Source: Methanobacteriota archaeon (GTDB lineage: Archaea; Thermoplasmatota; Thermoplasmata; SG8-5; JAGLSY01). Taken from it: a DNA stretch of 64,000 bases. Below the pieces are notes generated by a model. It was not told the origin of the DNA and searched no databases. It worked only from the letters and a program-made list of their open reading frames with translations. The translations under genes were made by a program, and so were the position numbers. This document shows, piece after piece, positions 1 to 64,000 of the stretch; within the stretch, counting starts at the first letter, position 1; each line of letters opens with the position of its first letter. The stretch is taken from NCBI GenBank assembly GCA_020696385.1, contig JAEHCQ010000005.1:122658-186657 (forward strand). The letters are read 5' to 3'.

Positions 1-1397
1 TATCCAGCTCCACTTGCTACCGCATTCATTATGGTATCATATGTTTCGGGTATTGCCAGTTTCATGACGAATACTGTAATTATTGCAAGAACCAAAGAAC
101 CTGCTATGACCAATAGCCATGGAAGCTTCCTGGTGACCACCAATACCGCTCCTATGGCCACAGCGGCCAGGAGTATGTATGTGGGAGTATCGAACCAGCT
201 AGCTATCTGCAGTGATTGATAATAATACGGATATACTAACAGAAGTGCCAGACCGACCGATATGAAATAGATCATGAGAACACCGAGAGAATCGACATTC
301 CTCAGCCTGTCCATAAGCAACTGGATCAGAAGGTATACAGTCAATATAACAATGACATAAGCATAACCTTTCCAGGTCAATGCAACGGCTGCCAGTGAAA
401 TAGCTGCCAGCATTGCGAATAGTATGGAATTTTTATTACTACGTATGAGATCTGGAACTCCGTCCCTGATCTGGTCCATTTTCATCCAGTCTTTGACCCA
501 TGTCTTCTCCTTCAGACCCTTCAAGGATTTCAAGAAGAAATAGAAGGTCAAAACAATGAAGAATAGAGCGAATGCGTCGTGATCAGCGTTAGTAAGGACA
601 CTACGTTGAATATGACCAGGCATGATAGCCAGCAGGAAGGCGGCGATATAACCGGTCTTCTTGCCAAATACCTCACTGGCCAATAGATATGTAGGTACGA
701 TGGTCAAGGCACCCCAGAAAGCAGTTGAGAATATGAAGACATACCAGGTAGCTTCATAGTTATCTCCTCCAAAGAAAGGAGTTAGAGCTATGCCTCCGAG
801 ATAGACAGACCAGTCATAGAGCGGAGGACGTGGGTTCCTTGTGCCTACGGGATAATTAAGCATATCATCCCAAAACCAAAGATCACCGGTTTCCTGAGCA
901 TTGGTGATCACAAAGTGGTGGTAATAGGAATCAGACCCACCAGATAGCAGAAAGCCATCTTCTGTGGCTGGTTCTAAACCAAAATATGCTCTCATGAACA
1001 TTCCCAAAGAGAATATCACCATCAATAGCATTATCGTTTTCCAGTTCTTATCGAACCAGGAGCCCTGCCACTTGAGATTTAGGTTCATTGGCTTCTTCGC
1101 GGTCTCCTTTGCTGGTTTGGAATGCCCTTCGTCATAGTGCTTGGTCTTGAGCTTCTTCACTCCCCGTGGGAGATCTGGCTCTTCTGGCATTTCCTCGCCT
1201 GACTCGATCCCATTGTCATCCCCTGTGTTTGAAGCTGCCTTGTTCTTGAGCTTCTTCTTTTTCTTCAGGGATGGCTCTGGGCTGGATTCTTGAACCGTGG
1301 ATTCAACAATAGTATCCTCGGTCTGCTCAGGTATCTCAACAACATCCGGCGCATCAATAACGTCAGATGTATCCTCAATTTTCTTTTTAGTAGACAT
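1..1397 (-). CDS. aglB: Oligosaccharyltransferase AglB/STT3 (5' part; runs off window start)
   Basis: Absent from the ORF track because it is open at the edge. Minus-strand translation from ATG 1397 gives GGSDSYYHH, NYPVGTRNPRPPLYDW, PGHIQRSVLTNADHD and many TM helices, typical of STT3/AglB. Confidence 0.9.
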   Translation of the reverse strand, partial: MSTKKKIEDTSDVIDAPDVVEIPEQTEDTIVESTVQESSPEPSLKKKKKLKNKAASNTGDDNGIESGEEMPEEPDLPRGVKKLKTKHYDEGHSKPAKETAKKPMNLNLKWQGSWFDKNWKTIMLLMVIFSLGMFMRAYFGLEPATEDGFLLSGGSDSYYHHFVITNAQETGDLWFWDDMLNYPVGTRNPRPPLYDWSVYLGGIALTPFFGGDNYEATWYVFIFSTAFWGALTIVPTYLLASEVFGKKTGYIAAFLLAIMPGHIQRSVLTNADHDAFALFFIVLTFYFFLKSLKGLKEKTWVKDWMKMDQIRDGVPDLIRSNKNSILFAMLAAISLAAVALTWKGYAYVIVILTVYLLIQLLMDRLRNVDSLGVLMIYFISVGLALLLVYPYYYQSLQIASWFDTPTYILLAAVAIGAVLVVTRKLPWLLVIAGSLVLAIITVFVMKLAIPETYDTIMNAVASGAG

Positions 1398-1576
1398 AGT
1401 TTCACCGAAATTCGACGGAATGTCCTTCTTCCGTTGTTCGAATGAATATATTTTTTTATTAATGGGTTATCGTCGCTGAAATATCCACTTTTATAAATAC
1501 TTATGTATGATTTAGCAGTGTTATGGCATAAATATATCTATATATGGGTTATTTTAATTGAAAAAAACCAATTATG

Positions 1577-2290
1577 TCAGGGATTATTGGCGACAATATT
1601 GACATAAGCCGCCCATTTTCTGCTTTTCGGGGAAGAAGTGAGCAAACGATTATCGATCTTGAAGGCCACACGAGACAATGCTCTTGTGATGCCTTTCAAA
1701 GGCCCAGGCATTCTTGGGACAATATGTGGCATGAGGTAGAAGGTTATGAAATGATGATCGACCCTATCGGTCTTGAAATATCGTTTGACAACCTCTTCCA
1801 GATCATTGAAGGGAAGAGGTTTTTCGCCCTCATCATGGTGGGTGGTCGTTATTCTTTTCCTGACGATATTGGCAAAGGGATTACGATCCAAGGGTTCTTG
1901 GATGATCAAGAAACCACCTGGTCTCAGAACCCTTTTGATCTCCTTCAGTGCTTTATCCAGCTCATCTGGAACATGATGGAGCATCGCGTGAACCGTCACC
2001 AGGTCTGCGGAAGAATCCTTGAAAGGAAGATCCAATCCACTGCCAAGAATATGCCGAACATCATTATCTATGACTCTTGGCTCAAGATCTATGCATACGA
2101 CCATGGCCTCGGGGTGGCTGGACCTTGCCTTGTTTCCAAAACTGCCGCTACCGCCTCCGATATCTATGATCAGATCAAGCTTCTCGCATCTGGCAGATAC
2201 TTCGCCCGGTACACTATTAAGTGCCTTCCAACCCATTCGGTTAACCTCTGGGTCCACGTTCCAATCTACTTCCATTGTATCTATACTCAA
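1577..2290 (-). CDS. Class I SAM-dependent methyltransferase
   Basis: Motif I IIDIGGGSG; LPFKDSSADLV; LHH; EIKRVLRPGG. Start may be ATG 2275. Confidence 0.85.
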   Translation of the reverse strand: MSIDTMEVDWNVDPEVNRMGWKALNSVPGEVSARCEKLDLIIDIGGGSGSFGNKARSSHPEAMVVCIDLEPRVIDNDVRHILGSGLDLPFKDSSADLVTVHAMLHHVPDELDKALKEIKRVLRPGGFLIIQEPLDRNPFANIVRKRITTTHHDEGEKPLPFNDLEEVVKRYFKTDRVDHHFITFYLMPHIVPRMPGPLKGITRALSRVAFKIDNRLLTSSPKSRKWAAYVNIVANNP

Positions 2291-2421
2291 GGCAGTGGAA
2301 CCTAATAAATATATTTATATCTACCCCATAAATAATAATAACATAAATAATGATGATAATAATATTATACCACTAACAATAGGTTTTTATTCTCCCTGTA
2401 TAATGAGGGTTCGGTGTTTAT

Positions 2422-3126
2422 TTGTCAGATAAGCCAAGAATAAAAACATACATCCAGGGTTTGGATGAGCAATTGAATGGTGGGGTTCCAGTAGGGCACG
2501 TTTGCCTAGTATCTGGAATGCCAGGTACTATGAAATCTTCTGTTACCTACAGCATACTCCATAACAATGCAAAGCATGGTGGAAAGAAAGGTCTTTACAT
2601 TTCACTTGAGCAGGGCCGTGACTCTTTGATAGAGCATATGGATGGCCTTGGAATGCCCAATGAAGAGGTTGATGGGTTAGTCAATATCGTTGATATCGGT
2701 TATCTCAGATTGAACATGGATACCTCATCTGAACAACAGAGCTGGATGCGAATATTCAAGATGTACGCGGAAAACCTCCATGTCAGCAATGAATACGAGA
2801 TACTGATATGCGATTCATTACCTGTTCTGGAATTACTGGCAGATGTTGATAATCGCCGAGCGGAATTATTCCATTTCTTCGGCTGGCTCAGGGAACTTGG
2901 TGTCACCACCTTCCTTATAGCCGAGGCATCGGATCAAGCAAATGTCGTGCATGACGAAGACTTCCTGGCAGACGGTATCATCAGGCTGAGAAAAGAGCAG
3001 ATGGGATACGATGTCAGCAGGCAGATCGTCATTGACAAGATGAGGACGACCAAACACAATACTGGTTACTTCAGTCTGATGCTCGATGGAGAGCCCTTCT
3101 CGATAACACGTGTTATCGGGGATTGA
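2422..3126 (+). CDS. KaiC/RAD55 (RecA-superfamily) ATPase, single domain
   Basis: IQGLDEQLNGGVP, Walker A GMPGTMKS, YISLEQ, Walker B ILICDS, ADGII, IDKMR. Confidence 0.85.
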   Translation: MSDKPRIKTYIQGLDEQLNGGVPVGHVCLVSGMPGTMKSSVTYSILHNNAKHGGKKGLYISLEQGRDSLIEHMDGLGMPNEEVDGLVNIVDIGYLRLNMDTSSEQQSWMRIFKMYAENLHVSNEYEILICDSLPVLELLADVDNRRAELFHFFGWLRELGVTTFLIAEASDQANVVHDEDFLADGIIRLRKEQMGYDVSRQIVIDKMRTTKHNTGYFSLMLDGEPFSITRVIGD

Positions 3127-3197
3127 AGCCTCTCGAAATAGCCTATTAAAATTGATTGATTAGCCTCGGCTCTGTTAATCAAATGAGCTATTCTGTT

Positions 3198-6086
3198 TCA
3201 TTTGATATAGATCCCTGGCTTGAATGGAAATGCCCCATCTTTCTTGTTCTGAGGATCATCGATATTTGACTCATCGGCCTGATAGACATGGACTTCGCAA
3301 TTGAATTCCTTTTTTAGGAATTCCTTTGCGGATTTCAGAATGGTGCTTTCATTCAATCCCTCTGACACCCATTTCTTGTCAGAGTCTGAGAATTTCATGG
3401 CATTCTTCATAAGCCGCTTGCCGAATGAGCTAAGTTCCTTCGCACGAGCTTTAAGGTCGGCATCAGCCATTGCCAATTTCATAAGCTGGCCCATATTTAT
3501 CCGGCCATTCTCCAATAGATCAAGGCCAAGTGAGAAATACTTAGTCTTATAATCTGGTAAAGTGTAAATGCAGATCTTGGATGGGCTTATCTTCGTCATT
3601 TTTATTATGCCATTGATATCAGCCAGAACATCCTTCACATAATTCTCTGAAAGGAGTTTGCCCTCATTCATATCGAACTCACTGGCCTCGGGGAAGCTGG
3701 CCACCGATACAAGACCATCATTTCCAAGCGTCTCCCACAGCTCTTCAGACATATGTGGTGTGAAAGGAGCCATGAGGCGTGTCCAGGCCCCCAGAACTTT
3801 CTTAATGAGTTCTGGGTTATTTCCTCCACGCCTCGTGTACCATTTCAGATCCGACATGATCTCGAAGAATATACGATTGGAAGCCTCTCTCAATTCGAAC
3901 CTGTCGAGCGAGTCCCTGACATAGGCGACATTATTGGACATTCGCGAGCTCAGCCAGCTGTCTAGATATTCATCTGACTCACCCTTGATGTCCATCAGAT
4001 CATTGGCCAGATTCCAGACGCGGTCCATCCTCTGCCTGCTATTGTGGACATTGGCCTCATCCCACTCCACATCCACGAAAGGATTGGCGATGTGTGAATA
4101 GTAAAGTCGCATGCCATCCACCGTGAATTTGCTGGCTGCATTCGGGATCGGCTCGGCTCCACCCTTGGACTTACTCATTTTACCGCTCTTTCCAGATATC
4201 CACCAGTTGACCAGAATTCCCTGTGGCCAGTCCTTTTCCGGCATGATGGCCACGTGATTCATCAGGAAGAGCGGAAAGTGCACGGTCATGTGCTCCTTGC
4301 CACCCAGATTGATGTCCAGAGGATACCAGTAATTGAAATCCTCGCGCACCCTATTTAGGGTTTCAACAGATATTCCAGTGGTTTCACTCACACTGGCATT
4401 ATCTCCGTTTCCGAGGAAGACGAAATTGAAGAATATATCATTCAACTGCTCTTCTTTTATCAGGCCAGCATTAATATAAGGAGATATTATATAAAAAGCA
4501 GAATATAAAGTAGAATCCGATATTGGCTCGATTATCCAGCGATCGTCCATTGGCAGTCTTGTACCCAGCCAATTTCCAAGTCTGGCACATGCTCTCTCCT
4601 TGAACCAATCGAGAGCCCCGGGCATGTTTTCCTGGTAATCCTGTGGCAGGATGTTCATCTTGGGGACAAAGGCCTTGGCGGCTTCCGTAACCTTCTCATT
4701 ACCATAATCGATGAACCACTGGTCCGGTATCTTCTTCATGATGACCTTTTCACCACATCTGCAGATGACTGGCTCTGAAAGATCGTGCATGATATCCGCT
4801 ACACCGAGGTCAAGCATCATTTCTTTAACCTGATCCTTGGCAATACTGACAGTCAAGCCAGCATATTCCCCGCAGATATCGCGCATGACGCCAGTGTGGA
4901 AGCCAGACTTGTAGATCTCCTTGGTGGCCTCTTCCAGCCTTGGGTCATTTTGATCGGTGATGTTCATTTTTTCTACTATCTCGACACCTGGATTGTCTCC
5001 ATAGCCCTTGGATTTGATTATCGGAATTGGCTCAATGGCCTTGACCATCGCATTGTCGATACCGAACTTCTCACAAGTGGCAGGATCATTGGCCAGGTCC
5101 ACCAGAGCGATCCAATCATATGGAGCGTCTGAAGGGACGCTCGTAACAAGGCCAGTACCATAATCAGGGTCTGTGAAGGATGATGGTAGAATAGGAATTT
5201 CACGCTCGATGACCGGAGCCGTCACTATCTTGCCGATAAGCTCGGTGGCCGGAACTTTTCCAATGACCTCCACATCGTCCTTTTGGAAGCTCAGTTTCTC
5301 GGCCCCTTCCGGACTCACAATCCACACCTCGCCATCAACTCTGGCTCGGACATATTCCACATCTGGATTGGCCCAGAAATTCGTCTGGCCATATACCGTT
5401 TCTGGCCTGAGCGTGGCAGCTATCACGAACTCATCGCCCATCTTGAATTTAAGAAGTGTCCACTCCTGCTTCTCCGCATTCCCACCCTGAGAGATATCGG
5501 TCTCCGAAGCATCCACAGCAACTGGTCCGCAATTAAGACATGCGGAGCCAAAGTATGGCTTCTGGATAAGCATCCCGGCCTTGTCCAGTTTCCTGAACTG
5601 CCACTGGATGAATTTCTGGTATCCGGGGTCGATAGTGGTTGTGAAACAATCGTAACTGGCTAAGAATCCAAACTTCTTCCAGTAATCGTCAATGTAGATC
5701 TGGCTGAAGAATTTGACAACCTCAAGAGGGTCCTTCAGTCTTTCAAGATCTTCATCACTGCATCCATTGGCCTTCAGCATATTGATATGATCTGGAATAT
5801 TCCTCTCGATCTTCCTGGAGAAGGCCGGGGCTATATTGCCAGATGGGTGAGCGCCAACAGGAAAAAGCACATTGTAGCCGTCCATGCGCTTGTACCTGGT
5901 TATCACATCGGAATACGTGTAACCGCGCATATGTCCCACATGCAGATAGCCGGACATTCCAGGGTAGGCGAACATGAGGAAGAATTTCTTTTGGTCTGGC
6001 ACTGGCTGGGGGTGGCATATATCCGAATCAAACCACTTTTTCTGCCATTTGGCCTCCACTTCGGAAGCAATGTAATCTCTTTCCAT
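3198..6086 (-). CDS. leuS: Leucine--tRNA ligase, archaeal type
   Basis: YPGMSGYLHVGH (HIGH), ATLRPET, GTGLVTSVPSDAPYD, KMSKS, C-terminal AFPFKPGI. Confidence 0.97.
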   Translation of the reverse strand: MERDYIASEVEAKWQKKWFDSDICHPQPVPDQKKFFLMFAYPGMSGYLHVGHMRGYTYSDVITRYKRMDGYNVLFPVGAHPSGNIAPAFSRKIERNIPDHINMLKANGCSDEDLERLKDPLEVVKFFSQIYIDDYWKKFGFLASYDCFTTTIDPGYQKFIQWQFRKLDKAGMLIQKPYFGSACLNCGPVAVDASETDISQGGNAEKQEWTLLKFKMGDEFVIAATLRPETVYGQTNFWANPDVEYVRARVDGEVWIVSPEGAEKLSFQKDDVEVIGKVPATELIGKIVTAPVIEREIPILPSSFTDPDYGTGLVTSVPSDAPYDWIALVDLANDPATCEKFGIDNAMVKAIEPIPIIKSKGYGDNPGVEIVEKMNITDQNDPRLEEATKEIYKSGFHTGVMRDICGEYAGLTVSIAKDQVKEMMLDLGVADIMHDLSEPVICRCGEKVIMKKIPDQWFIDYGNEKVTEAAKAFVPKMNILPQDYQENMPGALDWFKERACARLGNWLGTRLPMDDRWIIEPISDSTLYSAFYIISPYINAGLIKEEQLNDIFFNFVFLGNGDNASVSETTGISVETLNRVREDFNYWYPLDINLGGKEHMTVHFPLFLMNHVAIMPEKDWPQGILVNWWISGKSGKMSKSKGGAEPIPNAASKFTVDGMRLYYSHIANPFVDVEWDEANVHNSRQRMDRVWNLANDLMDIKGESDEYLDSWLSSRMSNNVAYVRDSLDRFELREASNRIFFEIMSDLKWYTRRGGNNPELIKKVLGAWTRLMAPFTPHMSEELWETLGNDGLVSVASFPEASEFDMNEGKLLSENYVKDVLADINGIIKMTKISPSKICIYTLPDYKTKYFSLGLDLLENGRINMGQLMKLAMADADLKARAKELSSFGKRLMKNAMKFSDSDKKWVSEGLNESTILKSAKEFLKKEFNCEVHVYQADESNIDDPQNKKDGAFPFKPGIYIK

Positions 6087-6169
6087 CAGAACAGGAGAAA
6101 TGGAAATCGCTAAAAAAGGTTGCTATCGTAAGATTATTAAGTACAGAGAACAATATTGTATATGATAAT

Positions 6170-6478
6170 ATGGCAAAAAAAGAAGACACCCAGCAGGAAT
6201 TGATCGTGCTCAAGAGGGATGCGGAGTTCATCCTATCATGCCTCGAACCCTTCAAAGAGGGATTTGTTTCAGGGTACTCATGGGGCAGACTTCCACGCGA
6301 GAACTTGAAGAAGATAATCGAGCTCTACAATGACATACTGGCCAAGGCACAGAAACTGCAGAAGTCCGAGAAGACCATACAGGGACTGAAGCCAGTTGAC
6401 ATCGATGATTTTAATGAATTCGACCTGCTGATAAACGTGGCCATGCTGAATAATCATATTATCATCAATGACCTATAG
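6170..6478 (+). CDS. Hypothetical protein (102 aa, helical)
   Basis: Clean ORF divergent from leuS with TATA-like TTATTAA ~30 nt upstream; no motif recognised. Confidence 0.6.
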   Translation: MAKKEDTQQELIVLKRDAEFILSCLEPFKEGFVSGYSWGRLPRENLKKIIELYNDILAKAQKLQKSEKTIQGLKPVDIDDFNEFDLLINVAMLNNHIIINDL

Positions 6479-6491
6479 GGTACAAGAACAT

Positions 6492-6690
6492 TTTGAATTC
6501 AAGCATGCCCCGTCTGAATGACAGTATACTGTCATCTGGAGGGCGGGGTACTCCCAGTGTTTTCTCAGTGAGTGACAGTTACAATGTACCAGTGGGAAGA
6601 TTACCCACTCGCAGATTTGAGCGAGTGGTCAATTCAAACCCCGGTTGGAGTCCAACGATGGCCGGGGTCCTTATCCACACCCGGCTCAAC
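6492..6690. ncRNA. Candidate structured non-coding RNA or decayed mobile-element end
   Basis: GC-rich intergenic stretch with several stems: TTTGAATT/AATTCAAA, GCCCCGTC/GGCGGGGT enclosing ATGACAG-TATA-CTGTCAT, CCACTCGC/GCGAGTGG, ACCCCGG/CCGGGGT. Confidence 0.35.
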
Positions 6691-6699
6691 AAACCCATC

Positions 6700-8241
6700 C
6701 TACTTCTTCACCTGATATATCACATCTATAACAGTGCCATCTCTGTACGCGATAATGGCAACAACCCGATCGGTATAATTCGGCTCGGGTGCTTTTCCGC
6801 CTGCTTTCTGCTCCGCTATCCTGGCCAGGTCCTGAATGTCTATCACATTCAGGTTTGCTTCTTTTGCCATTTCTATCATGTCATCCCGCAGAGGGTTTAT
6901 CGCGATGCCAGCTTCCGTAACTATGGCATCGATGGTTTCTCCCGGCGTTGTTACATTCGTCACCTTGTCCATGACGATCGGCCAGTTCTTCCTGTGGGTG
7001 GGGCAGGTGATCACAGTCATCTTCGAGCCAGCAGCGACATCCTGATGACCGCCAATTCCGTGTAGTAGATAGCCGTCAGAGTGGGTGTTCACATTGACAT
7101 TAAAGTCGGTATCAACTTCTGTCGCACCCAGGAAAGCCAGATCCACCATATTGACCAGCTGGCCTCTATTGAAAGGATTGGCGTAAAAGTCAGGCTCAAT
7201 TTCGTGATGTTTTGGATTGGAATTGAGTGATTGGATGCTGGGGATATCAAAGCTCTGGGTGTCCAGTATCTTCTCGATGAGCCCCTCTTCCAGCATCTTG
7301 ACGATATGGCCAGTTATTCCGCCATGGGCGAAACCGGCCTTGATATTCTTCTTCTTCATCTTTTCGCGGATGAAGTCGAGGGCGGCCAGTGATATTCCTC
7401 CAGCTCCTGCCTGGAAGGAAAAGCCATTCTTGATCACGCCACAAGCATCAGCTAACTCGACAGTTTGTCGCGCGATGTCCAGACGCATTGGATCTGTGGT
7501 CGGCTGCATGGTGCCAGTTGCGATTCCCTCGGGGTCTCCAATTGAATCGACCTTCACCACCCAGTCAACATAAACTTGAGAAATTACCGGGGGCATGACC
7601 GGATATGGCTGAATATTATCTGTTACGACGACCGTGTTCTTCGCGTATCGAGAGTCAGCCAGAGCATAACCCAGGGGCCCACAAGCGGACTTACCTTCTC
7701 TTCCATTCGCATTGCCGTATACATCGGCAATGGGAGCTGCGACGAAGGCCGTGTCGATCTTCAGCGCGCCTATGTGGATGGCGCGAACTCGACTGCCATG
7801 TGATCGGAGAATTGCGAGGTCGTGCATCTTTCCCTCAGATACAGTTCGACCCACCGGGCCATTCATACTGCCCTCGATGGACGATATGGTGCCGTTCTCT
7901 ATCATCTTCACTATGGGTTCATGTACAGAGAATAAAGCGCTCTGTGCCAGCTTAAGACCCTTTAGACCGCGTTTCTGGGCCACATCCATCACCATATTGA
8001 TGACATGATCGCCGTTCCTCAGGTGGTGGTGGAAGGATAAGCATGCGCCGTGGGTGATGCCGCATTTGTCAAATGAATCATCTATGCTGGATACCATTTT
8101 ATCAGGTGCATAGCTGGTGGGCTTCAGGGGCAGGGGGACCTTCCAGCCCCTGGCATGCCTCTCAAAAGCTCCCTTATAAGGTACAAGATGTCTTCCTCCG
8201 ACTAATGACGGTATTTCCCTGCCTACTGCATTGACTGGCAT
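6700..8241 (-). CDS. citF: Citrate lyase alpha chain / citrate CoA-transferase (paralogue 2)
   Basis: SFHHHLRNGD, RSHGSR, CGPLGYA, FSFQAGAGG, GGITG, LGATEVDTDFNVNV, GGHQD. Confidence 0.9.
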   Translation of the reverse strand: MPVNAVGREIPSLVGGRHLVPYKGAFERHARGWKVPLPLKPTSYAPDKMVSSIDDSFDKCGITHGACLSFHHHLRNGDHVINMVMDVAQKRGLKGLKLAQSALFSVHEPIVKMIENGTISSIEGSMNGPVGRTVSEGKMHDLAILRSHGSRVRAIHIGALKIDTAFVAAPIADVYGNANGREGKSACGPLGYALADSRYAKNTVVVTDNIQPYPVMPPVISQVYVDWVVKVDSIGDPEGIATGTMQPTTDPMRLDIARQTVELADACGVIKNGFSFQAGAGGISLAALDFIREKMKKKNIKAGFAHGGITGHIVKMLEEGLIEKILDTQSFDIPSIQSLNSNPKHHEIEPDFYANPFNRGQLVNMVDLAFLGATEVDTDFNVNVNTHSDGYLLHGIGGHQDVAAGSKMTVITCPTHRKNWPIVMDKVTNVTTPGETIDAIVTEAGIAINPLRDDMIEMAKEANLNVIDIQDLARIAEQKAGGKAPEPNYTDRVVAIIAYRDGTVIDVIYQVKK

Positions 8242-8289
8242 TTAATTTATCTCCATTTATTAAATTGTTAATATATTATTGCGCATATA

Positions 8290-9096
8290 TTATTTATATT
8301 CATCTGGCAGATCGCATTCATCAGGCCCATCATAATCGTGTTCTGATGAGTACATCTTGCGCATTGGCCTCTCACGACTCATCTCCTCATAGGCTTGGGC
8401 CACGAGGCCAGCAGTTCTCCCCATTAGGAAAAATGCCTTGCCCAGACGGTGATCGAAGCCCATATCGGACATAACGGCGGCGATAGCCCCATCCACATTG
8501 ATGGGTAGCTTGCGACCAGTCTGTGATTCCAATTCCACCTCAATAGCCTTGGAGAGCTCCACATGCTTGTCAGCGATCTCGTATTCCGCGGAAAGCGCGA
8601 ACAGCTTTCCGGTCCTTGGATCCGACGTATGAACTCTGTGGCCGAAGCCTGGTAATCTCTTTTTCTGTTCTCGGGATTCGGCAACTATCTGCCTGGCGAC
8701 CTCGGTTATTTCGAGGTCCTCTCCATTCGCCCTGATGACACCTTCCTGAAGAAGGAGCGCGCCCTTTTCGATAGCTCCACCGTGAACATCGCCAACTGCC
8801 ATGATGCCAGCGGCTACCGCGGTTGGGAGCGGGACACCGGAAGAAGCGACGGTACGCGCCGCCCTTGCTGAAGGCGGCGTTATCCCGTGATCGATGGATG
8901 ATGTAAGAATAGCATCCATCATCTTTCCCTCATTCTCTGTTGGCATCCTGCCGCTCAGTATCAGAAATACATTGTGAGAGAAGGGCACATTGCCGATAAG
9001 ATCCTCCTGCCTGTAGCCACGAGTTACGATATGATTGGGTTTGACAGTGGTTATGCCAGTCTTCCAAATTGGGTCATCTTCTGCCAAGAAGCTCAA
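8290..9096 (-). CDS. Citryl-CoA lyase (citrate-synthase-like fold)
   Basis: 268 aa; DHGITPPS, HGGA, PGFGHRVH..DPR, PINVDGAIAA. Confidence 0.85.
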   Translation of the reverse strand: MSFLAEDDPIWKTGITTVKPNHIVTRGYRQEDLIGNVPFSHNVFLILSGRMPTENEGKMMDAILTSSIDHGITPPSARAARTVASSGVPLPTAVAAGIMAVGDVHGGAIEKGALLLQEGVIRANGEDLEITEVARQIVAESREQKKRLPGFGHRVHTSDPRTGKLFALSAEYEIADKHVELSKAIEVELESQTGRKLPINVDGAIAAVMSDMGFDHRLGKAFFLMGRTAGLVAQAYEEMSRERPMRKMYSSEHDYDGPDECDLPDEYK

Positions 9097-10634
9097 TCCT
9101 CCCTTTTCACTTCGCGGACCACATCGGTCACGGTCCCATCTCTGAACTTGATCACACCAACGAATTTATCCGTGTACTCAAGTGGCTCGGGAGCGCCAGT
9201 GATATCATAGGCCATGTCCCTGAGAGCCTCAATTGGCTTTGGATCGAACTCAGCCAGGAGCTTCCAAAGGTCCTGCCTTTTCGGGTTAATTGTAATACCC
9301 TGGTCTGTCGCGATCACATCCACGCATTCGCCAGGTGTTGTTACAGTTGTTACCGAATCCCTCACGATGGGATTCGTTTTCCTGACTATCGGAGTTGTTA
9401 TGAAAGTGACCTTCGAGCCAGCAGCCGCATCTGGATGTCCTCCACTGCCGTGCAGGAGAAGTCCATCCGAGTGCGTGTTCACATTCACATTGAAGTCCAC
9501 ATCCACCTCTGTGGCTCCCAGGAAACAAGCGTCCTGCTGATGGGTTATGCAACCTCTTGAATGCGGATTTCCAAAGTGATAGTGCGATACCTCGACATGA
9601 TCTGGATCGTTCAGAAGTGAATCGATGGCCGGAATATCGAATGCCTGGGCATCCAGTATCTTTCTCAGCGTGCCACCGTGAAGCATGTCCACCACCTGGC
9701 CGGTTATCCCACCCATGGCGAAACTGCCCACGACGCCTTTCTCCAGCATCCTCTCATGAAGGAACTTGACAACTGCCAGTGACATTCCACCGGCTCCCGC
9801 CTGGAAGGAAAATCCATCTTCCAGCTGGCCGATGGCATCCATCGCATCCACAACCTGCTGAGCGATCTTAAGGCGTACAGGATCTTCTGTGATCTTCATC
9901 GTGCCAGTGGCGATTCCCTTTGGATCTCCAATATTGTCCACATTGACAACAAAGTCCACCTGATGCTCCGGAATACTAATTGGAGTGCATGGGTATGGCT
10001 GAAGATTATCCGTGATTATCACAACTCTGTCAGCGAACCAGGAGTCTGCTATTGCGAATCCCATTGGCCCGAACTTCGACTCACCCAGTACACCATTGCA
10101 GTTACCGGAATCATCAGACCCGGAGGCTGCGAGGAAGGCAACGTCAATGTGCATATTGCCTCTTTCCAGATCAAGAGTTCTTGCACCATGTGTCCTGATG
10201 ACAACTGGCTCGACGCATGGATTCTCCGATATGTACTTCCCGAGGGGACCATTCAAATTACCCTCAAAGCTGGTGACAACACCGTTCTTGATGTGCTCGA
10301 CAAGTGCTTCTGTGTGAATTGCAAAAACAGATGAATGGCGCATTCCGATATTCTTGATGCCTTTCCTGGCGATCTCCTCCAGCACCATGGCGACGACATA
10401 GTCCCCATTCCTCAGGTGATGGTGAAATGAAATATTCATCCCGCTCTTCAAGCCAGACTTGTCAATTGCCTCGGATATTGATGATAAAAGCTTCTTCTTT
10501 CCAGGATGGCTAGACCATATCTTCCTTGCTATGGCATTGCCCCTCGGTGTTGTTGCAAATGCTCCTTTAAAGGGCTCCAATTCTATACTGCCTATCTTCT
10601 CAGGGATCTCCCTGCCAAGCGCGTTCATTACCAT
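9093..10634 (-). CDS. citF: Citrate lyase alpha chain / citrate CoA-transferase (paralogue 1)
   Basis: ISFHHHLRNGD, RTHGAR, FSFQAGAGG, LGATEVDVDFNVNVNT, GGHPD; 4-nt overlap with the next gene. Confidence 0.9.
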   Translation of the reverse strand: MVMNALGREIPEKIGSIELEPFKGAFATTPRGNAIARKIWSSHPGKKKLLSSISEAIDKSGLKSGMNISFHHHLRNGDYVVAMVLEEIARKGIKNIGMRHSSVFAIHTEALVEHIKNGVVTSFEGNLNGPLGKYISENPCVEPVVIRTHGARTLDLERGNMHIDVAFLAASGSDDSGNCNGVLGESKFGPMGFAIADSWFADRVVIITDNLQPYPCTPISIPEHQVDFVVNVDNIGDPKGIATGTMKITEDPVRLKIAQQVVDAMDAIGQLEDGFSFQAGAGGMSLAVVKFLHERMLEKGVVGSFAMGGITGQVVDMLHGGTLRKILDAQAFDIPAIDSLLNDPDHVEVSHYHFGNPHSRGCITHQQDACFLGATEVDVDFNVNVNTHSDGLLLHGSGGHPDAAAGSKVTFITTPIVRKTNPIVRDSVTTVTTPGECVDVIATDQGITINPKRQDLWKLLAEFDPKPIEALRDMAYDITGAPEPLEYTDKFVGVIKFRDGTVTDVVREVKRED

Positions 10635-10819
10635 TTTCAGACACCTCGATCATTATTGCATCCTGCATGCGTATCATGTGCATACGGGCATATGAAAGGT
10701 GAATGATAACTCGTATTATTAAAGGTAATGTTGGAAGTAAATAAATAGCATGAGCTTCAGAAATTGACAGTTTCATAAGTAATCATTAATAACTTGCAAG
10801 GAGTTCAAGTGCTGGTGAT

Positions 10820-12043
10820 TTGATAAGCGACCTATCCTCTCTGGTAGTTGCCGCCATTCTGGCATTTGCCGCACCTCTTATTTGTGAAAGACTTAAGATA
10901 CCAATTGTAGTTGGCGAGATAATCTTCGGTCTGGCAGTAGGTCTTATTGCATTCGCCGCCCTGGAATTCTACGATATCAGTATTCTCGAATCTTCAGCTT
11001 CTCTCGAATTCCTGGCTCTTATCGGTTTCATCTTCCTGATGTTCCTGGCTGGCCTGGAGATCGATTTCGAGATCCTTCAGGAACAGGGCATTAAATCCCT
11101 GATATACGCGATCATGATATTCGGTTTCACCCTGGCCATATCCTATTTCATAGTCAGTGCCTTGAGCATATCCGAAGATCCCTTTTTCATGTCCCTGGTC
11201 CTCAGCACAACTTCTGTAGGCGTGGTATTGCCCACGCTGAGGGAAACCGGCCTTAGCAAAACGAAGGCCGGCCAGACAATCATACTATCAGCCATTGTGG
11301 CTGATTTCGCCACGATGATACTCCTGACCTATTATGCAATTGGCATGACCATCGATGTTACTGGCCCTGGAGCCATGATGCCTCTGATATTCATCTTCTT
11401 CATCGTATCACTATTCTTCACCATACATCTGGCAGGCAGATTGGCCATCTGGCACTTCCCAAATACCCTGGTAAAGTTCTTCTCTCAGGATGATGCCACC
11501 GAGATGGGAGTTCGGGCTTCCATCGCCATCCTTTTCATCTTCGTGGCAATGTCCCAGACCATTGGAGGAGAGGCCTCCACCAGCATAGCCATTCTTGGGG
11601 CTTTCATGGCCGGTGCTGTGATATCATTCACCTTTACGAAACAGGCTATACTCGAAAAGAAATTGTTCGGACTGGGCTTCGGATTTCTCATACCCTTTTT
11701 CTTCATACATCTTGGAATCTCATTCGACTTCCAAAGCATACTGGAAGGCACAGATCTTCTTGGATTAATGCTCGTGTTCCTGGCAATTGCCTTTGCAGTG
11801 AAGCTGATACCATCTCTATTTCTACTGCCCACCTTCAAGGCCCGCAATACACTGGCCATCGGATTCCTGCTGGCATCCCGACTCAGCTTGATAATAGCAG
11901 CTGCTGAAATTGGTCGCGAGCTTGACATAATTGATGAGTCCATGAGAAGCGCACTTATTCTTGTGGGGATCACAACCAGTATCGTCTGCCCCATGATATT
12001 CAGAAGAATTTACAAGCCAGGCGTAGAGGAGGCGATCTCGTGA
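10820..12043 (+). CDS. Cation:proton antiporter, CPA2 (Kef/NapA-like)
   Basis: About 12 TM helices; LMFLAGLEID, TTSVGVV, IVADFAT, LGAFMAG, PFFFIHLG. Confidence 0.88.
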   Translation: MISDLSSLVVAAILAFAAPLICERLKIPIVVGEIIFGLAVGLIAFAALEFYDISILESSASLEFLALIGFIFLMFLAGLEIDFEILQEQGIKSLIYAIMIFGFTLAISYFIVSALSISEDPFFMSLVLSTTSVGVVLPTLRETGLSKTKAGQTIILSAIVADFATMILLTYYAIGMTIDVTGPGAMMPLIFIFFIVSLFFTIHLAGRLAIWHFPNTLVKFFSQDDATEMGVRASIAILFIFVAMSQTIGGEASTSIAILGAFMAGAVISFTFTKQAILEKKLFGLGFGFLIPFFFIHLGISFDFQSILEGTDLLGLMLVFLAIAFAVKLIPSLFLLPTFKARNTLAIGFLLASRLSLIIAAAEIGRELDIIDESMRSALILVGITTSIVCPMIFRRIYKPGVEEAIS

Positions 12044-12092
12044 GATCGACACAGAAAGCGATCTTCATTAGTTCACCACGGGGGGTGAAATA

Positions 12093-13460
12093 ATGAACAA
12101 GGTGATAATCGTAGGGGCGGGAGACACTGGCCAAGCAGTCAAGCACAGGATTAAAAATTCGGTTCTTGTCGATGCGGATCCAGGCAAGGTCATCATGCTC
12201 AGCCGTGAACATCCGGACTGGAAGATCATCGGAGGAGATGCATCCGACCCCAATGTGCTGAAGACCGCGGGATTAGAAAATACTGAATACCTTTTAATAA
12301 CCACGAATAAGGATTATTTCGCCCAGAAAATAGCTATGACTGCGAAGAAGGTGAATGACGATATCAAGATGATCTCGGTACTTCATGACATAAAGAATTT
12401 CCATGATCTCCGGGAGGCTGGCATTGAACATCTGATCTCACCCATCAGCGAGACCATTGACGCGATACTTGGTCAATTGATACCAGTGGGCGAGAATATC
12501 ACCGAGATCGCCATCACACAACATTCCATCGCACTGGGCAAGACCATCATGGATGTCGAGCTTCCGCAGGATACCATCATTGGAGCTGTATTGAGAGGTC
12601 ATCATCTTATCAGGCCAGAGGCGAATACCATCCTCCAAAAGGGCGATGTGATATCACTGGTCAGTCTGGGGCATCTGGAGGCCGATGTGGTAGATGCAAT
12701 AAGTGGTGACCACAAGACAGTGGTGCCATTGGACAATTTCTTATGTCTTCTGAAAGACGAAAATGATCTGATGATACTGGATGAGGTTCTTCATCTGGCA
12801 TCTCGAAGTGTGGCCAAATGCAGGTTCATTTTCCCGGAATCCCTTATCAGTTCCAGAGAATTGATAGAAAAGAAAGCGAAGGATCACGGAGTCGAGATCA
12901 CTTGTGAATCCTATATGGGAAATATCCTGGAAAAATTCGCCAGCCAGGCACGAGAATTGGATGCAACCACTTCCAATCCCCTGATCATACTACCACAGAG
13001 AAAACTCAGTCTTCTTAAATATCATCTGCCAGCAAAATTCCTTGAGAACCTGATAATAGAAATTCCATTCCCCTTCTATATTCCAAAATCCATGCAGTAC
13101 AAGAAATTCGACCGCGTGCTTCATTTCATAACAGATCAGCATCATGATGGACTATGTGCCAGTTGCGCTGTTGGGATGGCCAGGGTCAATGATGTGCCAA
13201 TAAAATCCCTTGTCTTACACAATCCGGAGAACACCTATGCGGAAGAGATCCTCATCCACACAAAGAGGATAGCCAAGGTGTATGGGATTGATGTCGTGGA
13301 AGAGGTCATTGAAGGCAATCCGACTTTGGAATTCATTCAAGATGTCCGAAGCACTGCCAACCAGTTAGTGATAATCAACTGGGAGTGTTCGACTTTGAGG
13401 CGGGACATTATGAGAAAGATCATTAACGAGGCTAATGCCAGTGTGCTATTGATGAAATAA
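12093..13460 (+). CDS. TrkA-type RCK (NAD-binding + TrkA-C) regulator with C-terminal USP-like extension
   Basis: IIVGAGDTG, GDASDPNVLKTAGL, TrkA-C (ALGKTIMDVELP...ILQKGD); C-terminal EGNP...KIINEANASVLLMK resembles USP domains; GGTGA RBS. Confidence 0.75.
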   Translation: MNKVIIVGAGDTGQAVKHRIKNSVLVDADPGKVIMLSREHPDWKIIGGDASDPNVLKTAGLENTEYLLITTNKDYFAQKIAMTAKKVNDDIKMISVLHDIKNFHDLREAGIEHLISPISETIDAILGQLIPVGENITEIAITQHSIALGKTIMDVELPQDTIIGAVLRGHHLIRPEANTILQKGDVISLVSLGHLEADVVDAISGDHKTVVPLDNFLCLLKDENDLMILDEVLHLASRSVAKCRFIFPESLISSRELIEKKAKDHGVEITCESYMGNILEKFASQARELDATTSNPLIILPQRKLSLLKYHLPAKFLENLIIEIPFPFYIPKSMQYKKFDRVLHFITDQHHDGLCASCAVGMARVNDVPIKSLVLHNPENTYAEEILIHTKRIAKVYGIDVVEEVIEGNPTLEFIQDVRSTANQLVIINWECSTLRRDIMRKIINEANASVLLMK

Positions 13461-13586
13461 GAAGATAAAATACCAACCCAGCCTTGCCAATTGCCAAAGC
13501 ATACCTCATCGATATGGTATATCTCGACATAATTTCAACAGATAGAAACTTTTTATAGCCCATTGACATATATATGTTCGATAATC

Positions 13587-14246
13587 ATGACATCATCCTA
13601 TCTTGATGACGACGACCGGGTATTTTACGGTGGAGAGAAATCGAGCGAATCCTCGAATACAGAGGCAAAACAGCCAGCATCTAGTTCAAACACAGGATCG
13701 AGCTCAAGCTCGGAACAAAAACAGGAACCTGTAAAGACTGGCCCGACCGAGAAGGAACTGGAGAAGCAGATCCAGGATACCAGATTGGATAAGAGAAAAG
13801 CAGAGAGTGTTCATGACATCACGATTTTAAGACAGAGGGGCGCGGAGCAGAGCCAACAGGCTGCCAAGTATTACAAGAAATACAGAGTTGAAGAGGCTGC
13901 CCAGGTCAAGCACGAACAGATGGTCTTCAGGAACCGCAGGAAATCCGAAAAATACCTTGAGAAGGTCAAGGATGTGGAGGTCAAGATCGCGGATAAGGAA
14001 GCAGCCACTGCATATCTTGAGGGAAATAAGAAAGAGAGAGCGCACATCAAGGTTGCCAAGCTCAGAGGGAAGATCGCCAAGCTGAAGGCCAAGAGCAGTA
14101 ATGCGGAGGCGGTTTCGGCCAAGCACAGGCAGAAAGCTGTTGCCAGGCAGAGAAAGGCAACAGAACTTCTGGAAAAGAGCAAGATCCACGAGGCAGAGGC
14201 AAAATCCTACTGCAATCGCGCGGACAAATTGGAGAAGATCAGCTAA
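13587..14246 (+). CDS. Hypothetical Lys/Ala-rich coiled-coil protein
   Basis: ATG 13587 about 25-30 nt after TTTTATA; Ser-rich N-terminus then long helical K/E/A-rich region. Confidence 0.65.
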   Translation: MTSSYLDDDDRVFYGGEKSSESSNTEAKQPASSSNTGSSSSSEQKQEPVKTGPTEKELEKQIQDTRLDKRKAESVHDITILRQRGAEQSQQAAKYYKKYRVEEAAQVKHEQMVFRNRRKSEKYLEKVKDVEVKIADKEAATAYLEGNKKERAHIKVAKLRGKIAKLKAKSSNAEAVSAKHRQKAVARQRKATELLEKSKIHEAEAKSYCNRADKLEKIS

Positions 14247-14266
14247 AATTCATTCTTGGCAGATAA

Positions 14267-14290
14267 CTGGCCGAACCAATTACGGCCAGG
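14267..14290. terminator. Hairpin between convergent genes
   Basis: CTGGCCG-aaccaatta-CGGCCAG followed by T-rich sequence. Confidence 0.35.
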
Positions 14291-14334
14291 TATTTCACTC
14301 TTTAATTTTAATTATATTAATAACTAGCATAGAC

Positions 14335-17025
14335 TTATTTCTTATTTTTCTTGCCTTTCTTTTTAGCCTTGCCTTTCTTCTTGACCTTGCCCTTATCTTT
14401 CTTCTTGGCCTCATCCAGCTTATCTTTTTCCTTGGAATAGTATCTGGCTTCCAAGGTTTCCTTTATTCCCTGGGCGATGCCTTTTCCAATTCCTTTCACT
14501 TCCTGAAGTTCCGCTGTCTCGGCATCCATGATCGCCTGAGCGCTTCCAAAGTGCGATAGTAGTCGCTGGGCGAGGACTGCTGAGATATTGGGCAGTCCTT
14601 CAATTATAAACTGCTGGCGTTCCTGAAGCAGCATGGTTCCCTTGTCGGATCTTAGGGCGGGTATCCTGCCTTCAGCATGCTCCCGCTTGGCTATCGTACC
14701 AACAAGTTCCGCTGTTTCAGCCGCATCCTTGACCGTCATGATCGACACCCCGAAATCCACAGCGATGGAGGCAATGGCTCCCATTATCGCCGGCTTGCCC
14801 AACCCGCTTCTGGAATAGAGGTTCTCACCCTCGATTATCATCAATGGGCTGGGGAAGGTGCGCTTGAGTGCGCGTATCTGCGTGAATAAACGTCCATCTT
14901 TCATGGAGTGTATGAGATCATCCACTTCCTTTCGCTCGATGCCAACGCGATCCGAAACAATATAATCTCCGACATCCAGTGTCTTGGAATCTACTATGAA
15001 ACCAGCCATGGAAAGCTGGCGAACAACTGATGAATTGAATTCTCTTGTATCGACGATGATCCTGACCAGATCATCGTCGCCAGAAGGCTCGTAAATGTCA
15101 ATGGAAGTTGGTCTTTCCTCCTCCACAACTTGCTCGATAGCGGGAGTGACCAGTTCTTCGTCGGAAGCAGGGATACCCGAGGCCTTCTTCACGGCCTCGG
15201 TCTTGCTCTTTTTCTCGATCTTGGGCTCACTTATGGCCTTGATTATGGGTTCGATCTTTAGCTCAGCCTTTTCATCTGGCTGGCCCTCAGCTTTTACCAC
15301 TGGCTGAGCTTCGGGTGTGGATTTGGCTTTGGTCTTGCCAGCTCCCTCAAAGTCCATAAGCGACCTTTGAGGTTTGCCCGCGCCATTGCCAGCATCTTCA
15401 TACATGGCCGCATGCTCATCGCGGCCATTCATGCTGACACTACCCGAGCCAAATGTCTCGAAATTGCCCATACGAGATTCGCCCACCCACAGCACATCCT
15501 TCAAGTCCCTTCGGAGCTTGTCCAGCTCCTTCTGCATTCGAGCTTCCTTGTGCCTGCTGGACCAATAATAGGATTCGTCCCTCGTTCCCTTGTAGATCAA
15601 AATGAATACCTTGCCAGAGCTTTGCCTGCCAGTTCTTCCACGTCGCTGGATGGTCCGGATCTCGGAAGGTACTGGCTCATAGAAAATTACCAGGTCAGTA
15701 GCTGGTATATCGAGCCCCTCCTCGGCGACAGACGTTGCCACCAGGACGTTTATCTCACCACCCTTGAACCGGTCGATGAGCTCCACCTGCTTTTTCTGAT
15801 TCAATCCTTTATCACTGCCCTTACTGGCCTGACCGACGAACCTGGCTGGTTTGATGCCATCCAGTTTCTCCAGCATCTCAACAACTTGCTCCGATGTCTC
15901 ACGATAATGAGTGAAGACGATCACCTTGGAGTGTTTGTGAGCTCTAAGCTGCTGCTGGACGATATCAGATACCATTTTCAGCTTGGGATTGGCCATCTTA
16001 TCCAGCTCGATCACCTTGGACTCGTGCATGGCCAGCTGGAATTTCGGGAGGGCGATGGTGGTCTTCGAGGCCTTAGACGAACCCTTGGAACTGGCTTCGG
16101 TCGTCAGCTTCTCAAAATACGACCTCAATGCTCCAAGACCCTGAGTTTCAGCCATCTCCTGGGCGTGATTCAATTTCATAATAACGGCCACCACACTGGA
16201 TGCCTCGAACATGGAGGGATCCTCAGATCCACTGCCGATGGCGGCTCTGATCTCCCGATTGGCGGCGAGAAGGTCCTTGGTGGACGCATACTTGCTGCCC
16301 TTCATGTAACCAAGTTTTTGAAGTTCGGCCAGTTGTTCTTTTTTTGCTTCTTTTAGGAAGTCAAGTATCTTCTTCATCTCCTTTGGAACTTTAACTTCTT
16401 TCCAGAATATCTTCACGTCATGAACGTACTTCACAACATCTGGATCATAATCATGGCGTATCTCCACACCCTTGATCCTCAGATTGTCGCAAACCTCCAT
16501 GATCTTCTCCTTATCATGACCAGGAGAAGCAGTCATTCCAAGAACATGCCCGCCCTTAACGCGGGCATATTTCTCCGCAATAAAGACATAGGCATAATCA
16601 CCTGTGGCTCGATGCGCTTCATCAAAAACGATGAGAGAAATATCATTGAGATCTATCTGGCCGGATATCAGGTCATTGGAGACCACCTGGGGAGTTGCAC
16701 ATATTATCTGGCTACTGCCCCATATTGCCTTTCTCTTGGCCGGCGGCATCTCGCCCGTCAGCACGATCGGCTTATCAGATACGAGGAATTTCTTGACAGA
16801 GCTGGCATGCTGTTCCACCAGGGGTTTCGTGGGAGCTAGAAAAAGAATATTACCCTTCTTGGTCCTGAGAGTTTCGGCCATCAGCATCAGGGCGATGACC
16901 GTTTTCCCTATGCCAGTGGGAAGTACCACCAGTGTCGAACGTTGGATCGCGGAGGCTGATATCACCTCCTGGTAGAGCCTGCGCTCGATGGTATCTATGT
17001 TGATCATCTGATGTTTGACGTACAC
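14335..17025 (-). CDS. hef: Hef helicase/nuclease (SF2 DEAH helicase + ERCC4/XPF nuclease + HhH)
   Basis: LPTGIGKT, DEAH, TASPG, QRRGRTGR; VDTRE, GDY, ERK nuclease motifs; HhH. Likely GTG start at 17025, ~25 nt after TTTATATA. Confidence 0.95.
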   Translation of the reverse strand: MYVKHQMINIDTIERRLYQEVISASAIQRSTLVVLPTGIGKTVIALMLMAETLRTKKGNILFLAPTKPLVEQHASSVKKFLVSDKPIVLTGEMPPAKRKAIWGSSQIICATPQVVSNDLISGQIDLNDISLIVFDEAHRATGDYAYVFIAEKYARVKGGHVLGMTASPGHDKEKIMEVCDNLRIKGVEIRHDYDPDVVKYVHDVKIFWKEVKVPKEMKKILDFLKEAKKEQLAELQKLGYMKGSKYASTKDLLAANREIRAAIGSGSEDPSMFEASSVVAVIMKLNHAQEMAETQGLGALRSYFEKLTTEASSKGSSKASKTTIALPKFQLAMHESKVIELDKMANPKLKMVSDIVQQQLRAHKHSKVIVFTHYRETSEQVVEMLEKLDGIKPARFVGQASKGSDKGLNQKKQVELIDRFKGGEINVLVATSVAEEGLDIPATDLVIFYEPVPSEIRTIQRRGRTGRQSSGKVFILIYKGTRDESYYWSSRHKEARMQKELDKLRRDLKDVLWVGESRMGNFETFGSGSVSMNGRDEHAAMYEDAGNGAGKPQRSLMDFEGAGKTKAKSTPEAQPVVKAEGQPDEKAELKIEPIIKAISEPKIEKKSKTEAVKKASGIPASDEELVTPAIEQVVEEERPTSIDIYEPSGDDDLVRIIVDTREFNSSVVRQLSMAGFIVDSKTLDVGDYIVSDRVGIERKEVDDLIHSMKDGRLFTQIRALKRTFPSPLMIIEGENLYSRSGLGKPAIMGAIASIAVDFGVSIMTVKDAAETAELVGTIAKREHAEGRIPALRSDKGTMLLQERQQFIIEGLPNISAVLAQRLLSHFGSAQAIMDAETAELQEVKGIGKGIAQGIKETLEARYYSKEKDKLDEAKKKDKGKVKKKGKAKKKGKKNKK

Positions 17026-17150
17026 GAATGTAAATCTGCCTGGACATATATAAAGCATATAGGGGGGTGGGCGAAGGTATTAATTGTTCAACACAAACCA
17101 TAAATCAGTGGTTTACTTTGTAAGGGTCAATTTGAGGAAGGGTGATAAAC

Positions 17151-18914
17151 ATGATCAAAAAAATTATTTCTATTTCTATGGCGTGTATGCTGGCTACCGC
17201 GATCTTCGCAGTGCTGGCCAGTGAGAATGTTGCTGCAGAAGGCTATATTGAAGAAAGGCTGAATTCTTATCTGTATGATGCAGATCTACCAAACATTCAC
17301 GATGGTAAATTGGTTGTTCGCGAGGATAGTGATATTTATATGTATAATCTGGAAACTGGTGAAAGAACTGCAATTTGCACGAATTCAGCAGGTGATCAAT
17401 ATGCACCGGACATATGGGGAGATATAATTGTCTGGCGTGACAGCAGAAATGTTGACACGGATATCTATGCTTACAGTCTGGTAAATAACACAGAGTGGCA
17501 GATCACTTCAGGAGGCGGAGATGAGGTATCTCCTGCAATTTATGAGAATATCATCGTATGGTCAGATGGTAATATCCAAATGCATGACATCACTACTGGT
17601 CAGACAATGCCAGTATACTCTAATCCTTTCACACAAGCGCATCCAGATATTCATGAAAACATAATAGTATGGGATGATTCCAGGAACGGCAATTTGGACA
17701 TATATATGTATGACCTGGCCACATCGACCGAAACAAGGGTCACCAACCATGCAGCAATCCAACAAAAACCATCGGTCTACGACAATTATATTGTATGGGA
17801 CGATGCGAGATCAGGTGGCTATGCAGTTTGGGCTTATGATATCGCCTCATCTACCGAGTTTGAAATATCAGGTACGTTTGGCGGTTCACATCCTCAAATT
17901 TATGATAATAATGTAGTATGGGAATTCTCGTTTAACAATATTTGGTATATTCAACAATGCGATTTGGATATTGGGGGCATAAATGATATACAATATAGCC
18001 CAAGTGTTGCTTCCTATCCAGTTATCAGTGAGAATTGGATAGCATGGGATAATGACGGTGGCGGGATACACGGAATTTATCTCGATCATGACCTGGATGG
18101 CATTCCTGACTCGCAGGACGCTTTCCCTAACACTTCCACTGAATATCTGGATACCGACGGTGATGGCATCGGAGACAATCTCGATACCGATGCAGATGGC
18201 GATGGCTGGCTAGACGATGTAGAGATACTAGCCGGAAGCGGCCAACTCAATGGAACATCGGTGCCTCTTGACACTGATGGTGATGGGCAGCCAGATATCT
18301 ATGATCTGGATGATGATAATGATACATACGAGGATGAAATAGATGACTTTCCAAAGAATTCCACAGAATACCAGGATACTGATAATGACGGTATTGGAGA
18401 TGTGGCGGACCTGGATGATGACAATGACGGTATAGAGGATGTGAATGACACCTATCCTTTAAGCAAAATAAATGATCTGGAGGATGCCGTGGCCGTTCTC
18501 GATGATCGACTGGTATTCCTTGGAGATCACCAAGGGGATCTGGCCACAAAACTCGACACTGTGAACATGACCCTTGAGGAACTGGATGCTCTGGTGGCAA
18601 TACTGGCAGATCTCGATGCCCTGAATCTCACCCTCGAGGAATTAGATGCTCTTGAGACAATACTGGCAGGCCAGAGTGGACTTGAGCAGGGAATATCGGA
18701 CCTTGAAGATGATAATGAAGTATCGGAAGGAAATGATTACACACAATTGGCTCTCCAAGCCACCATTATCGTCATGCTGGCACTTGTATTGATCACGAAC
18801 CTTATGAAGGGCAAGAAGACAGCAGATCAAAGACCACCTAAGGAAGAATTGGATGATCCGGAAACTGAAGCAGAAACAGATAGCGAGCCAGATGATGAAA
18901 TGATAGAGGGTTAA
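17151..18914 (+). CDS. Cell-surface protein: signal peptide, TolB-like beta-propeller, thrombospondin type-3 repeats, coiled coil, C-terminal TM anchor
   Basis: Repeats P.I....IVW.D.R..N.DIY.Y; DTDGDGIGDN repeats; duplicated N(M/L)TLEELDAL; TM helix then acidic tail. Confidence 0.85.
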   Translation: MIKKIISISMACMLATAIFAVLASENVAAEGYIEERLNSYLYDADLPNIHDGKLVVREDSDIYMYNLETGERTAICTNSAGDQYAPDIWGDIIVWRDSRNVDTDIYAYSLVNNTEWQITSGGGDEVSPAIYENIIVWSDGNIQMHDITTGQTMPVYSNPFTQAHPDIHENIIVWDDSRNGNLDIYMYDLATSTETRVTNHAAIQQKPSVYDNYIVWDDARSGGYAVWAYDIASSTEFEISGTFGGSHPQIYDNNVVWEFSFNNIWYIQQCDLDIGGINDIQYSPSVASYPVISENWIAWDNDGGGIHGIYLDHDLDGIPDSQDAFPNTSTEYLDTDGDGIGDNLDTDADGDGWLDDVEILAGSGQLNGTSVPLDTDGDGQPDIYDLDDDNDTYEDEIDDFPKNSTEYQDTDNDGIGDVADLDDDNDGIEDVNDTYPLSKINDLEDAVAVLDDRLVFLGDHQGDLATKLDTVNMTLEELDALVAILADLDALNLTLEELDALETILAGQSGLEQGISDLEDDNEVSEGNDYTQLALQATIIVMLALVLITNLMKGKKTADQRPPKEELDDPETEAETDSEPDDEMIEG

Positions 18915-18962
18915 GACAGACACAATAATTGCTTGCTCACTTTATCGATAAGAGAACGATAA

Positions 18963-19997
18963 TCAAATGGCCAAGAACGACAGGTCACTTATGGCCATAA
19001 AAATTCCGATCAAGATCACCATGGTGTAGAACAGGAAGGCGAATAAACCCGCCTGGCTATGCAGATCCGACAGTTTTCTTTTCAGAAATCCTAATATGAA
19101 CACGATGCCGAACATTATCATCATTACCAGGGACAGAAGTCCGTGGAGGGAATAGAAGATATCTCCACGATTTAGCCATGTGGCGTATGTCCAGTAAGCG
19201 AATGTGATGATCAATACGATCGCGAAGATAATGGATAACGCTTTGTGAAATTGCCAATTTATGAAGTCCGGAAGTTCATGCCATGTCTCGCTATTGCCTT
19301 CGATCTTATAGCCAGATATCACCATCAATCCACATAGTATGTATCCGAAAGAAAGCAAATACGCGTGGACGGTCCATTCACCCAGAGGAGTGATACGAGC
19401 ATCATCACTCCACCCGCGGCTCTCCCAATAACCTTCATAGTCATAGCCAACTACCTCAATTTCGGTTATCCATTTCACCCATTTGTAACCATAATGACCA
19501 GGCACGACGATCTTGAGAGGGAACCCCTGATCATGGGGTAATGGCTCCCCATTCATTTCGTAGCAGAGAAGCACATTCTCCGCCCTGGCTTCTGTCATAT
19601 TCAGGGAGGATGAATAACCATCCGCGGCCCAAAATATCACATCCTGGGCATTTCTATTTGCTCCGGCCATATCAAGGATATAGCTTAATGGGACGCCTTT
19701 CCAGACCGCGCGATCAGATGGGCCAGACACACACTTCAATGTGGCATCCAGTGAAACACTGGGCAGTGACGTTATATTATCATATTCAAGCTCAAGAGGA
19801 TCGCTCACCAGACCATCTATCTTGAGCCTGTAATTATCCATATTGAAGACGGGAGTACTTCCTATCTGCATGATGAAAAATTCATCATTGGATGTTATCT
19901 TATTATTCTCCACTGTGACAGAATATACTGAGACTAGAGGGATGGATAATATCAAGAGCACCCCGATCAGAAATATGATCGACCTGTTCAACTGCAT
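18963..19997 (-). CDS. Sulfite-oxidase-family molybdopterin oxidoreductase with fused C-terminal membrane domain
   Basis: LKCVSG, WKGVPL, MNGEPLPHDQGFPL, GYKWVKW, GYWESRGW; four C-terminal TM helices, each with a His. Confidence 0.85.
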   Translation of the reverse strand: MQLNRSIIFLIGVLLILSIPLVSVYSVTVENNKITSNDEFFIMQIGSTPVFNMDNYRLKIDGLVSDPLELEYDNITSLPSVSLDATLKCVSGPSDRAVWKGVPLSYILDMAGANRNAQDVIFWAADGYSSSLNMTEARAENVLLCYEMNGEPLPHDQGFPLKIVVPGHYGYKWVKWITEIEVVGYDYEGYWESRGWSDDARITPLGEWTVHAYLLSFGYILCGLMVISGYKIEGNSETWHELPDFINWQFHKALSIIFAIVLIITFAYWTYATWLNRGDIFYSLHGLLSLVMMIMFGIVFILGFLKRKLSDLHSQAGLFAFLFYTMVILIGIFMAISDLSFLAI

Positions 19998-20099
19998 TAT
20001 TCATCTATACGAGTATACGATATTAAGTAATTATAACCTGAATTATACCATGATTTGATAAGATTAGTATTAAATCCTTGTTCACTTACCCCTACAGAT

Positions 20100-22064
20100 A
20101 TGGAATTTCACGGGCTAACCCTGGATAAGTTCCAGATGGAGGCATGCGATCACATCTCAAAAGGAGAGTCCGTGGTCGTTTCCGCATCTACTGGAACTGG
20201 CAAAACCCTCATTGCAGAGTATGCCATCGAGTTTTACACGAACTGGGGTCAGCGTTCGATCTATACTTCCCCGATCAAGGCATTGTCCAATCAGAAGTAC
20301 AAGGATTTCGTGGAGCAGTTCGGCTCAGATAAAGTAGGAATACTGACCGGAGATGTTTCCATAAACCCCTTCGCCCAGATATTGGTCATGACCACCGAAG
20401 TTTATCGTAACATGGCCATAACCGACCCAGATAGTATTCTTGATGTCGGCATTCTCATCATGGATGAAGTGCATTTCATGAACGACCCTGAGCGTGGGAC
20501 CGTGTGGGAGGAATCCATCATATTTTCGCCGGATAATGTTCGCTTCCTGGCCCTCTCGGCCACCATTCCGAATGCGCATGAGTTCGCGGACTGGATAGCG
20601 AAGATCCACAAGCACAGGGTGCAGGTGATCCAGCATTTGAAAAGGGCTGTCCCCCTCCACCATAATTTCTACTTCGGAAGCGGGCAGATGGTGCAGAGAG
20701 AGAAGCTGAAGGAACAGGCCAATTTCATGGAGGATAAGAAATACCAGTCAAAAGCCCAATCAAAAAGACATCGTGGGAGAGGCGGAAAAAATAGTGGAGG
20801 CAAACCGAAAAGACCAAAGGGAAGCCAACCGCCTGGACATCTGGAACTTGTTAAGTTCATGAGAAAGAATGAGAATCTGCCTTGTTTATTCTTCAGCTTT
20901 TCACGAAAGAAGTGTGAGACCCAGGCGATCGAGACAGCATTCAACATGAACTTCTATGAAGAAACCCCTGAAGAGATATTCGATATAATCGACAAACATC
21001 TTTCAGATCCAGAGATCGAGGACATGGACTCGATCAAGAGCCTGAAACAGTCCCTGATGAAAGGAGTTGCCTTTCATCACGCTGGCATGCTACCCGCGGG
21101 AAAGCAGGCTGTTGAGGAAGCTTTCAGCCTCAATCTCGTGAAGGTCCTGTATGCGACAGAAACCTTCGCGGTCGGTATAAATTATCCAGCCAGAACAGTC
21201 GCCTTCGATGGATTGCGAAAGTATGATGGCACGCATTTCAGATATGTGGATTCCAAAGAATACTTCCAGATGGCTGGCAGGGCTGGCCGAAGGGGTATGG
21301 ATGAAAGTGGGACAGTGATCACCATCGTGGACAAGTGGAGCGATGATATGAATGATATCGCCAGGCTGACCAAGGAGGATAAGATTCCGATATTCTCCCA
21401 ATTCAAATTATCTTATAATACTGTGCTTAATCTGATTGACAAGCATTCGAAGAATGAGATCAAGCAGATATTGGAGCGCAGTTTCGAATCATACAGGAAG
21501 CAAAGGGCCGGGATCAGGGTCAATGTCTGGACATCCTGGTACAATCGTGTCAGAACACTTGAGAAACTCGGATTCGTCGATGGCATAAACCTGACACAAA
21601 AAGGTCGATTCGGAACCCGTATTTACACTGAAGAACTGGTAACCACCGAGGTATTCCATGACGAGAAATGGAAAAGATGGGATGACATTGATATCGCCTG
21701 CATGGCGGCTGCCATAACCTATGAGATCAGACATCGCAGAGGTGGCAGAAGACCCGAAAAAGGAAATCGGTTCTACCGCCTGACGAGCAGTATCTCGGAT
21801 AATAACTACCTGATGCGCAACCTGAGCCTCAATGGACTGGCAATGCGAATTCCCATCATCGAATATTGGGCGCATGGCTGGACCTTCCAGGAATTGGTGG
21901 AAGAATTCGAAATGGCCGAGGGCGATCTTATTCGGATATTCAGGCAGACCATCGATGTGCTGGAGCAGGTGAAAAGAGCAACAGATCATCATGAACTGAA
22001 GGATAAGATATCCGAGGCGGTGACCATGCTGGATAAAGAAGTTGTCAGTGTTACTTTTGAGTGA
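20100..22064 (+). CDS. Ski2/HelY-like DEVH-box RNA helicase with DSHCT domain
   Basis: STGTGKT, PIKALSNQKY, DEVH, LSAT, QMAGRAGRRG, C-terminal EGDLIR. Confidence 0.92.
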   Translation: MEFHGLTLDKFQMEACDHISKGESVVVSASTGTGKTLIAEYAIEFYTNWGQRSIYTSPIKALSNQKYKDFVEQFGSDKVGILTGDVSINPFAQILVMTTEVYRNMAITDPDSILDVGILIMDEVHFMNDPERGTVWEESIIFSPDNVRFLALSATIPNAHEFADWIAKIHKHRVQVIQHLKRAVPLHHNFYFGSGQMVQREKLKEQANFMEDKKYQSKAQSKRHRGRGGKNSGGKPKRPKGSQPPGHLELVKFMRKNENLPCLFFSFSRKKCETQAIETAFNMNFYEETPEEIFDIIDKHLSDPEIEDMDSIKSLKQSLMKGVAFHHAGMLPAGKQAVEEAFSLNLVKVLYATETFAVGINYPARTVAFDGLRKYDGTHFRYVDSKEYFQMAGRAGRRGMDESGTVITIVDKWSDDMNDIARLTKEDKIPIFSQFKLSYNTVLNLIDKHSKNEIKQILERSFESYRKQRAGIRVNVWTSWYNRVRTLEKLGFVDGINLTQKGRFGTRIYTEELVTTEVFHDEKWKRWDDIDIACMAAAITYEIRHRRGGRRPEKGNRFYRLTSSISDNNYLMRNLSLNGLAMRIPIIEYWAHGWTFQELVEEFEMAEGDLIRIFRQTIDVLEQVKRATDHHELKDKISEAVTMLDKEVVSVTFE

Positions 22065-22262
22065 TCTTATCTCGATCTGGCAGGAGCCTATTGATATCAT
22101 ATTATCCCAAAGCAGATATTACTTTCGCCCACCCTCAATTTTGATTTAAATAGCTTGCATCATTTCTGAAATTGTGTTGATGCAAGGTCAATACTATGGG
22201 AGAATAAATAAGTAATAAACCTTAAATAAGTGATAATACATAACCAATAATGGTGATAAGAT

Positions 22263-22490
22263 ATGGTCAATATGACGCTGGCGATTCCCGAAGATCTCCA
22301 TGAGGTTATGAAACGTCACACAGAAATAAAATGGAGCGAAGTTGCCAGAAAGGCAATGTGGGAATATGCAAAAAAACTGGAAATGCTCGATAATATGGTC
22401 GCGGAAAGTAAGATGAAAGAAGAGGATATCGACGAGATAGATCATATTGTGAAAGCAGCCATTTTGAAACACTATCGGAAAAAGAAATAG
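22263..22490 (+). CDS. Ribbon-helix-helix antitoxin (VapB-like)
   Basis: MVNMTLAIPEDL...EIKWSEVARKA; immediately upstream of a PIN gene. Confidence 0.75.
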   Translation: MVNMTLAIPEDLHEVMKRHTEIKWSEVARKAMWEYAKKLEMLDNMVAESKMKEEDIDEIDHIVKAAILKHYRKKK

Positions 22491-22919
22491 ATGAAGCTGG
22501 TAATTGACACAAATATAATCATTTCCGCAATTTTGAGGGATTCGCTGACAAGGAAGATCCTCCTGTCACCTTATTTCGATCTTTATACTCCAGATCATGC
22601 TATGTCAGAGCTCAAGAAGCACTCAGACTTTCTTGCTAAAAAAACAGATCTGGATAAAGAAACGATAGAGCAAATAATAGCATTGATCATGGATTCGATC
22701 ATCATTATTCCATCTAGCACATTCGAGAAATACCTCCCGATTGCCATGGATGAGATGAAAGATATAGATGAAAATGATTCTCCATTCATTGCCCTGTCAC
22801 TTTCCTTTTTAAATGATGGAATATGGAGCAATGACAGGCACCTCCAAAAGCAGAAGCTTGTTCGAGCATGGACAACCAGTGAAATGCTGATGGAATTACA
22901 GAATCCCCGAAAACCATAA
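22491..22919 (+). CDS. PIN-domain toxin (VapC-like)
   Basis: MKLVIDTNIIISA, E, DENDSPFIAL, IWSND. Confidence 0.88.
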   Translation: MKLVIDTNIIISAILRDSLTRKILLSPYFDLYTPDHAMSELKKHSDFLAKKTDLDKETIEQIIALIMDSIIIIPSSTFEKYLPIAMDEMKDIDENDSPFIALSLSFLNDGIWSNDRHLQKQKLVRAWTTSEMLMELQNPRKP

Positions 22920-22957
22920 TAGCAGGTTTGTGTTTATTGTTATTGAGAGGTTCACAC

Positions 22958-23470
22958 ATGGCCAGCACTTACAAATACACAATATTTCCAAGCAGAGTGG
23001 GAGACATCTTCATAGCCAGCACACCCAAGGGTATTTTCAAACTTCATTTCCCGGCCAGTGATATCAAACGGGAGAGTGTTGAAGCCTATTATGATTGCAA
23101 ATTGGAAAAGGATGACAAGGCTTTCACTGACATCAAAAAGCAAATGCTCGCATACCTGGCAGGCGACCTCAAGGAATTCGATGTCAAGATCGATTTTATC
23201 CGTGGAACCGAATTCCAGAAGCAGGTATGGAACAAGCTGCTGGAGATACCCTATGGTGAGGTGCATTCCTATCAATGGATGGCTGAAGAAGTACACAGAC
23301 CAACTGCGTTCAGAGCAGTTGGTGGCGCGAATCACAATAATCCCATCCCGATAATCGTACCATGCCACAGAGTGATCGGTAAGAACGGCAAAATGGTCGG
23401 CTATGGTGGCCCGAGCATCAAAGGCCAGGAATTGAAAAGAAGTCTTCTGGAGATGGAAGGCGCATTGTAG
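22958..23470 (+). CDS. ogt: Methylated-DNA--protein-cysteine methyltransferase
   Basis: GTEFQKQVW, IPYGE, RAVGGA, active-site PCHRV. Confidence 0.95.
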   Translation: MASTYKYTIFPSRVGDIFIASTPKGIFKLHFPASDIKRESVEAYYDCKLEKDDKAFTDIKKQMLAYLAGDLKEFDVKIDFIRGTEFQKQVWNKLLEIPYGEVHSYQWMAEEVHRPTAFRAVGGANHNNPIPIIVPCHRVIGKNGKMVGYGGPSIKGQELKRSLLEMEGAL

Positions 23471-23573
23471 TTTCCTACTCCACTTGGCTTACAAAATTAT
23501 CCATTTTACTCAATTTGCTCAATATATATTTATTAAGCAATGTTTAAGTATTCATAGAATATTCTGAGTAAAC

Positions 23574-24551
23574 ATGTCAGTCTCTATTATAGGCACACGT
23601 GGGTGCGGAAAATCTACATTCATCGGACTTCTCCATCAGGGTATGGAAATGTATACAAACAAGAATCCAGATAATTTCGTTTATTATGTAACTGCTGAAG
23701 TGGGTGATAAGATCCTGGACATAAGGAACAACCTGCTCCAGGGAGAATATCCCGCTGCCACCACTCGGCATCAGCTGGAACAATTGAGATTCCTCATGGG
23801 TTTCAAACCAGTGGGTGTGGAGAAGGTAGTCAATCTCGTTAAGAACTTCTCATCCTTCGGCCAGTACGGAGATTACCTGGGTATGATCCTCAGTGTTTAT
23901 GATATCGCGGGAGAGGATATCCAGGAATTCAAGATCAATAAGCAGGTGACGCAGATCCTGAAGCAGGTCTTCGAGTCCAATATCCTTGTTATCATTGTGG
24001 ATTGTGCTAAGTTCACCAATGCCACCAGTGGCAGAAAATACGTGGACATGCTCGAATATGACAAGGAACTGGCTGTCATCATAGCTGCCTATGTCGAATA
24101 CAGAAGCAAGGGCAAGTTCAAGGAGAAAGTGAACCCCATCTTCGTATTCGCAAAGATGGACGCACTGGACACAGAAATTGCCAGTAATTACTTCGACAAG
24201 CTGGAAAGAAAATACGATGATAAATACAATTACGATACAGGCAATGAGCTTATGGAATCCTACCTCAGTGCTTCAAGAGCCGCAGTATATGGGGCGCAGA
24301 AAGTTGGCGTGCCATTGGAGACCGCGAAGTTCTTCTACAGCTGGGTTCAGGAAGACAAGATCGACGGAGTTGCCCAGGCTGGTGCACAGCATAAATTGAT
24401 GATCACAAAGCCGGATGGCGGACATACAAGAAATGTATTCCCGGATCACATGTACGAGGAGTTCCTGAATTACATCAGAACACTGTCATACATGTACTCG
24501 GATCCAAAGGAACATGTCGAGGATATCTTCGGTAAGGTCGGCGGCAAATAA
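23574..24551 (+). CDS. TRAFAC-class P-loop GTPase domain protein
   Basis: G1 GTRGCGKST, G2-like YPAATT, G3 DIAGE, G4 FAKMD. Confidence 0.75.
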   Translation: MSVSIIGTRGCGKSTFIGLLHQGMEMYTNKNPDNFVYYVTAEVGDKILDIRNNLLQGEYPAATTRHQLEQLRFLMGFKPVGVEKVVNLVKNFSSFGQYGDYLGMILSVYDIAGEDIQEFKINKQVTQILKQVFESNILVIIVDCAKFTNATSGRKYVDMLEYDKELAVIIAAYVEYRSKGKFKEKVNPIFVFAKMDALDTEIASNYFDKLERKYDDKYNYDTGNELMESYLSASRAAVYGAQKVGVPLETAKFFYSWVQEDKIDGVAQAGAQHKLMITKPDGGHTRNVFPDHMYEEFLNYIRTLSYMYSDPKEHVEDIFGKVGGK

Positions 24552-24583
24552 GAACATGCCAGTTCACGATCCCTATCTCAAAG

Positions 24584-26860
24584 GTGGTAGCGCGTATGCA
24601 GGATGAACTTCATATAGGTGAATTCGACAATAATCCCTTCACAATAGAGGGCGGTAAATTCCTTACTGGCCGAACCGCGGTCATGGGGATGAGCGGCTCT
24701 GGCAAGAGTTATCTCATCGGAGTTCTGTGCGAGGAGCTTTGCAAGGCGGACCTTCCCTTCATCATTATCGATCCAGAGGGAGAATACAAGAGCCTGAAAG
24801 AGAAGTTCGATATTGTCTGGGCCTGTAATGACCCGGAAGCTGATGTGCTTCTCAATTTCCAAATATGCGAGAAGCTGGCAGAGGTCGCCGTCAATAAGAA
24901 CCTCCAGCTTATTTTTGACACATCCGAGTCGAGTAATGAGTTCGACCTTGTGGAAGAATTCCTCAAACATTTTTACATTATCGAGGACAAGGTAAGAAAA
25001 CCCATGCTTCTAATAATGGAAGAAGCAGACAGGTTCGCTCCCCAGAGCAAGGGCGATAGGATCGACGAGCTGATGGAAATAAGCAGGCGCGGTAGAAAGC
25101 GAGGCATCGGCCTTGTGATCGCCACCCAGAGACCTGCGATGGTGGACAAGAATATCTTATCCCAGTGCGGAAACCAGTTCATCGGCAGGCTGAGAACGGA
25201 GAATGACCTGAATGCGGTCAGCCTCTTCTTCAGGTCAAAGTCCACACTCAATACAATTCCAGATCTGGAAGACGGCCATTTCTACTCAATGGGCGATATT
25301 TCTTCCACCATCCAGAACGTGCATATCAGAACAAGGGAGACCACACACGGTGGCGGAACTCCCGGAAGAGCCAGCAGTAAAAAGAATGAACTGAAAGACC
25401 TGAAAATATTCCAGGACAAGCCGATGGTGATGCCATCGACACCATCACCGCCAATAGCTGGATCTCCTAATCTCGTGATCGAGGATGTTTTCCTCATCTA
25501 CAATGATGGAAGATTGATCAATCATCAAACTCGTAGGCTCAAGCCGGATGTGGACAATGAGATACTGAGCAGTATGTTCACGGCAGTCCAGAGCTTTATC
25601 AAGGATTCTTTTGGAAGTGGTGGCAGGACGAAGGTTCTCGAGCGTCTGGACTTTGGAGACAATTCGGTATTCATCGAGCATGGTGAGAATTGTTATCTCG
25701 CCATGGCCGCGATGGACATTGGGGAGGAGGTACTGCAGGAGCAGCTCAAATGCGCCAGCAGGGACATATCCAGAGAATATTCCGCCCCCTTGCGAAAGTG
25801 GAACGGGGACTTCGATGAATTCGCTGGTGTGGAATCTTATATCCAGAAGCTTCTGGCAGGAGAATACAAAAAAGGATGTATGCTCATCAATCCTTCGAAG
25901 GCTGCATCAACCGGATCAGAGATCTCGGCTTCAGACATGAAATCCAAAACCGAGCCAGTGGTGGAGAAAGCAGATGAAATATCTGATACAATTCAAGATC
26001 CGGGAAGCAAGCCAGCTCCCTCGATCATTAATAATATTAGCAGTAGTAATAACAATAAAGGAAGAGATAAAATGGAAATAGATCATTTTGTGTGGTATCC
26101 TATCCACGGAAAGGGGTACCAGGATAAGCCAGTAGCGATATCGGGGGATTTCAATCCAGGATTGTTCACCAATGTGTTCAAGAAGGAGTTCGCTCCGCTT
26201 ATGATGAGTTACAGTCAGAAGGATTATCGTGGCTTCATGCTCTTTGACAAGCCCAATATACGCCATGTTCTCTTCTCCTTCATCTACCACAAGGTCATCG
26301 ACGAATACGGTAGAAAAGGGGTGATCCATCATTCTGCCATCATTGACAGAAAGGATCTGCAGAGCGGTAAAGTTTCCTTATTCGACATCGAAGAGGCTAT
26401 GAACAAGTTCGACGAGGCAAACCCCGCGCCAAAGGGAGACATACCGCCTTTGGAAGTTCCAGCCTATGAGCCTGGGCAATACAGATACCAGGACAAGATA
26501 TTCAAGTACATTTCAAAGGCTGCTGTCGAAATACTGGCAACCAGGATGATGACCGCCAGCCGTAACCGAACATCATTCAGATGCCAGGGCGCGGGCACGA
26601 AGGCCAGGAAGAATATCGCATTATATCTGGTCGAACTGCTGGGCTTCAGGGGTGGAATACCGATCTCATTCACGACAGAGAGACCGATATCGGCTGAATA
26701 TTACGGCTTCTTCAATCTCGCGGTTACCGAGCGCGCGATAGCACCAGATGCGAATGCCGAGGACTGGGCAGTGATCAACTGGGATGAATTGAATGTCGGC
26801 ATGCCCAGGGTGGGCGGCAAAGAGGAAGTTTACAAATTAATTGATGATGCCTTCTCCTGA
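24584..26860 (+). CDS. HerA/FtsK-like (DUF87) ATPase fused to a roadblock/longin-like domain and an unknown C-terminal domain
   Basis: GMSGSGKS, IIDPEGEY, EEADRFAP, RGRKRGIGLVIATQRPA; then IEDVFLIYNDGRLI...MFTAVQSFIKDSF; then a ~260-aa domain from M at 26071. Start may be ATG 24596. Confidence 0.75.
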   Translation: MVARMQDELHIGEFDNNPFTIEGGKFLTGRTAVMGMSGSGKSYLIGVLCEELCKADLPFIIIDPEGEYKSLKEKFDIVWACNDPEADVLLNFQICEKLAEVAVNKNLQLIFDTSESSNEFDLVEEFLKHFYIIEDKVRKPMLLIMEEADRFAPQSKGDRIDELMEISRRGRKRGIGLVIATQRPAMVDKNILSQCGNQFIGRLRTENDLNAVSLFFRSKSTLNTIPDLEDGHFYSMGDISSTIQNVHIRTRETTHGGGTPGRASSKKNELKDLKIFQDKPMVMPSTPSPPIAGSPNLVIEDVFLIYNDGRLINHQTRRLKPDVDNEILSSMFTAVQSFIKDSFGSGGRTKVLERLDFGDNSVFIEHGENCYLAMAAMDIGEEVLQEQLKCASRDISREYSAPLRKWNGDFDEFAGVESYIQKLLAGEYKKGCMLINPSKAASTGSEISASDMKSKTEPVVEKADEISDTIQDPGSKPAPSIINNISSSNNNKGRDKMEIDHFVWYPIHGKGYQDKPVAISGDFNPGLFTNVFKKEFAPLMMSYSQKDYRGFMLFDKPNIRHVLFSFIYHKVIDEYGRKGVIHHSAIIDRKDLQSGKVSLFDIEEAMNKFDEANPAPKGDIPPLEVPAYEPGQYRYQDKIFKYISKAAVEILATRMMTASRNRTSFRCQGAGTKARKNIALYLVELLGFRGGIPISFTTERPISAEYYGFFNLAVTERAIAPDANAEDWAVINWDELNVGMPRVGGKEEVYKLIDDAFS

Positions 26861-26863
26861 GGT

Positions 26864-27199
26864 GTGATGATTATAGAAGAAGTTGCTGATCAACCTGAAA
26901 CTGAGAATGAGCCAATTAAGGACGATGCGACATTATCTTTGATATTTGGAATAGTGTCATTGATACTGAATCCCGTGTTCATCATGTTCCCCCTGTCCTT
27001 CATTGTGGGAACTCATTTGCTCGGGATATTCATCAGCACGCCATTCGCATTATTGGCGATCTTATTATCATATCATTATTGGAGAAAAGATAAGGAGGAT
27101 TTTAAGTCGATAATCGGGATCACATTTTCATTGACCACACTGATGTTCATCATCATATTGTTCTCCGTTCTCCTATACTCTGGATTCGAGGTATTTTGA
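26864..27199 (+). CDS. Small membrane protein (3 TM)
   Basis: Three hydrophobic segments; GAGGTG RBS overlapping the previous stop. Confidence 0.65.
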   Translation: MMIIEEVADQPETENEPIKDDATLSLIFGIVSLILNPVFIMFPLSFIVGTHLLGIFISTPFALLAILLSYHYWRKDKEDFKSIIGITFSLTTLMFIIILFSVLLYSGFEVF

Positions 27200-27225
27200 T
27201 CGATAAACATATGTCTAGCTGAGCA

Positions 27226-28722
27226 TCATTTCACAACTTGGAACTTGTAAACAGGATCCCCATCCAGTTCTTCCGCATTCTGTACTATCTCCGGAAGGTC
27301 ATACAGTTTCCTGTTCTCATTGTAGATTTTGAGAAGCGGCTCCCAGTATCTGATCGAATCCTGATACATGATCACATCATCATGCTTGAGTATCTGGCAT
27401 ATTGAGAAAAGACCACCGGGATATGTCCTGATGACATCGATGATCCTCTGATTCTCATTGTACCATCTGTAGAATTTATTGCCTTTATTCCACTTCATGA
27501 TGAATTTTGTAAGATTGTTCCGGACATCTTCATCATTGGCGATCCAGACCATGACCTTGACTATGTCATTGTCCGCCAAGAGGTCGATCTTCTTCACCAG
27601 CGGCCCGTAATCCTTATTGTCCCAGTCATTGAAGATATCCTTCCACCCTTCAATGTTATCCGGGGCCTGGATACCATGCTCGGCGATAAAAGCAGCTTCC
27701 TCCGCTTGCTTCTTCGCCTCCTCGTCCATCTTCTTCTTTTCCTCAAGCTCCAGGATACGGAGTTTCTCTTCCTCGACCTTTCTCTTCTCCTCTTCGATCT
27801 TCATCTGAGCCTCTTCTTCCTTCCTGGCCAACTCCTTCTGCTCCATCTCAAGCCTCACTTGCTCCTTCCTCTCGGCGATCTTCAGGGCTTCCATCTCCAT
27901 GGCCTGCCGTTTTTCCGCGGCAGCCTTGGCCTGGATCTCGATCTTGCGCCTTTCCTCTTCCTTGATCCTGAGGTGATGCTCCATCTTCAGGCGCTCTTCT
28001 TCTTTCGCCTTCAGAAGGCGACCGGCTTTGGCAGCGTCAGCCCGGCTTTTTTCGTATTCGATCTTCGCCCTGGCTTCCTCGCCCTTCTGGAGCTTCATCT
28101 TCATCTTAGCAGTGTGTGCTTCCTGCTTTTTCAGCTTGGCCGCGCTTTCATTCCTGAGCCTTTCCTCGACCAGAACCTGCGCCTGAAGCTGGGCTTTCAA
28201 TCTTTCCTCTTCCATGAGCTTGGCCTTCAGCTCATGTTGGGCGCGTAGGTCTTCCTGCTTTTCCATGTCCAGCTCTTTTTTCAGGCGGATCTCCTCGGCC
28301 ATCTTGAGCTCATGTTCTTTTCTCAATGCCTCGGCCTCTTCCTTCTCCTTGGCCCAGCGTGCGTCCCGCCTCTCTATCTTTTTCTTCAGATTGGTGATGT
28401 CGCGCTTGGCATCGCTCAGTTTGTCTGGGTCTTGTAATTTGTAATCAATTGCATAAAAATCAGATTCCAGGGTGCGGATATCCAGTGCCCGGAGCTTCGT
28501 GCGCTGGGTGTTTATCTCCAAAAGGGCTTTCTCAAAACTTGCAAAGGCCTCCTCCACATCGGAAATTTTGCCATCATCTATGATCTTCGACAGACAGTTA
28601 ACTACAAAACCCTGCTTTTTCCAGAATTCCAGCTTCACCCTGAAGCCATCCCTGGCCTCCATGTCCTCACGCTCTGTTGTTCTATTCTCCGCAACCCGAT
28701 CGATTATTGATTTGGCACACAT
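27226..28722 (-). CDS. Long coiled-coil protein with globular termini
   Basis: About 230 aa E/K/R/A-rich helix; N-terminal LEFWKKQGF motif; GGTGA RBS before ATG 28722. Confidence 0.75.
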   Translation of the reverse strand: MCAKSIIDRVAENRTTEREDMEARDGFRVKLEFWKKQGFVVNCLSKIIDDGKISDVEEAFASFEKALLEINTQRTKLRALDIRTLESDFYAIDYKLQDPDKLSDAKRDITNLKKKIERRDARWAKEKEEAEALRKEHELKMAEEIRLKKELDMEKQEDLRAQHELKAKLMEEERLKAQLQAQVLVEERLRNESAAKLKKQEAHTAKMKMKLQKGEEARAKIEYEKSRADAAKAGRLLKAKEEERLKMEHHLRIKEEERRKIEIQAKAAAEKRQAMEMEALKIAERKEQVRLEMEQKELARKEEEAQMKIEEEKRKVEEEKLRILELEEKKKMDEEAKKQAEEAAFIAEHGIQAPDNIEGWKDIFNDWDNKDYGPLVKKIDLLADNDIVKVMVWIANDEDVRNNLTKFIMKWNKGNKFYRWYNENQRIIDVIRTYPGGLFSICQILKHDDVIMYQDSIRYWEPLLKIYNENRKLYDLPEIVQNAEELDGDPVYKFQVVK

Positions 28723-28834
28723 TTCAATCACCAGTCCCCACTTTCTTGAAAACTAGAATGAAATGTTGATGTATTAAGTTTTGCTCTTACTCTTGCTCTT
28801 GCAAAGGTTATTACGTGCATAAGGACATCCTGCT

Positions 28835-29329
28835 TTGAACAATATGCTTCCCGAATGGCTGATCCTGGATCTTACGCAAAATCAACTGTATGGCCTTGTC
28901 TTTCTTATAGGCTCTTTCACAGTGGCCACCCTGAGCGATCTGAAGTACATGAAAGCACAATCGGAATTCGTCGAGATCTGGGTGCTGGCCTTCATTGTTT
29001 TTCTGGTTATCGACATCTGGAAATGGGATTCGCTGGATCAGACCCAGACCATGATAAAATGGGCTATTATTTTCATATTCATGCTCCTTTCCCATCATTC
29101 GATCGGGGTCATATTCAAACTGGCTAGGGGAGATGTATTCGCATGTGCGGCGGTCATGGCACTCATGTCACCAGCTTTGATAGTCGTCTTCATCATAATT
29201 CTAAAAGTATCCGACCTATTGTTCAGGCCCATTCTGAGAAAGTTCGGGAGCGGCAATGCCTACCCCTTCATGCCCATTGTCATGTGTGGGACATTGGCGA
29301 TAATGGGAATTGGACTGTATCTGGCGTAG
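28835..29329 (+). CDS. Minimal A24-family (prepilin/class III signal peptidase-like) membrane protein
   Basis: About 6 TM helices; first Asp motif LSDLK, second motif LARGD (GxGD-like), C-terminal YPFMP. Confidence 0.6.
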   Translation: MNNMLPEWLILDLTQNQLYGLVFLIGSFTVATLSDLKYMKAQSEFVEIWVLAFIVFLVIDIWKWDSLDQTQTMIKWAIIFIFMLLSHHSIGVIFKLARGDVFACAAVMALMSPALIVVFIIILKVSDLLFRPILRKFGSGNAYPFMPIVMCGTLAIMGIGLYLA

Positions 29330-29416
29330 ACAGATACTGGCTAACACTAATTCTAATACAAATCGAGCAATTTGTTGATAGGAGTGAGAGTTATCGCATT
29401 ATCTATCAGAGAGCAT

Positions 29417-31291
29417 TCAGAGAGCATTCCCACAGCTTGGGCAGGCTTTCCAGCCAGGCTGTGTCTCGGACCCACAATGTGGACAAGATGGTTTGCTGGA
29501 CAGGGAACCTCCGCAAGCCGGGCAAGCTTTCCAGCCCGGCTGGGTGTCAGCCATACAGCTTGGGCACTTATTGCCGCTCTGTTGCTGCTGAGCCGGCTGC
29601 ACGCCTTGCTTGGATTGATCCACTGTGATGACATTAACTGGCTGCTGGCCAACTCCATATCCTCCGCCCCCCACATATTGTGGTACATTCTGTTTGGATG
29701 ATTCCATCATCTTCGCAGCCTGGCCAGTCATATCCACCTGATGATTTCTCTCGCGGTCCTCCGCGTCGCGGTAGGTGCTGATATTGTGCTTCTGACCCTC
29801 CGAGCGCATGAATTCCTCGGATGCCTCGCCTCCAACTGTTCCCAGCTGTCGCTTGGTAGCTTCCTGCTGTAGGGACTGCATCTGGATGGTCTTCTGATCG
29901 TACATTTTCTGAAGTATCTCCAATTTTTCAGTTGGAGCATCGATGATCTTCATCTCCAGTTCGTGGATATCCGTTTGTAGCTGAGATATCTGGGCGTCAG
30001 CTGTCGTGACACCCATCTGCTGGGTATCCACATCCATCTTCTTCATGTCCTCGACATGATCCTGCTCCTGAGCCTCCCTCATTCGCTTCGCTTCTTGAAC
30101 CTGAGCAAATGCGTCCATGGCTATCTGAGCCTCGCCTTTTTCCTTGTCGATATCAGCCTGATTCTGCGCCCTCTGGATATCCACATCGGTCATTCCAGCA
30201 TCGCGTTGCTGGCGTATGTTCTCATCATGAGCCATACCGGACATGTCACGATCATGCGTCTGGGCCATACTGTCCCTCTCCAGGGATGATGTCAATTGCA
30301 TGGATGCCAGGCGATCGGCTCCCGCTTGCCCTCCGAAGGCAAGCGCCCATTCCTTCTCATTACTTGTCTTGTCAACTTCATAATCGCGATTCAGGATATT
30401 GATGCTGGCCTTCATGTCAAAGTCCTTGTCGAACTCCGCTTGTTCGAAGATCTGCGTCTGTTTCTTCTTGTGGGCTGCGAGTGCGTCACTGGCTGTCCTG
30501 TCAAAGACCATGTATAACTTGAGTAAGTTCAATCCCCACATTTCCATGGTCTTTCTTAGCTCGACCTCGGCCGTGGTCTCGATCTGCTTGATGAGATCCA
30601 GGTTCCCCTTGATATCACTGGCTTCAACCGCTGACAATTGTGGTGTGAGAACGCCTACCAGTGCCTCATCGTTTATCAATTCCTCAAGATCGGATTTGAA
30701 AAGGAACTTGCCAACTGCCATATCTGTCCTGTTCTGGAATGTGAGCTTCTTGAGTATGCCGCCAGTGAAGATATTCCTGTTCCTACCCCACCATGTGCTG
30801 TGCTTCTCATTCTGTGTTGGCTGGTATGGTTCGGCAGACCTCATCAGATTTATGATCCTGGTGACATTGTTCTGGTTTATCTGGACACGCATGGTGCAGG
30901 TTCCCTTGACCTCTTCATTATCGCGTGAAAGTATACCTTGAACTTCCCATTCTGGCTGACCGTTCTGATCGACCTCGGGTTTTCCAGAAGGATCGAGCTT
31001 CCACATGCTCTTTCCGATCTGAAGGTTCATATCCATTGGAACCGTTGAAACAAATAGAAGTTGAACGGATTCTCCTCCGCCCATCTTGGACCTGAACCAG
31101 TCGATGACCCCTTGCCTTGATACTTCCAGCTTGGTCTGTGTGAGAACATCCTCGATCTTGCCGTTCCTGATGTACATCACGGCTTCTCCAGGACCTACTA
31201 TTGCTTCCTTTAAGAAATTCGGTATCTGGTCTCTGTCCACTAATTGAGCGATTACTTCTTCGCCATCTATGTTATTCCACATTTGTATCAT
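29417..31291 (-). CDS. SPFH (band 7/YdjI-like) domain + long coiled coil + two CxxC...CxxC zinc ribbons
   Basis: IVGPGEAVMYIRNGKI, MWGLNL; A/E/Q-rich coil; duplicated C-terminal CPxC..TQPGWKACPxCG; TAATG overlap with upstream gene. Confidence 0.75.
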   Translation of the reverse strand: MIQMWNNIDGEEVIAQLVDRDQIPNFLKEAIVGPGEAVMYIRNGKIEDVLTQTKLEVSRQGVIDWFRSKMGGGESVQLLFVSTVPMDMNLQIGKSMWKLDPSGKPEVDQNGQPEWEVQGILSRDNEEVKGTCTMRVQINQNNVTRIINLMRSAEPYQPTQNEKHSTWWGRNRNIFTGGILKKLTFQNRTDMAVGKFLFKSDLEELINDEALVGVLTPQLSAVEASDIKGNLDLIKQIETTAEVELRKTMEMWGLNLLKLYMVFDRTASDALAAHKKKQTQIFEQAEFDKDFDMKASINILNRDYEVDKTSNEKEWALAFGGQAGADRLASMQLTSSLERDSMAQTHDRDMSGMAHDENIRQQRDAGMTDVDIQRAQNQADIDKEKGEAQIAMDAFAQVQEAKRMREAQEQDHVEDMKKMDVDTQQMGVTTADAQISQLQTDIHELEMKIIDAPTEKLEILQKMYDQKTIQMQSLQQEATKRQLGTVGGEASEEFMRSEGQKHNISTYRDAEDRERNHQVDMTGQAAKMMESSKQNVPQYVGGGGYGVGQQPVNVITVDQSKQGVQPAQQQQSGNKCPSCMADTQPGWKACPACGGSLSSKPSCPHCGSETQPGWKACPSCGNAL

Positions 31292-31809
31292 TATTTCCAC
31301 CCCCTCAAGAAATCTTCCCTATCCTTGTAAGAATTCCTTGAACCGGTAATATACTGGCGAAGGCTTCTGAGTTCCTTCACGGCATCAATTTCATCGCCAT
31401 TCATTATCATTCCCTCGATAACTCCCGTGGCTTCGGTGACATTGACGATATTTTCCAAAATGTTGAGATCGAACTCCACCAGGGTCTTGAGATCACCTTC
31501 ACCTGGCGATCTTGATTTGTTAGTTGAAAAGAAACTGTACTGATGGCCAACCACGGACATTGTGATATCATTGGAGAAGATATCCAGCTCGTCCTTGACC
31601 TTTTTAAGTGAGTTTATGGAGTCCGTATCCTTCTTGTCATAGAGTATGTCCAGGATATTCCGCGTATTCTTCACGGACTTGTCGATCTCGGCCATCAACT
31701 TCTTTCTGACCAGATTGTCATCCTCTTTTACCTTATCCTTTCTGTATCCCGTGTACCCGGACACCATTTTGCAAACAGAAGTTATCGCAGTGATCAGAAC
31801 CATATTCAT
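31291..31809 (-). CDS. Conserved helical hypothetical protein, translationally coupled to the SPFH gene
   Basis: GYTGY...DDNLVR, YSFF, LVEFD; GGGGAG RBS. Confidence 0.7.
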   Translation of the reverse strand: MNMVLITAITSVCKMVSGYTGYRKDKVKEDDNLVRKKLMAEIDKSVKNTRNILDILYDKKDTDSINSLKKVKDELDIFSNDITMSVVGHQYSFFSTNKSRSPGEGDLKTLVEFDLNILENIVNVTEATGVIEGMIMNGDEIDAVKELRSLRQYITGSRNSYKDREDFLRGWK

Positions 31810-31866
31810 ACTCCCCTGTGTTCTTATGTATTGAAAGGTTATTTAAGTTAATAAGGGTTTCGGGAT
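31810..31866. promoter_or_regulatory. Probable bidirectional BRE/TATA promoter
   Basis: 57-bp divergent gap containing GAAAGG-TTATTTAA, read as TTAAATAA on the other strand. Confidence 0.5.
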
Positions 31867-33756
31867 ATGGAGGTTGAATACTTGATCCATAAAGGGTTCG
31901 GAAGGACAAGAGCCATTGTCATATTATGCATGACCTTTCTTTTATTCAGTGGTCTCTCTCCACTTATGATACATAATGCCAGTGCCAATACAGTCTCTGG
32001 TTACATATACCCGGATGAATACGTGATCTATTACATCGATGTCGATTCCTATACATATATCGACATCTCGGTAAGCTGGTATGACAGCTCCAATGATATC
32101 GATCTCTACCTCTACGACGAGTCTTCCACATTGGTTGACGATAGTGAACTTACAAGTACAAACACCGAGTCCATATACTACTATCCATCAAGCACTGGCT
32201 CTTACGCCCTTTACATATATGGATACAGTATCTCCGGCAGTGAATATTATACCCTTTACTGTAACTTCTATGCCTCCCTGAGCACGGTGGACGATACACC
32301 AACGACCACGGATGACAGCTACGAGCCAGATGATTCATATTCGTCCGCATCGTACATATCAGATGGCAGTGTCCAATCACATAGTATTCTGGATGGTGGG
32401 CTGGATGTCGATTGGGTGACCTTCACCATATACGAGACCAGTGATGTGGTCATTGAAACATCAGGTTCAAGCGGCGATACCCAGATATATCTGTACGATG
32501 ACTCGGGAGTGCCATCCGTCTACTCCGATGTGAATGATGATGGAGGAACTGGCTCCTTTTCAAGAATCAGCAAGAATTTCCTGGCCTCGGGCACTTATTA
32601 TGTTAAGATAATAGAATATGGCCAGGATCAGGAAATATCATCATATAGTGTTGAATTTTCAGCCGAGCCCAGCCTCGATCTCGGTATTGGCGACATCGAG
32701 AACCTGGTCTATCTGGACTATATCTGCTTTTTCATATTCTTTATAATTTTCATAGTGATAGTTGCGGGAATAAGATCATCCCGCAAGAAGAAAAAGAAAA
32801 AGAAGCAAAGGAATCTGGAGCAACAGATCCAGTCCCAGCATTATCAATCTCAACAACAATACCAGCAGCAACAGTCTAGACAAGCTCAGCAATATGCTCC
32901 ACAGCAGGCTCCGCGTGTTCAGCAGCAACAAGTCAAACAGACTCAGCAGACCCAGGGGGTTCAGCAGACCCAGCAGGTCCAGCAAACCCAGCAACCACAA
33001 TACCAGCAACAATACCGAACCCCAGTGCCAGCACCAGTAGTATCCACTCGGCAAGATACTGCTAAAGAAGATCGTTCAAGGCAAGAGGCGGAGCAGAGGC
33101 AGAGGGACGAGAGAGAAAGGAAGGAGAGGTTCGAAGCTGACAAACGAGTGAGGGAAGAGAATGAGAGAAAAGCCAGGGAGGAAAAAGGACGCCTGGCTCG
33201 GATCGAGGAAGAGAAACAGAGATCAAGAAGCTATGACACACCTCAGGCCGAGATGGACAGGCGAGCTACACAATACGAATCCATGGCCAGTATGCAGGAG
33301 AAGGAAAGCGAGAACATCCACGCGATGCTGCATACCAGTGAGGAATATGGAAGGCCATTACCTCCACCGCCACCACTTGATATGCCTCCGGCAGATGATC
33401 TCCATTCCCAGCCGAGCGAGAAGATGACCAAAGCTCTGGAAGATTCATGCAAGCTCATCATGCCAACATATCTTGAGCCGGATACCACATCCGAGATAAT
33501 CATAGACATTGAGAATGATTCTGGAATGAACCTGGGCAATGTCACTGTCGACCTCTCTGATCTGCAGAAATATTTCGAAATTCAGGATAAGATAGAATTC
33601 CCGGGTATTCGAAATGGCATGACCCTGAGAGAAGATGTCAAATTCAAACCCAAATACGATGAGGGATCCTTCCCCGTGGTGGTGTCCATAGTTTCAGAAG
33701 GTTCCACTGTGAAATTAAATTACACGATCAAGGTCGGAGGCACGGAGATATATTAG
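31867..33756 (+). CDS. Membrane protein: signal peptide, 2 extracellular PPC-like domains, TM, Gln-rich/coiled/poly-Pro linker, C-terminal beta-rich domain ending TIKVGGTEIY
   Basis: DIDLYLYD, DDSYEPDD, GDTQIYLYD (PPC-like); TM + RKKKKKKK; RPLPPPPPL. Confidence 0.8.
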   Translation: MEVEYLIHKGFGRTRAIVILCMTFLLFSGLSPLMIHNASANTVSGYIYPDEYVIYYIDVDSYTYIDISVSWYDSSNDIDLYLYDESSTLVDDSELTSTNTESIYYYPSSTGSYALYIYGYSISGSEYYTLYCNFYASLSTVDDTPTTTDDSYEPDDSYSSASYISDGSVQSHSILDGGLDVDWVTFTIYETSDVVIETSGSSGDTQIYLYDDSGVPSVYSDVNDDGGTGSFSRISKNFLASGTYYVKIIEYGQDQEISSYSVEFSAEPSLDLGIGDIENLVYLDYICFFIFFIIFIVIVAGIRSSRKKKKKKKQRNLEQQIQSQHYQSQQQYQQQQSRQAQQYAPQQAPRVQQQQVKQTQQTQGVQQTQQVQQTQQPQYQQQYRTPVPAPVVSTRQDTAKEDRSRQEAEQRQRDERERKERFEADKRVREENERKAREEKGRLARIEEEKQRSRSYDTPQAEMDRRATQYESMASMQEKESENIHAMLHTSEEYGRPLPPPPPLDMPPADDLHSQPSEKMTKALEDSCKLIMPTYLEPDTTSEIIIDIENDSGMNLGNVTVDLSDLQKYFEIQDKIEFPGIRNGMTLREDVKFKPKYDEGSFPVVVSIVSEGSTVKLNYTIKVGGTEIY

Positions 33757-33784
33757 GCTGGATGGCCTTTGAGATGGTGATACA

Positions 33785-34603
33785 ATGAAAGTCGCGTTTA
33801 GATCAGATGTCGGAAAACTAATGCAGATCAATGAGGATATTGCAGGATGGGTGACCTTGAGGACATCCGGGATGTCAGAGATGTTGAATACCCCTGGTAC
33901 CTCTGAAATGTCTGTGATATCAAAAATATCACAGCAACCAGGCATTGATCGAATTGATATTCTTTTCGTATCGGATGGAATGGGCGGCCATAAGAAAGGA
34001 GATGTGGCAAGCAGGATAGCCACCCAATACCTGACATACCTCGTCCAGAACGCCATATCCCGATCAGAGGGCGACATAGTTCAGGAGCTGGTCGTGAAAC
34101 TGCCTGGCTACATGAAGAACATAAACACTCATTTGAGATCCCAGGCAAGCGGCAATCCAGACCTAAGTGGAATGGGATGCACGCTCACTGCCGCCATAAT
34201 GATCGGAAACAGCATGGTGATAGTCCATGCTGGTGATAGCCGGCTTTACCACATAGCTGACGGGCGATTGCGCCAGGTGACAAAGGACCATTCTTTTGTT
34301 CAAGAGCTTCTTGATAAAGGTGAGATACAGCCAGATGAGGCTTTTGACCATCCAAAAAAGAATAAAATTCATACCGCCCTCGGCCCCAAGGATGACATAA
34401 ATGCTGATGCCTTTGTCGAGGTCTGGGAAAGTGGTACATTACTCTTCTGTACTGATGGCCTGAATGACATGCTGAGAGATCACGAGATACTGGATATCGT
34501 GAATGCCAATCCAGATCCCGAAGATATGTGCGAGAAATTGGTCGAGGCGGCTCTTGAAAAGGGCGGGCATGATAATGTCAGTGTGTTGGTTGCCAGTAAA
34601 TGA
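33785..34603 (+). CDS. PP2C/PPM-family Ser/Thr protein phosphatase
   Basis: NED, SDGMGGH, GMGCTL, HAGDSRLY, TKDHS, CTDGL, GGHDNVS. Confidence 0.95.
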   Translation: MKVAFRSDVGKLMQINEDIAGWVTLRTSGMSEMLNTPGTSEMSVISKISQQPGIDRIDILFVSDGMGGHKKGDVASRIATQYLTYLVQNAISRSEGDIVQELVVKLPGYMKNINTHLRSQASGNPDLSGMGCTLTAAIMIGNSMVIVHAGDSRLYHIADGRLRQVTKDHSFVQELLDKGEIQPDEAFDHPKKNKIHTALGPKDDINADAFVEVWESGTLLFCTDGLNDMLRDHEILDIVNANPDPEDMCEKLVEAALEKGGHDNVSVLVASK

Positions 34604-34635
34604 TCGGATCTGAAATTTGAGGAGATGGTAAAATT

Positions 34636-35283
34636 ATAACAGACTGGATATTCGACAATGTTTTCCTTTTCATATTCTTATTCTTCTTTTTATTCTTCGC
34701 CATGGCCTATGTCATGTACTACATATTCGTGAAGAAGAACCCCGCGCTTGAACACCTGGGTGTCGGCAAACAGATGGACAATATCCTCAAGCCCACACAG
34801 CAACAACAGCAACATCAACAGCAGCATCCGAATTATCAGACACAACCACAACATCAAGCATACCCTGGCTCTGCACCACCTGTGAGCCAGGGGCAGCGCG
34901 TGCAACCGCAACAACAGCGACCAGCTCCCTCACCCCCTGGAGAGGGGATGTCCAGTATCAACCTGAAAGATCATTATTCGATCCAATTACCGCATTTTAT
35001 CAATTCTGGCATGACTGAATCGGTCATAGTCACCCTGTATAACAATACCAGCACGGAAATAGATGACATAAGTATCGATCTTTCAGACATGACGGATTAC
35101 TTCGATATCGAGGGAGAGGTGAAAGACTATCGATTGAAACCAGGAGCCGAGATCGTCAAGACCCTGAGGATTAGGCCAAAATTTGAAGAAGGTGTGTTCC
35201 CATTCAAGATAAAAATAAGTACTGGTTCGATCTATGTAGAAGACGAGCACTCGATCAAGGTCGGGGGCACGGAGATCTATTGA
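34636..35283 (+). CDS. Membrane-anchored Gln/Pro-rich protein with C-terminal domain ending SIKVGGTEIY
   Basis: The frame is open upstream of ATG 34702 and encodes the rest of the TM helix (VFLFIFLFFFLFFA). Probable non-canonical start at ATA 34636. Confidence 0.75.
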   Translation: MTDWIFDNVFLFIFLFFFLFFAMAYVMYYIFVKKNPALEHLGVGKQMDNILKPTQQQQQHQQQHPNYQTQPQHQAYPGSAPPVSQGQRVQPQQQRPAPSPPGEGMSSINLKDHYSIQLPHFINSGMTESVIVTLYNNTSTEIDDISIDLSDMTDYFDIEGEVKDYRLKPGAEIVKTLRIRPKFEEGVFPFKIKISTGSIYVEDEHSIKVGGTEIY

Positions 35284-35292
35284 GGTAGGAAA

Positions 35293-36153
35293 ATGAGCAA
35301 TCAAAAAGAATTCACAGGAAGTTGGATACTATTGGTCCTATTGTTCATCATATTCTTTCCACTTGGGATTATCTATTTCTTTGTCATGTTGAAAGATAGA
35401 GGTTCAGCCTATGCTCCTCCATATTATCAGACAGTCCAGACCAATCAGACAAGAAATGCATATGCACCACCTCAATATCAGCCGAGTACCCAGCAACCAC
35501 CAGCACAGTATTCTGGACAGAGCACCCAGAGACCATCCGGTCAAAATACCAATCAGACAAGAAGTGCACAACAGGGTCAGTATTCACAGCCCTCACAATC
35601 ATCACAGCCAGCCCAGAATGTGCCTCAGTACGAACAGCCAGCTCAATACAGCCAGCCACAGTACAAAGCTCCACAATACAATTCACCTCAGCAAACGAAT
35701 CAAATGCAAAAACCACCAGCCTACACAACATCGCAGACAACAAGCCAGAGCCCACCAAATGTGGCTAGAGCTCCTGCGGCCCAGCAGGCTCCAATAGCAG
35801 TAAGGCCTCAGAAAATCATGTCCGAGGGCGATATCAGCTCCCTTTACAGTCTCCAGGTTCCCAGCTTCATGGATCCTGACATGACGGAAGAGATCATGAT
35901 CAGGCTGAACAATGACTCTGGCGATGATATCGAGAACATGCACATAGATTTCTCGGATCTCAGAAGCTTTTTCGACATAGATGAGGATGTCAATATCCCC
36001 TACTTTGGAGATGGTGTCGTACTGGAGAGAAGGGTGAATATCAAGTCGAAGGAAAGCTCTGGCAGCTTTCCCGTTAGAGTGAAAATATCCGCGAATGGAA
36101 AGACAGTCACGGAGAGGTTCACTATCAAAGTTGGTGGAACCGAGATATATTAA
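35293..36153 (+). CDS. Membrane-anchored Gln/Pro/Tyr-rich protein with C-terminal domain ending TIKVGGTEIY
   Basis: N-terminal WILLVLLFIIFFPLGIIYFFV, ~140-aa low-complexity linker, paralogous C-terminal domain; GAGGTA RBS. Confidence 0.8.
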   Translation: MSNQKEFTGSWILLVLLFIIFFPLGIIYFFVMLKDRGSAYAPPYYQTVQTNQTRNAYAPPQYQPSTQQPPAQYSGQSTQRPSGQNTNQTRSAQQGQYSQPSQSSQPAQNVPQYEQPAQYSQPQYKAPQYNSPQQTNQMQKPPAYTTSQTTSQSPPNVARAPAAQQAPIAVRPQKIMSEGDISSLYSLQVPSFMDPDMTEEIMIRLNNDSGDDIENMHIDFSDLRSFFDIDEDVNIPYFGDGVVLERRVNIKSKESSGSFPVRVKISANGKTVTERFTIKVGGTEIY

Positions 36154-36196
36154 GTAAGCAATTCCCGATTTTGTCAAGACTAATTAATAGATTACG

Positions 36197-38620
36197 TCAC
36201 TTATTCGTGTTGAAGGCGACTCCATCCTGCAAATTGATGTCACCGCCGCCTTCCCCAATGTTCGACTTGTAGATCACACTGTCCTTAATATCGACATTGT
36301 AGGTGACCTGGGTCACCAGCATCGCCTTTTCCAGCCGGATCGCTCTGTCAATAGATTCAAACTGTCCCTGCAGGAATTTTTCTGCAATATCCGGGTCTAT
36401 GGAATAACCATCGAATCTGAACTCGATGGTGCCATCCTCTTTTCTCCAACCACCGCATAACATCAGGAAACTGAGCGGACTCTTCGTGGGCTTTCCAGCG
36501 TATAGAAGCTGGAAACTGTTCACGTCCTCGTACTTGCCCACGCAATGGAGATTGCTGCAAGCATCGGATAATCGAGATCTGGCCTTCTCTATCGTGATAT
36601 CACTGTACATGATCTGACGCGATGCCCTTGGCAAAGTCTTGATGGACATCATGAATTCATGCTCTCTCATCTCCAGTGGCTCGATGAGCGGCATGATGTT
36701 TCCAGTGTCCACCACGGGCGCGTTTATGCGCCTTTTCTTGCCCATGTGATCGTGATATGAAATGTCAAAGTGTATCTTGGCCTTCATCGCTCTCTTGGCC
36801 TTCATGATGAAGGTTATTGCCTGCGATTCATTGGAACCCAGGTATGGAATATCCCGGACTCGCGAATCTGGCTGTAATAATTCCAGGCCTTCGGGTATGT
36901 CCAGTGTGATAGATACCCGATTGTGAGTGTATGGAGATACGTTATTCAGCTTAAGCTGAACATTGATCTTATCACCATCAATGGTCCTGTCAACCTCGGC
37001 ATCCAGACCTCCTGAACTGGGTCTGAAGCTCTCGCCGTATCTGAAGTACAGGTCCTCGTCACGGACCAGTCTTCCGCCAACTCTGACTTTCATCGGAACC
37101 GTGAAGTCCCCGCCAGAGCCTGCATCCTTCAGGGTCATCTTTCTTTCATGGTATCTTTCCTGACCTGGCATCAGATCGTATTTGAGGTTCAAATCCTTAT
37201 CACAGGTGAATAATTCACCCGCGCCCACGTAATCGACAACGATATTCTTCCATGGAAGATCCGAATTGTTCTTCACTGTCGATCGGAGATCAAGCTGATT
37301 GCCATTCCAGTCCCATGATGTGGTGATCTCCAGATCATTGATCTCCTCATAAAATTCCTGTATCTTGTTCTTGTCGCTGATGAATTCAAGGTGAATGTAA
37401 GGCTCTCTGGGCTTATCCGGATTATAGACCAGCCAGATATCGTCCCCGTCCTGAAGTTTTTTGAATTTACCGGAAATTACACGAGCCTTGTTCAGGAAAG
37501 TTCCATTGTGACTGTCGCAATCGGTTATCACCCAGTCCCCGCTTCCCGCGGCATTCATGATCTCCGCGTGTTTCGGGCTGGACACGTATTTCGCAGGCAG
37601 GTATACATCATTCTGCGGTGACTTGCCGATCCTGTTCTTCGATTTTTCCAGAAAGAACACCGTCCCGGGCTTCACACTAGGGTCCTGGCTGTTTATCACT
37701 TTGATGAGCGGTTTGAATCGAATTATATCCTCGATACCGGACAGCGTGACCTCCACATCCCTCAATCTGAATCTCAATTGAGGGTGGCGCTGGGTACTCC
37801 CCTGTATCAGGTTGCTGAATATACTAGCTCTGCGAAGACTGAGATAATCCTTGTCATTTGCCAGGAATGGTGGGGATGAGCTGGATAGGAGGAAATACAA
37901 TGTCGCGCCCAATGAGAAGATATCATTGGCCTTCGTGGGCTTTGTCCTCGCCATGACTTTTCCGGGCGGAGGTGGGGGAGGGAAATTATGGTTATTGTTG
38001 CTATGTCCAGGAGGTGGTGGTGGGAATCTGGAATTGTTATTGTGATTATTGTGACCACCATTCTGTGAAAGCTCTGGTGGTGTGTATGAGCCATGGGACA
38101 CATTGGCAGTCACGAGCTCATCATGATGGACATTATAGGCAGTTCCGAAGTCAATGAGAATGGGTACCTTGTTCGGGCCCAGCAGGATATTTTTTGGGCA
38201 AATATCCCTGTGGATTATTCCCTCACCATGCATGTATGATATGACATCGCACAGTCTTTTCAAAATGTCCAGGGCTTCCTCATTGGTCGCTTTACAGCAA
38301 TCATACACCTCTGCCAGGCTCTTTCCCTCGACATAATTCATCACAAGACCATTGCTCTTGTGAATGTACTCCACGAACTTCACGATCTGGGGATGATCCA
38401 GCATGGCCATGACATTGGCTTCCTGCCTGATGGAATCACAATATAGATCATACTTATGCTTGACATCATGCTTTGGGAGTTTCAGGACCAGCTTATCATC
38501 ACTGCCCACGGCCTTGACAACATATAGTATGCTCATGCCGCCGCGACCCAGCTCGCGCTCGACCACGTATCTTTCCTCTACGATGTCGCCTTTGGACAGA
38601 ACTCTCGAACCATATAGCAC
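36197..38620 (-). CDS. Hanks-type Ser/Thr protein kinase + FHA + two beta-sandwich domains + alpha/beta platform-like domain
   Basis: LGRGGMS, VLK, HRDICPKN, DFG, YTPPE, DIFSLG; FHA IGKS...VSSPKHA...DCDSHNGTFLN. Confidence 0.9.
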   Translation of the reverse strand: MLYGSRVLSKGDIVEERYVVERELGRGGMSILYVVKAVGSDDKLVLKLPKHDVKHKYDLYCDSIRQEANVMAMLDHPQIVKFVEYIHKSNGLVMNYVEGKSLAEVYDCCKATNEEALDILKRLCDVISYMHGEGIIHRDICPKNILLGPNKVPILIDFGTAYNVHHDELVTANVSHGSYTPPELSQNGGHNNHNNNSRFPPPPPGHSNNNHNFPPPPPPGKVMARTKPTKANDIFSLGATLYFLLSSSSPPFLANDKDYLSLRRASIFSNLIQGSTQRHPQLRFRLRDVEVTLSGIEDIIRFKPLIKVINSQDPSVKPGTVFFLEKSKNRIGKSPQNDVYLPAKYVSSPKHAEIMNAAGSGDWVITDCDSHNGTFLNKARVISGKFKKLQDGDDIWLVYNPDKPREPYIHLEFISDKNKIQEFYEEINDLEITTSWDWNGNQLDLRSTVKNNSDLPWKNIVVDYVGAGELFTCDKDLNLKYDLMPGQERYHERKMTLKDAGSGGDFTVPMKVRVGGRLVRDEDLYFRYGESFRPSSGGLDAEVDRTIDGDKINVQLKLNNVSPYTHNRVSITLDIPEGLELLQPDSRVRDIPYLGSNESQAITFIMKAKRAMKAKIHFDISYHDHMGKKRRINAPVVDTGNIMPLIEPLEMREHEFMMSIKTLPRASRQIMYSDITIEKARSRLSDACSNLHCVGKYEDVNSFQLLYAGKPTKSPLSFLMLCGGWRKEDGTIEFRFDGYSIDPDIAEKFLQGQFESIDRAIRLEKAMLVTQVTYNVDIKDSVIYKSNIGEGGGDINLQDGVAFNTNK

Positions 38621-38735
38621 GATTACCAGTATATCGGATGATAATTAATAACTTACTGATAGACTTGACCACCGCCTCAGGACTAAATATCAAACATCAC
38701 AAAACAATAAGACATTGAAGGCCCATCAGCCTTCA

Positions 38736-39032
38736 ATGGAGCTGGAGACGAATATCATACTTGGATATCTGGGACTCATCAATCTGATCGCCCTGATCAT
38801 GTTCGGCATTGACAAATCAAAGGCCAAACGGGGTGGCAGAAGGATATCGGAGGCTGGCCTTTTCATGATATCGCTGGTAGGTGGGGCTTTCGGTGGTCTG
38901 CTGGGAATAGTGCTATTCCGACATAAGACCAGGAAGCTGGGTTTCAAGGCCATCATGTTCATAATTGTTTTAATCAATATTTATTTATATTATTGGCTTT
39001 ATACTAATTATATTATAGAAATTGCAATATAA
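38736..39032 (+). CDS. DUF1294-family membrane protein
   Basis: FGIDKSKA..GGRRISE, GGAFG, FRHKTRK. Confidence 0.85.
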   Translation: MELETNIILGYLGLINLIALIMFGIDKSKAKRGGRRISEAGLFMISLVGGAFGGLLGIVLFRHKTRKLGFKAIMFIIVLINIYLYYWLYTNYIIEIAI

Positions 39033-39143
39033 AAATTATAATATAATTGATATGCAATAATTATATACACCGCGTTGGTAAAAAGGATCTATGATACATA
39101 TATTAGATATCAGACCTGCCAATATTAGCCATACGTCAAAAAT

Positions 39144-39199
39144 ACGCCATTAATACGTTTAAAGTACATTAAAAATACATAATTACGTATTAATGGTGT
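39144..39199. repeat. 15-bp inverted repeat (14/15 match), 26-nt spacer
   Basis: ACGCCATTAATACGT (39144-39158) ... ACGTATTAATGGTGT (39185-39199). Confidence 0.7.
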
Positions 39200-39259
39200 T
39201 TTATCCCACATACCATAGCAAGCAAATCATTTAAATCATGCCCACACATATAGTCAAAC

Positions 39260-39814
39260 ATGGACGGTAACTGCAAGGGCGCGATCTATCGTGGAAATAT
39301 AGAATACGTCACCCGAAAGTTCGGTAAACAGGGCATTCAGCAATTGATGGATGACATGAAGAAGCATGGCCATAAGCTGGAACTTGACAATCTGAAGGAT
39401 GGTCTTTGGTATCCATTAGATGCCAGAATGCAATTTCTCCGCTCCTCAGTTGAATTGTTCGAGATCGATGACGAACAATTGATCGAACTGGGTAAGTCGG
39501 GCTTCAAAACATCCACCATCGCCCAATTCTATCTGAAACTGGCAGGCACACCCAAGAAAATATTCGAGATGGGACCCAATATCTGGAAGCACAATTATGA
39601 TGTCGGAGTTCTAAAGACAGAATATGGAGGAAATAAAGGCTCGTATTTCAGAGTGATGGATTTCGATGCGCCACCCATATTCTTCCAGTACCTTATTGGG
39701 TATTATACCGCGGCCTTCGTGCAAGTGGGTGTGAAGGACATCATTGTCACACACGAGACCATTGAAAAAGATGGGAAGCCATGCCAAGAGTACCTTATAA
39801 AGTGGAATGATTGA
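39260..39814 (+). CDS. DUF2378/HNOB-V4R-like ligand-binding protein
   Basis: KG...EYV..KFG, LWYP, W...YDVG, C-terminal CQEYLIKW pattern. Confidence 0.5.
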   Translation: MDGNCKGAIYRGNIEYVTRKFGKQGIQQLMDDMKKHGHKLELDNLKDGLWYPLDARMQFLRSSVELFEIDDEQLIELGKSGFKTSTIAQFYLKLAGTPKKIFEMGPNIWKHNYDVGVLKTEYGGNKGSYFRVMDFDAPPIFFQYLIGYYTAAFVQVGVKDIIVTHETIEKDGKPCQEYLIKWND

Positions 39815-39818
39815 TCTC

Positions 39819-39953
39819 TTATACCTGATCCTTATCGAACCGATCACTGGCTACCTTCACCCTCAGCATATCGGGGTAATCCGCGCTTCCGCTGAATTTA
39901 CGGAAGCGCAGCCCTGGGATGTCAGGCATATCATCCACCACTATCTCGGTCAT
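39819..39953 (-). pseudogene. Truncated N-terminal fragment resembling a GNAT acetyltransferase
   Basis: MTEIVVDDMPDIPGLRFRKFSGSADYPDMLRV...; only 44 codons; TTTATTA ~25 nt upstream. Confidence 0.4.
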
Positions 39954-40041
39954 GCATTAAGAGTGAATGGGAAACCACTAATAAATTTTGGCTAAACCTC
40001 AGGCCAAAAGTTATTATGCATTCCTTTATTGGCTATTCTTG

Positions 40042-40092
40042 ATGGATACCGTCACTATACTACTGATAGCCATAATCATCATGTTCTTCGGC
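40042..40092 (+). pseudogene. Duplicated 5' remnant of the tauE-like gene
   Basis: MDTVTILLIAIIIMFFG vs MEPVVILLIAIIIMFFA at 40224; similarity also visible in DNA. Confidence 0.65.
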
Positions 40093-40223
40093 GTTTTTTT
40101 CTTTTATCCCTCGCTGTGCTGGCCCACCTTCCAAAAGAAAAAAATGCGGTTAAATAAGAAAACTCAGGTAGGCCTGCTCGCTCGGCAGTTGATTTTTATC
40201 AAATGTAGACATTGGGAGGTCGC

Positions 40224-40967
40224 ATGGAACCTGTTGTGATACTATTGATAGCCATTATCATCATGTTCTTCGCAGGCATGATGCAGGGCCTAGCCGGGTT
40301 TGGATTTTCCCTGGTATCAGTTCCAATATTGATCATGCTGGTGGAACCCACGATGATGGCTCCCATGATCATCATCCATTCGATCGTGATCAATTTCGTG
40401 CTCTTCATGAAGATCAGGCAGGATGCGGAACTGAAGCGCATCTGGCCCCTCATAGCCGCTGGAATTGCAGGACTTCCATTTGGCGTCCTGCTTTTGCTGG
40501 CCATCGAACCACAGAGCTTCAAGTTGATCATCGGAGTGTTCATCGTTCTCTTTGGTATCGCCTATTTGAAGGATTTCAAAAAGGAGCTGAAGAATGAGAA
40601 ACTCACTTTCCTGCCAGTGGGTTTCATAAGTGGTGTCCTCAATAGTTCGATAACTCTTTCAGGACCTCCAGTCATTTTCTGCCTGACCAATCAGGGCGTG
40701 GAGAAGAAGATATTCCGCGCCAATATGATATCATATTTCTTATTTCTGAACCTGGCTACAATTCCTTTCTTTATTTGGAAAGGGATTTTCACCATAGATG
40801 TCGTGAATTTCTCCATGACTTTGTTGCCTGGCATGATATTCGGAGCATTTATCGGTTCCATCCTCGTGACAAAGGTATGTGAAAGAACCTTCAGGAATAT
40901 CGCACTCATCGTGACCATAGGCTCGGGTGTCCTGTCGATAATAACTGGATTGGGCATATTTGGATAA
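40224..40967 (+). CDS. Sulfite exporter TauE/SafE family
   Basis: QGLAGFGFSL, GLPFG, SGPP; GGAGGT RBS. Confidence 0.85.
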   Translation: MEPVVILLIAIIIMFFAGMMQGLAGFGFSLVSVPILIMLVEPTMMAPMIIIHSIVINFVLFMKIRQDAELKRIWPLIAAGIAGLPFGVLLLLAIEPQSFKLIIGVFIVLFGIAYLKDFKKELKNEKLTFLPVGFISGVLNSSITLSGPPVIFCLTNQGVEKKIFRANMISYFLFLNLATIPFFIWKGIFTIDVVNFSMTLLPGMIFGAFIGSILVTKVCERTFRNIALIVTIGSGVLSIITGLGIFG

Positions 40968-41172
40968 AAGTGGTCTTTAGTTAGTATCAATATTTGACAT
41001 ATTTACAATATCATAATTCACTTTAGTCTGGCTTTAAACATTAATTATTGAAAGATCAACTGTCGATGCCCTTCCTATGTAGGCAAAACGTTTATATTAT
41101 AGTGTACATTGAATCTTAACAATGGTTACTAACAATAGTTAACCCGCGTCAATAATTCAAAACCTGTAAAAT

Positions 41173-44100
41173 ATGGAGGAGAAAAGCATGAAAAGATCGA
41201 TTGCAATAATTTTAGCAATAATAATGACAGCTACTAGTATGATCGCGGCTACGAACGTAGTCTCTGCGAATACTGGCGATCCTGTTGAACTACCACCTGG
41301 CAGTGGATATTGGGAAACTGCCGGAGATTGGTTCGTGGATACGTCAACTTCGTTTAGCAATGTGGAAATATGGGTTCAGGGAGACCTGACTGTAAATGGG
41401 GCCTCTGCCTTATTGACCCTCACCAACTGCCTTATCACCATAGAAGGTGACCTGATAATTGAGAACGCGGGAACCCTGACACTCAGGGGCACCGAGGTTC
41501 GAATATTACAGCCTGGCCTTGTTGATGGTGTGTATAATATCTATGTCAGGACCGGTGGAGTCTTCACCGCAACAGACATTGACGGTATACCATCCACTGA
41601 TGATGGCTCACTCATCACTGCCGTAGGCACCACTTATGAATACGATTTCACTGTAGAGACCAATGCTGGTGCTTTCAGCCTTGTGAACTCCGAGATATCA
41701 CAGTGTGGATACAATGATGCAAATCCGGGTCTCACCATCGAGATCAATAATGTCTTGATGAGAGATTCACACATATTTGATTCATACAATGGTACGACCT
41801 TCGATGGTGCAACACTCACATCGATATATCTCAAGAACATGAAATATGAAGATAATGTCAATGGAGTGGCAGTGCATCATGGTGCTGTTGTCACATTTGA
41901 TGATTCCTGGTTGCACAGCTCTTCGACCTATGAGGTGGCTGTGATCGATTCAGATGTCTATATCTATGACACCACTATAGATTCAGATCATGACTCTGAG
42001 AGAGGAATTTGGCTATACAACAATGGAACTGCAAATATCTACAATTCAAGGATCATGGATGCCAATGATTACAATATATATGTGCAATATTACTCATACC
42101 TGAACATCCAGGACTCGAACGTATTCTCTGCATCAGATGATGGTATATACATCGACGATTGGTCAGACGCAGATATATCCAATAATGAAATATTCAGCAA
42201 TACAGATGCGAACATCTATCTGGATGATTTCTCAACTGCCGAGATCTTCAATAATGACCTATTCGCAAATGGCAATAGTGACGAAGGTGTTTGGGTAAAT
42301 GATGGTTCCTATGCCAACATATATAATAATAAGATATGGGACAATGGTGAAGAAGGTATTCAGGTAGAGGATGCAAATGCATCTATAACGAATAACTGGA
42401 TATACTCCAATAACTGGGATGGAATTTATCTCAATGATGCTGATGAATGTTATATTGCAGATAATGAGATAATTGAAAATGCCGCAAGCACAACTTATGC
42501 TGGTATTCAGGTCGATGGGGGTTCCATGTGGAATGATATAGAGAACAATCTCATCCAGGAATCTTACTACTACAATATACGCCTTGAGGGAAATTCCCAC
42601 AACAACACCTTCTCTGATAACATGATCTATGACATCACAAGTACTGGAAGCACATACGCTGGTGTGTACATTAATGGAGCAGGAACAAGGGACAATACCT
42701 TTGATTCCAATGCCATAAATATGAATTATTATGGTATCTATATGATCAATTCTCCATACAACTACTTTGTCGACAATAACATAGACCTCAATGATTACAG
42801 AGGTGTGTATCTGAACAATGCGGATTTCAACCTATTCGAGTACAATACGATCACAAGGAGTGGAAATGGTGGAGCCAACCACGGTCTTTACATAGAGCAG
42901 ACCTCTGGAGACAATGAATTCTATTACAACTCATTATCCAACAGGGTGAATATTCTTTGTAACAATGGAACTGTTGTGGACAATACCGAATTCGACTACA
43001 ACTACTATTCGGATTACACCGGATTCGACACTACAGCTGACTGGATAGGCGATACAGGAGACTATACAATTCCTGGAACAACAATGCATTACGACGCTCA
43101 CCCACAGACAAAGATCAGCCCCACTGGCGGCAATGCCACTACATATGCAAGTATCGGAACCTCATTGAATATCGACACTTCAAGGGACATACACCTGCCT
43201 GCTCAAACACCAAATGCAGGAAGCAGGACAATACCACAGGTCGGTATCTGGTATGAATACAACCTCTACATGAATGATGATGATAACCCGAATAATGACA
43301 ATGTCTACTTTCACGGCGATGGCCCAGATAGATCCTTCGTTGATGGATATCACGCTGGCAATGTCTTTGAGTTCGAGGATTGCGATTATATCAGATTCGA
43401 CAGCCTGAGCATTGACAATGGTAGTGGAGACGGTATCTACTGGGAATTCTACGAGGGCGAAGATGTTCAGATCTGGGATACAGATTATAACCTGAATCCA
43501 CAGATAGACATCACCAACTGTGAGTTCGAAAGCAGTGGAAGCGACGGTATCGAGATAGGGGAGTTCGATAATTATGGATTCCAGTACCTGTCAGATACAG
43601 GCGACGCATTCCAGCCAGTGAATGTCTTTGACCTATTGGGCAACCAGCACATATTCTGGGTAGACCCATGGGATGACAATGGTGCCCAGATATGGTACAT
43701 GATGACTGATCTGAATGGTAATGTCCTCATTAATGGAACAGCGATCACGCCTTACAACAATGATTATGACTTAAAGAGGCCGATCCCACTTGTGGACTCC
43801 CAGAACCATATAAATCTAGTATGGAAAGATGACAGGTTCACACACGAATCTATTGACACAGCACATGACCTGTTCTTCATGAGATTGAACCCATACCTGG
43901 ATGACCGTGATGGTAGCCCGGCAAACCCGGATGTGATCAAGGTCGTTTATGACACACAGATAATCACCTTCCCATTGGACGATGATGGATATATCAGCTA
44001 CGAGAACGAGCTGCAGATGGCCGGAGCGGACATTGACAGCGATGACAATATCCATTTGTTCTGGTGTGAAGAGGACATCGAGGATTGGTTATACTACAAT

Positions 44101-47100
44101 AAGATAGACCGAAACGGAAACACCCTCATTGGTCCAAATGAGCTCATATTCTATGACGGCAACACTGCAAATTCCAATGCACGTCCAGACCTGACAGTTG
44201 ACAATAATGACAACCTGCATTTGGTATGGACTGATGAGTACTTGACTGGCGGTGACGACAATGACGGAGATGATGAATTATTCTACGCCATGTTGGACAA
44301 GTTCGGTAATAAGCTCATTGACAGGACCATGATCTCCAATGATGATGATTATGTATCTCAGAGAGGTCAGGTAATGGTAGACTCGCAGAACATCGTGCAT
44401 GTTGTATGGAATGACAATGGAAATGACAATGATGGCCCAGAGGTCATGTACACCAAATTCAACCCATACGTGGATGACATGGACGGCGACAGGGCGATGA
44501 TGGCAAACATGAGGCTGGTCCCGAACAAGTACATATCTGGATATGGTGTCAACACAGACGATGAGAAATCCCGACATCCATATACAGCAATGGACTCCAA
44601 TGACGAGATCCATGTGGTATGGCATGAAAAGGACAGAGATTATGAAGTGACATATGCCAAACTGGACAATGATGGAAACATTTTGGATCGATTCGACATA
44701 ACACCGTATGATCTGATCGACGATCCAACATATGGCGATGAACACAAGATAGCTGTTGATCAGAACAATATGCCACACATTGTCTGGGGAGATGACTCCA
44801 ACTATGATATCGCGTACTACAACCCATACAATACCATGTACGGTTCCCTTACCATGAACATCAATGACTGTAACTTCATTGACCAGACTACAGATGGTAT
44901 CTACATAGATGAGACATATTTCATTGATCTGAACTTGAACATCAACAATTGTCTTTTCGAGGACAATGATGATGATGGAATTGAATTGGATTGGATCGTT
45001 CAGAGAGAACACGAAACATCTACCATAAACATCCAGAACAGTGTATTCATCGATGATGATGTATCAACAGACACTGGTATCTACATCAACAATATCGAAG
45101 GTGGAGACGCTGTAGTGAACATAAGGAACAATGAATTCTACGGCGATGATCAGATGGATGCCATATACTGGGATTATACCAATGATGATGCAGAAGATGA
45201 TTCAGCAGATATACCAATTGGCTTTGTGTGGTTGAATGTGGAGGACAATTACTTCTACGAGTGTGATTATGGTCTGTACATATACGAATTCTACTTCACG
45301 GACTACCTCATAAACTTCAACTACAATGTCATGGAATTGATAGATGATGAGGCCATATATGTTGACTACTTCGAGTCAAGTGCAGGAACCTTCAATATCA
45401 TAGGAAATGATTTGAATCAAGTGGACGACGGTTTCTACTTTGACTATCCAGCATACTTCGATGATGCGCACGATATGGGTTATACCGAGGCCATGATGAG
45501 GCCGACATATCTGAACTTCATCGACAATACCATGTTGGGTGTGGAATACTACGGAATATATGTCTATGAGAACTACTACGCACCATTATATGTGAACATC
45601 GACAACTGTCACATCGAAGGAACTGGAGATGATTTCAGTAGTTTCTATGGTATTTACATCGAATACGCCTACTATGCCCCTATCCACGTGGATATAAATA
45701 ACTCGTACATCGCACACGGATACTATGGTTACTACATGTATGAAGAAGACTACACCTATATGACGACAAACATTGAGAACACTGTTTTCGACGATGTCTA
45801 TTACGGTCTATACATGGAATATCCAGCATACTATGAATATCACAAGCTCACTATGACGGATGTGGATATAAATGTCTGTTATGATGGAACTGGTATTGAG
45901 ATATACTATGCCTGCGATGATGATGGAGCCGTATTCGATATGATACTGGACAATGTGAACATCCACGCCTACGAAGGATATTCCTGGTACGGCGATGAGT
46001 ATGATTACTACGACTACGGAATCTATTTCGATGAGTTCGATAATGGAAGAACCTATCTGACAATGACGGACTGTGACATCACCGGCTATGGTTCTGGTGG
46101 TGTTTATGCAGAGAATTTCTACAGCGCGGGAACCCTATCTGCCTGGATATACGATTGTAACTTCGAGGATTTCCCAGGCGAGTTCGCACCTTCAGTCTAC
46201 ATAGATGCAGATGGTGATGAAGGCGGTGCAGTGGTATATTTGATCAGCTGTGATGGTGACCAGACCTACTACATCTATGATGACGATGCCTACTACACAA
46301 ACTATGGTCAGTACTGGGACTCGTACATCTACGAGGGCTGGTGGCTGGACGTGGAAGTTCTAACCGGACAATACCTGAACATGGCTGCCGAGAATGTTGA
46401 CATCAGTGTCTATGACACCGATGGCAGCTACATAACTGGTGGCTTGACGGATGGAACTGGCTGGGTCGTTGACATGATCGCATACGAGATGGTTCTTTGG
46501 TCCAATGGTATCGAGCAAAACAATCCGTTCACCATTGTCGCAGATAATGGTGCAGTAACCGCATCTGCTGTTGTTGATATATACGCCGACACACAGGTCA
46601 CATTGACATTGACCGGAGACTGGGACGCGGATGGTCAGAACGACCTGATCGACCCGGATGACGACAATGACGGTGTCACGGATGTGAATGACGCATTCCC
46701 ACAAGACCCTGCAGAGTCTGCGGATTCCGACGGTGATGGTATTGGAGACAATGCGGATCTGGACGATGACATGGACGAAGACGGAATACCAGATGCTTCC
46801 GACTGGGACATCGATGGAGATCAAGTTGGAAACGACAATGATGCTTTCCCATACGATGGAACAGAATGGAATGACATGGACGGAGACGGTATCGGAGACA
46901 ATACCGATGCCGACATTGATGGCGATGGCTTCAATAACACAGCCCCAGTCAACGAGACAATTCCGGATGACTTCCCATATGATGGATCCGAATGGAGTGA
47001 CATGGACGGAGACGGAGTTGGAGACAACTCTGACTGGGACATGGATGGCGACTTGATCGGAAATGATCAGGACGAATTCCCCGCAGACCCGACCGAATCA

Positions 47101-47865
47101 TCAGATATGGACGGCGATGGTATTGGAGACAATGCTGATACCGATGTAGATGGTGATGGTATTTCTGACGCAGCGGATGTCTTCCCTACCAACCCCAATG
47201 AGTGGTTGGACACTGATGGTGACGGAGTCGGAGATAACTCTGACTGGGACATTGACGGTGACGGCGTGGCCAATACGAACGACGACTTCCCATACGGAGA
47301 TGGGGAGTGGAGAGATCTCGACGGTGACGGATTGGGAGACGGTGTTGACTCAGATATCGACGGCGACGGAATTGCCAATGTTGATGATGCATTCTCATTC
47401 AATGCAGAGGAATGGACAGACACAGATGGCGACGGCATCGGAGACAATAAGGACTGGGATGTCGACGGAGATGGTGTGTCAAATGCCATGGATGCCTTCC
47501 CATTCATAACAAGTGAATGGCTAGACACCGATGGTGACCTGATAGGCAACAATGCGGACACCGATGATGACGGAGACGGAATACTGGATGCAGATGATGA
47601 AGCACCATTGTACTTCAATGTGCCAGCAACTGTGATACCAGAATACCCAGAATACCCAGAGGAACAACCGGACATACCACTGTACCTGCTGTTGCTCATT
47701 CTGATCGTCACGATGGTACTTGTTCTACTGGCCACCAATAAGGTCAAGGACAATACCGAGTCACCTCAGTCAGACAAGCCGGAGACTCCAAAGGCAGAAA
47801 CACCAGAACCTAAGGCAGAAGAGCCAAAGGCAGAGGAGCCAAAAACAGACCTCGCCGAGGAATAG
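41173..47865 (+). CDS. Giant cell-surface protein (2230 aa): beta-helix (NosD/CASH-like) repeats, beta-propeller, TSP3 repeats, TM anchor
   Basis: Signal peptide; GIxx..I.NN.I..N repeats; D....HxVW repeats; many DxDGDGxGDN repeats; TM + PKAEE tail. Confidence 0.85.
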   Translation: MEEKSMKRSIAIILAIIMTATSMIAATNVVSANTGDPVELPPGSGYWETAGDWFVDTSTSFSNVEIWVQGDLTVNGASALLTLTNCLITIEGDLIIENAGTLTLRGTEVRILQPGLVDGVYNIYVRTGGVFTATDIDGIPSTDDGSLITAVGTTYEYDFTVETNAGAFSLVNSEISQCGYNDANPGLTIEINNVLMRDSHIFDSYNGTTFDGATLTSIYLKNMKYEDNVNGVAVHHGAVVTFDDSWLHSSSTYEVAVIDSDVYIYDTTIDSDHDSERGIWLYNNGTANIYNSRIMDANDYNIYVQYYSYLNIQDSNVFSASDDGIYIDDWSDADISNNEIFSNTDANIYLDDFSTAEIFNNDLFANGNSDEGVWVNDGSYANIYNNKIWDNGEEGIQVEDANASITNNWIYSNNWDGIYLNDADECYIADNEIIENAASTTYAGIQVDGGSMWNDIENNLIQESYYYNIRLEGNSHNNTFSDNMIYDITSTGSTYAGVYINGAGTRDNTFDSNAINMNYYGIYMINSPYNYFVDNNIDLNDYRGVYLNNADFNLFEYNTITRSGNGGANHGLYIEQTSGDNEFYYNSLSNRVNILCNNGTVVDNTEFDYNYYSDYTGFDTTADWIGDTGDYTIPGTTMHYDAHPQTKISPTGGNATTYASIGTSLNIDTSRDIHLPAQTPNAGSRTIPQVGIWYEYNLYMNDDDNPNNDNVYFHGDGPDRSFVDGYHAGNVFEFEDCDYIRFDSLSIDNGSGDGIYWEFYEGEDVQIWDTDYNLNPQIDITNCEFESSGSDGIEIGEFDNYGFQYLSDTGDAFQPVNVFDLLGNQHIFWVDPWDDNGAQIWYMMTDLNGNVLINGTAITPYNNDYDLKRPIPLVDSQNHINLVWKDDRFTHESIDTAHDLFFMRLNPYLDDRDGSPANPDVIKVVYDTQIITFPLDDDGYISYENELQMAGADIDSDDNIHLFWCEEDIEDWLYYNKIDRNGNTLIGPNELIFYDGNTANSNARPDLTVDNNDNLHLVWTDEYLTGGDDNDGDDELFYAMLDKFGNKLIDRTMISNDDDYVSQRGQVMVDSQNIVHVVWNDNGNDNDGPEVMYTKFNPYVDDMDGDRAMMANMRLVPNKYISGYGVNTDDEKSRHPYTAMDSNDEIHVVWHEKDRDYEVTYAKLDNDGNILDRFDITPYDLIDDPTYGDEHKIAVDQNNMPHIVWGDDSNYDIAYYNPYNTMYGSLTMNINDCNFIDQTTDGIYIDETYFIDLNLNINNCLFEDNDDDGIELDWIVQREHETSTINIQNSVFIDDDVSTDTGIYINNIEGGDAVVNIRNNEFYGDDQMDAIYWDYTNDDAEDDSADIPIGFVWLNVEDNYFYECDYGLYIYEFYFTDYLINFNYNVMELIDDEAIYVDYFESSAGTFNIIGNDLNQVDDGFYFDYPAYFDDAHDMGYTEAMMRPTYLNFIDNTMLGVEYYGIYVYENYYAPLYVNIDNCHIEGTGDDFSSFYGIYIEYAYYAPIHVDINNSYIAHGYYGYYMYEEDYTYMTTNIENTVFDDVYYGLYMEYPAYYEYHKLTMTDVDINVCYDGTGIEIYYACDDDGAVFDMILDNVNIHAYEGYSWYGDEYDYYDYGIYFDEFDNGRTYLTMTDCDITGYGSGGVYAENFYSAGTLSAWIYDCNFEDFPGEFAPSVYIDADGDEGGAVVYLISCDGDQTYYIYDDDAYYTNYGQYWDSYIYEGWWLDVEVLTGQYLNMAAENVDISVYDTDGSYITGGLTDGTGWVVDMIAYEMVLWSNGIEQNNPFTIVADNGAVTASAVVDIYADTQVTLTLTGDWDADGQNDLIDPDDDNDGVTDVNDAFPQDPAESADSDGDGIGDNADLDDDMDEDGIPDASDWDIDGDQVGNDNDAFPYDGTEWNDMDGDGIGDNTDADIDGDGFNNTAPVNETIPDDFPYDGSEWSDMDGDGVGDNSDWDMDGDLIGNDQDEFPADPTESSDMDGDGIGDNADTDVDGDGISDAADVFPTNPNEWLDTDGDGVGDNSDWDIDGDGVANTNDDFPYGDGEWRDLDGDGLGDGVDSDIDGDGIANVDDAFSFNAEEWTDTDGDGIGDNKDWDVDGDGVSNAMDAFPFITSEWLDTDGDLIGNNADTDDDGDGILDADDEAPLYFNVPATVIPEYPEYPEEQPDIPLYLLLLILIVTMVLVLLATNKVKDNTESPQSDKPETPKAETPEPKAEEPKAEEPKTDLAEE
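46620..47600 (+). repeat. Thrombospondin type-3 (Ca-binding) coding repeats
   Basis: Recurring FP.D..EW.DxDGDGxGDNxDxDxDGDG units. Confidence 0.85.
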
Positions 47866-47875
47866 ACAGAAAATG

Positions 47876-47911
47876 GGGAAGGCGCTCAGCCTTCCCCCCT
47901 TTTACTTTTTT
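47876..47911 (+). terminator. Hairpin + T-tract terminator
   Basis: GGGGAAGGC-gctca-GCCTTCCCC then CTTTTACTTTTTT. Confidence 0.75.
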
Positions 47912-48044
47912 AAGAAAATATGAATAGTACAGATGTATGATCCAGCTACCAATAATTCCCACGCATTTTGTTTATCAAACACGAATTAAATATTATTACA
48001 TTGATCACACTAATGCAATATAAATTTCTTTTACCGATCTTTAA

Positions 48045-49178
48045 CTAAGAATTTGCATCAATAAGATCCTGGGTGATCTCGATCAACTTCTTTGACTTCG
48101 CATTCTCAAAGAGCTTCAAGGCCTGTTTGAGCTTGAACACGCCCTCATCCTTACGAGCATTCTTTATGAGGCTTATGGCCAGTTCAAGAACTATAACACC
48201 ACTATCATATGGAATACCGAGGCCAGTCATGATCGCTTCAGCCTTCTCATGAAGATCTATGGCTTTTTCTCCATTACCATCCAGATCTTCCACCATGCCC
48301 ATGGACATATATATATAGGCTTTTAGATATTTATCTTCAAGATTGCCAGCATTCTTATCAGCCATATAAGCCATCTCTCTAGCAATTTTGATATTCTTCA
48401 AACGCGCATGGCACTCGGCGAGATTGAAGTACAGATAACCCAGGATGCGCTTATTGCCATCAGATCCAGTTACCTCGATGCCCTGATCGAACATCTCAAT
48501 GGCCTTATCATACTCCCCAAGGATCTTGTGTATCTCACCATGATTATTCAGCACTCTGGACAGATCAAAAGCATTACCAGATCTCTGAAAAGCTCCGATT
48601 GCCTTTTCATTGACCTCCAGAGATTTGTCATAATCACCCATGTCATTCCATGTACTGGATAGAAGTCCAGCGGCCTTGCCGATGAGATCATCACGCTCAA
48701 TATTCTCGCCGATCTCAAGAGCCTTCTTACCCTTGGCAATAGCCTCCATATTATCGCCCTTGCGCCAATAAACGAGGCCCAAGCCAGCTTCTGCAAGCCC
48801 CAGGTGATATGGATTTGAAAAGTTCTTGACGATCGTCTCTGCTTCCAGATATTTGGATCTGGCTTTGTCCCACTTACCACTACGTGCAAAGAGATCTCCG
48901 ATCTTTATCGTCGATTCTGCCTTTGATATAAGGTCTCTCTGCTCATCAGCCAGACGAACGATCCTCTCAAGACTAATGATGGAATCGAACCAACGGCTTT
49001 GCATACTGTCCGAATCTGCAAGTATGTTCAGAAGCTTGATGGTGGCCTTGATCGAAGCATTGTCATCGGATTTCTCCAATTGTTTGATACCTTCTCGGCA
49101 CAATGTCTTCGCTGTATCGTAATCCTCTTTATCAAAAGATTCTCTTGCCTGGATAATGATCTCTTCTGCAGGACTCAT
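48045..49178 (-). CDS. Tetratricopeptide-repeat protein
   Basis: Successive TPR units (LG.VY...GD...A); co-oriented 27 nt downstream of the STAND gene. Confidence 0.85.
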   Translation of the reverse strand: MSPAEEIIIQARESFDKEDYDTAKTLCREGIKQLEKSDDNASIKATIKLLNILADSDSMQSRWFDSIISLERIVRLADEQRDLISKAESTIKIGDLFARSGKWDKARSKYLEAETIVKNFSNPYHLGLAEAGLGLVYWRKGDNMEAIAKGKKALEIGENIERDDLIGKAAGLLSSTWNDMGDYDKSLEVNEKAIGAFQRSGNAFDLSRVLNNHGEIHKILGEYDKAIEMFDQGIEVTGSDGNKRILGYLYFNLAECHARLKNIKIAREMAYMADKNAGNLEDKYLKAYIYMSMGMVEDLDGNGEKAIDLHEKAEAIMTGLGIPYDSGVIVLELAISLIKNARKDEGVFKLKQALKLFENAKSKKLIEITQDLIDANS

Positions 49179-49205
49179 ATAATATGTATATTGAACTTCA
49201 ACTAT

Positions 49206-52200
49206 TTAACTTTGGCTTTCAATAGAGATCATTTTAATGCTTTTTTTAGTCTCTTTCACCCAAATACTGAGGCCCATGGATTCAAACAGCCTCAATGCTC
49301 TCTCCAATTCGACCATTGCCTCTTTTTCTCTCCCAGACTGGATCAATACCATCGCATTATCATATATCACCTTGGGAAGCTGTTTGGTATCATTCATCTC
49401 CTCCAGAAGGCTACGGCTTTCTGCAAAAGCCTTGAAGGCAAGGTCCATGTTCCCGGCCTTGCTTTCGATATTGCCCAATAATCGAAGGCCGATCGATCGT
49501 TCCATCTTGGCTCCTATGTCCTTTGAGATATCCATGGCTCTTTCCATAGCCTTCCTGGCCTCATCCATATGGTCCATTTTCAGATGTATGATACTGAGCT
49601 CGTGAAGACTGGATACAGTACCTTTTTTGTCTCCGATGATCTCCCTCATATCGAGACTTCGACCTGCATCATCCAGTGCCTGTTCATAGTCTCCCTGTAA
49701 ATAGAATACATCACTGATGTTTTCCAGTAATGTCGCAATGGCGTAGCGGTCCCCCAGAGTCTCCAGTATATCCAGGGCTTGAGTGAAATGGTGCATGGCG
49801 AGTTCAAGCTCCCCTTTATCCCGGTAGATATTACCGATATTGTTAATGGAGTATGCCACACCTTTTTTCATCCCGATCCTCATTCTTATCTCCAGGGCTT
49901 TCTCATGGTATTCAAGAGCCTCATCCAGCTCACCTCGATCTTCATGAACATTGCCGATATTGTTGAGAAGGATGGTTATTGTGTATTTCTCCCCGATCTT
50001 ATTGAAGATATCAAAAGCCTTCTTGTAGTTCTCCATCGCCTTGTCCAGCTCACCCTTTGATGAATGGACATTGGCCATATTGGTGAAGGCTGCGCCGATA
50101 CCATATTCGTAACCAATGGCCTCGTGATTGGTAAGAGCCCGTCTCATATACGTAAGGGCAGAGGCATAGTCTCCACGATTCCAGTTTACGAGTCCAATGG
50201 CCAATAACACCTCTCCGATATCCCCTGTAGGTGCACCATCATGAGCGAAGGAGCTCATTGCCTCCATGAAAAGTTCCAGAGCCTTTTCATGATCTCCACG
50301 CCTTCGATGGGTCTGACCTTTGGCCAGAATGATGCGCCCTCTTTCATCCGATGAGCTATCACCAAGGATCTCCAGAGCGGTATCCAGTAGCTCCAGTTTC
50401 TTATCATATTCACCCATCTTCTCCTGAATACTGGCCATGAGTCGTAATATCCTGGCCTTTGTCTCGGGATCGTCCGTGATATCCTTTGCCTCATCGAACA
50501 TGGACAAAGCCTTGTCATAATTGCCAAGAATGGAGTCCAGAAGACCCAACCGTTCCATAATATCCTCCTTTCTGAGAAGCATACTGGACATGGAACGTAA
50601 TTTCGGAATTATGCCCAGGCAAAACTCATAGAAATTCTTTGCTTCTTCAGGAGCAAAGCTTCCTTCCGCCATCTCCGCGGCCTTTACAGAATACATGAAA
50701 GCCTTATCATATTCTATGGATCGGCCAAAATGCCTGGCAATATCGTATACGACCTCATCGATATCATGTTGATACTTCACTTCCAGATAATTTCCAAGGT
50801 TCCTGTGATATATCGACCTCCACCTGTTATTTATATTATCATAGATAACTTCCTGAAATATAGGGTGAGAGAAGGTCAAGATGTCACCATCCATGCTCAA
50901 TATGCCAGAGTCCTCAAGTTTGGTAAGCGCGAGTTCTGGATTGCTTAGGGAAGCATGGGAAGCGATTATGCCCATATCGAAGACCTGGCCGATACAGGAT
51001 GCGTACTCGGCCATGGCGAGAGCTTCCGGACTAAGACCTTCCAGCCTTCTCATAACAGCTTCGTCAATGGTATCCGGTATCGCGATATCATCACTGACCA
51101 GTATGTATCTCCCGGATTCATGTACAATTCCGCCCTCGATCTCCATTTGATCTAAGACCTCGGTCATGAAAAAGGGATTGCCATTGCACTGGTCGGATAT
51201 TCTTTGTGGGAAGTCATCTGGAAAATCATTATCTGGATAGATGGTCTGTATCAGATCACAAATATCATCTCCTTCAAGATTTCCCAATTCCAGGTTTGAG
51301 ATATTCTCATCATCGCAAAGATCCGATAGGATGGGCGATGCGTTTTCCGGAATCACTGGCCTCATTGTTCCAAGCATGAGTGCCGACTCTCCAATGAGAT
51401 TCCTGGCCAGATATCTCATTACGAAAAGCGAAGAATCATCCGCCCAATGAAGATCTCCCATGTGAATTAAAATAGGCTTGTCCCTGCATTTCTCCTGAAT
51501 ACTGGACAGGACGAGATCGGCTATTCGCAATCTTTCATTCTCCAGCTTCATTCCTTCCAATTTTCTTCGTACAGTGAACTTCTTCCCGGACAGCTCATCG
51601 ATTATGGCCTGAAGACTGCCCAGGTTGGAAGTGGACCCGCTCCAGTCGGCCAGTATATCATGATTATCTTCCTCGATGCATTGAAGTGTGTTTCTCAGAG
51701 CGGACTTCATGTCCGGGTGTTCCTCTCCCTTGAATATGCCCGTCAGGAAAAGATGATCACCGTGCTCGATGAGGATCTTCATGTCTCCGTATTCCAGACG
51801 ACCAAGGCCAGTACTCTGCTGGCCGGAAGTGTCAAAGCTGTCCTTCACAAAACCCTGGACAGCGGATAGCATTCCTGCAAATATGTCCGCATCGAGATCG
51901 CCCCCTGTGATCATGGAAGATTCGCCCATGAGCAGGCCAGCTGCATTTATCGCGAATATCTCGGTGAAAGAAACGCTTTCTCTTTCATGGAAAATACCAG
52001 TCTGTGAGCCGATGATGGACTCGAAAAGTTGGAAGGGAGATACGGAATCACGTGTGGCCAAGCCAGATATGACACACATGTCCCGGGAAGCGACGGAATC
52101 CATGAACTGCTCGGCCAGCAAGGTCTTGCCAATACCCGCCTCTCCGGATATTATAAGACTGCTGCCATTTCCAGAGCTCGCCTTATTGAGAAGGTCTGTG

Positions 52201-52262
52201 AGCTTGGCCAGCTCTGATATTCTTCCCACGAATGGGGCATTACTTCCACTTCCGTCTCTCAA
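49206..52262 (-). CDS. STAND-like (AAA_16) ATPase with inserted roadblock-like domain and C-terminal TPR array
   Basis: FVGRISEL, GEAGIGKT, GDLHWAD, GNPFF, FSHP; more than 10 TPR repeats. Confidence 0.88.
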   Translation of the reverse strand: MRDGSGSNAPFVGRISELAKLTDLLNKASSGNGSSLIISGEAGIGKTLLAEQFMDSVASRDMCVISGLATRDSVSPFQLFESIIGSQTGIFHERESVSFTEIFAINAAGLLMGESSMITGGDLDADIFAGMLSAVQGFVKDSFDTSGQQSTGLGRLEYGDMKILIEHGDHLFLTGIFKGEEHPDMKSALRNTLQCIEEDNHDILADWSGSTSNLGSLQAIIDELSGKKFTVRRKLEGMKLENERLRIADLVLSSIQEKCRDKPILIHMGDLHWADDSSLFVMRYLARNLIGESALMLGTMRPVIPENASPILSDLCDDENISNLELGNLEGDDICDLIQTIYPDNDFPDDFPQRISDQCNGNPFFMTEVLDQMEIEGGIVHESGRYILVSDDIAIPDTIDEAVMRRLEGLSPEALAMAEYASCIGQVFDMGIIASHASLSNPELALTKLEDSGILSMDGDILTFSHPIFQEVIYDNINNRWRSIYHRNLGNYLEVKYQHDIDEVVYDIARHFGRSIEYDKAFMYSVKAAEMAEGSFAPEEAKNFYEFCLGIIPKLRSMSSMLLRKEDIMERLGLLDSILGNYDKALSMFDEAKDITDDPETKARILRLMASIQEKMGEYDKKLELLDTALEILGDSSSDERGRIILAKGQTHRRRGDHEKALELFMEAMSSFAHDGAPTGDIGEVLLAIGLVNWNRGDYASALTYMRRALTNHEAIGYEYGIGAAFTNMANVHSSKGELDKAMENYKKAFDIFNKIGEKYTITILLNNIGNVHEDRGELDEALEYHEKALEIRMRIGMKKGVAYSINNIGNIYRDKGELELAMHHFTQALDILETLGDRYAIATLLENISDVFYLQGDYEQALDDAGRSLDMREIIGDKKGTVSSLHELSIIHLKMDHMDEARKAMERAMDISKDIGAKMERSIGLRLLGNIESKAGNMDLAFKAFAESRSLLEEMNDTKQLPKVIYDNAMVLIQSGREKEAMVELERALRLFESMGLSIWVKETKKSIKMISIESQS

Positions 52263-52389
52263 TTATCTTCCTCAGCAGGTAAATACATAGTGCATAGAAA
52301 AGAGTTATCATGCACTTTCAGGCTCGCAATGGCAAATTATTGCTGACCATCATATCTTTATATTTTGCTGAAGTTCATGCTCTGATAAT

Positions 52390-53154
52390 ATGTCCAACAA
52401 TAAAGAACATGAACTACAGGGCAAGATCGCGGTCATAACCGGAGCATCCAGAGGCATTGGAAGAGGCATCGCGCTCGAGCTGGCAGGCAAGGGAGCCACC
52501 ATTGTTGGTATTTTTGCCAACAATGATGAAATGGCAAAAAGTGCCAGAGCCGAAATCGAGGCTCTGGGTGCGAAAGCCAAATTCTACCAATGCGATGTCA
52601 GTAGCCAGAAGGATGTCAGCGAAACGGCGAACTCGATAATTAACGAGTTCGGTTCTGTGGACATCCTTGTGAACAATGCCGGAGTTCACCAGCACCTCAA
52701 ATCCTGGGAGATGAGCATCGATGACTGGCGAAAGGTCATCGACATCAACCTGACTGGCACTTTCATGATGGCAAAGACTTTTATTCCCGCCATGAGAGAG
52801 CGAAGGTCGGGAAAGATCATCAATATCTCATCCTGTGTCGCTTACACTGGAACGGACCACGAAGTGCATTACGCGGCTTCGAAGGCGGGTGTCGTGGGAT
52901 TGACCAAGTCGCTGGCTCTGGAGCTCGCGGCAGATGGAATAAATGTCAATGCCATAGCTCCTGGCTATATCGAAACAGATATGGTTGTTTTCGATTCGGA
53001 GGAGGATAGAGGCAGGACGATCGAGACCATTCCAAAACTAAGGCTGGGGCAGCCCAGTGATATTGGAAAAGCAGTTATATTTCTCGCGACCAGTGATTCG
53101 GATTATATCACGGGGGAGATACTTCACGTGAATGGCGGACTGCTGATGGCTTAA
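52390..53154 (+). CDS. Short-chain dehydrogenase/reductase, FabG-like
   Basis: TGASRGIG, NNAG, YAASK, PGYIETDM, VNGG. Confidence 0.9.
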   Translation: MSNNKEHELQGKIAVITGASRGIGRGIALELAGKGATIVGIFANNDEMAKSARAEIEALGAKAKFYQCDVSSQKDVSETANSIINEFGSVDILVNNAGVHQHLKSWEMSIDDWRKVIDINLTGTFMMAKTFIPAMRERRSGKIINISSCVAYTGTDHEVHYAASKAGVVGLTKSLALELAADGINVNAIAPGYIETDMVVFDSEEDRGRTIETIPKLRLGQPSDIGKAVIFLATSDSDYITGEILHVNGGLLMA

Positions 53155-53178
53155 CACATATGATATAGGGGAAGAAAA

Positions 53179-53643
53179 ATGGAGCTGACACCACCGAAAA
53201 GGAGGGAGAGCGATTACCTTTACAGTTTCATCGCGATGATGATGTTCCCAGTGACCATGGTGCTCTTCACCATGCTGGACCACTCTGTCATAAACAAGAT
53301 GTGGTGGTTGGTTCAGTTATGCATGATCCCTTACTTCCTAGTCTTATATCACAAAACGAAGAAGCAAAATGATGAGTTTCTGAAGGACATCAAACCAGGA
53401 GAAGAAATTGATTATGTCAGCATGCAGAGACAGAGAGAATGGGTGCCAATATCTGGAGTAATCCTTTCGGTATTGGCCTTCATCATCAGGTCTACAATAT
53501 CATACGATCCGCATATTCCCTTTTACTTGATCATCATCTCTATCGGGGTCATGTTGGCCTCTATCTCACTATTCCAGTATTTCAGCAATAAGTTCTTAGA
53601 AGAGGTCAATGATTTCTATGGTGATGATAGAGAAGAGGAATGA
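53179..53643 (+). CDS. Hypothetical 4-TM membrane protein
   Basis: Four hydrophobic segments. Confidence 0.65.
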   Translation: MELTPPKRRESDYLYSFIAMMMFPVTMVLFTMLDHSVINKMWWLVQLCMIPYFLVLYHKTKKQNDEFLKDIKPGEEIDYVSMQRQREWVPISGVILSVLAFIIRSTISYDPHIPFYLIIISIGVMLASISLFQYFSNKFLEEVNDFYGDDREEE

Positions 53644-53708
53644 TCTGAATAGAAAGGAGATAAATTTTAATCCCAATACCCGTTCTCCCGTCCATAGAGT
53701 TGATAAAT

Positions 53709-55220
53709 ATGGATGAAGATTTTAAAGCACTGAATGAGAAGATCTCCGAGATGGGGGATCTGAATGCGGCGATCGCCCTCATGTACTGGGATCAATCCAC
53801 CTACATGCCGGATGGCAGCGCGATGGCCCGTGGTCGCCAGCTGGGAACTCTGAGTAAGATGTCCCACGAGATGTTCGTGGACCCGTCCATCGGTCAACTT
53901 CTTGGCAAACTGGAAGCCATGGAAAATTCCAACCCTTACGATTCCTTCGCAGCCAGTGTCCTCAGGGTGACAAGACGAGAATATGACAAAGCTACAAAAG
54001 TTCCTTCAGATCTTATTTCCAAGATATCCAAGCACAATGCGGAGAAGGGCCAGGCATGGACAAAAGCCCGCCCTGCCAATGATTTCTCAATGGTTCAGCC
54101 CTATCTGGCAAAGACCGTTGTCTATGGTCGCGAATTGGCAGATTGCTTTCCAGGATACGAGCACATTGCCGATCCTCTTATCGATGCTGCGGATTATGGC
54201 ATGAAGGCATCCAGTATTCGCAAATTATTTTCCGAGCTCAGGGAAGAGCTTGTCCCCATGGTGAAGAAGATAACAGAAAGTCAGCCAGTTGATGATTCTT
54301 TCCTAAAACAGCCCTATGACAGGGATAAACAATTCGAATTCGGAAAGATGCTGGCCAAGGATATCGGCTACAGTTTCGATACTGGCAGGGAGGATATGGC
54401 TCCCCATCCATTTACGATCTCATTCTCCATACACGATGTGAGGATAACAACGAGGATCGATCCGAATGATCCTCGTGATGCGCTTTTCAGCACAGTTCAC
54501 GAAGCTGGACACGGGATGTACGAGCAGGGAGTGGATCCGGCCTTTGAAGGAACTTCTCTGGCAGGTGGAACCTCATCAGGAGTGCATGAGTCACAATCCC
54601 GCCTTTGGGAGAACATCGTGGGCAGGAGCAAGAACTTCTGGAAATTCTATTATCCAAAGCTCCAGAAGGAGTTCTCGGTACAACTTACCAATACCACGCT
54701 GGATCAGTTCTATAGAGGCATCAACAAGGTGGAGCGCTCGCTCATCAGGACAGACGCGGACGAAGTTACTTACAACCTTCATGTGATGCTACGATTTGAC
54801 TTGGAGCTCGATATGCTGGAAGGGAAGCTGGACACCGCGGACCTTGCAGATGAATGGAAGAAGAGGTTCAAGGCCGATATGGGTATCGAGGTCCCGAATG
54901 ACACCAATGGCGCATTGCAGGACATTCACTGGTATCACAGCATGATAGGCGGCCAGTTCCAGGGATACACACTGGGAAATGTCATGGCTTCCCAGTTCTA
55001 CGAAGCGGCTTTAAAGGCGCACCCGGAGATCCCAAGGCAGATAGAGAATGGTAAGTTCAACACACTGCACACCTGGCTGAAGAACATGATATACCAGCAC
55101 GGGAGCAAGTTCACGGCCAATGAACTTGTGGAGCAAGTCACAGGAAGACCATTGACGATCGAACCTTACATGAAGTATCTGAAAGAAAAATACAGTGAGA
55201 TATACGATATCCAGTTATAG
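53709..55220 (+). CDS. Carboxypeptidase Taq, M32 family
   Basis: HPF, DVRITTR, HEAGH (HEXXH), HESQS, IRTDADE, LQDIHW. Confidence 0.95.
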   Translation: MDEDFKALNEKISEMGDLNAAIALMYWDQSTYMPDGSAMARGRQLGTLSKMSHEMFVDPSIGQLLGKLEAMENSNPYDSFAASVLRVTRREYDKATKVPSDLISKISKHNAEKGQAWTKARPANDFSMVQPYLAKTVVYGRELADCFPGYEHIADPLIDAADYGMKASSIRKLFSELREELVPMVKKITESQPVDDSFLKQPYDRDKQFEFGKMLAKDIGYSFDTGREDMAPHPFTISFSIHDVRITTRIDPNDPRDALFSTVHEAGHGMYEQGVDPAFEGTSLAGGTSSGVHESQSRLWENIVGRSKNFWKFYYPKLQKEFSVQLTNTTLDQFYRGINKVERSLIRTDADEVTYNLHVMLRFDLELDMLEGKLDTADLADEWKKRFKADMGIEVPNDTNGALQDIHWYHSMIGGQFQGYTLGNVMASQFYEAALKAHPEIPRQIENGKFNTLHTWLKNMIYQHGSKFTANELVEQVTGRPLTIEPYMKYLKEKYSEIYDIQL

Positions 55221-55565
55221 GTCCTTCCTTATCGCTTCAAGGTTCTCTTTCGCCTCTGGAACTACATCCAGTAATCCACCGACCAGATCGCATGCGAAGT
55301 CATCACAATGCGCACAATTCTCCAGATTCTTCGTCTTGCAACATGAGCGTATCTTGCATTCGAAGCAATGCCGGAACTTGGCACCGTCCTCATTAAGACA
55401 GCCAGAGCAATTTATGTCCTCTGGCTTGATATCCGCTTTGTATATCTCGGACCATTCTTTGGCAGCCTCAATCCTGAGGCTCACATCATCATTCGCAAAG
55501 GCCTTGAAGGCAGGACATTCATGGCATGCCAGACCACAATAAGCAATTAGTTTTTCTTCAGACAT
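55215..55565 (-). CDS. DUF3795-family Cys-rich protein
   Basis: IAYCGLACHECP, CSGC, CFECKIRSCC, CAHCDDFAC. Confidence 0.8.
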   Translation of the reverse strand: MSEEKLIAYCGLACHECPAFKAFANDDVSLRIEAAKEWSEIYKADIKPEDINCSGCLNEDGAKFRHCFECKIRSCCKTKNLENCAHCDDFACDLVGGLLDVVPEAKENLEAIRKDL

Positions 55566-55650
55566 GGAATCACAGGATGGATATTCACAAGGATGCTATA
55601 AGTTCTTTTGGTAATTATCGCAGCCTATATTATCACATTTTAATAATATA

Positions 55651-56247
55651 TTAAATATTATATTTATTATAATATTTATACGCTAATATAAATAGCCACA
55701 CTGCCGCTGGAAATACCGTGATGGCCTCGGGAATCGCCCATGCCTCACTTCCACCCATGAGCGCCCAGCCAGCAATTCCCATAAGGCCAAAGATTATACC
55801 AAGAATCCCGAGTATCCGTAGCTCAGTGTCTTTCATCATCGATAGGCCCAGGATGATGTAAGCCAGTAATACGAGAATGAAGAAGGACATCGCGAAGATG
55901 AAATGGATGGTATTGGTGGCATCATCCATTGTGAAGGCGCCGATACCAAAGAGGGCGATGGAAGCCAGCACCATGAAAAGGCTTCCAATTCTCATGCCTA
56001 TCTTTTCCATTTCAGTGTTCAGAAGCAATCCAATGGAAAAAATAAGATAAAAAACACCACAGATCATCAAGCCAGTATTGAAGAATACCCCATATTCCAT
56101 GATGCCCAGATCGCTGAGTGCGTGCTCGCTCCAGCTAAAATCTGGCGATAGTGCCATGGATATGAAGATGCCGAGTATAGCGACTGCTGGGCCTATCATC
56201 CCCAGCAGGGCGGCCTTTTTGATCCCGAGAGCGGTCTTTAGATACAC
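55651..56247 (-). CDS. DUF998-family membrane protein
   Basis: FSWSEHALSDLG, FFNTGL, IH, AIPE; about 6 TM helices. Confidence 0.75.
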   Translation of the reverse strand: MYLKTALGIKKAALLGMIGPAVAILGIFISMALSPDFSWSEHALSDLGIMEYGVFFNTGLMICGVFYLIFSIGLLLNTEMEKIGMRIGSLFMVLASIALFGIGAFTMDDATNTIHFIFAMSFFILVLLAYIILGLSMMKDTELRILGILGIIFGLMGIAGWALMGGSEAWAIPEAITVFPAAVWLFILAYKYYNKYNI

Positions 56248-56328
56248 ATACTGGAAATGATCACACTCTCTAATAAGCTTATGTGGAATTGGTTTACTGC
56301 CTGACCTGAGGGCGGTTCATCCAGATAT

Positions 56329-56580
56329 TCATTGATCGATCATGGCTTTTGCAATGAGTGCATCAGTCAGCCTCTTCAGGCATTCTTTCTGATAAGTCTC
56401 ATTGTATATCGCGCCCTGTATTATATTTGCTATCAAAGACCTAACCTCAGCTTCGGTCAGCTTGTCAATGGTATTATGAAGATCTTTCACTTGTTTCCTA
56501 ACCACAAACTTGCCCATTGGCCCGGAGTATTCCATCACAATGTTCTCGATATCTTCCAGATTGATATTTTCCATGGGCAT
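56329..56580 (-). CDS. Small helical hypothetical protein coupled to the HAMP gene
   Basis: YSGPMGKFVVRKQVKDL; 5 nt after the upstream stop, GGTGG RBS. Confidence 0.6.
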   Translation of the reverse strand: MPMENINLEDIENIVMEYSGPMGKFVVRKQVKDLHNTIDKLTEAEVRSLIANIIQGAIYNETYQKECLKRLTDALIAKAMIDQ

Positions 56581-56585
56581 CCCAC

Positions 56586-57362
56586 CTATTCCTTTCCTTC
56601 CATTGCTTCGATCGCTAATTTCACGCTGTTAATCATTCTGTTGAAAGACTTGGCCAGTGTTCCGATCTCATCATCTCCTTCGATGTCCAAGAATTCCACA
56701 TCTTTCTTGCCAGAGCTTACATCATCAGCTGCTTTCGTCATCAATATTATAGGATCTGAAATGCTCTTTGAGGCCGCGAATGTGAATATCAAGCCAAAGA
56801 CAAGGACCAATATCATCATGATAATAACGAGTTGATTTGCAAAAGCCAGAGAATCATCCAATTCGACAATCTGGGTATCCATATCGTCCTTTGCTTCATC
56901 CTCTATTCCACCTAGATATTCCTTGAATTCCTCGGTCTGCTCATCCATCTCTTCAACAGATTCATCGATCGCTGCATCATTGCCAGTATCAACAACCATA
57001 CATACTTCTGATATTGTTTCGTAAAATTCATCCAAAGAGGCATCTACCTCATCAAGGATCGCCTGTTCGAATAGTCCCGAGTTGTCCATTCCCAAAACAT
57101 TTGATTCGATTTCTTCTTTGAACTCCTCGATCTCTTCAATGGCCTCTGGCTCCTCGTTCACATAGCACATTGTAGCACCCTGCATTGCGTAGATATTCGT
57201 TCTCAGGTCCATGACGGACTTCGAGCCAGCCCAATATTTATCATCGATCTCATCCAGTTGCTGCGCGGTGTCTTGGTTCATGTAAAGGGCTACACCCCCG
57301 ATCATGGCGACCAGCATGATTATTGTAAGATATCCTGCCAATAATTTAGTTCTTATCTTCAA
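56586..57362 (-). CDS. Membrane sensor: TM - four-helix-bundle-like sensor - TM - HAMP, no output domain
   Basis: KIRTKLLAGY (MCP-like N-terminus), ISDPI..MTKAAD.VSSG, DDEIGTLAKSFNRM; GGAGGT RBS before TTG 57362. Confidence 0.8.
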   Translation of the reverse strand: MKIRTKLLAGYLTIIMLVAMIGGVALYMNQDTAQQLDEIDDKYWAGSKSVMDLRTNIYAMQGATMCYVNEEPEAIEEIEEFKEEIESNVLGMDNSGLFEQAILDEVDASLDEFYETISEVCMVVDTGNDAAIDESVEEMDEQTEEFKEYLGGIEDEAKDDMDTQIVELDDSLAFANQLVIIMMILVLVFGLIFTFAASKSISDPIILMTKAADDVSSGKKDVEFLDIEGDDEIGTLAKSFNRMINSVKLAIEAMEGKE

Positions 57363-57641
57363 GCCTATACCTCCTCTCGGATTAACTATTGACAACGTTA
57401 ACTATAATTAAATACTTTTCGCTGAAATGTTAGGGCTCGTATTAATAACATAACAAAAAGATGATAGCGCATCTTAAAAGAAATTGTAATATCAAGCGCG
57501 ATCTTGGATAACATATGTTTGAAGATATGCTGATCATTTTATGGTTTCATACATACTTGGTCAACAAATCCGGGCTATCCGTGGGGAATCCCAAATAAGG
57601 TTCAAATATCCATTATACATATTTATCATTAGGTGAATAAA

Positions 57642-58253
57642 ATGTTAACTTTCGGCCGTGAAGGCCTCAGTGAGCTTAGGATAAAAGAAGGAAAGACCCT
57701 GGAGATCGGGGGGTCAAAAGACCCATTGGACGGAACCTGGACCAAGTCCAGCCCGGCCTGGAAGAAGATGAGCCTAATTCAAAGAGGGCTCGGAATGGTA
57801 TTCATGTTTCTCGCTTACTCCCCAATGATCATTATATTGGTAGGGATTAGCGGCAATATATGGCTCGGATTGATGTTCCTGATACCACTCTTATTGACTG
57901 TCATTGGAACACTGGCATTGATGAGATGGACCATCAAAAAGAACTACGAGAACTTCAGATACAGGATAACTGACGAAGAGCTGGTCGTTGAATCCGGCTT
58001 TCTCACAGTGAACAAGGTTCTGATACCTCTCGTGGGAATTCAGAATGTCAAGGTCATCCAGACCTGGTGGGGCAAAAGATATGGCCTGAAAAATGTAATC
58101 GTTGACACTGCCGGCAGATCGTATGTACCCAATAACCCAGGCCTATCATATGTAGGCGGTTCCCTTGTGGGACTGACAAATGCAGATGAGGTTGCCGATG
58201 CGATCCTGTCAAGAGTGAAAGAGGTCAAAACAAGAAATGGCTCAAGAGTATAA
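57642..58253 (+). CDS. Membrane protein with bacterial PH (bPH_2/DUF304) domain
   Basis: 2 TM helices, YRITDEELVVESGFL, IPLVGIQNV..Q....RYGL, DTAG. Confidence 0.8.
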   Translation: MLTFGREGLSELRIKEGKTLEIGGSKDPLDGTWTKSSPAWKKMSLIQRGLGMVFMFLAYSPMIIILVGISGNIWLGLMFLIPLLLTVIGTLALMRWTIKKNYENFRYRITDEELVVESGFLTVNKVLIPLVGIQNVKVIQTWWGKRYGLKNVIVDTAGRSYVPNNPGLSYVGGSLVGLTNADEVADAILSRVKEVKTRNGSRV

Positions 58254-58279
58254 AGAGCCATTTTATTTTTTATTTTTTA
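58235..58279 (+). terminator. Hairpin + T-tract terminator
   Basis: AAATGGCTC...GAGCCATTT followed by TATTTTTTATTTTTT. Confidence 0.55.
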
Positions 58280-58420
58280 TATCAGATATATTATAAATGG
58301 GCAGTAAAGAAGGATCTGGTCGAGAAAGCTAAAGCTCGTCTGGTAGCCCAGTAAAAACAATAAGAACAACTAAATGATTCAATAAACAACAATTTAACAA
58401 CAAAGATCAGCAGGATAAAC

Positions 58421-58650
58421 GGGAAGGGAGGAGCCGGAGTAAAAGGTAATGTAGGAACATCGCTCCTTTAACTCTAGCCCCTCCCTTTCAGCTATACCAG
58501 TAGTATGCTGAAAGTCGCTGAAAAACAAAGTGATCAAACATAAATGTAGTATAAACAATTTCGAATATTCATTATAATAATAGGGAAGGGAGGGGCTAGC
58601 CTTGTCAGAAGGGATGGGATGCACTCTAACAACTAGCCCAAAATCCCTAT
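58421..58650. ncRNA. Candidate structured RNA(s): three hairpins, two sharing a GGGAAGGGAGG.GC arm
   Basis: Stems at 58422-58489, 58485-58514 and 58580-58650 within a 600-bp AT-rich intergenic region. Confidence 0.4.
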
Positions 58651-58870
58651 GACTTGAATGTTCGTAGTTATATATAATACTTTGGAATTATGTTTATATA
58701 TACAAATGTTAAAATTTAATAGGTCTTATGTTAATCGTGGCTTTTTTTTCCTTTAAGTATAGTAGATTTTCATACTTAATAAAACATTCGATACTAGAAT
58801 TGGATAATTTATCAATAATTATAGAGAAAATTCAAGTCCGCAATTATAAATATTCGCATATCTTTATTAC

Positions 58871-60034
58871 ATGATGATGTCAGATACCCCAGTAAATAGA
58901 AGGCCTCAAGCATTCTGTGACACATGCGGATCACAGGCAGCGTTCATCGTTGACCATCAACGCTGGTATTGTTCAAAATGCAGAAGATACCTGGACGCGA
59001 ATGCAGGACAAACAGAAACACCCACGGTACAGCATCAATACACAAATGCATCACCACCCCCAGGGATCCATGCTGGCGCACAGACACAGCAACAATACCA
59101 ATATCCATCACAGGTCAATTATCAACAACCTGTACAGCAAGTGGGACCTTATGGCCATTATCAGAATTATCAACAACCCGTGCAACAATATGGCTATGCG
59201 CAACAAGATGCCTATCACCCCAATATACCAAATGAGAACATGGCGAAGGCCAAGATACACAATAGCATATCTCTAAGGAGCAGGTCGGATAATATAGTTT
59301 CAACCGCCTGGCCAGGGGTACTGATAATCATTCAATTGATCCTGATCTGCACGGTCGTATTTGGAATTCTATATGCTTTTGATACGAGTGATACACTTGT
59401 GGATCCCTATGTTGGAGGTGTGCCATCGGAATTCCTCCTGGTGCTGGGTCTGGGATTCATCATACAGATATTATTTACATTATTTCAATCGTATCTTGTT
59501 TACATACTTGTCCTCAGGATGGACGATCATCTTGAGAGAGATGGACTACTCAGAATGGGCATTTTGGAATTTCTTGATTCCAGGTCCATGGCCACAAGGA
59601 CGGATATAAACGTGGAGAGATGGACCATCAATACCATCAATATGAGCGCGTACATGAAAGAGAGAAAGAAGGGAGCCATAACCTGGGCCGTATTGGTCGG
59701 GGTATTTTCCTTCATACCGATCATCGGCACCCTGTTCCTGATGTACGTTCTTCATAATCTCACGGACGGTCTGATAGATCATGATTTCAATCAGCTCAAT
59801 TTCAATCGCCAGCTCAATTGGTCATTGGCCAAGCTCAATAGGCCGATGGTCGCAGCCGCGGGCTGGATGAACCTGCCACGCAGAAGCACCGGGATGTACG
59901 TGATCCTCACATTGATCACCCTCGGATTCTTCCTACCCTACTGGTGGTATGTGATCATCACGGATTGGAACGAACATTTCCAGAACCAGTGGAGGTTCGA
60001 GGATGAGCTATTAGCCAATATAAGCAAGGAATGA
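58871..60034 (+). CDS. Zinc-ribbon + Gln/Tyr-rich region + multi-pass membrane (DUF4234-like) protein
   Basis: CDTCG...WYCSKC; duplicated NYQQPVQQ; LTLITLGFFLPYWWY...WNEH. Confidence 0.7.
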   Translation: MMMSDTPVNRRPQAFCDTCGSQAAFIVDHQRWYCSKCRRYLDANAGQTETPTVQHQYTNASPPPGIHAGAQTQQQYQYPSQVNYQQPVQQVGPYGHYQNYQQPVQQYGYAQQDAYHPNIPNENMAKAKIHNSISLRSRSDNIVSTAWPGVLIIIQLILICTVVFGILYAFDTSDTLVDPYVGGVPSEFLLVLGLGFIIQILFTLFQSYLVYILVLRMDDHLERDGLLRMGILEFLDSRSMATRTDINVERWTINTINMSAYMKERKKGAITWAVLVGVFSFIPIIGTLFLMYVLHNLTDGLIDHDFNQLNFNRQLNWSLAKLNRPMVAAAGWMNLPRRSTGMYVILTLITLGFFLPYWWYVIITDWNEHFQNQWRFEDELLANISKE

Positions 60035-60038
60035 TCAC

Positions 60039-60563
60039 GTGAGCGAGAACATCAAATTACCCTCAAAATACATCCTGGCCTCTTTCGGACTGGGGATGAT
60101 ATCCGCCTTCGTCGCCATATGGGGCGAATACGGTTTGATGTTCAATAATTTTGGAGTCGTATTCCTTGATCCTACAGCTCTGGCAGTCTTTTCCGCGGTC
60201 ATGGTGGCTCCTCTTGTGGAGGAGCTAGCCAAACCCCTGGGATTGTATATCATCCAGGGAGAGGAAGAGCCAAAGTTGAGCCTTCAGAACTGGGTATTGC
60301 TTGGTGCGATATCTGGTCTGGGTTTCGCAGTACTGGAGAATATCCTGTACGCCTCCAGTGTGATGGTATATGGTACTGATATCGCTCTTTCACTTCTTCT
60401 GCTCAGATTCCTGCTGCCACTTCACATGGTGGCATCCGCGATAACCGGGCTTGGATTCGGCCTCTGGATAAAGACCAAGAATGGTTTCTATTTCGTCATA
60501 TGCATATTCATCGCGATGCTGATCCACGCGATGTTCAATTTCTCCGCTATATTTGTTGGCTGA
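60039..60563 (+). CDS. PrsW-family intramembrane glutamic metalloprotease
   Basis: APLVEELAK, GLGFAVLEN, LHMVAS, IHAMFN. Confidence 0.88.
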   Translation: MSENIKLPSKYILASFGLGMISAFVAIWGEYGLMFNNFGVVFLDPTALAVFSAVMVAPLVEELAKPLGLYIIQGEEEPKLSLQNWVLLGAISGLGFAVLENILYASSVMVYGTDIALSLLLLRFLLPLHMVASAITGLGFGLWIKTKNGFYFVICIFIAMLIHAMFNFSAIFVG

Positions 60564-60585
60564 CAAGCCAACCGGGTTGGTTGAC

Positions 60586-60933
60586 ATGGAACTACCCAAA
60601 GGAACGATGACTGGACTGATGAAGGTCCTTGCACCCCTCCTAATGTGGATGAGCGTGGGCTGGTTCGCCTACCCGTACCTGATAGGAGATATCGCAAGTG
60701 CCGCGGGCGAGACCATCGATATGGATGAATTGAAATTATTCTCATTCATCATGGCTGGCGTGTGCCTCGGCCTCGGAATAATGTTCCTCGCACTTGGATT
60801 CGGTGGCAAGAAGGTCGATGAAAATGATTTCAAAAGGATGACAGGGGAGCTGGTCATCTGCAAGCATTGTAAGAAAGAGATCGAGAAAGATATCACCATT
60901 ATCACTTGCACCCAATGCGGTAAATATCTTTAA
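60586..60933 (+). CDS. 2-TM protein with C-terminal zinc ribbon
   Basis: CKHC...CTQCG. Confidence 0.7.
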   Translation: MELPKGTMTGLMKVLAPLLMWMSVGWFAYPYLIGDIASAAGETIDMDELKLFSFIMAGVCLGLGIMFLALGFGGKKVDENDFKRMTGELVICKHCKKEIEKDITIITCTQCGKYL

Positions 60934-61015
60934 TATCGGTAAATATATAATTATAACTATATAGATTACATTATATTATATTCAATTTTATATTAATTAG
61001 TCGTATATAAAAGAG

Positions 61016-61050
61016 ACCGCCAGCTTTGATTTGCTGGCGGTATTTTTCTT
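61016..61050. terminator. Hairpin terminator between convergent genes
   Basis: ACCGCCAGC-tttgattt-GCTGGCGGT then ATTTTTCTT. Confidence 0.7.
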
Positions 61051-61083
61051 TCTGTGCAGACTATCCATGCGATAGTAAGGCGA

Positions 61084-62076
61084 TCAGATCTTCCTTATCT
61101 TTCCGAGGATGGGCTCATAGACAAGTCCTTTGTCCAGTAATCCCATTATCGCTTCCTCGAAGTCCGGCTTGCTGATCTTCTTCTTCTTTGCCCCGGCCTC
61201 GATATCCGACCATTCCACGCCACTACCGGAATCATCCAGCTTTTCGACAACATCCAGTATCTTGGATTCATGGTCAGTTAGCTCGTCATCGCCACCATCT
61301 TCGCCATCACTGTCGCCTTCTGGACCTTCTGTTGGCACCTCTTCGGATTTCACATCCCCAGACATGACCTCGATGGCCTCTTCTTCCATATCGTCGTAAT
61401 CCAGATATTCCAGATCCTCGTCCGGAATATCCGGCATCAAATCATCCTTCTCACTCTTATTCTCCGGGAGAAGGTAATTCAAGGATTCGCGAAGTAGATT
61501 GTAATATCGATCTGTTGGCACATCGGGGTATTCCTCCAGGGCGATCATCAGGCCTTTGCTGAGAGATTCATTGTAACCCAGCTCCATCAATTCCTCCACG
61601 GAAGGTGAGGACATGTTCTTTGCCTCATTATAAGCCTCCAGTCTTTCCTTCAGGGCCTTGCAGGATTCCAGAACCCAATAGTCACGCACATCCTCGGTCA
61701 CCGTTCGCACGACCTCCGGGCTGATGGAAACATACATCACACCTTCCTCGGGGGAATATGTTCTGGCCTTTCCGATGATGGCCACGAAGGCCGGTGGGTG
61801 GACCTTGGAAAGTGCAAGCGCGGCCTCGGGTTGATACTGGCCAGCGGATATGTAATAGGTTCCTGTTGGATCGTTCATCCTCGCCCTCCACATAGGTTCG
61901 GCCGGTGAACCCAGGTTCTCGATGTCGGTAATTACCCCGACAGCGAATATGCGGTTCATCCTGGCACCCAATGGAGATATAAGGAAACTCGGGCTCATCT
62001 CTTCCTGGCCTTCGATCTTGATCCTGGAATCATTGAACTCGGCGGCGAATACACGCCATGCGACCTGTCGCTTCAT
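61084..62076 (-). CDS. RPA-associated OB-fold protein (RPA2-like) with acidic linker and C-terminal winged helix
   Basis: RQVAWRVFAAEF, SPLGA..NR, DPTG..Y..AGQYQPEA, GLVYEP; GGAGGTGA RBS before ATG 62076. Confidence 0.85.
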   Translation of the reverse strand: MKRQVAWRVFAAEFNDSRIKIEGQEEMSPSFLISPLGARMNRIFAVGVITDIENLGSPAEPMWRARMNDPTGTYYISAGQYQPEAALALSKVHPPAFVAIIGKARTYSPEEGVMYVSISPEVVRTVTEDVRDYWVLESCKALKERLEAYNEAKNMSSPSVEELMELGYNESLSKGLMIALEEYPDVPTDRYYNLLRESLNYLLPENKSEKDDLMPDIPDEDLEYLDYDDMEEEAIEVMSGDVKSEEVPTEGPEGDSDGEDGGDDELTDHESKILDVVEKLDDSGSGVEWSDIEAGAKKKKISKPDFEEAIMGLLDKGLVYEPILGKIRKI

Positions 62077-62143
62077 TACTTCACCTCCTGTTTCACAGCA
62101 GGCTTGTATTGAACTATCATTATCATATACTGAATTACGTTCA

Positions 62144-63799
62144 CTATATCGCCTCCAGCAAGGTCCTGGCCTCATTTTCAACATCGAGCTTCAGAAACTC
62201 GATGTCATTTACAATCATGATCAATCCGAAATCATCGAAAGATACACTTCCAATCGCGCGGACTGGCCTGGCGACCATCAGCTCGGAGAATTGATCCTGG
62301 ATGACGCTGTAATCCATGGCGTCCTTGGCTTCGGAAAGACAATCATCTATTGACTTTTTGATAAGTTTCTCGGAAAGATCTCTAGCTATGACCGCAGTCA
62401 TCGCTCCTGTGCCATCATCCACAACGGCCTTCACACGCATGTCCGGTATTCCTTCCACCTTCTCGTGGATCTTGCAGATGTTCTTCTTGATCGCCCGGTT
62501 GCATTCCGGGCATCGGAATATCAGGCCGCTGCCATCGCGCACGTCCAGCACCATACCGTCGACCGAGGCGTCCAGCATGCCGCCACTTTTCACCAGGCCT
62601 TTGATATCCATGGCCACTGGCTTGGACAGTTCTTCGGCTTTCGGCAATTTGGCCTTCGATTTCTCGATATTATCCATATCGAAATTAAGCTGGGGCATTC
62701 CCCTCCAGGCGCGGATATAGGCATTGTTGACCTGCACTACATCGCCAATTTTGAATTTAGCCTCGCCCCAGCAAGTGTATGATATCTTGCCAGTTTCGTC
62801 AGCCAGGGTTCCTGAAAGGAGGGTCTTTTCCTCGTCCTTCACTGTCACCATTCTCTGTTCCCTTGTGATGATCCTGGCGACCACGTTCAAACCGCGCTCG
62901 CCATCCTTGATCTCGCCGATCTTCACATCCCGACCTGGACCATCTGGTCCTCGGGCAACAGGTGGCAGGGCGTCCTTATCCTCCATGTCCACAGTAGCTC
63001 GCTCTCCGAGATTGATCTGGGGCTCGCCATTCCATTCGGTGATATAAGCAGAGCCAATGCGAATGACATCGCCCTTTTCCAGCTTCAGGTCGCCCTTCTC
63101 CCATATGGTGAATGGACAGGTTCCGGTCTCATCACCTATGATACCCGAGAATATCTCCTTCTTTTCCCCTCTGGCAGTGATCTCTCTCTCGGCTACGAAA
63201 ACCACGCGGACAAGCATATTGGCATCGAAATCTCCCAGATCCTTTAGATCGGAGACTTTCACATCCTTGACTTCCTTGGGCTTGCCACCGCCACCACCGC
63301 CGCCTCCCTTGGTGGGGGGTAAGGCATCCTTTGATTCCATGTTTATTACGCCACGATTGCCGACATTGATCTGCACCTCTTCCTTGTACTCCGTGGTGTA
63401 AGCGGCTTCTATGCGTATGACGTCTCCTTTTTCCAGCTTCAGATCGCCCTTCTCCCAAACTGTGAAAGAACACGAGCCAGTATTGTCTGCCAAGAATCCT
63501 GACAATATCTGCTTCTGCTCTCCTTTGGCAGTTATCTCTCTCTCGGCCACGAAGGTCACTCTCGCCAGTATATTGACGGAGTTATCACCCGGCTCAAGTT
63601 CTGAAATTGTTCTGACAACATCGTCAAGATCTGCCAGAGAAATGTCAAATTTCTTCGCAATGCTTCGCATCGCCTCTCGAGCCGGAATCTTAAAATCAAC
63701 TACGAACTTCAAAAATTCTTCTTCTATCTCTTTTCTATCAGCCTTATCGCCAATGGCTTCCATAAGGTCATCTATGTTCTTTGCGTATTTCTTATCCAT
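62144..63799 (-). CDS. rpa: Replication protein A (multiple OB folds + Zn finger)
   Basis: Three D(E/N)TG...FT.W OB repeats; RCPECNR...CKIH; VDDGTG. Confidence 0.9.
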   Translation of the reverse strand: MDKKYAKNIDDLMEAIGDKADRKEIEEEFLKFVVDFKIPAREAMRSIAKKFDISLADLDDVVRTISELEPGDNSVNILARVTFVAEREITAKGEQKQILSGFLADNTGSCSFTVWEKGDLKLEKGDVIRIEAAYTTEYKEEVQINVGNRGVINMESKDALPPTKGGGGGGGGKPKEVKDVKVSDLKDLGDFDANMLVRVVFVAEREITARGEKKEIFSGIIGDETGTCPFTIWEKGDLKLEKGDVIRIGSAYITEWNGEPQINLGERATVDMEDKDALPPVARGPDGPGRDVKIGEIKDGERGLNVVARIITREQRMVTVKDEEKTLLSGTLADETGKISYTCWGEAKFKIGDVVQVNNAYIRAWRGMPQLNFDMDNIEKSKAKLPKAEELSKPVAMDIKGLVKSGGMLDASVDGMVLDVRDGSGLIFRCPECNRAIKKNICKIHEKVEGIPDMRVKAVVDDGTGAMTAVIARDLSEKLIKKSIDDCLSEAKDAMDYSVIQDQFSELMVARPVRAIGSVSFDDFGLIMIVNDIEFLKLDVENEARTLLEAI

Positions 63800-63979
63800 T
63801 ATTTCACTCCAAGGTTCACGTTTTTTTGTTTATGGTGAACGGTAGAAGTCCTATATTGAGAGATGATATATAAGGATAGAGGAAGGGTGAGTGAAAGTAT
63901 TCGAATTCATATAGTAAGACAAACAAAGCAAGTAATTAATATATCAAAATTTAATACGGGGGCGGTTGGAGTAATCCCT

Positions 63980-64000
63980 ATGAAACTCGAAGAACATCTG
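63980..64000 (+). CDS. Possible start of a gene running off the window (MKLEEHL)
   Basis: ATG after GGAG; only 7 codons visible. Confidence 0.25.

Follow-up and report, generated by a model that had tools for sequence, protein, structure and literature searches.

Among the known systems closest to the genes considered here are GTPase-centred conflict systems. As described by Kaur, Burroughs, Iyer and Aravind (2020, PMC7159879), DO-GTPases typically carry a glutamate in Walker B, and the corresponding family models derive from mobile conflict systems, where duplicated GTPases are frequent; the same account places beta-sandwich (FNIII) proteins with transmembrane (TM) segments in GAP1-N2-type systems. 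Published descriptions treat longin and roadblock domains as established GTPase platforms (PMC3747258, PMC3521125), and an operon reported from Asgard archaea combines a LAMTOR1-like Roadblock protein, a small GTPase that is Rab-like, and a DENN protein (Liu et al., 10.1101/2020.10.19.343400). In T6SS, TagF is described as binding the FHA protein, and PpkA, PppA and Fha are reported in almost half of 741 TagF contexts (bioRxiv 10.64898/2025.12.08.692957). A tagF-pppA fusion has been described in Agrobacterium, in an account that also has FHA domains read phosphothreonine together with the +3 residue (PMC3953482).

Gene content of the locus

The window, i.e., the whole 64-kb stretch of DNA that was analysed, comes from a Thermoplasmata archaeon, and its computed ORF map places 12 tightly packed genes at positions 23574-38620. 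The first-pass annotation described them as contiguous, with no housekeeping gene in between, and this description stands, as 12 of the 12 genes lack a housekeeping family match in Pfam and NCBIfam. Membrane proteins or carriers of membrane-proximal domains are encoded by eight of the 12. The region divides into three compact sets, namely A (g1-g4), B (g5-g7) and C (g8-g12):

23574-24551, forward strand: g1, 325-aa DO-GTPase-like TRAFAC GTPase
24584-26860, forward strand: g2, FtsK/HerA-type ATPase with a longin-like domain and a TagF/DENN-like C-terminal module
24584-25363, forward strand: g2 N-terminal domain, residues ~1-260, FtsK/HerA-type P-loop ATPase core
25496-25918, forward strand: g2 middle domain, residues ~305-445, longin/roadblock-like insert
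26066-26857, forward strand: g2 C-terminal module, residues 495-758, two-lobed, TagF-like/DENN-like
26864-27199, forward strand: g3, small membrane protein of 111 aa
27226-28731, reverse strand: g4, 501 aa, ER/K-rich helix and conserved C-terminal domain
28835-29329, forward strand: g5, 164-aa polytopic membrane protein, possible A24 peptidase
29417-31300, reverse strand: g6, 627 aa, SPFH-like N-domain, coiled coil and C-terminal double zinc ribbon
31291-31809, reverse strand: g7, 172-aa helical protein
31867-33756, forward strand: g8, 629-aa bitopic protein with PPC ectodomain and GGTEIY tail
33785-34603, forward strand: g9, PP2C Ser/Thr phosphatase
34702-35283 from the listed ATG, 34633-35283 in the extended form, forward strand: g10, membrane-anchored GGTEIY protein
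35293-36153, forward strand: g11, 286 aa, N-terminal TM anchor, linker and GGTEIY domain
36197-38620, reverse strand: g12, Hanks kinase-FHA protein of 807 aa

The GTPase and its partner ATPase

The product of g1, initially called small-GTPase-like, is a GTPase but not a Ras-like small one. Each of the five G motifs is retained, together with the Walker B Glu, read from the alignment as G1 GTRGCGKST, G2 Thr63, G3 DIAGED with the Glu, G4 AKMD and G5 Ser256. Its nearest Pfam family is DO-GTPase2 (26.7 bits, just below the cut-off of 27), and among 36 aligned members of the g1 family this model was matched in 23 (E<=0.01) and DO-GTPase1 in nine. The family is small: a collection of 1.84 billion proteins contains 64 representative clusters of it at E<=1e-3.

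The downstream gene g2 encodes the HerA-like ATPase noted earlier, matching DUF87 at 56.6 bits (cut-off 23.2). Its ATPase core has Walker A GMSGSGKS, Walker B EEAD and an ATQRP motif, in columns that are invariant in an alignment of 15 sequences, and the core profile matches HerA chains in the PDB; the NCBIfam and PADLOC HerA models give generic matches far below their equivalog cut-offs. The roadblock/longin domain ascribed to this protein was upheld only in modified form, at the level of fold and not by a Pfam sequence match. The low-confidence AF2 model of the insert (pLDDT 59) has a beta-beta-alpha-beta-beta-alpha order, and Foldseek retrieved almost solely longin/roadblock structures, with AP sigma, zeta-COP, Sec22b, Mon1-Ccz1, LC7 and LAMTOR at the top (best E 2.8e-3), yet none at E<=0.001; the ESM lead for the insert is Roadblock/LAMTOR2 (score 0.87). 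Besides the window protein, only P0001 and P0003 carry the insert in the alignment of 15, and only these two reach 99% coverage of g2 among the 120 homologues listed; the related locus L001 matches g2 residues 4-429.

For the C-terminal module (AF2 model with pLDDT 71 and pTM 0.78), the best Foldseek match is TagF (9t0n; E 3.2e-5, 314 columns, TMq 0.47), with modest TM-scores of 0.40-0.47 against TagF. It is followed by FNIP2, SMCR8/C9orf72, a Lokiarchaeota longin domain and DENND1A/B-Rab35, the DENN entries having E-values from 5.6e-3 to 2.7e-2. Pfam searches at E<=10 returned no match for either the insert or the module, and no sequence-profile support for longin, TagF, DENN or, in set B, A24. 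What is conserved of the locus in relatives is the pairing of the GTPase with a motor ATPase predicted to bear folds resembling eukaryotic GTPase regulators.

Association of the GTPase with the C-terminal module

Among related loci, an HMM of the C-terminal module matches L002 (as a stand-alone ORF), L003, L005 and L015, and ORFs of the g1 family are present in L001, L002 (two), L003 (two), L005 and L015. The GTPase therefore accompanies the module in five of five related loci, counting L001, which is cut before the module and is 91% identical to g2, and in none of the 15 loci with other DUF87 ATPases, 12 of which have at least 2.5 kb on each side. In L002, the stand-alone module ORF directly precedes the two GTPase genes, and therefore the GTPase tracks the module rather than the ATPase.

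The remaining genes of set A are g3, which starts 4 bp past g2 and has two to three TM segments judging from hydrophobicity, with no significant family in Pfam or NCBIfam and no counterpart in the related loci, and g4. The long coiled coil attributed to g4 was recovered as a charged ER/K-rich helix of ~250 residues (residues ~100-350; 48-62% E/K/R/Q and 0-2 Pro/Gly per 50 residues). Its conserved C-terminal domain (residues ~365-501) recurs in an L003 ORF directly upstream of the GTPase (phmmer 1.5e-14); the L002 counterpart matches this L003 ORF at 1e-52 but not g4 itself (E 0.18). For set A as a lineage-restricted GTPase switch, we infer that g1 would dock on the non-ATPase part of g2, i.e., the TagF/DENN-like module and the lineage-specific longin-like insert, and that its nucleotide state would gate the hexameric FtsK/HerA-type ATPase. 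The small membrane protein g3 may hold the ATPase at the membrane, and the ER/K helix of g4 may space or tether it.

Alternatively, set A could serve in defence against viruses or in conflict, like other DO-GTPase systems; the HerA-type ATPase would then be the scaffold or effector, a role with precedent in defence systems that contain HerA, and sets B and C would be unrelated neighbours. The DO-GTPase1/2 matches of the g1 family, given the origin of these models, are in line with this scenario, as are the two GTPase copies in both L002 and L003, the generic PADLOC HerA and mad8 matches of g2, the patchy occurrence and small size of the g1 family, the AbiEii and AAA_14/DUF4143 ATPase genes adjoining the L002 core, and the lineage-specific domain accretion in g2. 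However, no effector (nuclease, pore, NADase) was recognised in g1-g4 with Pfam, NCBIfam and PADLOC, no specific PADLOC system was matched, and no GAP1, GASH or other partner family was detected, the g2 C-terminal module, g4 and the neighbours in related loci being without significant Pfam matches. No g1 relative was present in the plasmid and phage collections searched, and no viral fold match was found. In L001, moreover, g1 and g2 occupy the same chromosomal context as in the window and are 97% and 91% identical to their counterparts, whereas the Ski2-like and Ogt genes on the flanks reach 81%; a higher identity than that of housekeeping-like neighbours is the opposite of rapid diversification. 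We regard a conflict system as rather unlikely. The GTPase-centred NTP-dependent system proposed in the first-pass annotation is supported for g1-g4, by the DO-GTPase models and the coupling to the module, and not for the whole 15 kb.

Putative membrane scaffold genes

Set B would provide a membrane scaffold with SPFH, coiled-coil and zinc-ribbon parts, a small partner and a possible intramembrane peptidase of the A24 type. The latter assignment, made for g5 at first reading, was not borne out by sequence comparison, as neither Pfam (E<=10) nor the PDB sequences gave a match. The protein has five to six hydrophobic segments, and it is a possible minimal A24 (GxGD-type) aspartyl peptidase only by a language-model lead (ESM Atlas score 0.92, PF01478 in 21 of 30 matches) and by two Asp residues with a spacing of 64 residues, which the sequence shows within SDLKY and ARGD. 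The SPFH scaffold call for g6 holds for its family, in which Band_7 was matched in six of nine sequences (E<=0.01) and zinc ribbons in all nine; g6 taken alone reaches only E 0.45 for Band_7. The g6 zinc ribbon matches DZR at 36.2 bits, and eight homologues of g6 were found. The end of g7, for which Pfam and NCBIfam gave no significant family, overlaps the start of g6 by 10 bp. A comparison with Psp-type networks gained no direct support, as no PspA/Snf7 family was found with Pfam.

Kinase, phosphatase and GGTEIY proteins

The PP2C and kinase-FHA assignments in set C were both confirmed. The g9 product matches PP2C_2 at 50.7 bits (cut-off 24) and has DGMGG, DGLND and GGHDN motifs, scoring 219.5 bits against NCBIfam Stp1/IreP (cut-off 230). 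In g12, the Hanks kinase (110.9 bits; HRD, DFG) and FHA (51.8 bits) domains exceed the Pfam cut-offs and are separated by a Pro-rich insert, with two beta-sandwich-like domains and a C-terminal domain without assignment following the FHA domain; PDB matches are StkP and PknB, and the match to Alpha_adaptinC2 is sub-threshold. The FHA domain (residues 330-396) reads GK instead of GR, followed by SxxH and NGT, with a Lys at the usual phosphate-binding Arg position.

The TM adaptors with low-complexity linkers were identified as g8, g11 and the start-corrected g10, the linkers being rich in Q, P and S. The g8 protein runs from a signal/TM segment (residues 14-36) through a PPC ectodomain (31.9 bits), a second TM segment (276-307), a poly-Lys stretch and a Q-rich charged linker to a cytoplasmic beta-sandwich-like domain ending in IKVGGTEIY. 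The in-frame stretch upstream of g10 aligns with homologues P0194 and P0195, and the extended form has a TM segment at residues 1-34; translation probably starts at a non-canonical codon near 34633, with the conserved TM segment upstream of the listed ATG at 34702. The paralogous C-terminal domains of these adjacent genes, three in number, are 28-35% identical to the g10 domain, and positive-inside charges place them on the predicted cytoplasmic side. The C-terminal nonapeptide IKVGGTEIY is the same in seven of seven sequences, including all four database homologues of the domain, whereas identity across the domain falls to 28-63%. Profile comparison shows g12 to be only weakly similar to the GGTEIY domain (hhalign probability 28%, E 6e-4), and the GGTEIY-domain HMM has no match in g12.

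We infer a transmembrane phospho-relay, in which the invariant Thr in the GGTEIY tail would be phosphorylated by the g12 kinase-FHA and dephosphorylated by the g9 PP2C, the g12 FHA domain would read the pT-x-x-Y end and the PPC ectodomain of g8 may serve as a sensor. Alternatively, the invariant tail could have a structural role as the final strand, serve some other factor as a docking peptide, or act as a degron.

Relationship among the three gene sets

All 12 genes might instead form one system. An envelope signal would then be sensed by the kinase-FHA/PP2C pair and the membrane proteins with GGTEIY tails, and the TagF-like module of g2 would be engaged by the FHA domain or by a phospho-target, so that the GTPase-gated HerA-type motor is released or blocked; the SPFH scaffold and A24 peptidase would organise the membrane site. 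The genes are contiguous, with no unrelated gene in between and with membrane or membrane-proximal products in eight cases; counterparts of TagF, Fha, PpkA and PppA are all in the window, and by analogy with TagF and Fha in T6SS, sets A and C might therefore interact. The TM beta-sandwich proteins of GAP1-N2-type systems are a further parallel. However, short gaps like those between g1 and g12 are common throughout the window, and so gap shortness is no argument for unity. The identical 10-mer AAAGGTTATT is located 23-24 nt ahead of the g5 and g8 starts and nowhere else in 64 kb, but with one mismatch it is not enriched (six found vs 3.5 expected).

In relatives, set A is found without B or C within the available, short flanks, and none of the 20 related loci has a g5-g12 homologue, the closest relatives being on short contigs. 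L001 ends inside g2, and only L002 extends ~5 kb past the GTPases; there, what comes after the GTPase core is an AAA_14/DUF4143 gene plus an AbiEii gene, and no gene of set B or C. Family spread is also unequal by an order of magnitude, with 64 representative clusters for g1 against eight homologues for g6 and four for the GGTEIY domain. The match lists for g2, g6 and the GGTEIY domain have no contig of matching size in common, neither the 48.8-kb contig with the closest g10 homologue nor the 28.5-kb and 32-kb contigs with the closest g2 homologues being shared across lists; the g12 domains, too, resemble the GGTEIY domain only weakly.

The first-pass inference of one system spanning 15 kb thus has no computed support. 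Because the closest relatives sit on short contigs, the unity of the 12 genes is unproven rather than refuted, and we consider it improbable. The case for separate sets comes in turn from a few short loci and from the contig comparison, which is indirect. The reading of this chromosomal region as a mosaic, with set A as a lineage-restricted GTPase switch and with the compact sets B and C working as outlined above, has as a whole about an even chance of being correct.

Comparison with known systems

DO-GTPase/GAP1 systems, as far as their published description (PMC7159879) goes, share with set A a TRAFAC GTPase with the Walker B Glu, at times present as two paralogues (here in L002 and L003), an adjacently encoded non-enzymatic partner with several domains, and TM components nearby. 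Set A differs in that GAP1-N/M/C, GASH, FNIII and effector domains were not detected, the partner is TagF/DENN-like and usually fused to an FtsK/HerA-type ATPase, and the host is an archaeon (Thermoplasmata) with a conserved syntenic chromosomal context. The archaeal DUF87 winged-helix ATPases (~520-620 aa), to which the g2 core is 43-65% identical, and HerA of defence systems share the Walker A, Walker B and Arg motifs with g2; in g2, however, the TagF/DENN-like module stands in place of the C-terminal winged-helix region, and a GTPase neighbour occurs only with this module.

Similar to the Asgard operon and to eukaryotic longin-DENN GEF/GAP modules, the GTPase of set A adjoins predicted longin/roadblock-like and DENN-like folds. 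In contrast to the Asgard operon, the GTPase lacks Ras/Rab-like character, the resemblance is confined to the fold level, the folds are fused to a P-loop motor ATPase, and the host is not an Asgard archaeon.

The TagF/Fha/PpkA/PppA system of T6SS resembles the window in that TagF (9t0n) is the best fold match and FHA, Hanks kinase and PP2C occur within 10 kb. The proposed target in set C, a membrane protein whose Thr would lie in the cytoplasm, is comparable to TssL as described in Agrobacterium (PMC3953482). Unlike T6SS loci, the window has no T6SS structural gene, an archaeal host and no sequence-level TagF match; a single protein combines kinase and FHA, and any connection of set A with set C is putative. 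Compared with SPFH/Band 7 scaffolds, g6 has the same succession of an SPFH-like N-domain and coiled coil in a two-gene operon, and differs by its C-terminal double zinc ribbon, its small family of eight homologues and the absence of an NfeD or PspA partner. Altogether, the locus represents a new variant of GTPase-centred systems, adjoining an unusual phospho-signalling module.

Gene order and genomic setting

We read the twelve adjacent genes g1–g12, which fill positions 23574–38620, as a mosaic of separate sets, a view held with about even confidence: set A (g1–g4), set B (g5–g7) and set C (g8–g12). The window is archaeal, encoding an STT3/AglB-type oligosaccharyltransferase, a Hef-type helicase-nuclease, a Ski2-like helicase with a DSHCT domain and RPA-like OB-fold proteins, and its nearest relatives are MAGs of Thermoplasmata. 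The related locus L001 from a Thermoplasmata archaeon is syntenic over four genes, namely the Ski2-like helicase (81% identity), Ogt (81%), g1 (97%) and g2 (91%), and its contig stops within g2. The GC content of the g1–g12 stretch (0.46–0.49) is unremarkable compared with the remainder of the window, and its ORFs are separated by intergenic gaps of -10 to 104 bp. According to the ORF map, they form five transcription units:

g1-g2-g3, plus strand
g4, minus strand
g5, plus strand
g7-g6, minus strand
g8-g9-g10-g11, plus strand, with g12 on the minus strand and convergent on g11

The compactness of this stretch is not special because small gaps, including divergent ones of 58–186 bp, are found all over the window. 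More generally, where an archaeal genome is compact, genes lying side by side are no evidence of a single system. Searches of the window with Rfam and for tRNAs returned zero matches, and an HMM search identified no additional copies of the GTPase, SPFH or GGTEIY domains elsewhere in it.

The first-pass annotation had assigned the entire 15 kb to one membrane-remodelling, envelope-stress or defence system. That all twelve genes belong to a single system is, in our estimate, unlikely. One observation in its favour is the exact 10-mer AAAGGTTATT, present on the plus strand at 28803–28812 and 31834–31843, 23–24 nt upstream of the g5 and g8 starts; these are its sole copies in the 64 kb, and it looks like a common BRE/TATA-type promoter core of the two genes. 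With one mismatch allowed, the motif occurs six times in the window versus 3.5 expected, which is not significant. A promoter or operator common to the whole cluster was rejected, since this single exact 10-mer, before g5 and g8 and unenriched at one mismatch, was all that could be found for it.

Several other genes of the window deserve mention. A PIN_2 gene (22491–22919), preceded by a small opposite-strand ORF, lies between the Ski2-like helicase and Ogt genes (22194–22919), and this pair is a likely toxin-antitoxin insertion because L001, syntenic otherwise, lacks it. At 6700–10634, two 513-aa CitF-like paralogues surround an ORF (8290–9096) whose match to citrate synthase is confined to the C-terminal half of that enzyme, making up an unusual citrate lyase/synthase-like trio. 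A 2230-aa protein with right-handed beta-helix/NosD and thrombospondin type 3 (TSP3) repeats (41173–47865) and a 590-aa protein also having TSP3 repeats (17142–18914) are probably surface proteins. Finally, a 1018-aa AAA_16 and TPR (STAND-like) protein adjoins a 377-aa TPR protein at 48045–52262 on the minus strand.

The GTPase of set A

The 325-aa product of g1 possesses the P-loop GTRGCGKST, a conserved Thr63, the motif DIAGED, which supplies the Walker B Glu, the motif AKMD, which relatives replace by TKxD or NKxD, and an invariant Ser256. In Pfam it comes closest to DO-GTPase2, with 26.7 bits just short of the cut-off of 27 (DO-GTPase models PF19993 / PF19975). Searched exhaustively, a set of 1.84 billion representative proteins yielded only 64 relatives at E<=1e-3; among the 36 aligned relatives, DO-GTPase2 was matched by 23, DO-GTPase1 by nine and MMR_HSR1 by eight at E<=0.01. 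In a quick tree, the window protein groups with those of L001 and L003 and with the database homologue P0130. The same tree has both GTPase copies of L003 as near neighbours, so this duplication looks lineage-specific, and an ancient split of the paralogues into two types was rejected. We also rejected a viral or plasmid origin, as PHROGs matches were generic only, no viral fold was matched and g1 relatives were not found in plasmid and phage collections.

The HerA-type ATPase and its C-terminal module

The first-pass call of g2 as a HerA-like ATPase is borne out. The N-terminal ~260 residues of this 758-aa protein form an FtsK/HerA-type ATPase core (DUF87, PF01935, 56.6 bits versus a cut-off of 23.2); the motif columns for Walker A, Walker B and the Arg finger are invariant in the ATPase alignment A1, as in the FtsK-HerA superfamily, and the g2-family profile matches PDB HerA chains with E down to 9e-22. 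The protein is far below the NCBIfam HerA equivalog cut-offs (57.9 vs 970 bits; 51.8 vs 850 bits). The core is 43–65% identical to DUF87 proteins of related loci and to the listed homologues of ~450–650 aa, and many DUF87 relatives bear winged-helix families at their C-termini, e.g., PF12802 and PF01978. Among the 120 homologues listed, just two, P0001 and P0003, cover 99% of g2, and L001 matches residues 4–429. An archaeal-type DUF87 ATPase 53–54% identical to the g2 core is also present in the loci L004 and L006, on contigs labelled as Myxococcales and Myxococcota MAGs, where it could reflect mis-binning or gene transfer.

The middle domain of g2 (residues ~305–445) is common only to the window protein, P0001 and P0003 in alignment A1 and has no match in Pfam. 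Its AlphaFold model (mean pLDDT 59) is a beta-beta-alpha-beta-beta-alpha unit, and nearly all Foldseek matches of this model are longin/roadblock proteins, including AP sigma subunits, zeta-COP, Sec22b, Mon1-Ccz1, LC7 and LAMTOR (best E 2.8e-3, none at E<=0.001; TM-scores <=0.65 normalised to target).

The C-terminal module (residues 495–758) is shared by few Thermoplasmata proteins, namely the homologues P0004–P0007 and those of L003, L005 and L015. Modelled alone (pLDDT 71, pTM 0.78), it has a sole Foldseek match at E<=0.001, TagF of Acinetobacter baylyi (9t0n, E 3.2e-5, probability 1.0, 314 aligned columns, TM 0.47/0.40). The next matches are FNIP2, SMCR8/C9orf72, a Lokiarchaeota longin domain, DENND1A/B-Rab35 and FLCN, with E values of 5.6e-3 to 2.7e-2 for the DENN modules. 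The predicted structure thus has the two-lobed alpha+beta / alpha/beta fold of TagF and DENN, a correspondence at the fold level only: the module finds no Pfam family at E<=10, a profile search of PDB sequences with the g2 alignment returns HerA chains only and leaves the TagF/DENN relation unseen, and sequence-profile searches for longin, TagF, DENN, A24 and GAP1 gave no match. In T6SS, TagF binds an FHA protein, and PpkA, PppA and Fha are found in almost half of 741 TagF contexts (bioRxiv 10.64898/2025.12.08.692957); this parallel speaks for a single system of all twelve genes. No T6SS genes were found within the window.

Distribution of set A among related loci

Twenty related loci were taken from 173 pattern matches in a search seeded by alignment A1, the closest of them lying on short contigs. 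ORFs of the g1 family were identified by HMM (E<=1e-3) in L001, L002 (two copies), L003 (two copies), L005 and L015, and the remaining 15 loci lack them, 12 of these having at least 2.5 kb on either side of the ATPase. The five GTPase-bearing loci are those with the module, the L001 contig ending before it. In L002, the module is a stand-alone 269-aa ORF directly ahead of the two GTPase genes, and the closest ATPase, whose C-terminal part resembles the winged-helix-type relatives, is encoded 3.9 kb beyond; this DUF87 ATPase is separated from the GTPase pair by genes for an AAA_14/DUF4143 ATPase and an AbiEii nucleotidyltransferase toxin (L002 4498–7993). Because the L002 module stands alone before the GTPases and away from the ATPase, the conserved couple is GTPase and module; the ATPase-module fusion is usual, not universal.

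The small protein g3 has two or three transmembrane segments, and no counterparts were detected among the related loci. The g4 protein contains a ~250-residue ER/K-rich helix, and its C-terminal domain recurs in an L003 ORF upstream of the GTPase (phmmer 1.5e-14). The L002 counterpart of the latter shares 44% identity with the L003 ORF (E 1e-52), its similarity to g4 (E 0.18) being not significant. Partner ORFs of L002, L003 and L005 matched no Pfam family at E<=1. In L003 (6294–7109) and L015 (2490–3149), a Glu/Lys-rich coiled-coil ORF is convergent with the GTPase/ATPase operon, a position reminiscent of that of g4, and lacks the g4 C-terminal domain.

The DO-GTPase models derive from GTPase-centric conflict systems (Kaur et al. 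2020, PMC7159879), and set A might itself be a defence system, a reading that partly overlaps the others and that we regard as rather doubtful. No effector was found in set A, the chromosomal context is stable, and g1 and g2 are more conserved than their neighbours. In PADLOC-DB v2, no system-specific model matched and the matches obtained were generic (HerA, mad8, mad6 and PD-T4-6 kinase); g1, g3–g8 and g10 had no match, and those of g9 and g11 were marginal only.

Proteins of set B

The g6 family, with only eight database homologues, combines an SPFH-like N-domain with a coiled coil and, at the C-terminus, zinc ribbons, the ribbons being present in all nine members. Band_7 (PF01145) is matched by six of the nine at E<=0.01 (best 5.8e-5), and g6 itself has an E value of 0.45. 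The end of g7, for which no family was matched, runs 10 bp into the start of g6. The product of g5 is a polytopic membrane protein of 164 aa. The lead to an A24 peptidase comes from a language model (ESM score 0.92; PF01478 on 21 of 30 matches), and Asp35 and Asp99 lie in plausible contexts, the second motif reading ARGD where the A24 family has GxGD. The HMM search at E<=10 and the PDB sequence search were negative for PF01478/A24.

Kinase, phosphatase and GGTEIY proteins of set C

Both signalling enzymes named in the first-pass annotation were confirmed. An intact Hanks kinase (110.9 bits, HRD and DFG present) is combined in g12 with an FHA domain (51.8 bits) and sub-threshold beta-sandwich domains; the FHA domain retains SxxH and NGT, and GK replaces GR. 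The PP2C phosphatase g9 matches PF13672 with 50.7 bits versus a cut-off of 24, contains the motifs DGMGG, DGLND and GGHDN, and scores 219.5 bits against the Stp1/IreP equivalog (cut-off 230).

Paralogous ~95-residue domains terminate g8, g10 and g11, and four further proteins with this GGTEIY domain were identified in the database within the length range searched. The sequence IKVGGTEIY is terminal in all seven, whose domains are 28–63% identical, and the N-terminal parts of the four homologues differ, consisting of either a TM anchor or HEAT repeats. The similarity of the g12 beta-sandwich domains to this family is weak (hhalign probability 28%, no HMM match). The GGTEIY domains are placed in the cytoplasm because poly-Lys follows the second TM segment of g8, which additionally has a PPC ectodomain, and VKK follows the TM segment of g10. 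Positions 34621–34701, in frame upstream of the listed g10 ATG (34702), encode a TM segment conserved in the homologues P0194 and P0195, so the true g10 start is probably upstream of 34702. No ATG, GTG or TTG occurs in 34621–34701, which points either to ATT/ATA as start codon or to a trap in the annotation.

FHA domains recognise pThr together with the residue at +3 (PMC3953482), and Tyr is located at +3 from the tail Thr in GGTEIY. The tail may be a substrate of the kinase and PP2C and a ligand of the FHA domain. A caveat is the Lys in the g12 FHA domain, where a phosphate-binding Arg is usual. An open-access full-text search found GGTEIY and VGGTEIY in no paper, and the tail is a straightforward candidate, open to testing, for a phospho-tag that FHA domains read in archaeal signalling.

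Separate sets or a single system

Homologue distribution speaks against a single system. Homologues of g5–g12 are absent from all related loci, among which only L002 reaches several kb past the GTPase core and the two closest relatives are truncated. The longest-contig sizes in the g2, g6 and GGTEIY homologue lists never coincide. The contigs with the closest g2 homologues measure 28.5 kb and 32 kb and that with the closest g10 homologue 48.8 kb, and no g6 homologue is listed for a contig of any of these sizes; this comparison is indirect and depends on the search word filter. The single-system claim of the first-pass annotation is therefore left without a computed link between sets A, B and C in either related loci or homologue contigs. 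The Psp-type comparison that it drew also found no counterpart, with no PspA/Snf7-family match in g1–g12 at E<=0.01 or in the searched sub-domains at E<=10.

A more far-reaching version of the single system would have Thermoplasmata, which are not Asgard archaea, own a GTPase/longin/DENN-TagF-like switch welded to a HerA-type motor and, in this genome, wired, like TagF to Fha in bacterial T6SS, to a kinase-FHA/PP2C relay that reads an invariant pT-E-I-Y tag on membrane sensors, the twelve genes being one membrane-signalling machine and TagF, DENN and the archaeal module sharing an origin as GTPase/FHA-binding platforms. We consider it highly improbable and retain the mosaic of separate sets.

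Comparison with known systems

Pfam includes GAP1 models, and no Pfam family matched the g2 module (E<=10) or the partner ORFs of L002, L003 and L005 (E<=1). GASH, FNIII or effector families were not found in g1–g12; g4 is helical and the domain of g8/g10/g11 is beta-rich, neither having a family match. In the open-access literature, we found no paper with the set A architecture, which the system lists of Kaur et al. may already include as a family, and, among the papers listed, none joining 'DENN domain' with TagF; the g2 module would offer a structural bridge from bacterial TagF to eukaryotic DENN modules.

Set A was likened to two known arrangements. The first is the DO-GTPase/GAP1 pair of the conflict systems, in which a TRAFAC GTPase, often duplicated and bearing a Glu in Walker B, goes together with a three-domain GAP1 protein (PMC7159879). 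The second is the Asgard operon of Roadblock, Rab-like GTPase and DENN proteins (preprint 10.1101/2020.10.19.343400). Set A falls outside both kinds because the partner families were undetected, its GTPase is not Ras-like and its module is fused to a HerA-type motor. Should the pairing hold true, longin/DENN-like regulation of GTPases, mostly considered in eukaryotes and the Asgard archaea, would reach a further archaeal phylum and would be tied to a P-loop motor.

Follow-up and report, generated by a model that had tools for sequence, protein, structure and literature searches.

A nearly invariant C-terminal KVGGTEIY peptide on Ig-like domain proteins encoded in a kinase-FHA/PP2C island of an archaeon

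Three neighbouring genes in the analysed window, a 64,000-nucleotide stretch of a contig from an uncultured archaeon, encode proteins with unrelated N-termini that all stop at IKVGGTEIY. Tail protein 1 (31867-33756, + strand, 629 aa) comprises a signal/TM segment, two PPC ectodomains (PF04151, E 2.5e-7), a second TM, a poly-Lys stretch and a long Gln/Pro- and Glu/Arg/Lys-rich linker, followed by an Ig-like domain (33424-33753) with the tail at 33727-33753. The poly-Lys stretch after the TM was counted with the cytoplasm-facing evidence. Tail protein 2 (34633-35283, +) has one N-terminal TM, a Gln/Pro linker and an Ig-like domain (34951-35280, tail 35254-35280). Tail protein 3 (35293-36153, +, 286 aa) begins with a 24-residue hydrophobic segment with Pro-Gly at its centre, and continues with a Gln/Pro/Ser linker and the Ig-like domain (35821-36150, tail 36124-36150). 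The frame of the second gene is open from 34621 and its first ATG lies at 34702. Because the TM helix is encoded upstream of that ATG and the orthologue P0005 from the same genus has the N-terminus MIIDWIFDNVF, translation probably starts at a non-canonical codon near 34636 (ATA, or ATT at 34633).

The observation made in an earlier note on this DNA is real, and the calls of the first and third genes, the PPC stretches and the shared tail were all found as described there. The ~105-aa domains of the three proteins share 35-41% identity, and over the last 110 aa the other two are 35% and 41% identical to that of gene 3, with 24 invariant columns, 9 of which are the final nine residues. Six of the nine tail codons differ synonymously among the genes and none carries a replacement, which favours selection on the peptide over gene conversion. 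A six-frame scan of the 2.28-Mb genome containing the window (G000) found GGTEIY at the end of only these three ORFs and one 48-aa ORF on contig C49.

An AF2 model of the domain of tail protein 3 (34-row alignment, pLDDT 93.2) predicted an Ig-like beta-sandwich. The last strand (residues 94-104) ends at ..IKV, and residues 105-110 (GGTEIY) are modelled as coil, so that the tail is predicted to be exposed and not a buried strand, the structural possibility that had been named against a signalling role. The single domain matched many unrelated Ig-like folds equally well (Z 8-10). The constant part would be an Ig-like beta-sandwich on the cytoplasmic side, similar in kind to adaptin ears and CARDB domains.

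The three genes are members of a wider, undescribed and unnamed family. Of 104 library matches, 62 end in GGT[EDR][IV]Y-COOH and 54 in exactly IKVGGTEIY; among the best 70 (P0001-P0070, 69 at E<=1e-10 and P0070 at 1.7e-10), 61 have the GGT[EDR][IV]Y end. The 62 canonical representatives average 38% pairwise identity in the core domain and 97% in the last nine residues, and the Thr is invariant in every one of them, within a set chosen by the motif itself. The residue is not universal in the family, as a sister subfamily ends in V[EK]G[KRM][DE][SA]Y, without Thr. Some relatives have another C-terminal peptide (a basic stretch and ..LLDLLK) or none, as would be expected if the Ig domain can carry exchangeable terminal motifs. 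Copies without the tail immediately precede the Pkinase domain in 6 of 10 distant matches picked from 33, which links the family to kinases. The N-termini differ greatly among members, and they lie in the cytoplasm or face it. The commonest architecture is HEAT repeats (HEAT_2 in 15/71 members), a low-complexity linker and the C-terminal Ig-like domain; Adaptin_N matched 5/71 members (best E 6e-5), and other N-terminal modules include PH-like (bPH_3), LRR, Kelch, TPR, Zn ribbons and an EMC3/YidC-like insertase (EMC3_TMCO1). The description of the proteins as membrane adaptors fits the three of the window, but not most of the family, since 48/71 had no TM in a crude hydropathy scan.

The best explanation, though a tentative one, is that the exposed tail is a docking motif, with phospho-regulation overlaid in this genus. 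KVGGTEIY would most likely be a short linear motif, exposed and nearly invariant, placed C-terminal to an Ig-like domain, and it would tie differing N-terminal modules (ectodomain receptors, HEAT trunks, PH-like, LRR, Kelch, Zn-ribbon and insertase-like) to one conserved putative partner.

The regulatory part of this proposal comes from the gene that converges on the tail genes (36197-38620, - strand). Its 807-aa product was confirmed as a Hanks kinase (~37751-38569, Pkinase E 9e-32) fused to an FHA domain (37433-37633, E 1.1e-13), followed by an Ig-like domain 1 (~37037-37333), an Ig-like domain 2 with an alpha/beta platform that is adaptin/COPI appendage-like (~36314-37015), and a low-confidence C-terminal tail with a 'DIKDSVIYKSNIG' motif. 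In both orthologues the FHA has GK for GR, as noted earlier, and the catalytic loop is HRDIC, with Cys instead of the usual Lys, so catalysis by this kinase is putative. The proposal that the protein carries a divergent copy of the tail domain gained moderate support from a profile match (E 0.028 in a whole-genome search, E 3e-4 in a small set), from hhalign (probability 58%, E 1e-4, 87 columns) and from an AF2 model of moderate confidence (pLDDT 67.7, 4-row alignment) with two beta-sandwiches; one or two such copies may be present. In this model the C-terminal half resembles an adaptin/COPI appendage: residues 536-763 aligned with whole appendages of COPI (Z 13.0 over 219 residues), gamma-COP (Z 10.6) and alpha- and beta2-adaptin (Z 11.2-11.9 over 204-206 residues), with Foldseek E values of 2e-8 to 8e-7 and an rmsd of 6-8 Å. 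A profile search with this half in five other genomes (G401, G036, G017, G021 and G010) gave no convincing match, the sole one (E 4e-4) falling on another part of the model.

Kinase, phosphatase and tail genes lie in an 11.5-kb accessory island of nine genes (27206-38701), present in this genome and the congeneric G001. The whole island, including the PP2C gene, is absent from the congener G002 (93% complete), where DNA comparison found ~4 bp at the site: G002:C22 127744 abuts 127749, equivalent to window 27205 abutting 38702. The PP2C-type Ser/Thr phosphatase lies among the tail genes, as claimed (33785-34603, +; PF13672 E 2.2e-13); it is Stp1-like, scoring 219.5 bits with the Stp1-type NCBIfam model, below the cut-off of 230. 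In this genome and in G001, the sole FHA and PP2C_2 matches are the island kinase-FHA and PP2C. The island is one unit, absent from G002 and present in G001, and both single-copy matches lie inside it.

The remaining island genes encode a 501-aa Glu/Lys-rich coiled-coil protein (27226-28731, -) with an N-terminal 'WKKQGF' domain and a globular C-terminal domain, a 164-aa polytopic membrane protein (28835-29329, +), a 627-aa SPFH-like/coiled-coil/zinc-ribbon protein (29417-31300, -) and a 172-aa helical protein without an assigned family (31291-31809, -). No Pfam family was found for the 501-aa or the 164-aa protein. The former has relatives in G023 and G066 (E 1e-14), and the G023 relative adjoins appendage-like and double-zinc-ribbon proteins. 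The 627-aa protein has a C-terminal double zinc ribbon (DZR PF12773, E 6.6e-9). For its residues 1-330, the nearest Atlas cluster (0.93) has no name and the second nearest (0.92) is 'SPFH/Band 7', which has 179 features in common with the query and in which 41% of members carry Band_7; this gives a lead to an SPFH/Band-7-like N-terminal part. The 172-aa gene adjoins tail gene 1, and its 77% identical orthologue lies beside the gene-1 orthologue in G001 (locus L006).

The earlier note proposed a phospho-switch: the neighbouring kinase would phosphorylate the Thr of GGTEIY, its FHA would read pThr with the terminal Tyr at +3, and PP2C would erase the mark, so that several receptors feed one kinase/phosphatase pair. 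As the core function of the tail we consider this unlikely, although parts of it held. The Thr is invariant in the canonical tails, replaced by Ser in two variant ones (GGSEIAFPD, GGSEPLG), and lies in a predicted exposed coil. G000 and G001 have both tail genes and kinase-FHA; searches of G002 and G003 found neither. The FHA retains S/T-x-x-H and NGT, which we take to be FHA-domain motifs, and two further tail genes of G001 outside the island are possible clients in trans. Away from the island, however, the linkage was not supported. Of eight further tail-gene loci (from G001, G036, G017, G021, G010 and a Woesearchaeota MAG), not one was flanked by a kinase or PP2C homologue, and no gene consistently adjoined the tail genes outside this genus. 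FHA was not found in six genomes with tail or near-tail proteins (G036, G017, G021, G010, G018 and the woesearchaeal G401), nor PP2C_2 in the three searched (G036, G017, G021), nor a Pkinase match in G036; one island could easily go unsampled in these genomes, whose completeness is 59-92% where given, and very few of the genomes have canonical or near-canonical tails (G000, G001, G036, G401). G401 has exact IKVGGTEIY tails, and its one kinase, of 307 aa, lacks the domain. The Thr-less sister subfamily, the GK at the usual phosphate-binding Arg site and the Cys for the catalytic-loop Lys also stand against this reading, and pT-x-x-Y alone would leave the invariance of the upstream K, V, G and G unexplained.

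A still less probable reading is self-association: homo- or hetero-oligomers would form when the GGTEIY of one Ig domain supplies an extra strand, or a cap, to the Ig domain of a second family member or to the tail-less copy in the kinase. Any phosphorylation would then act elsewhere, for example in the linkers. Tail-bearing genomes do have several canonical or near-canonical paralogues (three in G000, five matches in G001, three in G036, two in G401), often in tandem (window genes 2-3, loci L005 and L007), and tail-less copies exist in kinases. Yet the modelled sandwich is complete, with no strand missing, and self-association would allow tail and groove to co-vary between lineages, whereas the tail is nearly invariant. 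A processing or modification signal, with cleavage after the invariant Gly-Gly four residues from the end or a change to the terminal Tyr or carboxylate, is very improbable: the Tyr is common to the canonical and V[EK]G..Y subfamilies, but in G036 the motif is internal (GGTEVF) with an acidic extension after it, so that both the free carboxylate and the Tyr hydroxyl are dispensable there, the predicted fold is not a ubiquitin-like beta-grasp, and no linked protease or ligase gene was found among the window genes and the flanks of the tail loci.

For the docking motif, the best reading is that the phospho-regulatory overlay is lineage-specific. The tail-bearing proteins were acquired, or kept, together in the island in this genus, where the kinase and phosphatase would most plausibly control whether the tail, or the long disordered linkers, are bound or free; as an FHA ligand, pThr-Glu-Ile-Tyr-COOH is a reasonable candidate.

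Several known systems have similar parts. Bacterial Hanks modules, such as PknB, FhaA/FhaB and PstP, or OdhI/GarA, also encode kinase, FHA and PP2C together, and the island FHA matched FhaB/FipA (E 1.1e-9) and OdhI (E 1.2e-6) and the PP2C matched Stp1/IreP in NCBIfam, all below the equivalog cut-offs. In contrast to them, the FHA here is fused to the kinase itself, and the putative targets are paralogues that all end in one identical peptide. Eukaryotic adaptin/COPI large subunits, with HEAT trunk, flexible hinge and appendage 'ear', have a layout like that of the HEAT-linker-Ig members; the family gave weak matches to Adaptin_N, AP3B1_C and Alpha_adaptinC2, all below Pfam cut-offs, and the C-terminal half of the kinase model aligned with whole ears. 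However, the tail-bearing domain is a sandwich without the platform, ears bind motifs whereas this domain carries one, and coat or small-GTPase partners were not seen here.

In the ArnA-ArnB system of Sulfolobus, an FHA protein recognises phospho-threonines located C-terminally in its partner, with ArnC as the dedicated kinase and PP2A as the dedicated phosphatase (PMC12852372). The partner also has a beta-sandwich, and the system works as the earlier note proposed for the tail; a fold search with the tail domain matched ArnB and its paralogue at Z 8.9-9.0, level with many other structures. Unlike the tail proteins, ArnB belongs to the vWA proteins and has several pThr sites, which sit in a helical bundle, and not a single terminal motif. 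ArnA carries a zinc finger but lacks a kinase, PP2A takes the place of PP2C, and no set of exchangeable N-termini accompanies the system.

Similar parts also occur in euryarchaeal ESCRT loci, with adaptin-appendage-like Ig/TBP proteins, Ser/Thr kinases, phosphatases, FHA and SPFH/zinc-ribbon proteins (Makarova et al., 2024, PMC11188069). The earlier note knew of no described archaeal system with this architecture; similar sets of parts are described in that article, although its available part does not mention the invariant KVGGTEIY tail or its family. The island differs further in the fusion of FHA to the kinase and appendage-like region, and searches of this genome detected neither Vps4 nor ESCRT-III (two sub-threshold Vps4_C matches only and none for Snf7, for which the control was weak). 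Judging from the same part of the article, the two are alike in adaptin-ear-type Ig-like domains that adjoin or are fused with Hanks kinases, in a phosphatase gene within the locus, in an SPFH, coiled-coil and zinc-ribbon protein, in WD40/PQQ propellers fused with Ig domains, and in an FHA domain, proposed there as a reader of phosphorylated cargo. The best reading is that the tail system belongs with the archaeal adaptin-appendage/kinase/phosphatase modules, as a variant of them.

The ORF calls placed gene 1 at 31867-33756 (+), the PP2C gene at 33785-34603 (+), gene 2 with its end at 35283 (+), gene 3 at 35293-36153 (+), and the convergent gene of the 807-aa kinase at 36197-38620 (-), which is the arrangement of five genes described in the earlier note. 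The translation of gene 1 has a signal-like N-terminus, ectodomains with two PPC stretches (Pfam), a TM segment, and then poly-Lys. The frame of gene 2 is open from 34621, with the first ATG at 34702. Since a TM helix is encoded upstream of this ATG and the orthologue P0005 from the same genus starts with MIIDWIFDNVF, gene 2 likely has a noncanonical start near 34633-34636, as the note had assumed.

The three gene products share 35-41% identity over their last 110 residues, and all of them terminate in IKVGGTEIY, confirming that identical ends stand on a diverged domain. Among the paralogues, the tail codons differed synonymously at 6 of 9 positions with no replacements, and the object of conservation in genes 1-3 is the tail peptide itself. 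In the whole 2.28-Mb assembly, GGTEIY was found at an ORF end only in these genes and in one 48-aa ORF outside the window (contig C49, 18532-18678, -). The last 21 nt of this ORF match the end of gene 2 at 20 positions, and the chance expectation for the GGTEIY ORF was estimated at about 1e-4. No domain remnant was found upstream of it by blastn or tblastn, and the surrounding ORFs, read from their translations, were Fic-like, DNA-methylase-like, and peptidase-like.

A profile of the three domains was searched against 1.84 billion representative proteins, yielding 104 proteins at E<=0.001, 69 of them at E<=1e-10. The tails of all 104 were sorted by script: 62 ended in GGT[EDR][IV]Y-COOH (54 of these exactly in IKVGGTEIY), five in V[EK]G[KRM][DE][SA]Y, which has no Thr, and four carried variant or internal motifs (GGTEVF with an acidic extension, GGSEIAFPD, and GGSEPLG), while 33 had no such tail. 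The mean pairwise identity of the 62 canonical proteins was 38% in the core domain and 97% in the last nine residues. Since this set was picked by the motif itself, the informative figure is the contrast between tail and core. These results widened the earlier observation to a new protein family with a terminal peptide under selection. The clusters that were looked up had 1-3 members each, with names that were uninformative except for labels on the N-terminal parts, and GGTEIY was absent from the literature searched.

The N-terminal parts of the family are diverse. HEAT repeats were found in 15 of the 71 tail-bearing representatives and weak Adaptin_N matches in five, and Arm, Kelch, TPR, FN3/beta-helix, and LRR domains also occurred. 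In a tail protein from Woesearchaeota, the N-terminal part is a PH domain of the bacterial type that matched Vps36-GLUE weakly. In the archaeal genome G036, an EMC3/TMCO1 (YidC/Oxa1-like) insertase is fused to the Ig-like domain within a ribosomal-protein/SecY cluster (locus L022:7002-8153, contig G036:C304). Its motif is internal, IKVGGTEVF followed by GGEEEDDN, and all three copies in this genome end likewise. A crude hydropathy scan detected no TM segments in 48 of the 71 representatives; therefore, the term "membrane adaptor" used in the earlier note fits genes 1-3 but not the family. The topology of the Ig domain and its tail points to the cytoplasm, judging from the order of segments in gene 1 and from other family members, which are kinases or soluble proteins with HEAT or Zn-ribbon modules. 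The tail genes tend to occur in tandem, as with a PH-like protein followed by a HEAT protein on a Woesearchaeota MAG contig (L005), and a 4-TM protein followed by a Laminin_G/FN3 receptor-like protein in the congeneric genome G001 (L007, G001:C420). Seven proteins with the same Ig domain (P0071, P0073, P0077, P0086, P0093, P0094, and P0096) end in a basic stretch and a ..[ST]LLDLLK-like peptide, so that the shared Ig scaffold here bears another C-terminal motif; some of them have the domain behind PQQ-type propellers.

The distribution of the family was rare and patchy. It was found in 7 of 41 relatives and in 7 of 401 genomes of the window organism's class, with one full-length carrier in 401 genomes of the class of the Woesearchaeota genome and two genomes in a pattern scan of the species-level collection. 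Scans of metagenome and viral contigs with query A1 found no relatives, and a second metagenome-contig scan with the library protein P0106 matched only its N-terminal beta-helix/FN3 part. The homologous-protein search with the domain returned the query alone, and no hit below E 0.5 came from searching PDB sequences with the domain profile.

The gene-3 domain was modelled with AlphaFold2 from a 34-row alignment as an eight-strand beta-sandwich with a mean pLDDT of 93.2. Its last strand comprises residues 94-104 (..TIKV), and GGTEIY (residues 105-110) is coil after it, indicating an exposed peptide and not a buried structural strand, which the earlier note had named as a refuting outcome. A ubiquitin-like Gly-Gly precursor was considered and rejected, the fold being an Ig sandwich. 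Many unrelated Ig-like domains matched at similar scores (Foldseek E about 1e-4, VIA-align Z 8-10), including TRAP-beta, complement MG domains, glycosidase linker domains, the alpha-adaptin ear, PapD-like, MSP, and the ArnB sandwich; therefore, the fold alone gives no function. The language-model neighbours of the domain were archaeal CARDB/NPCBM_assoc clusters, with CARDB on 29-54% of members; PF07705 and PF10633 were unmatched in genes 1-3 at E<=0.1 (Pfam). Pfam also gave weak matches to AP3B1_C and Alpha_adaptinC2.

Genes 1-3 lie in an island of 11.5 kb. In the congeneric genome G002 (93% complete), the flanks are present at 80-92% DNA identity, and window 27206-38701 is missing, replaced by about 4 bp; in G001, the whole stretch is present, split across short contigs. 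A second indel relative to G002, of about 930 bp, was observed at 25913-26842 inside a 758-aa ORF (24584-26860). On the other side of the island, 40086-40200 holds a dispersed repeat of about 90 bp that is not a tRNA, with 21 further blastn matches in its own genome (72-93% identity) and many more copies in the three congeneric genomes. Downstream, translation of 41173-47865 (+) gives a protein of the secreted type (2230 aa), in which beta-helix-like repeats occur together with a long Asp-rich run of DxDGDG repeats, and which ends in a TM segment and a Lys/Glu/Pro tail. The island further encodes a 501-aa coiled-coil protein, a 164-aa membrane protein, a 172-aa helical protein, and a 627-aa protein with a double zinc ribbon (Pfam) and an SPFH-like N-terminal part, the latter an Atlas lead whose neighbours were SPFH/Band 7 clusters (0.92, 179 shared features); Band_7 families of Pfam and NCBIfam were unmatched. 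The 164-aa protein was rejected as a prepilin peptidase since it had no family match. PADLOC identified no defence system, its matches being limited to generic ones for kinase and PP2C.

The earlier note had proposed that the tail Thr is phosphorylated by the island kinase, bound by its FHA domain, and dephosphorylated by PP2C. Within the genus, several results agree with this proposal. The island packs the three tail proteins together with the sole FHA-bearing kinase and the sole PP2C of the genome: FHA and PP2C_2 matches were single, and inside the island, in both the window's genome and G001. The tail genes and the kinase-FHA gene were both present in these two genomes, and searches of G002 and G003 turned up neither; the PP2C gene lies inside the island that G002 lacks. 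The tail is accessible, and its Thr is invariant, or Ser in two variants. The PP2C was matched by PF13672 (50.7 bits, cut-off 24) and PF00481 (44.1 bits, cut-off 20.3), and its score against the Stp1/IreP equivalog of NCBIfam was 219.5 bits, below the cut-off of 230. The only other Pkinase match in the window's genome was a 209-aa ORF, taken to be Bud32-like from its size.

Two features of the kinase, its catalytic loop and the G-K pair of its FHA domain, count against the proposal. The kinase contains Pkinase at aa 18-190 and FHA at aa 330-396 (Pfam), and the PF00069 match (110.9 bits) with a readable Gly-rich loop (GRGGMS), VAIK Lys (LKLPK), HRD, and DFG identifies it as Hanks-type. Hanks kinases carry a catalytic-loop Lys in HRDxKxxN. 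This Lys is missing from both orthologues, which read HRDICPKN in the window's genome and HRDICPNN in P0111; by contrast, six related archaeal kinases have HRD[LI]KPxN. A tyrosine-kinase-like loop, with the Lys at +4 in HRDICPKN, was dropped as the orthologue has Asn there. The FHA domain (PF00498) scored 51.8 bits against a cut-off of 20.7 bits, and 56.1 bits in the genome search. Phosphothreonine binding by FHA domains involves the Arg of a G-R pair, the Ser of S-x-x-H, and N-G-T. Both orthologues have G-K in place of G-R, so that Lys stands in the position of the phosphate-binding Arg, but the S/T-x-x-H element (S-P-K-H in the window's genome, T-D-K-H in G001) and N-G-T are retained, in favour of the proposal.

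Outside the island, no synteny of tail genes with kinase or PP2C genes was observed. In tblastn searches with all island proteins, kinase and PP2C homologues were found only on the island contigs of G001, and the flanks of the other eight tail loci, on contigs of 2.3 to 34.8 kb, contained neither. FHA was not found in G036, G017, G021, G010, G018, or the Woesearchaeota MAG G401, PP2C_2 was not found in the first three, and Pkinase was unmatched in G036, although these genomes are 59-92% complete where stated and one island could readily escape detection. The kinase of G401 has 307 aa and lacks the Ig domain. The phospho-switch is plausible in this genus, but it leaves the family-wide conservation of the tail unexplained. 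The tail peptide is more probably a docking motif for a conserved, putative reader. Its regulation in this genus would probably fall to the island kinase and PP2C, possibly via binding of pThr-Glu-Ile-Tyr by the FHA domain.

The C-terminal half of the kinase resembles adaptor appendages in its predicted architecture. The region at aa ~448-522 matched the domain profile weakly (E 0.028 in the genome search and 3e-4 in a small set; hhalign probability 58%, E 1e-4). The AlphaFold2 model of aa 420-807, built from four alignment rows with a mean pLDDT of 67.7, comprises two sandwiches, an alpha/beta domain, and a disordered end. At this pLDDT, the second sandwich and the alpha/beta domain (aa 536-763) aligned with complete appendages at Z 10.6-13.0 over 204-219 residues with an rmsd of 6-8 A. 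COPI was best (Z 13.0 over 219 residues), alpha-adaptin (Z 11.2-11.9), beta2-adaptin (Z 11.7-11.8), BBS9, and gamma-COP matched likewise, and Foldseek E values were 2e-8 to 8e-7. The Alpha_adaptinC2 match (Pfam, 20.4 bits) was under the cut-off of 27.6, and the homologous-protein search with this half returned only the query and its orthologue. The model, which is of moderate confidence, contains an appendage-like region. The same Ig domain is repeatedly fused to Hanks kinases: in six of 10 proteins picked out of the 33 tail-less matches (P0075, P0080, P0090, P0100, P0103, and P0104), the domain is directly N-terminal of the kinase, with WD40/PQQ propellers or TPRs still further upstream.

A related gene set was found in the archaeal genome G023 (L045 and L046, G023:C87), where two proteins, each made up of two sandwiches followed by an alpha/beta domain, end in IKDS[IV]V.RS, like the kinase end. 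Their neighbours are a homologue of the 501-aa coiled-coil protein and a multi-zinc-ribbon protein carrying the same DIKDSVI...GGGDINIKDS motif; the set has no kinase and no tail family match. In a search of the class with the N-terminal part of the 501-aa protein, the convincing matches were only in G001, G023, and G066, and the remaining ones were mostly weak, resembling coiled-coil composition.

A broader and rather improbable reading casts the members of the KVGGTEIY family as clients of an archaeal system for sorting or scaffolding, organised along the lines of adaptor coats. A single invariant C-terminal peptide, borne on an ear-like domain, would be common to single-pass receptors and proteins of the HEAT-trunk/hinge/ear type, and a phosphate on this peptide would, in some lineages, be added, recognised, and removed by a kinase-FHA-appendage fusion together with PP2C. 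If true, the motif-to-ear recognition of eukaryotic vesicle traffic would have a prokaryotic counterpart that is gated by phosphorylation and works without Vps4 or ESCRT-III. In the window's genome (94.5% complete), Vps4_C (PF09336) gave two matches at E 0.06, below the cut-off, with the control above it in three archaea. Snf7 (PF03357) was unmatched at E<=0.1, and since its control was below the cut-off in every genome, this search had poor sensitivity.

The family lies outside the coverage of Pfam and NCBIfam. The C-terminal peptide that marks it is among the most highly conserved found in these data, and it is borne by dozens of unrelated sensor or scaffold modules from uncultured Thermoplasmata, from Woesearchaeota, and from metagenome contigs outside any bin. 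Behind short terminal motifs of this sort there is usually a single conserved binding machine, and the peptide is therefore a ready-made bait for it. With its candidate writer, reader, and eraser proteins, the island offers a set that is small and open to testing. The finding also extends the published archaeal link between adaptin-ear-like domains and Ser/Thr phosphorylation to a lineage where the ESCRT core was not found, which bears on the origin of motif-to-ear recognition before eukaryotes.

In euryarchaeal ESCRT loci, Makarova et al. (2024; PMC11188069) describe kinases that carry Ig repeats of the adaptin type, along with phosphatases, FHA proteins, Ig+TBP proteins resembling appendages, and a protein that combines SPFH, coiled coil, and zinc ribbon. 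The sandwich and appendage architecture of the island kinase agrees with this content, and these adaptin/SPFH/kinase/phosphatase loci are the closest described gene sets. The closest characterised mechanism is the ArnA-ArnB-ArnC-PP2A system of Sulfolobus (PMC12852372).
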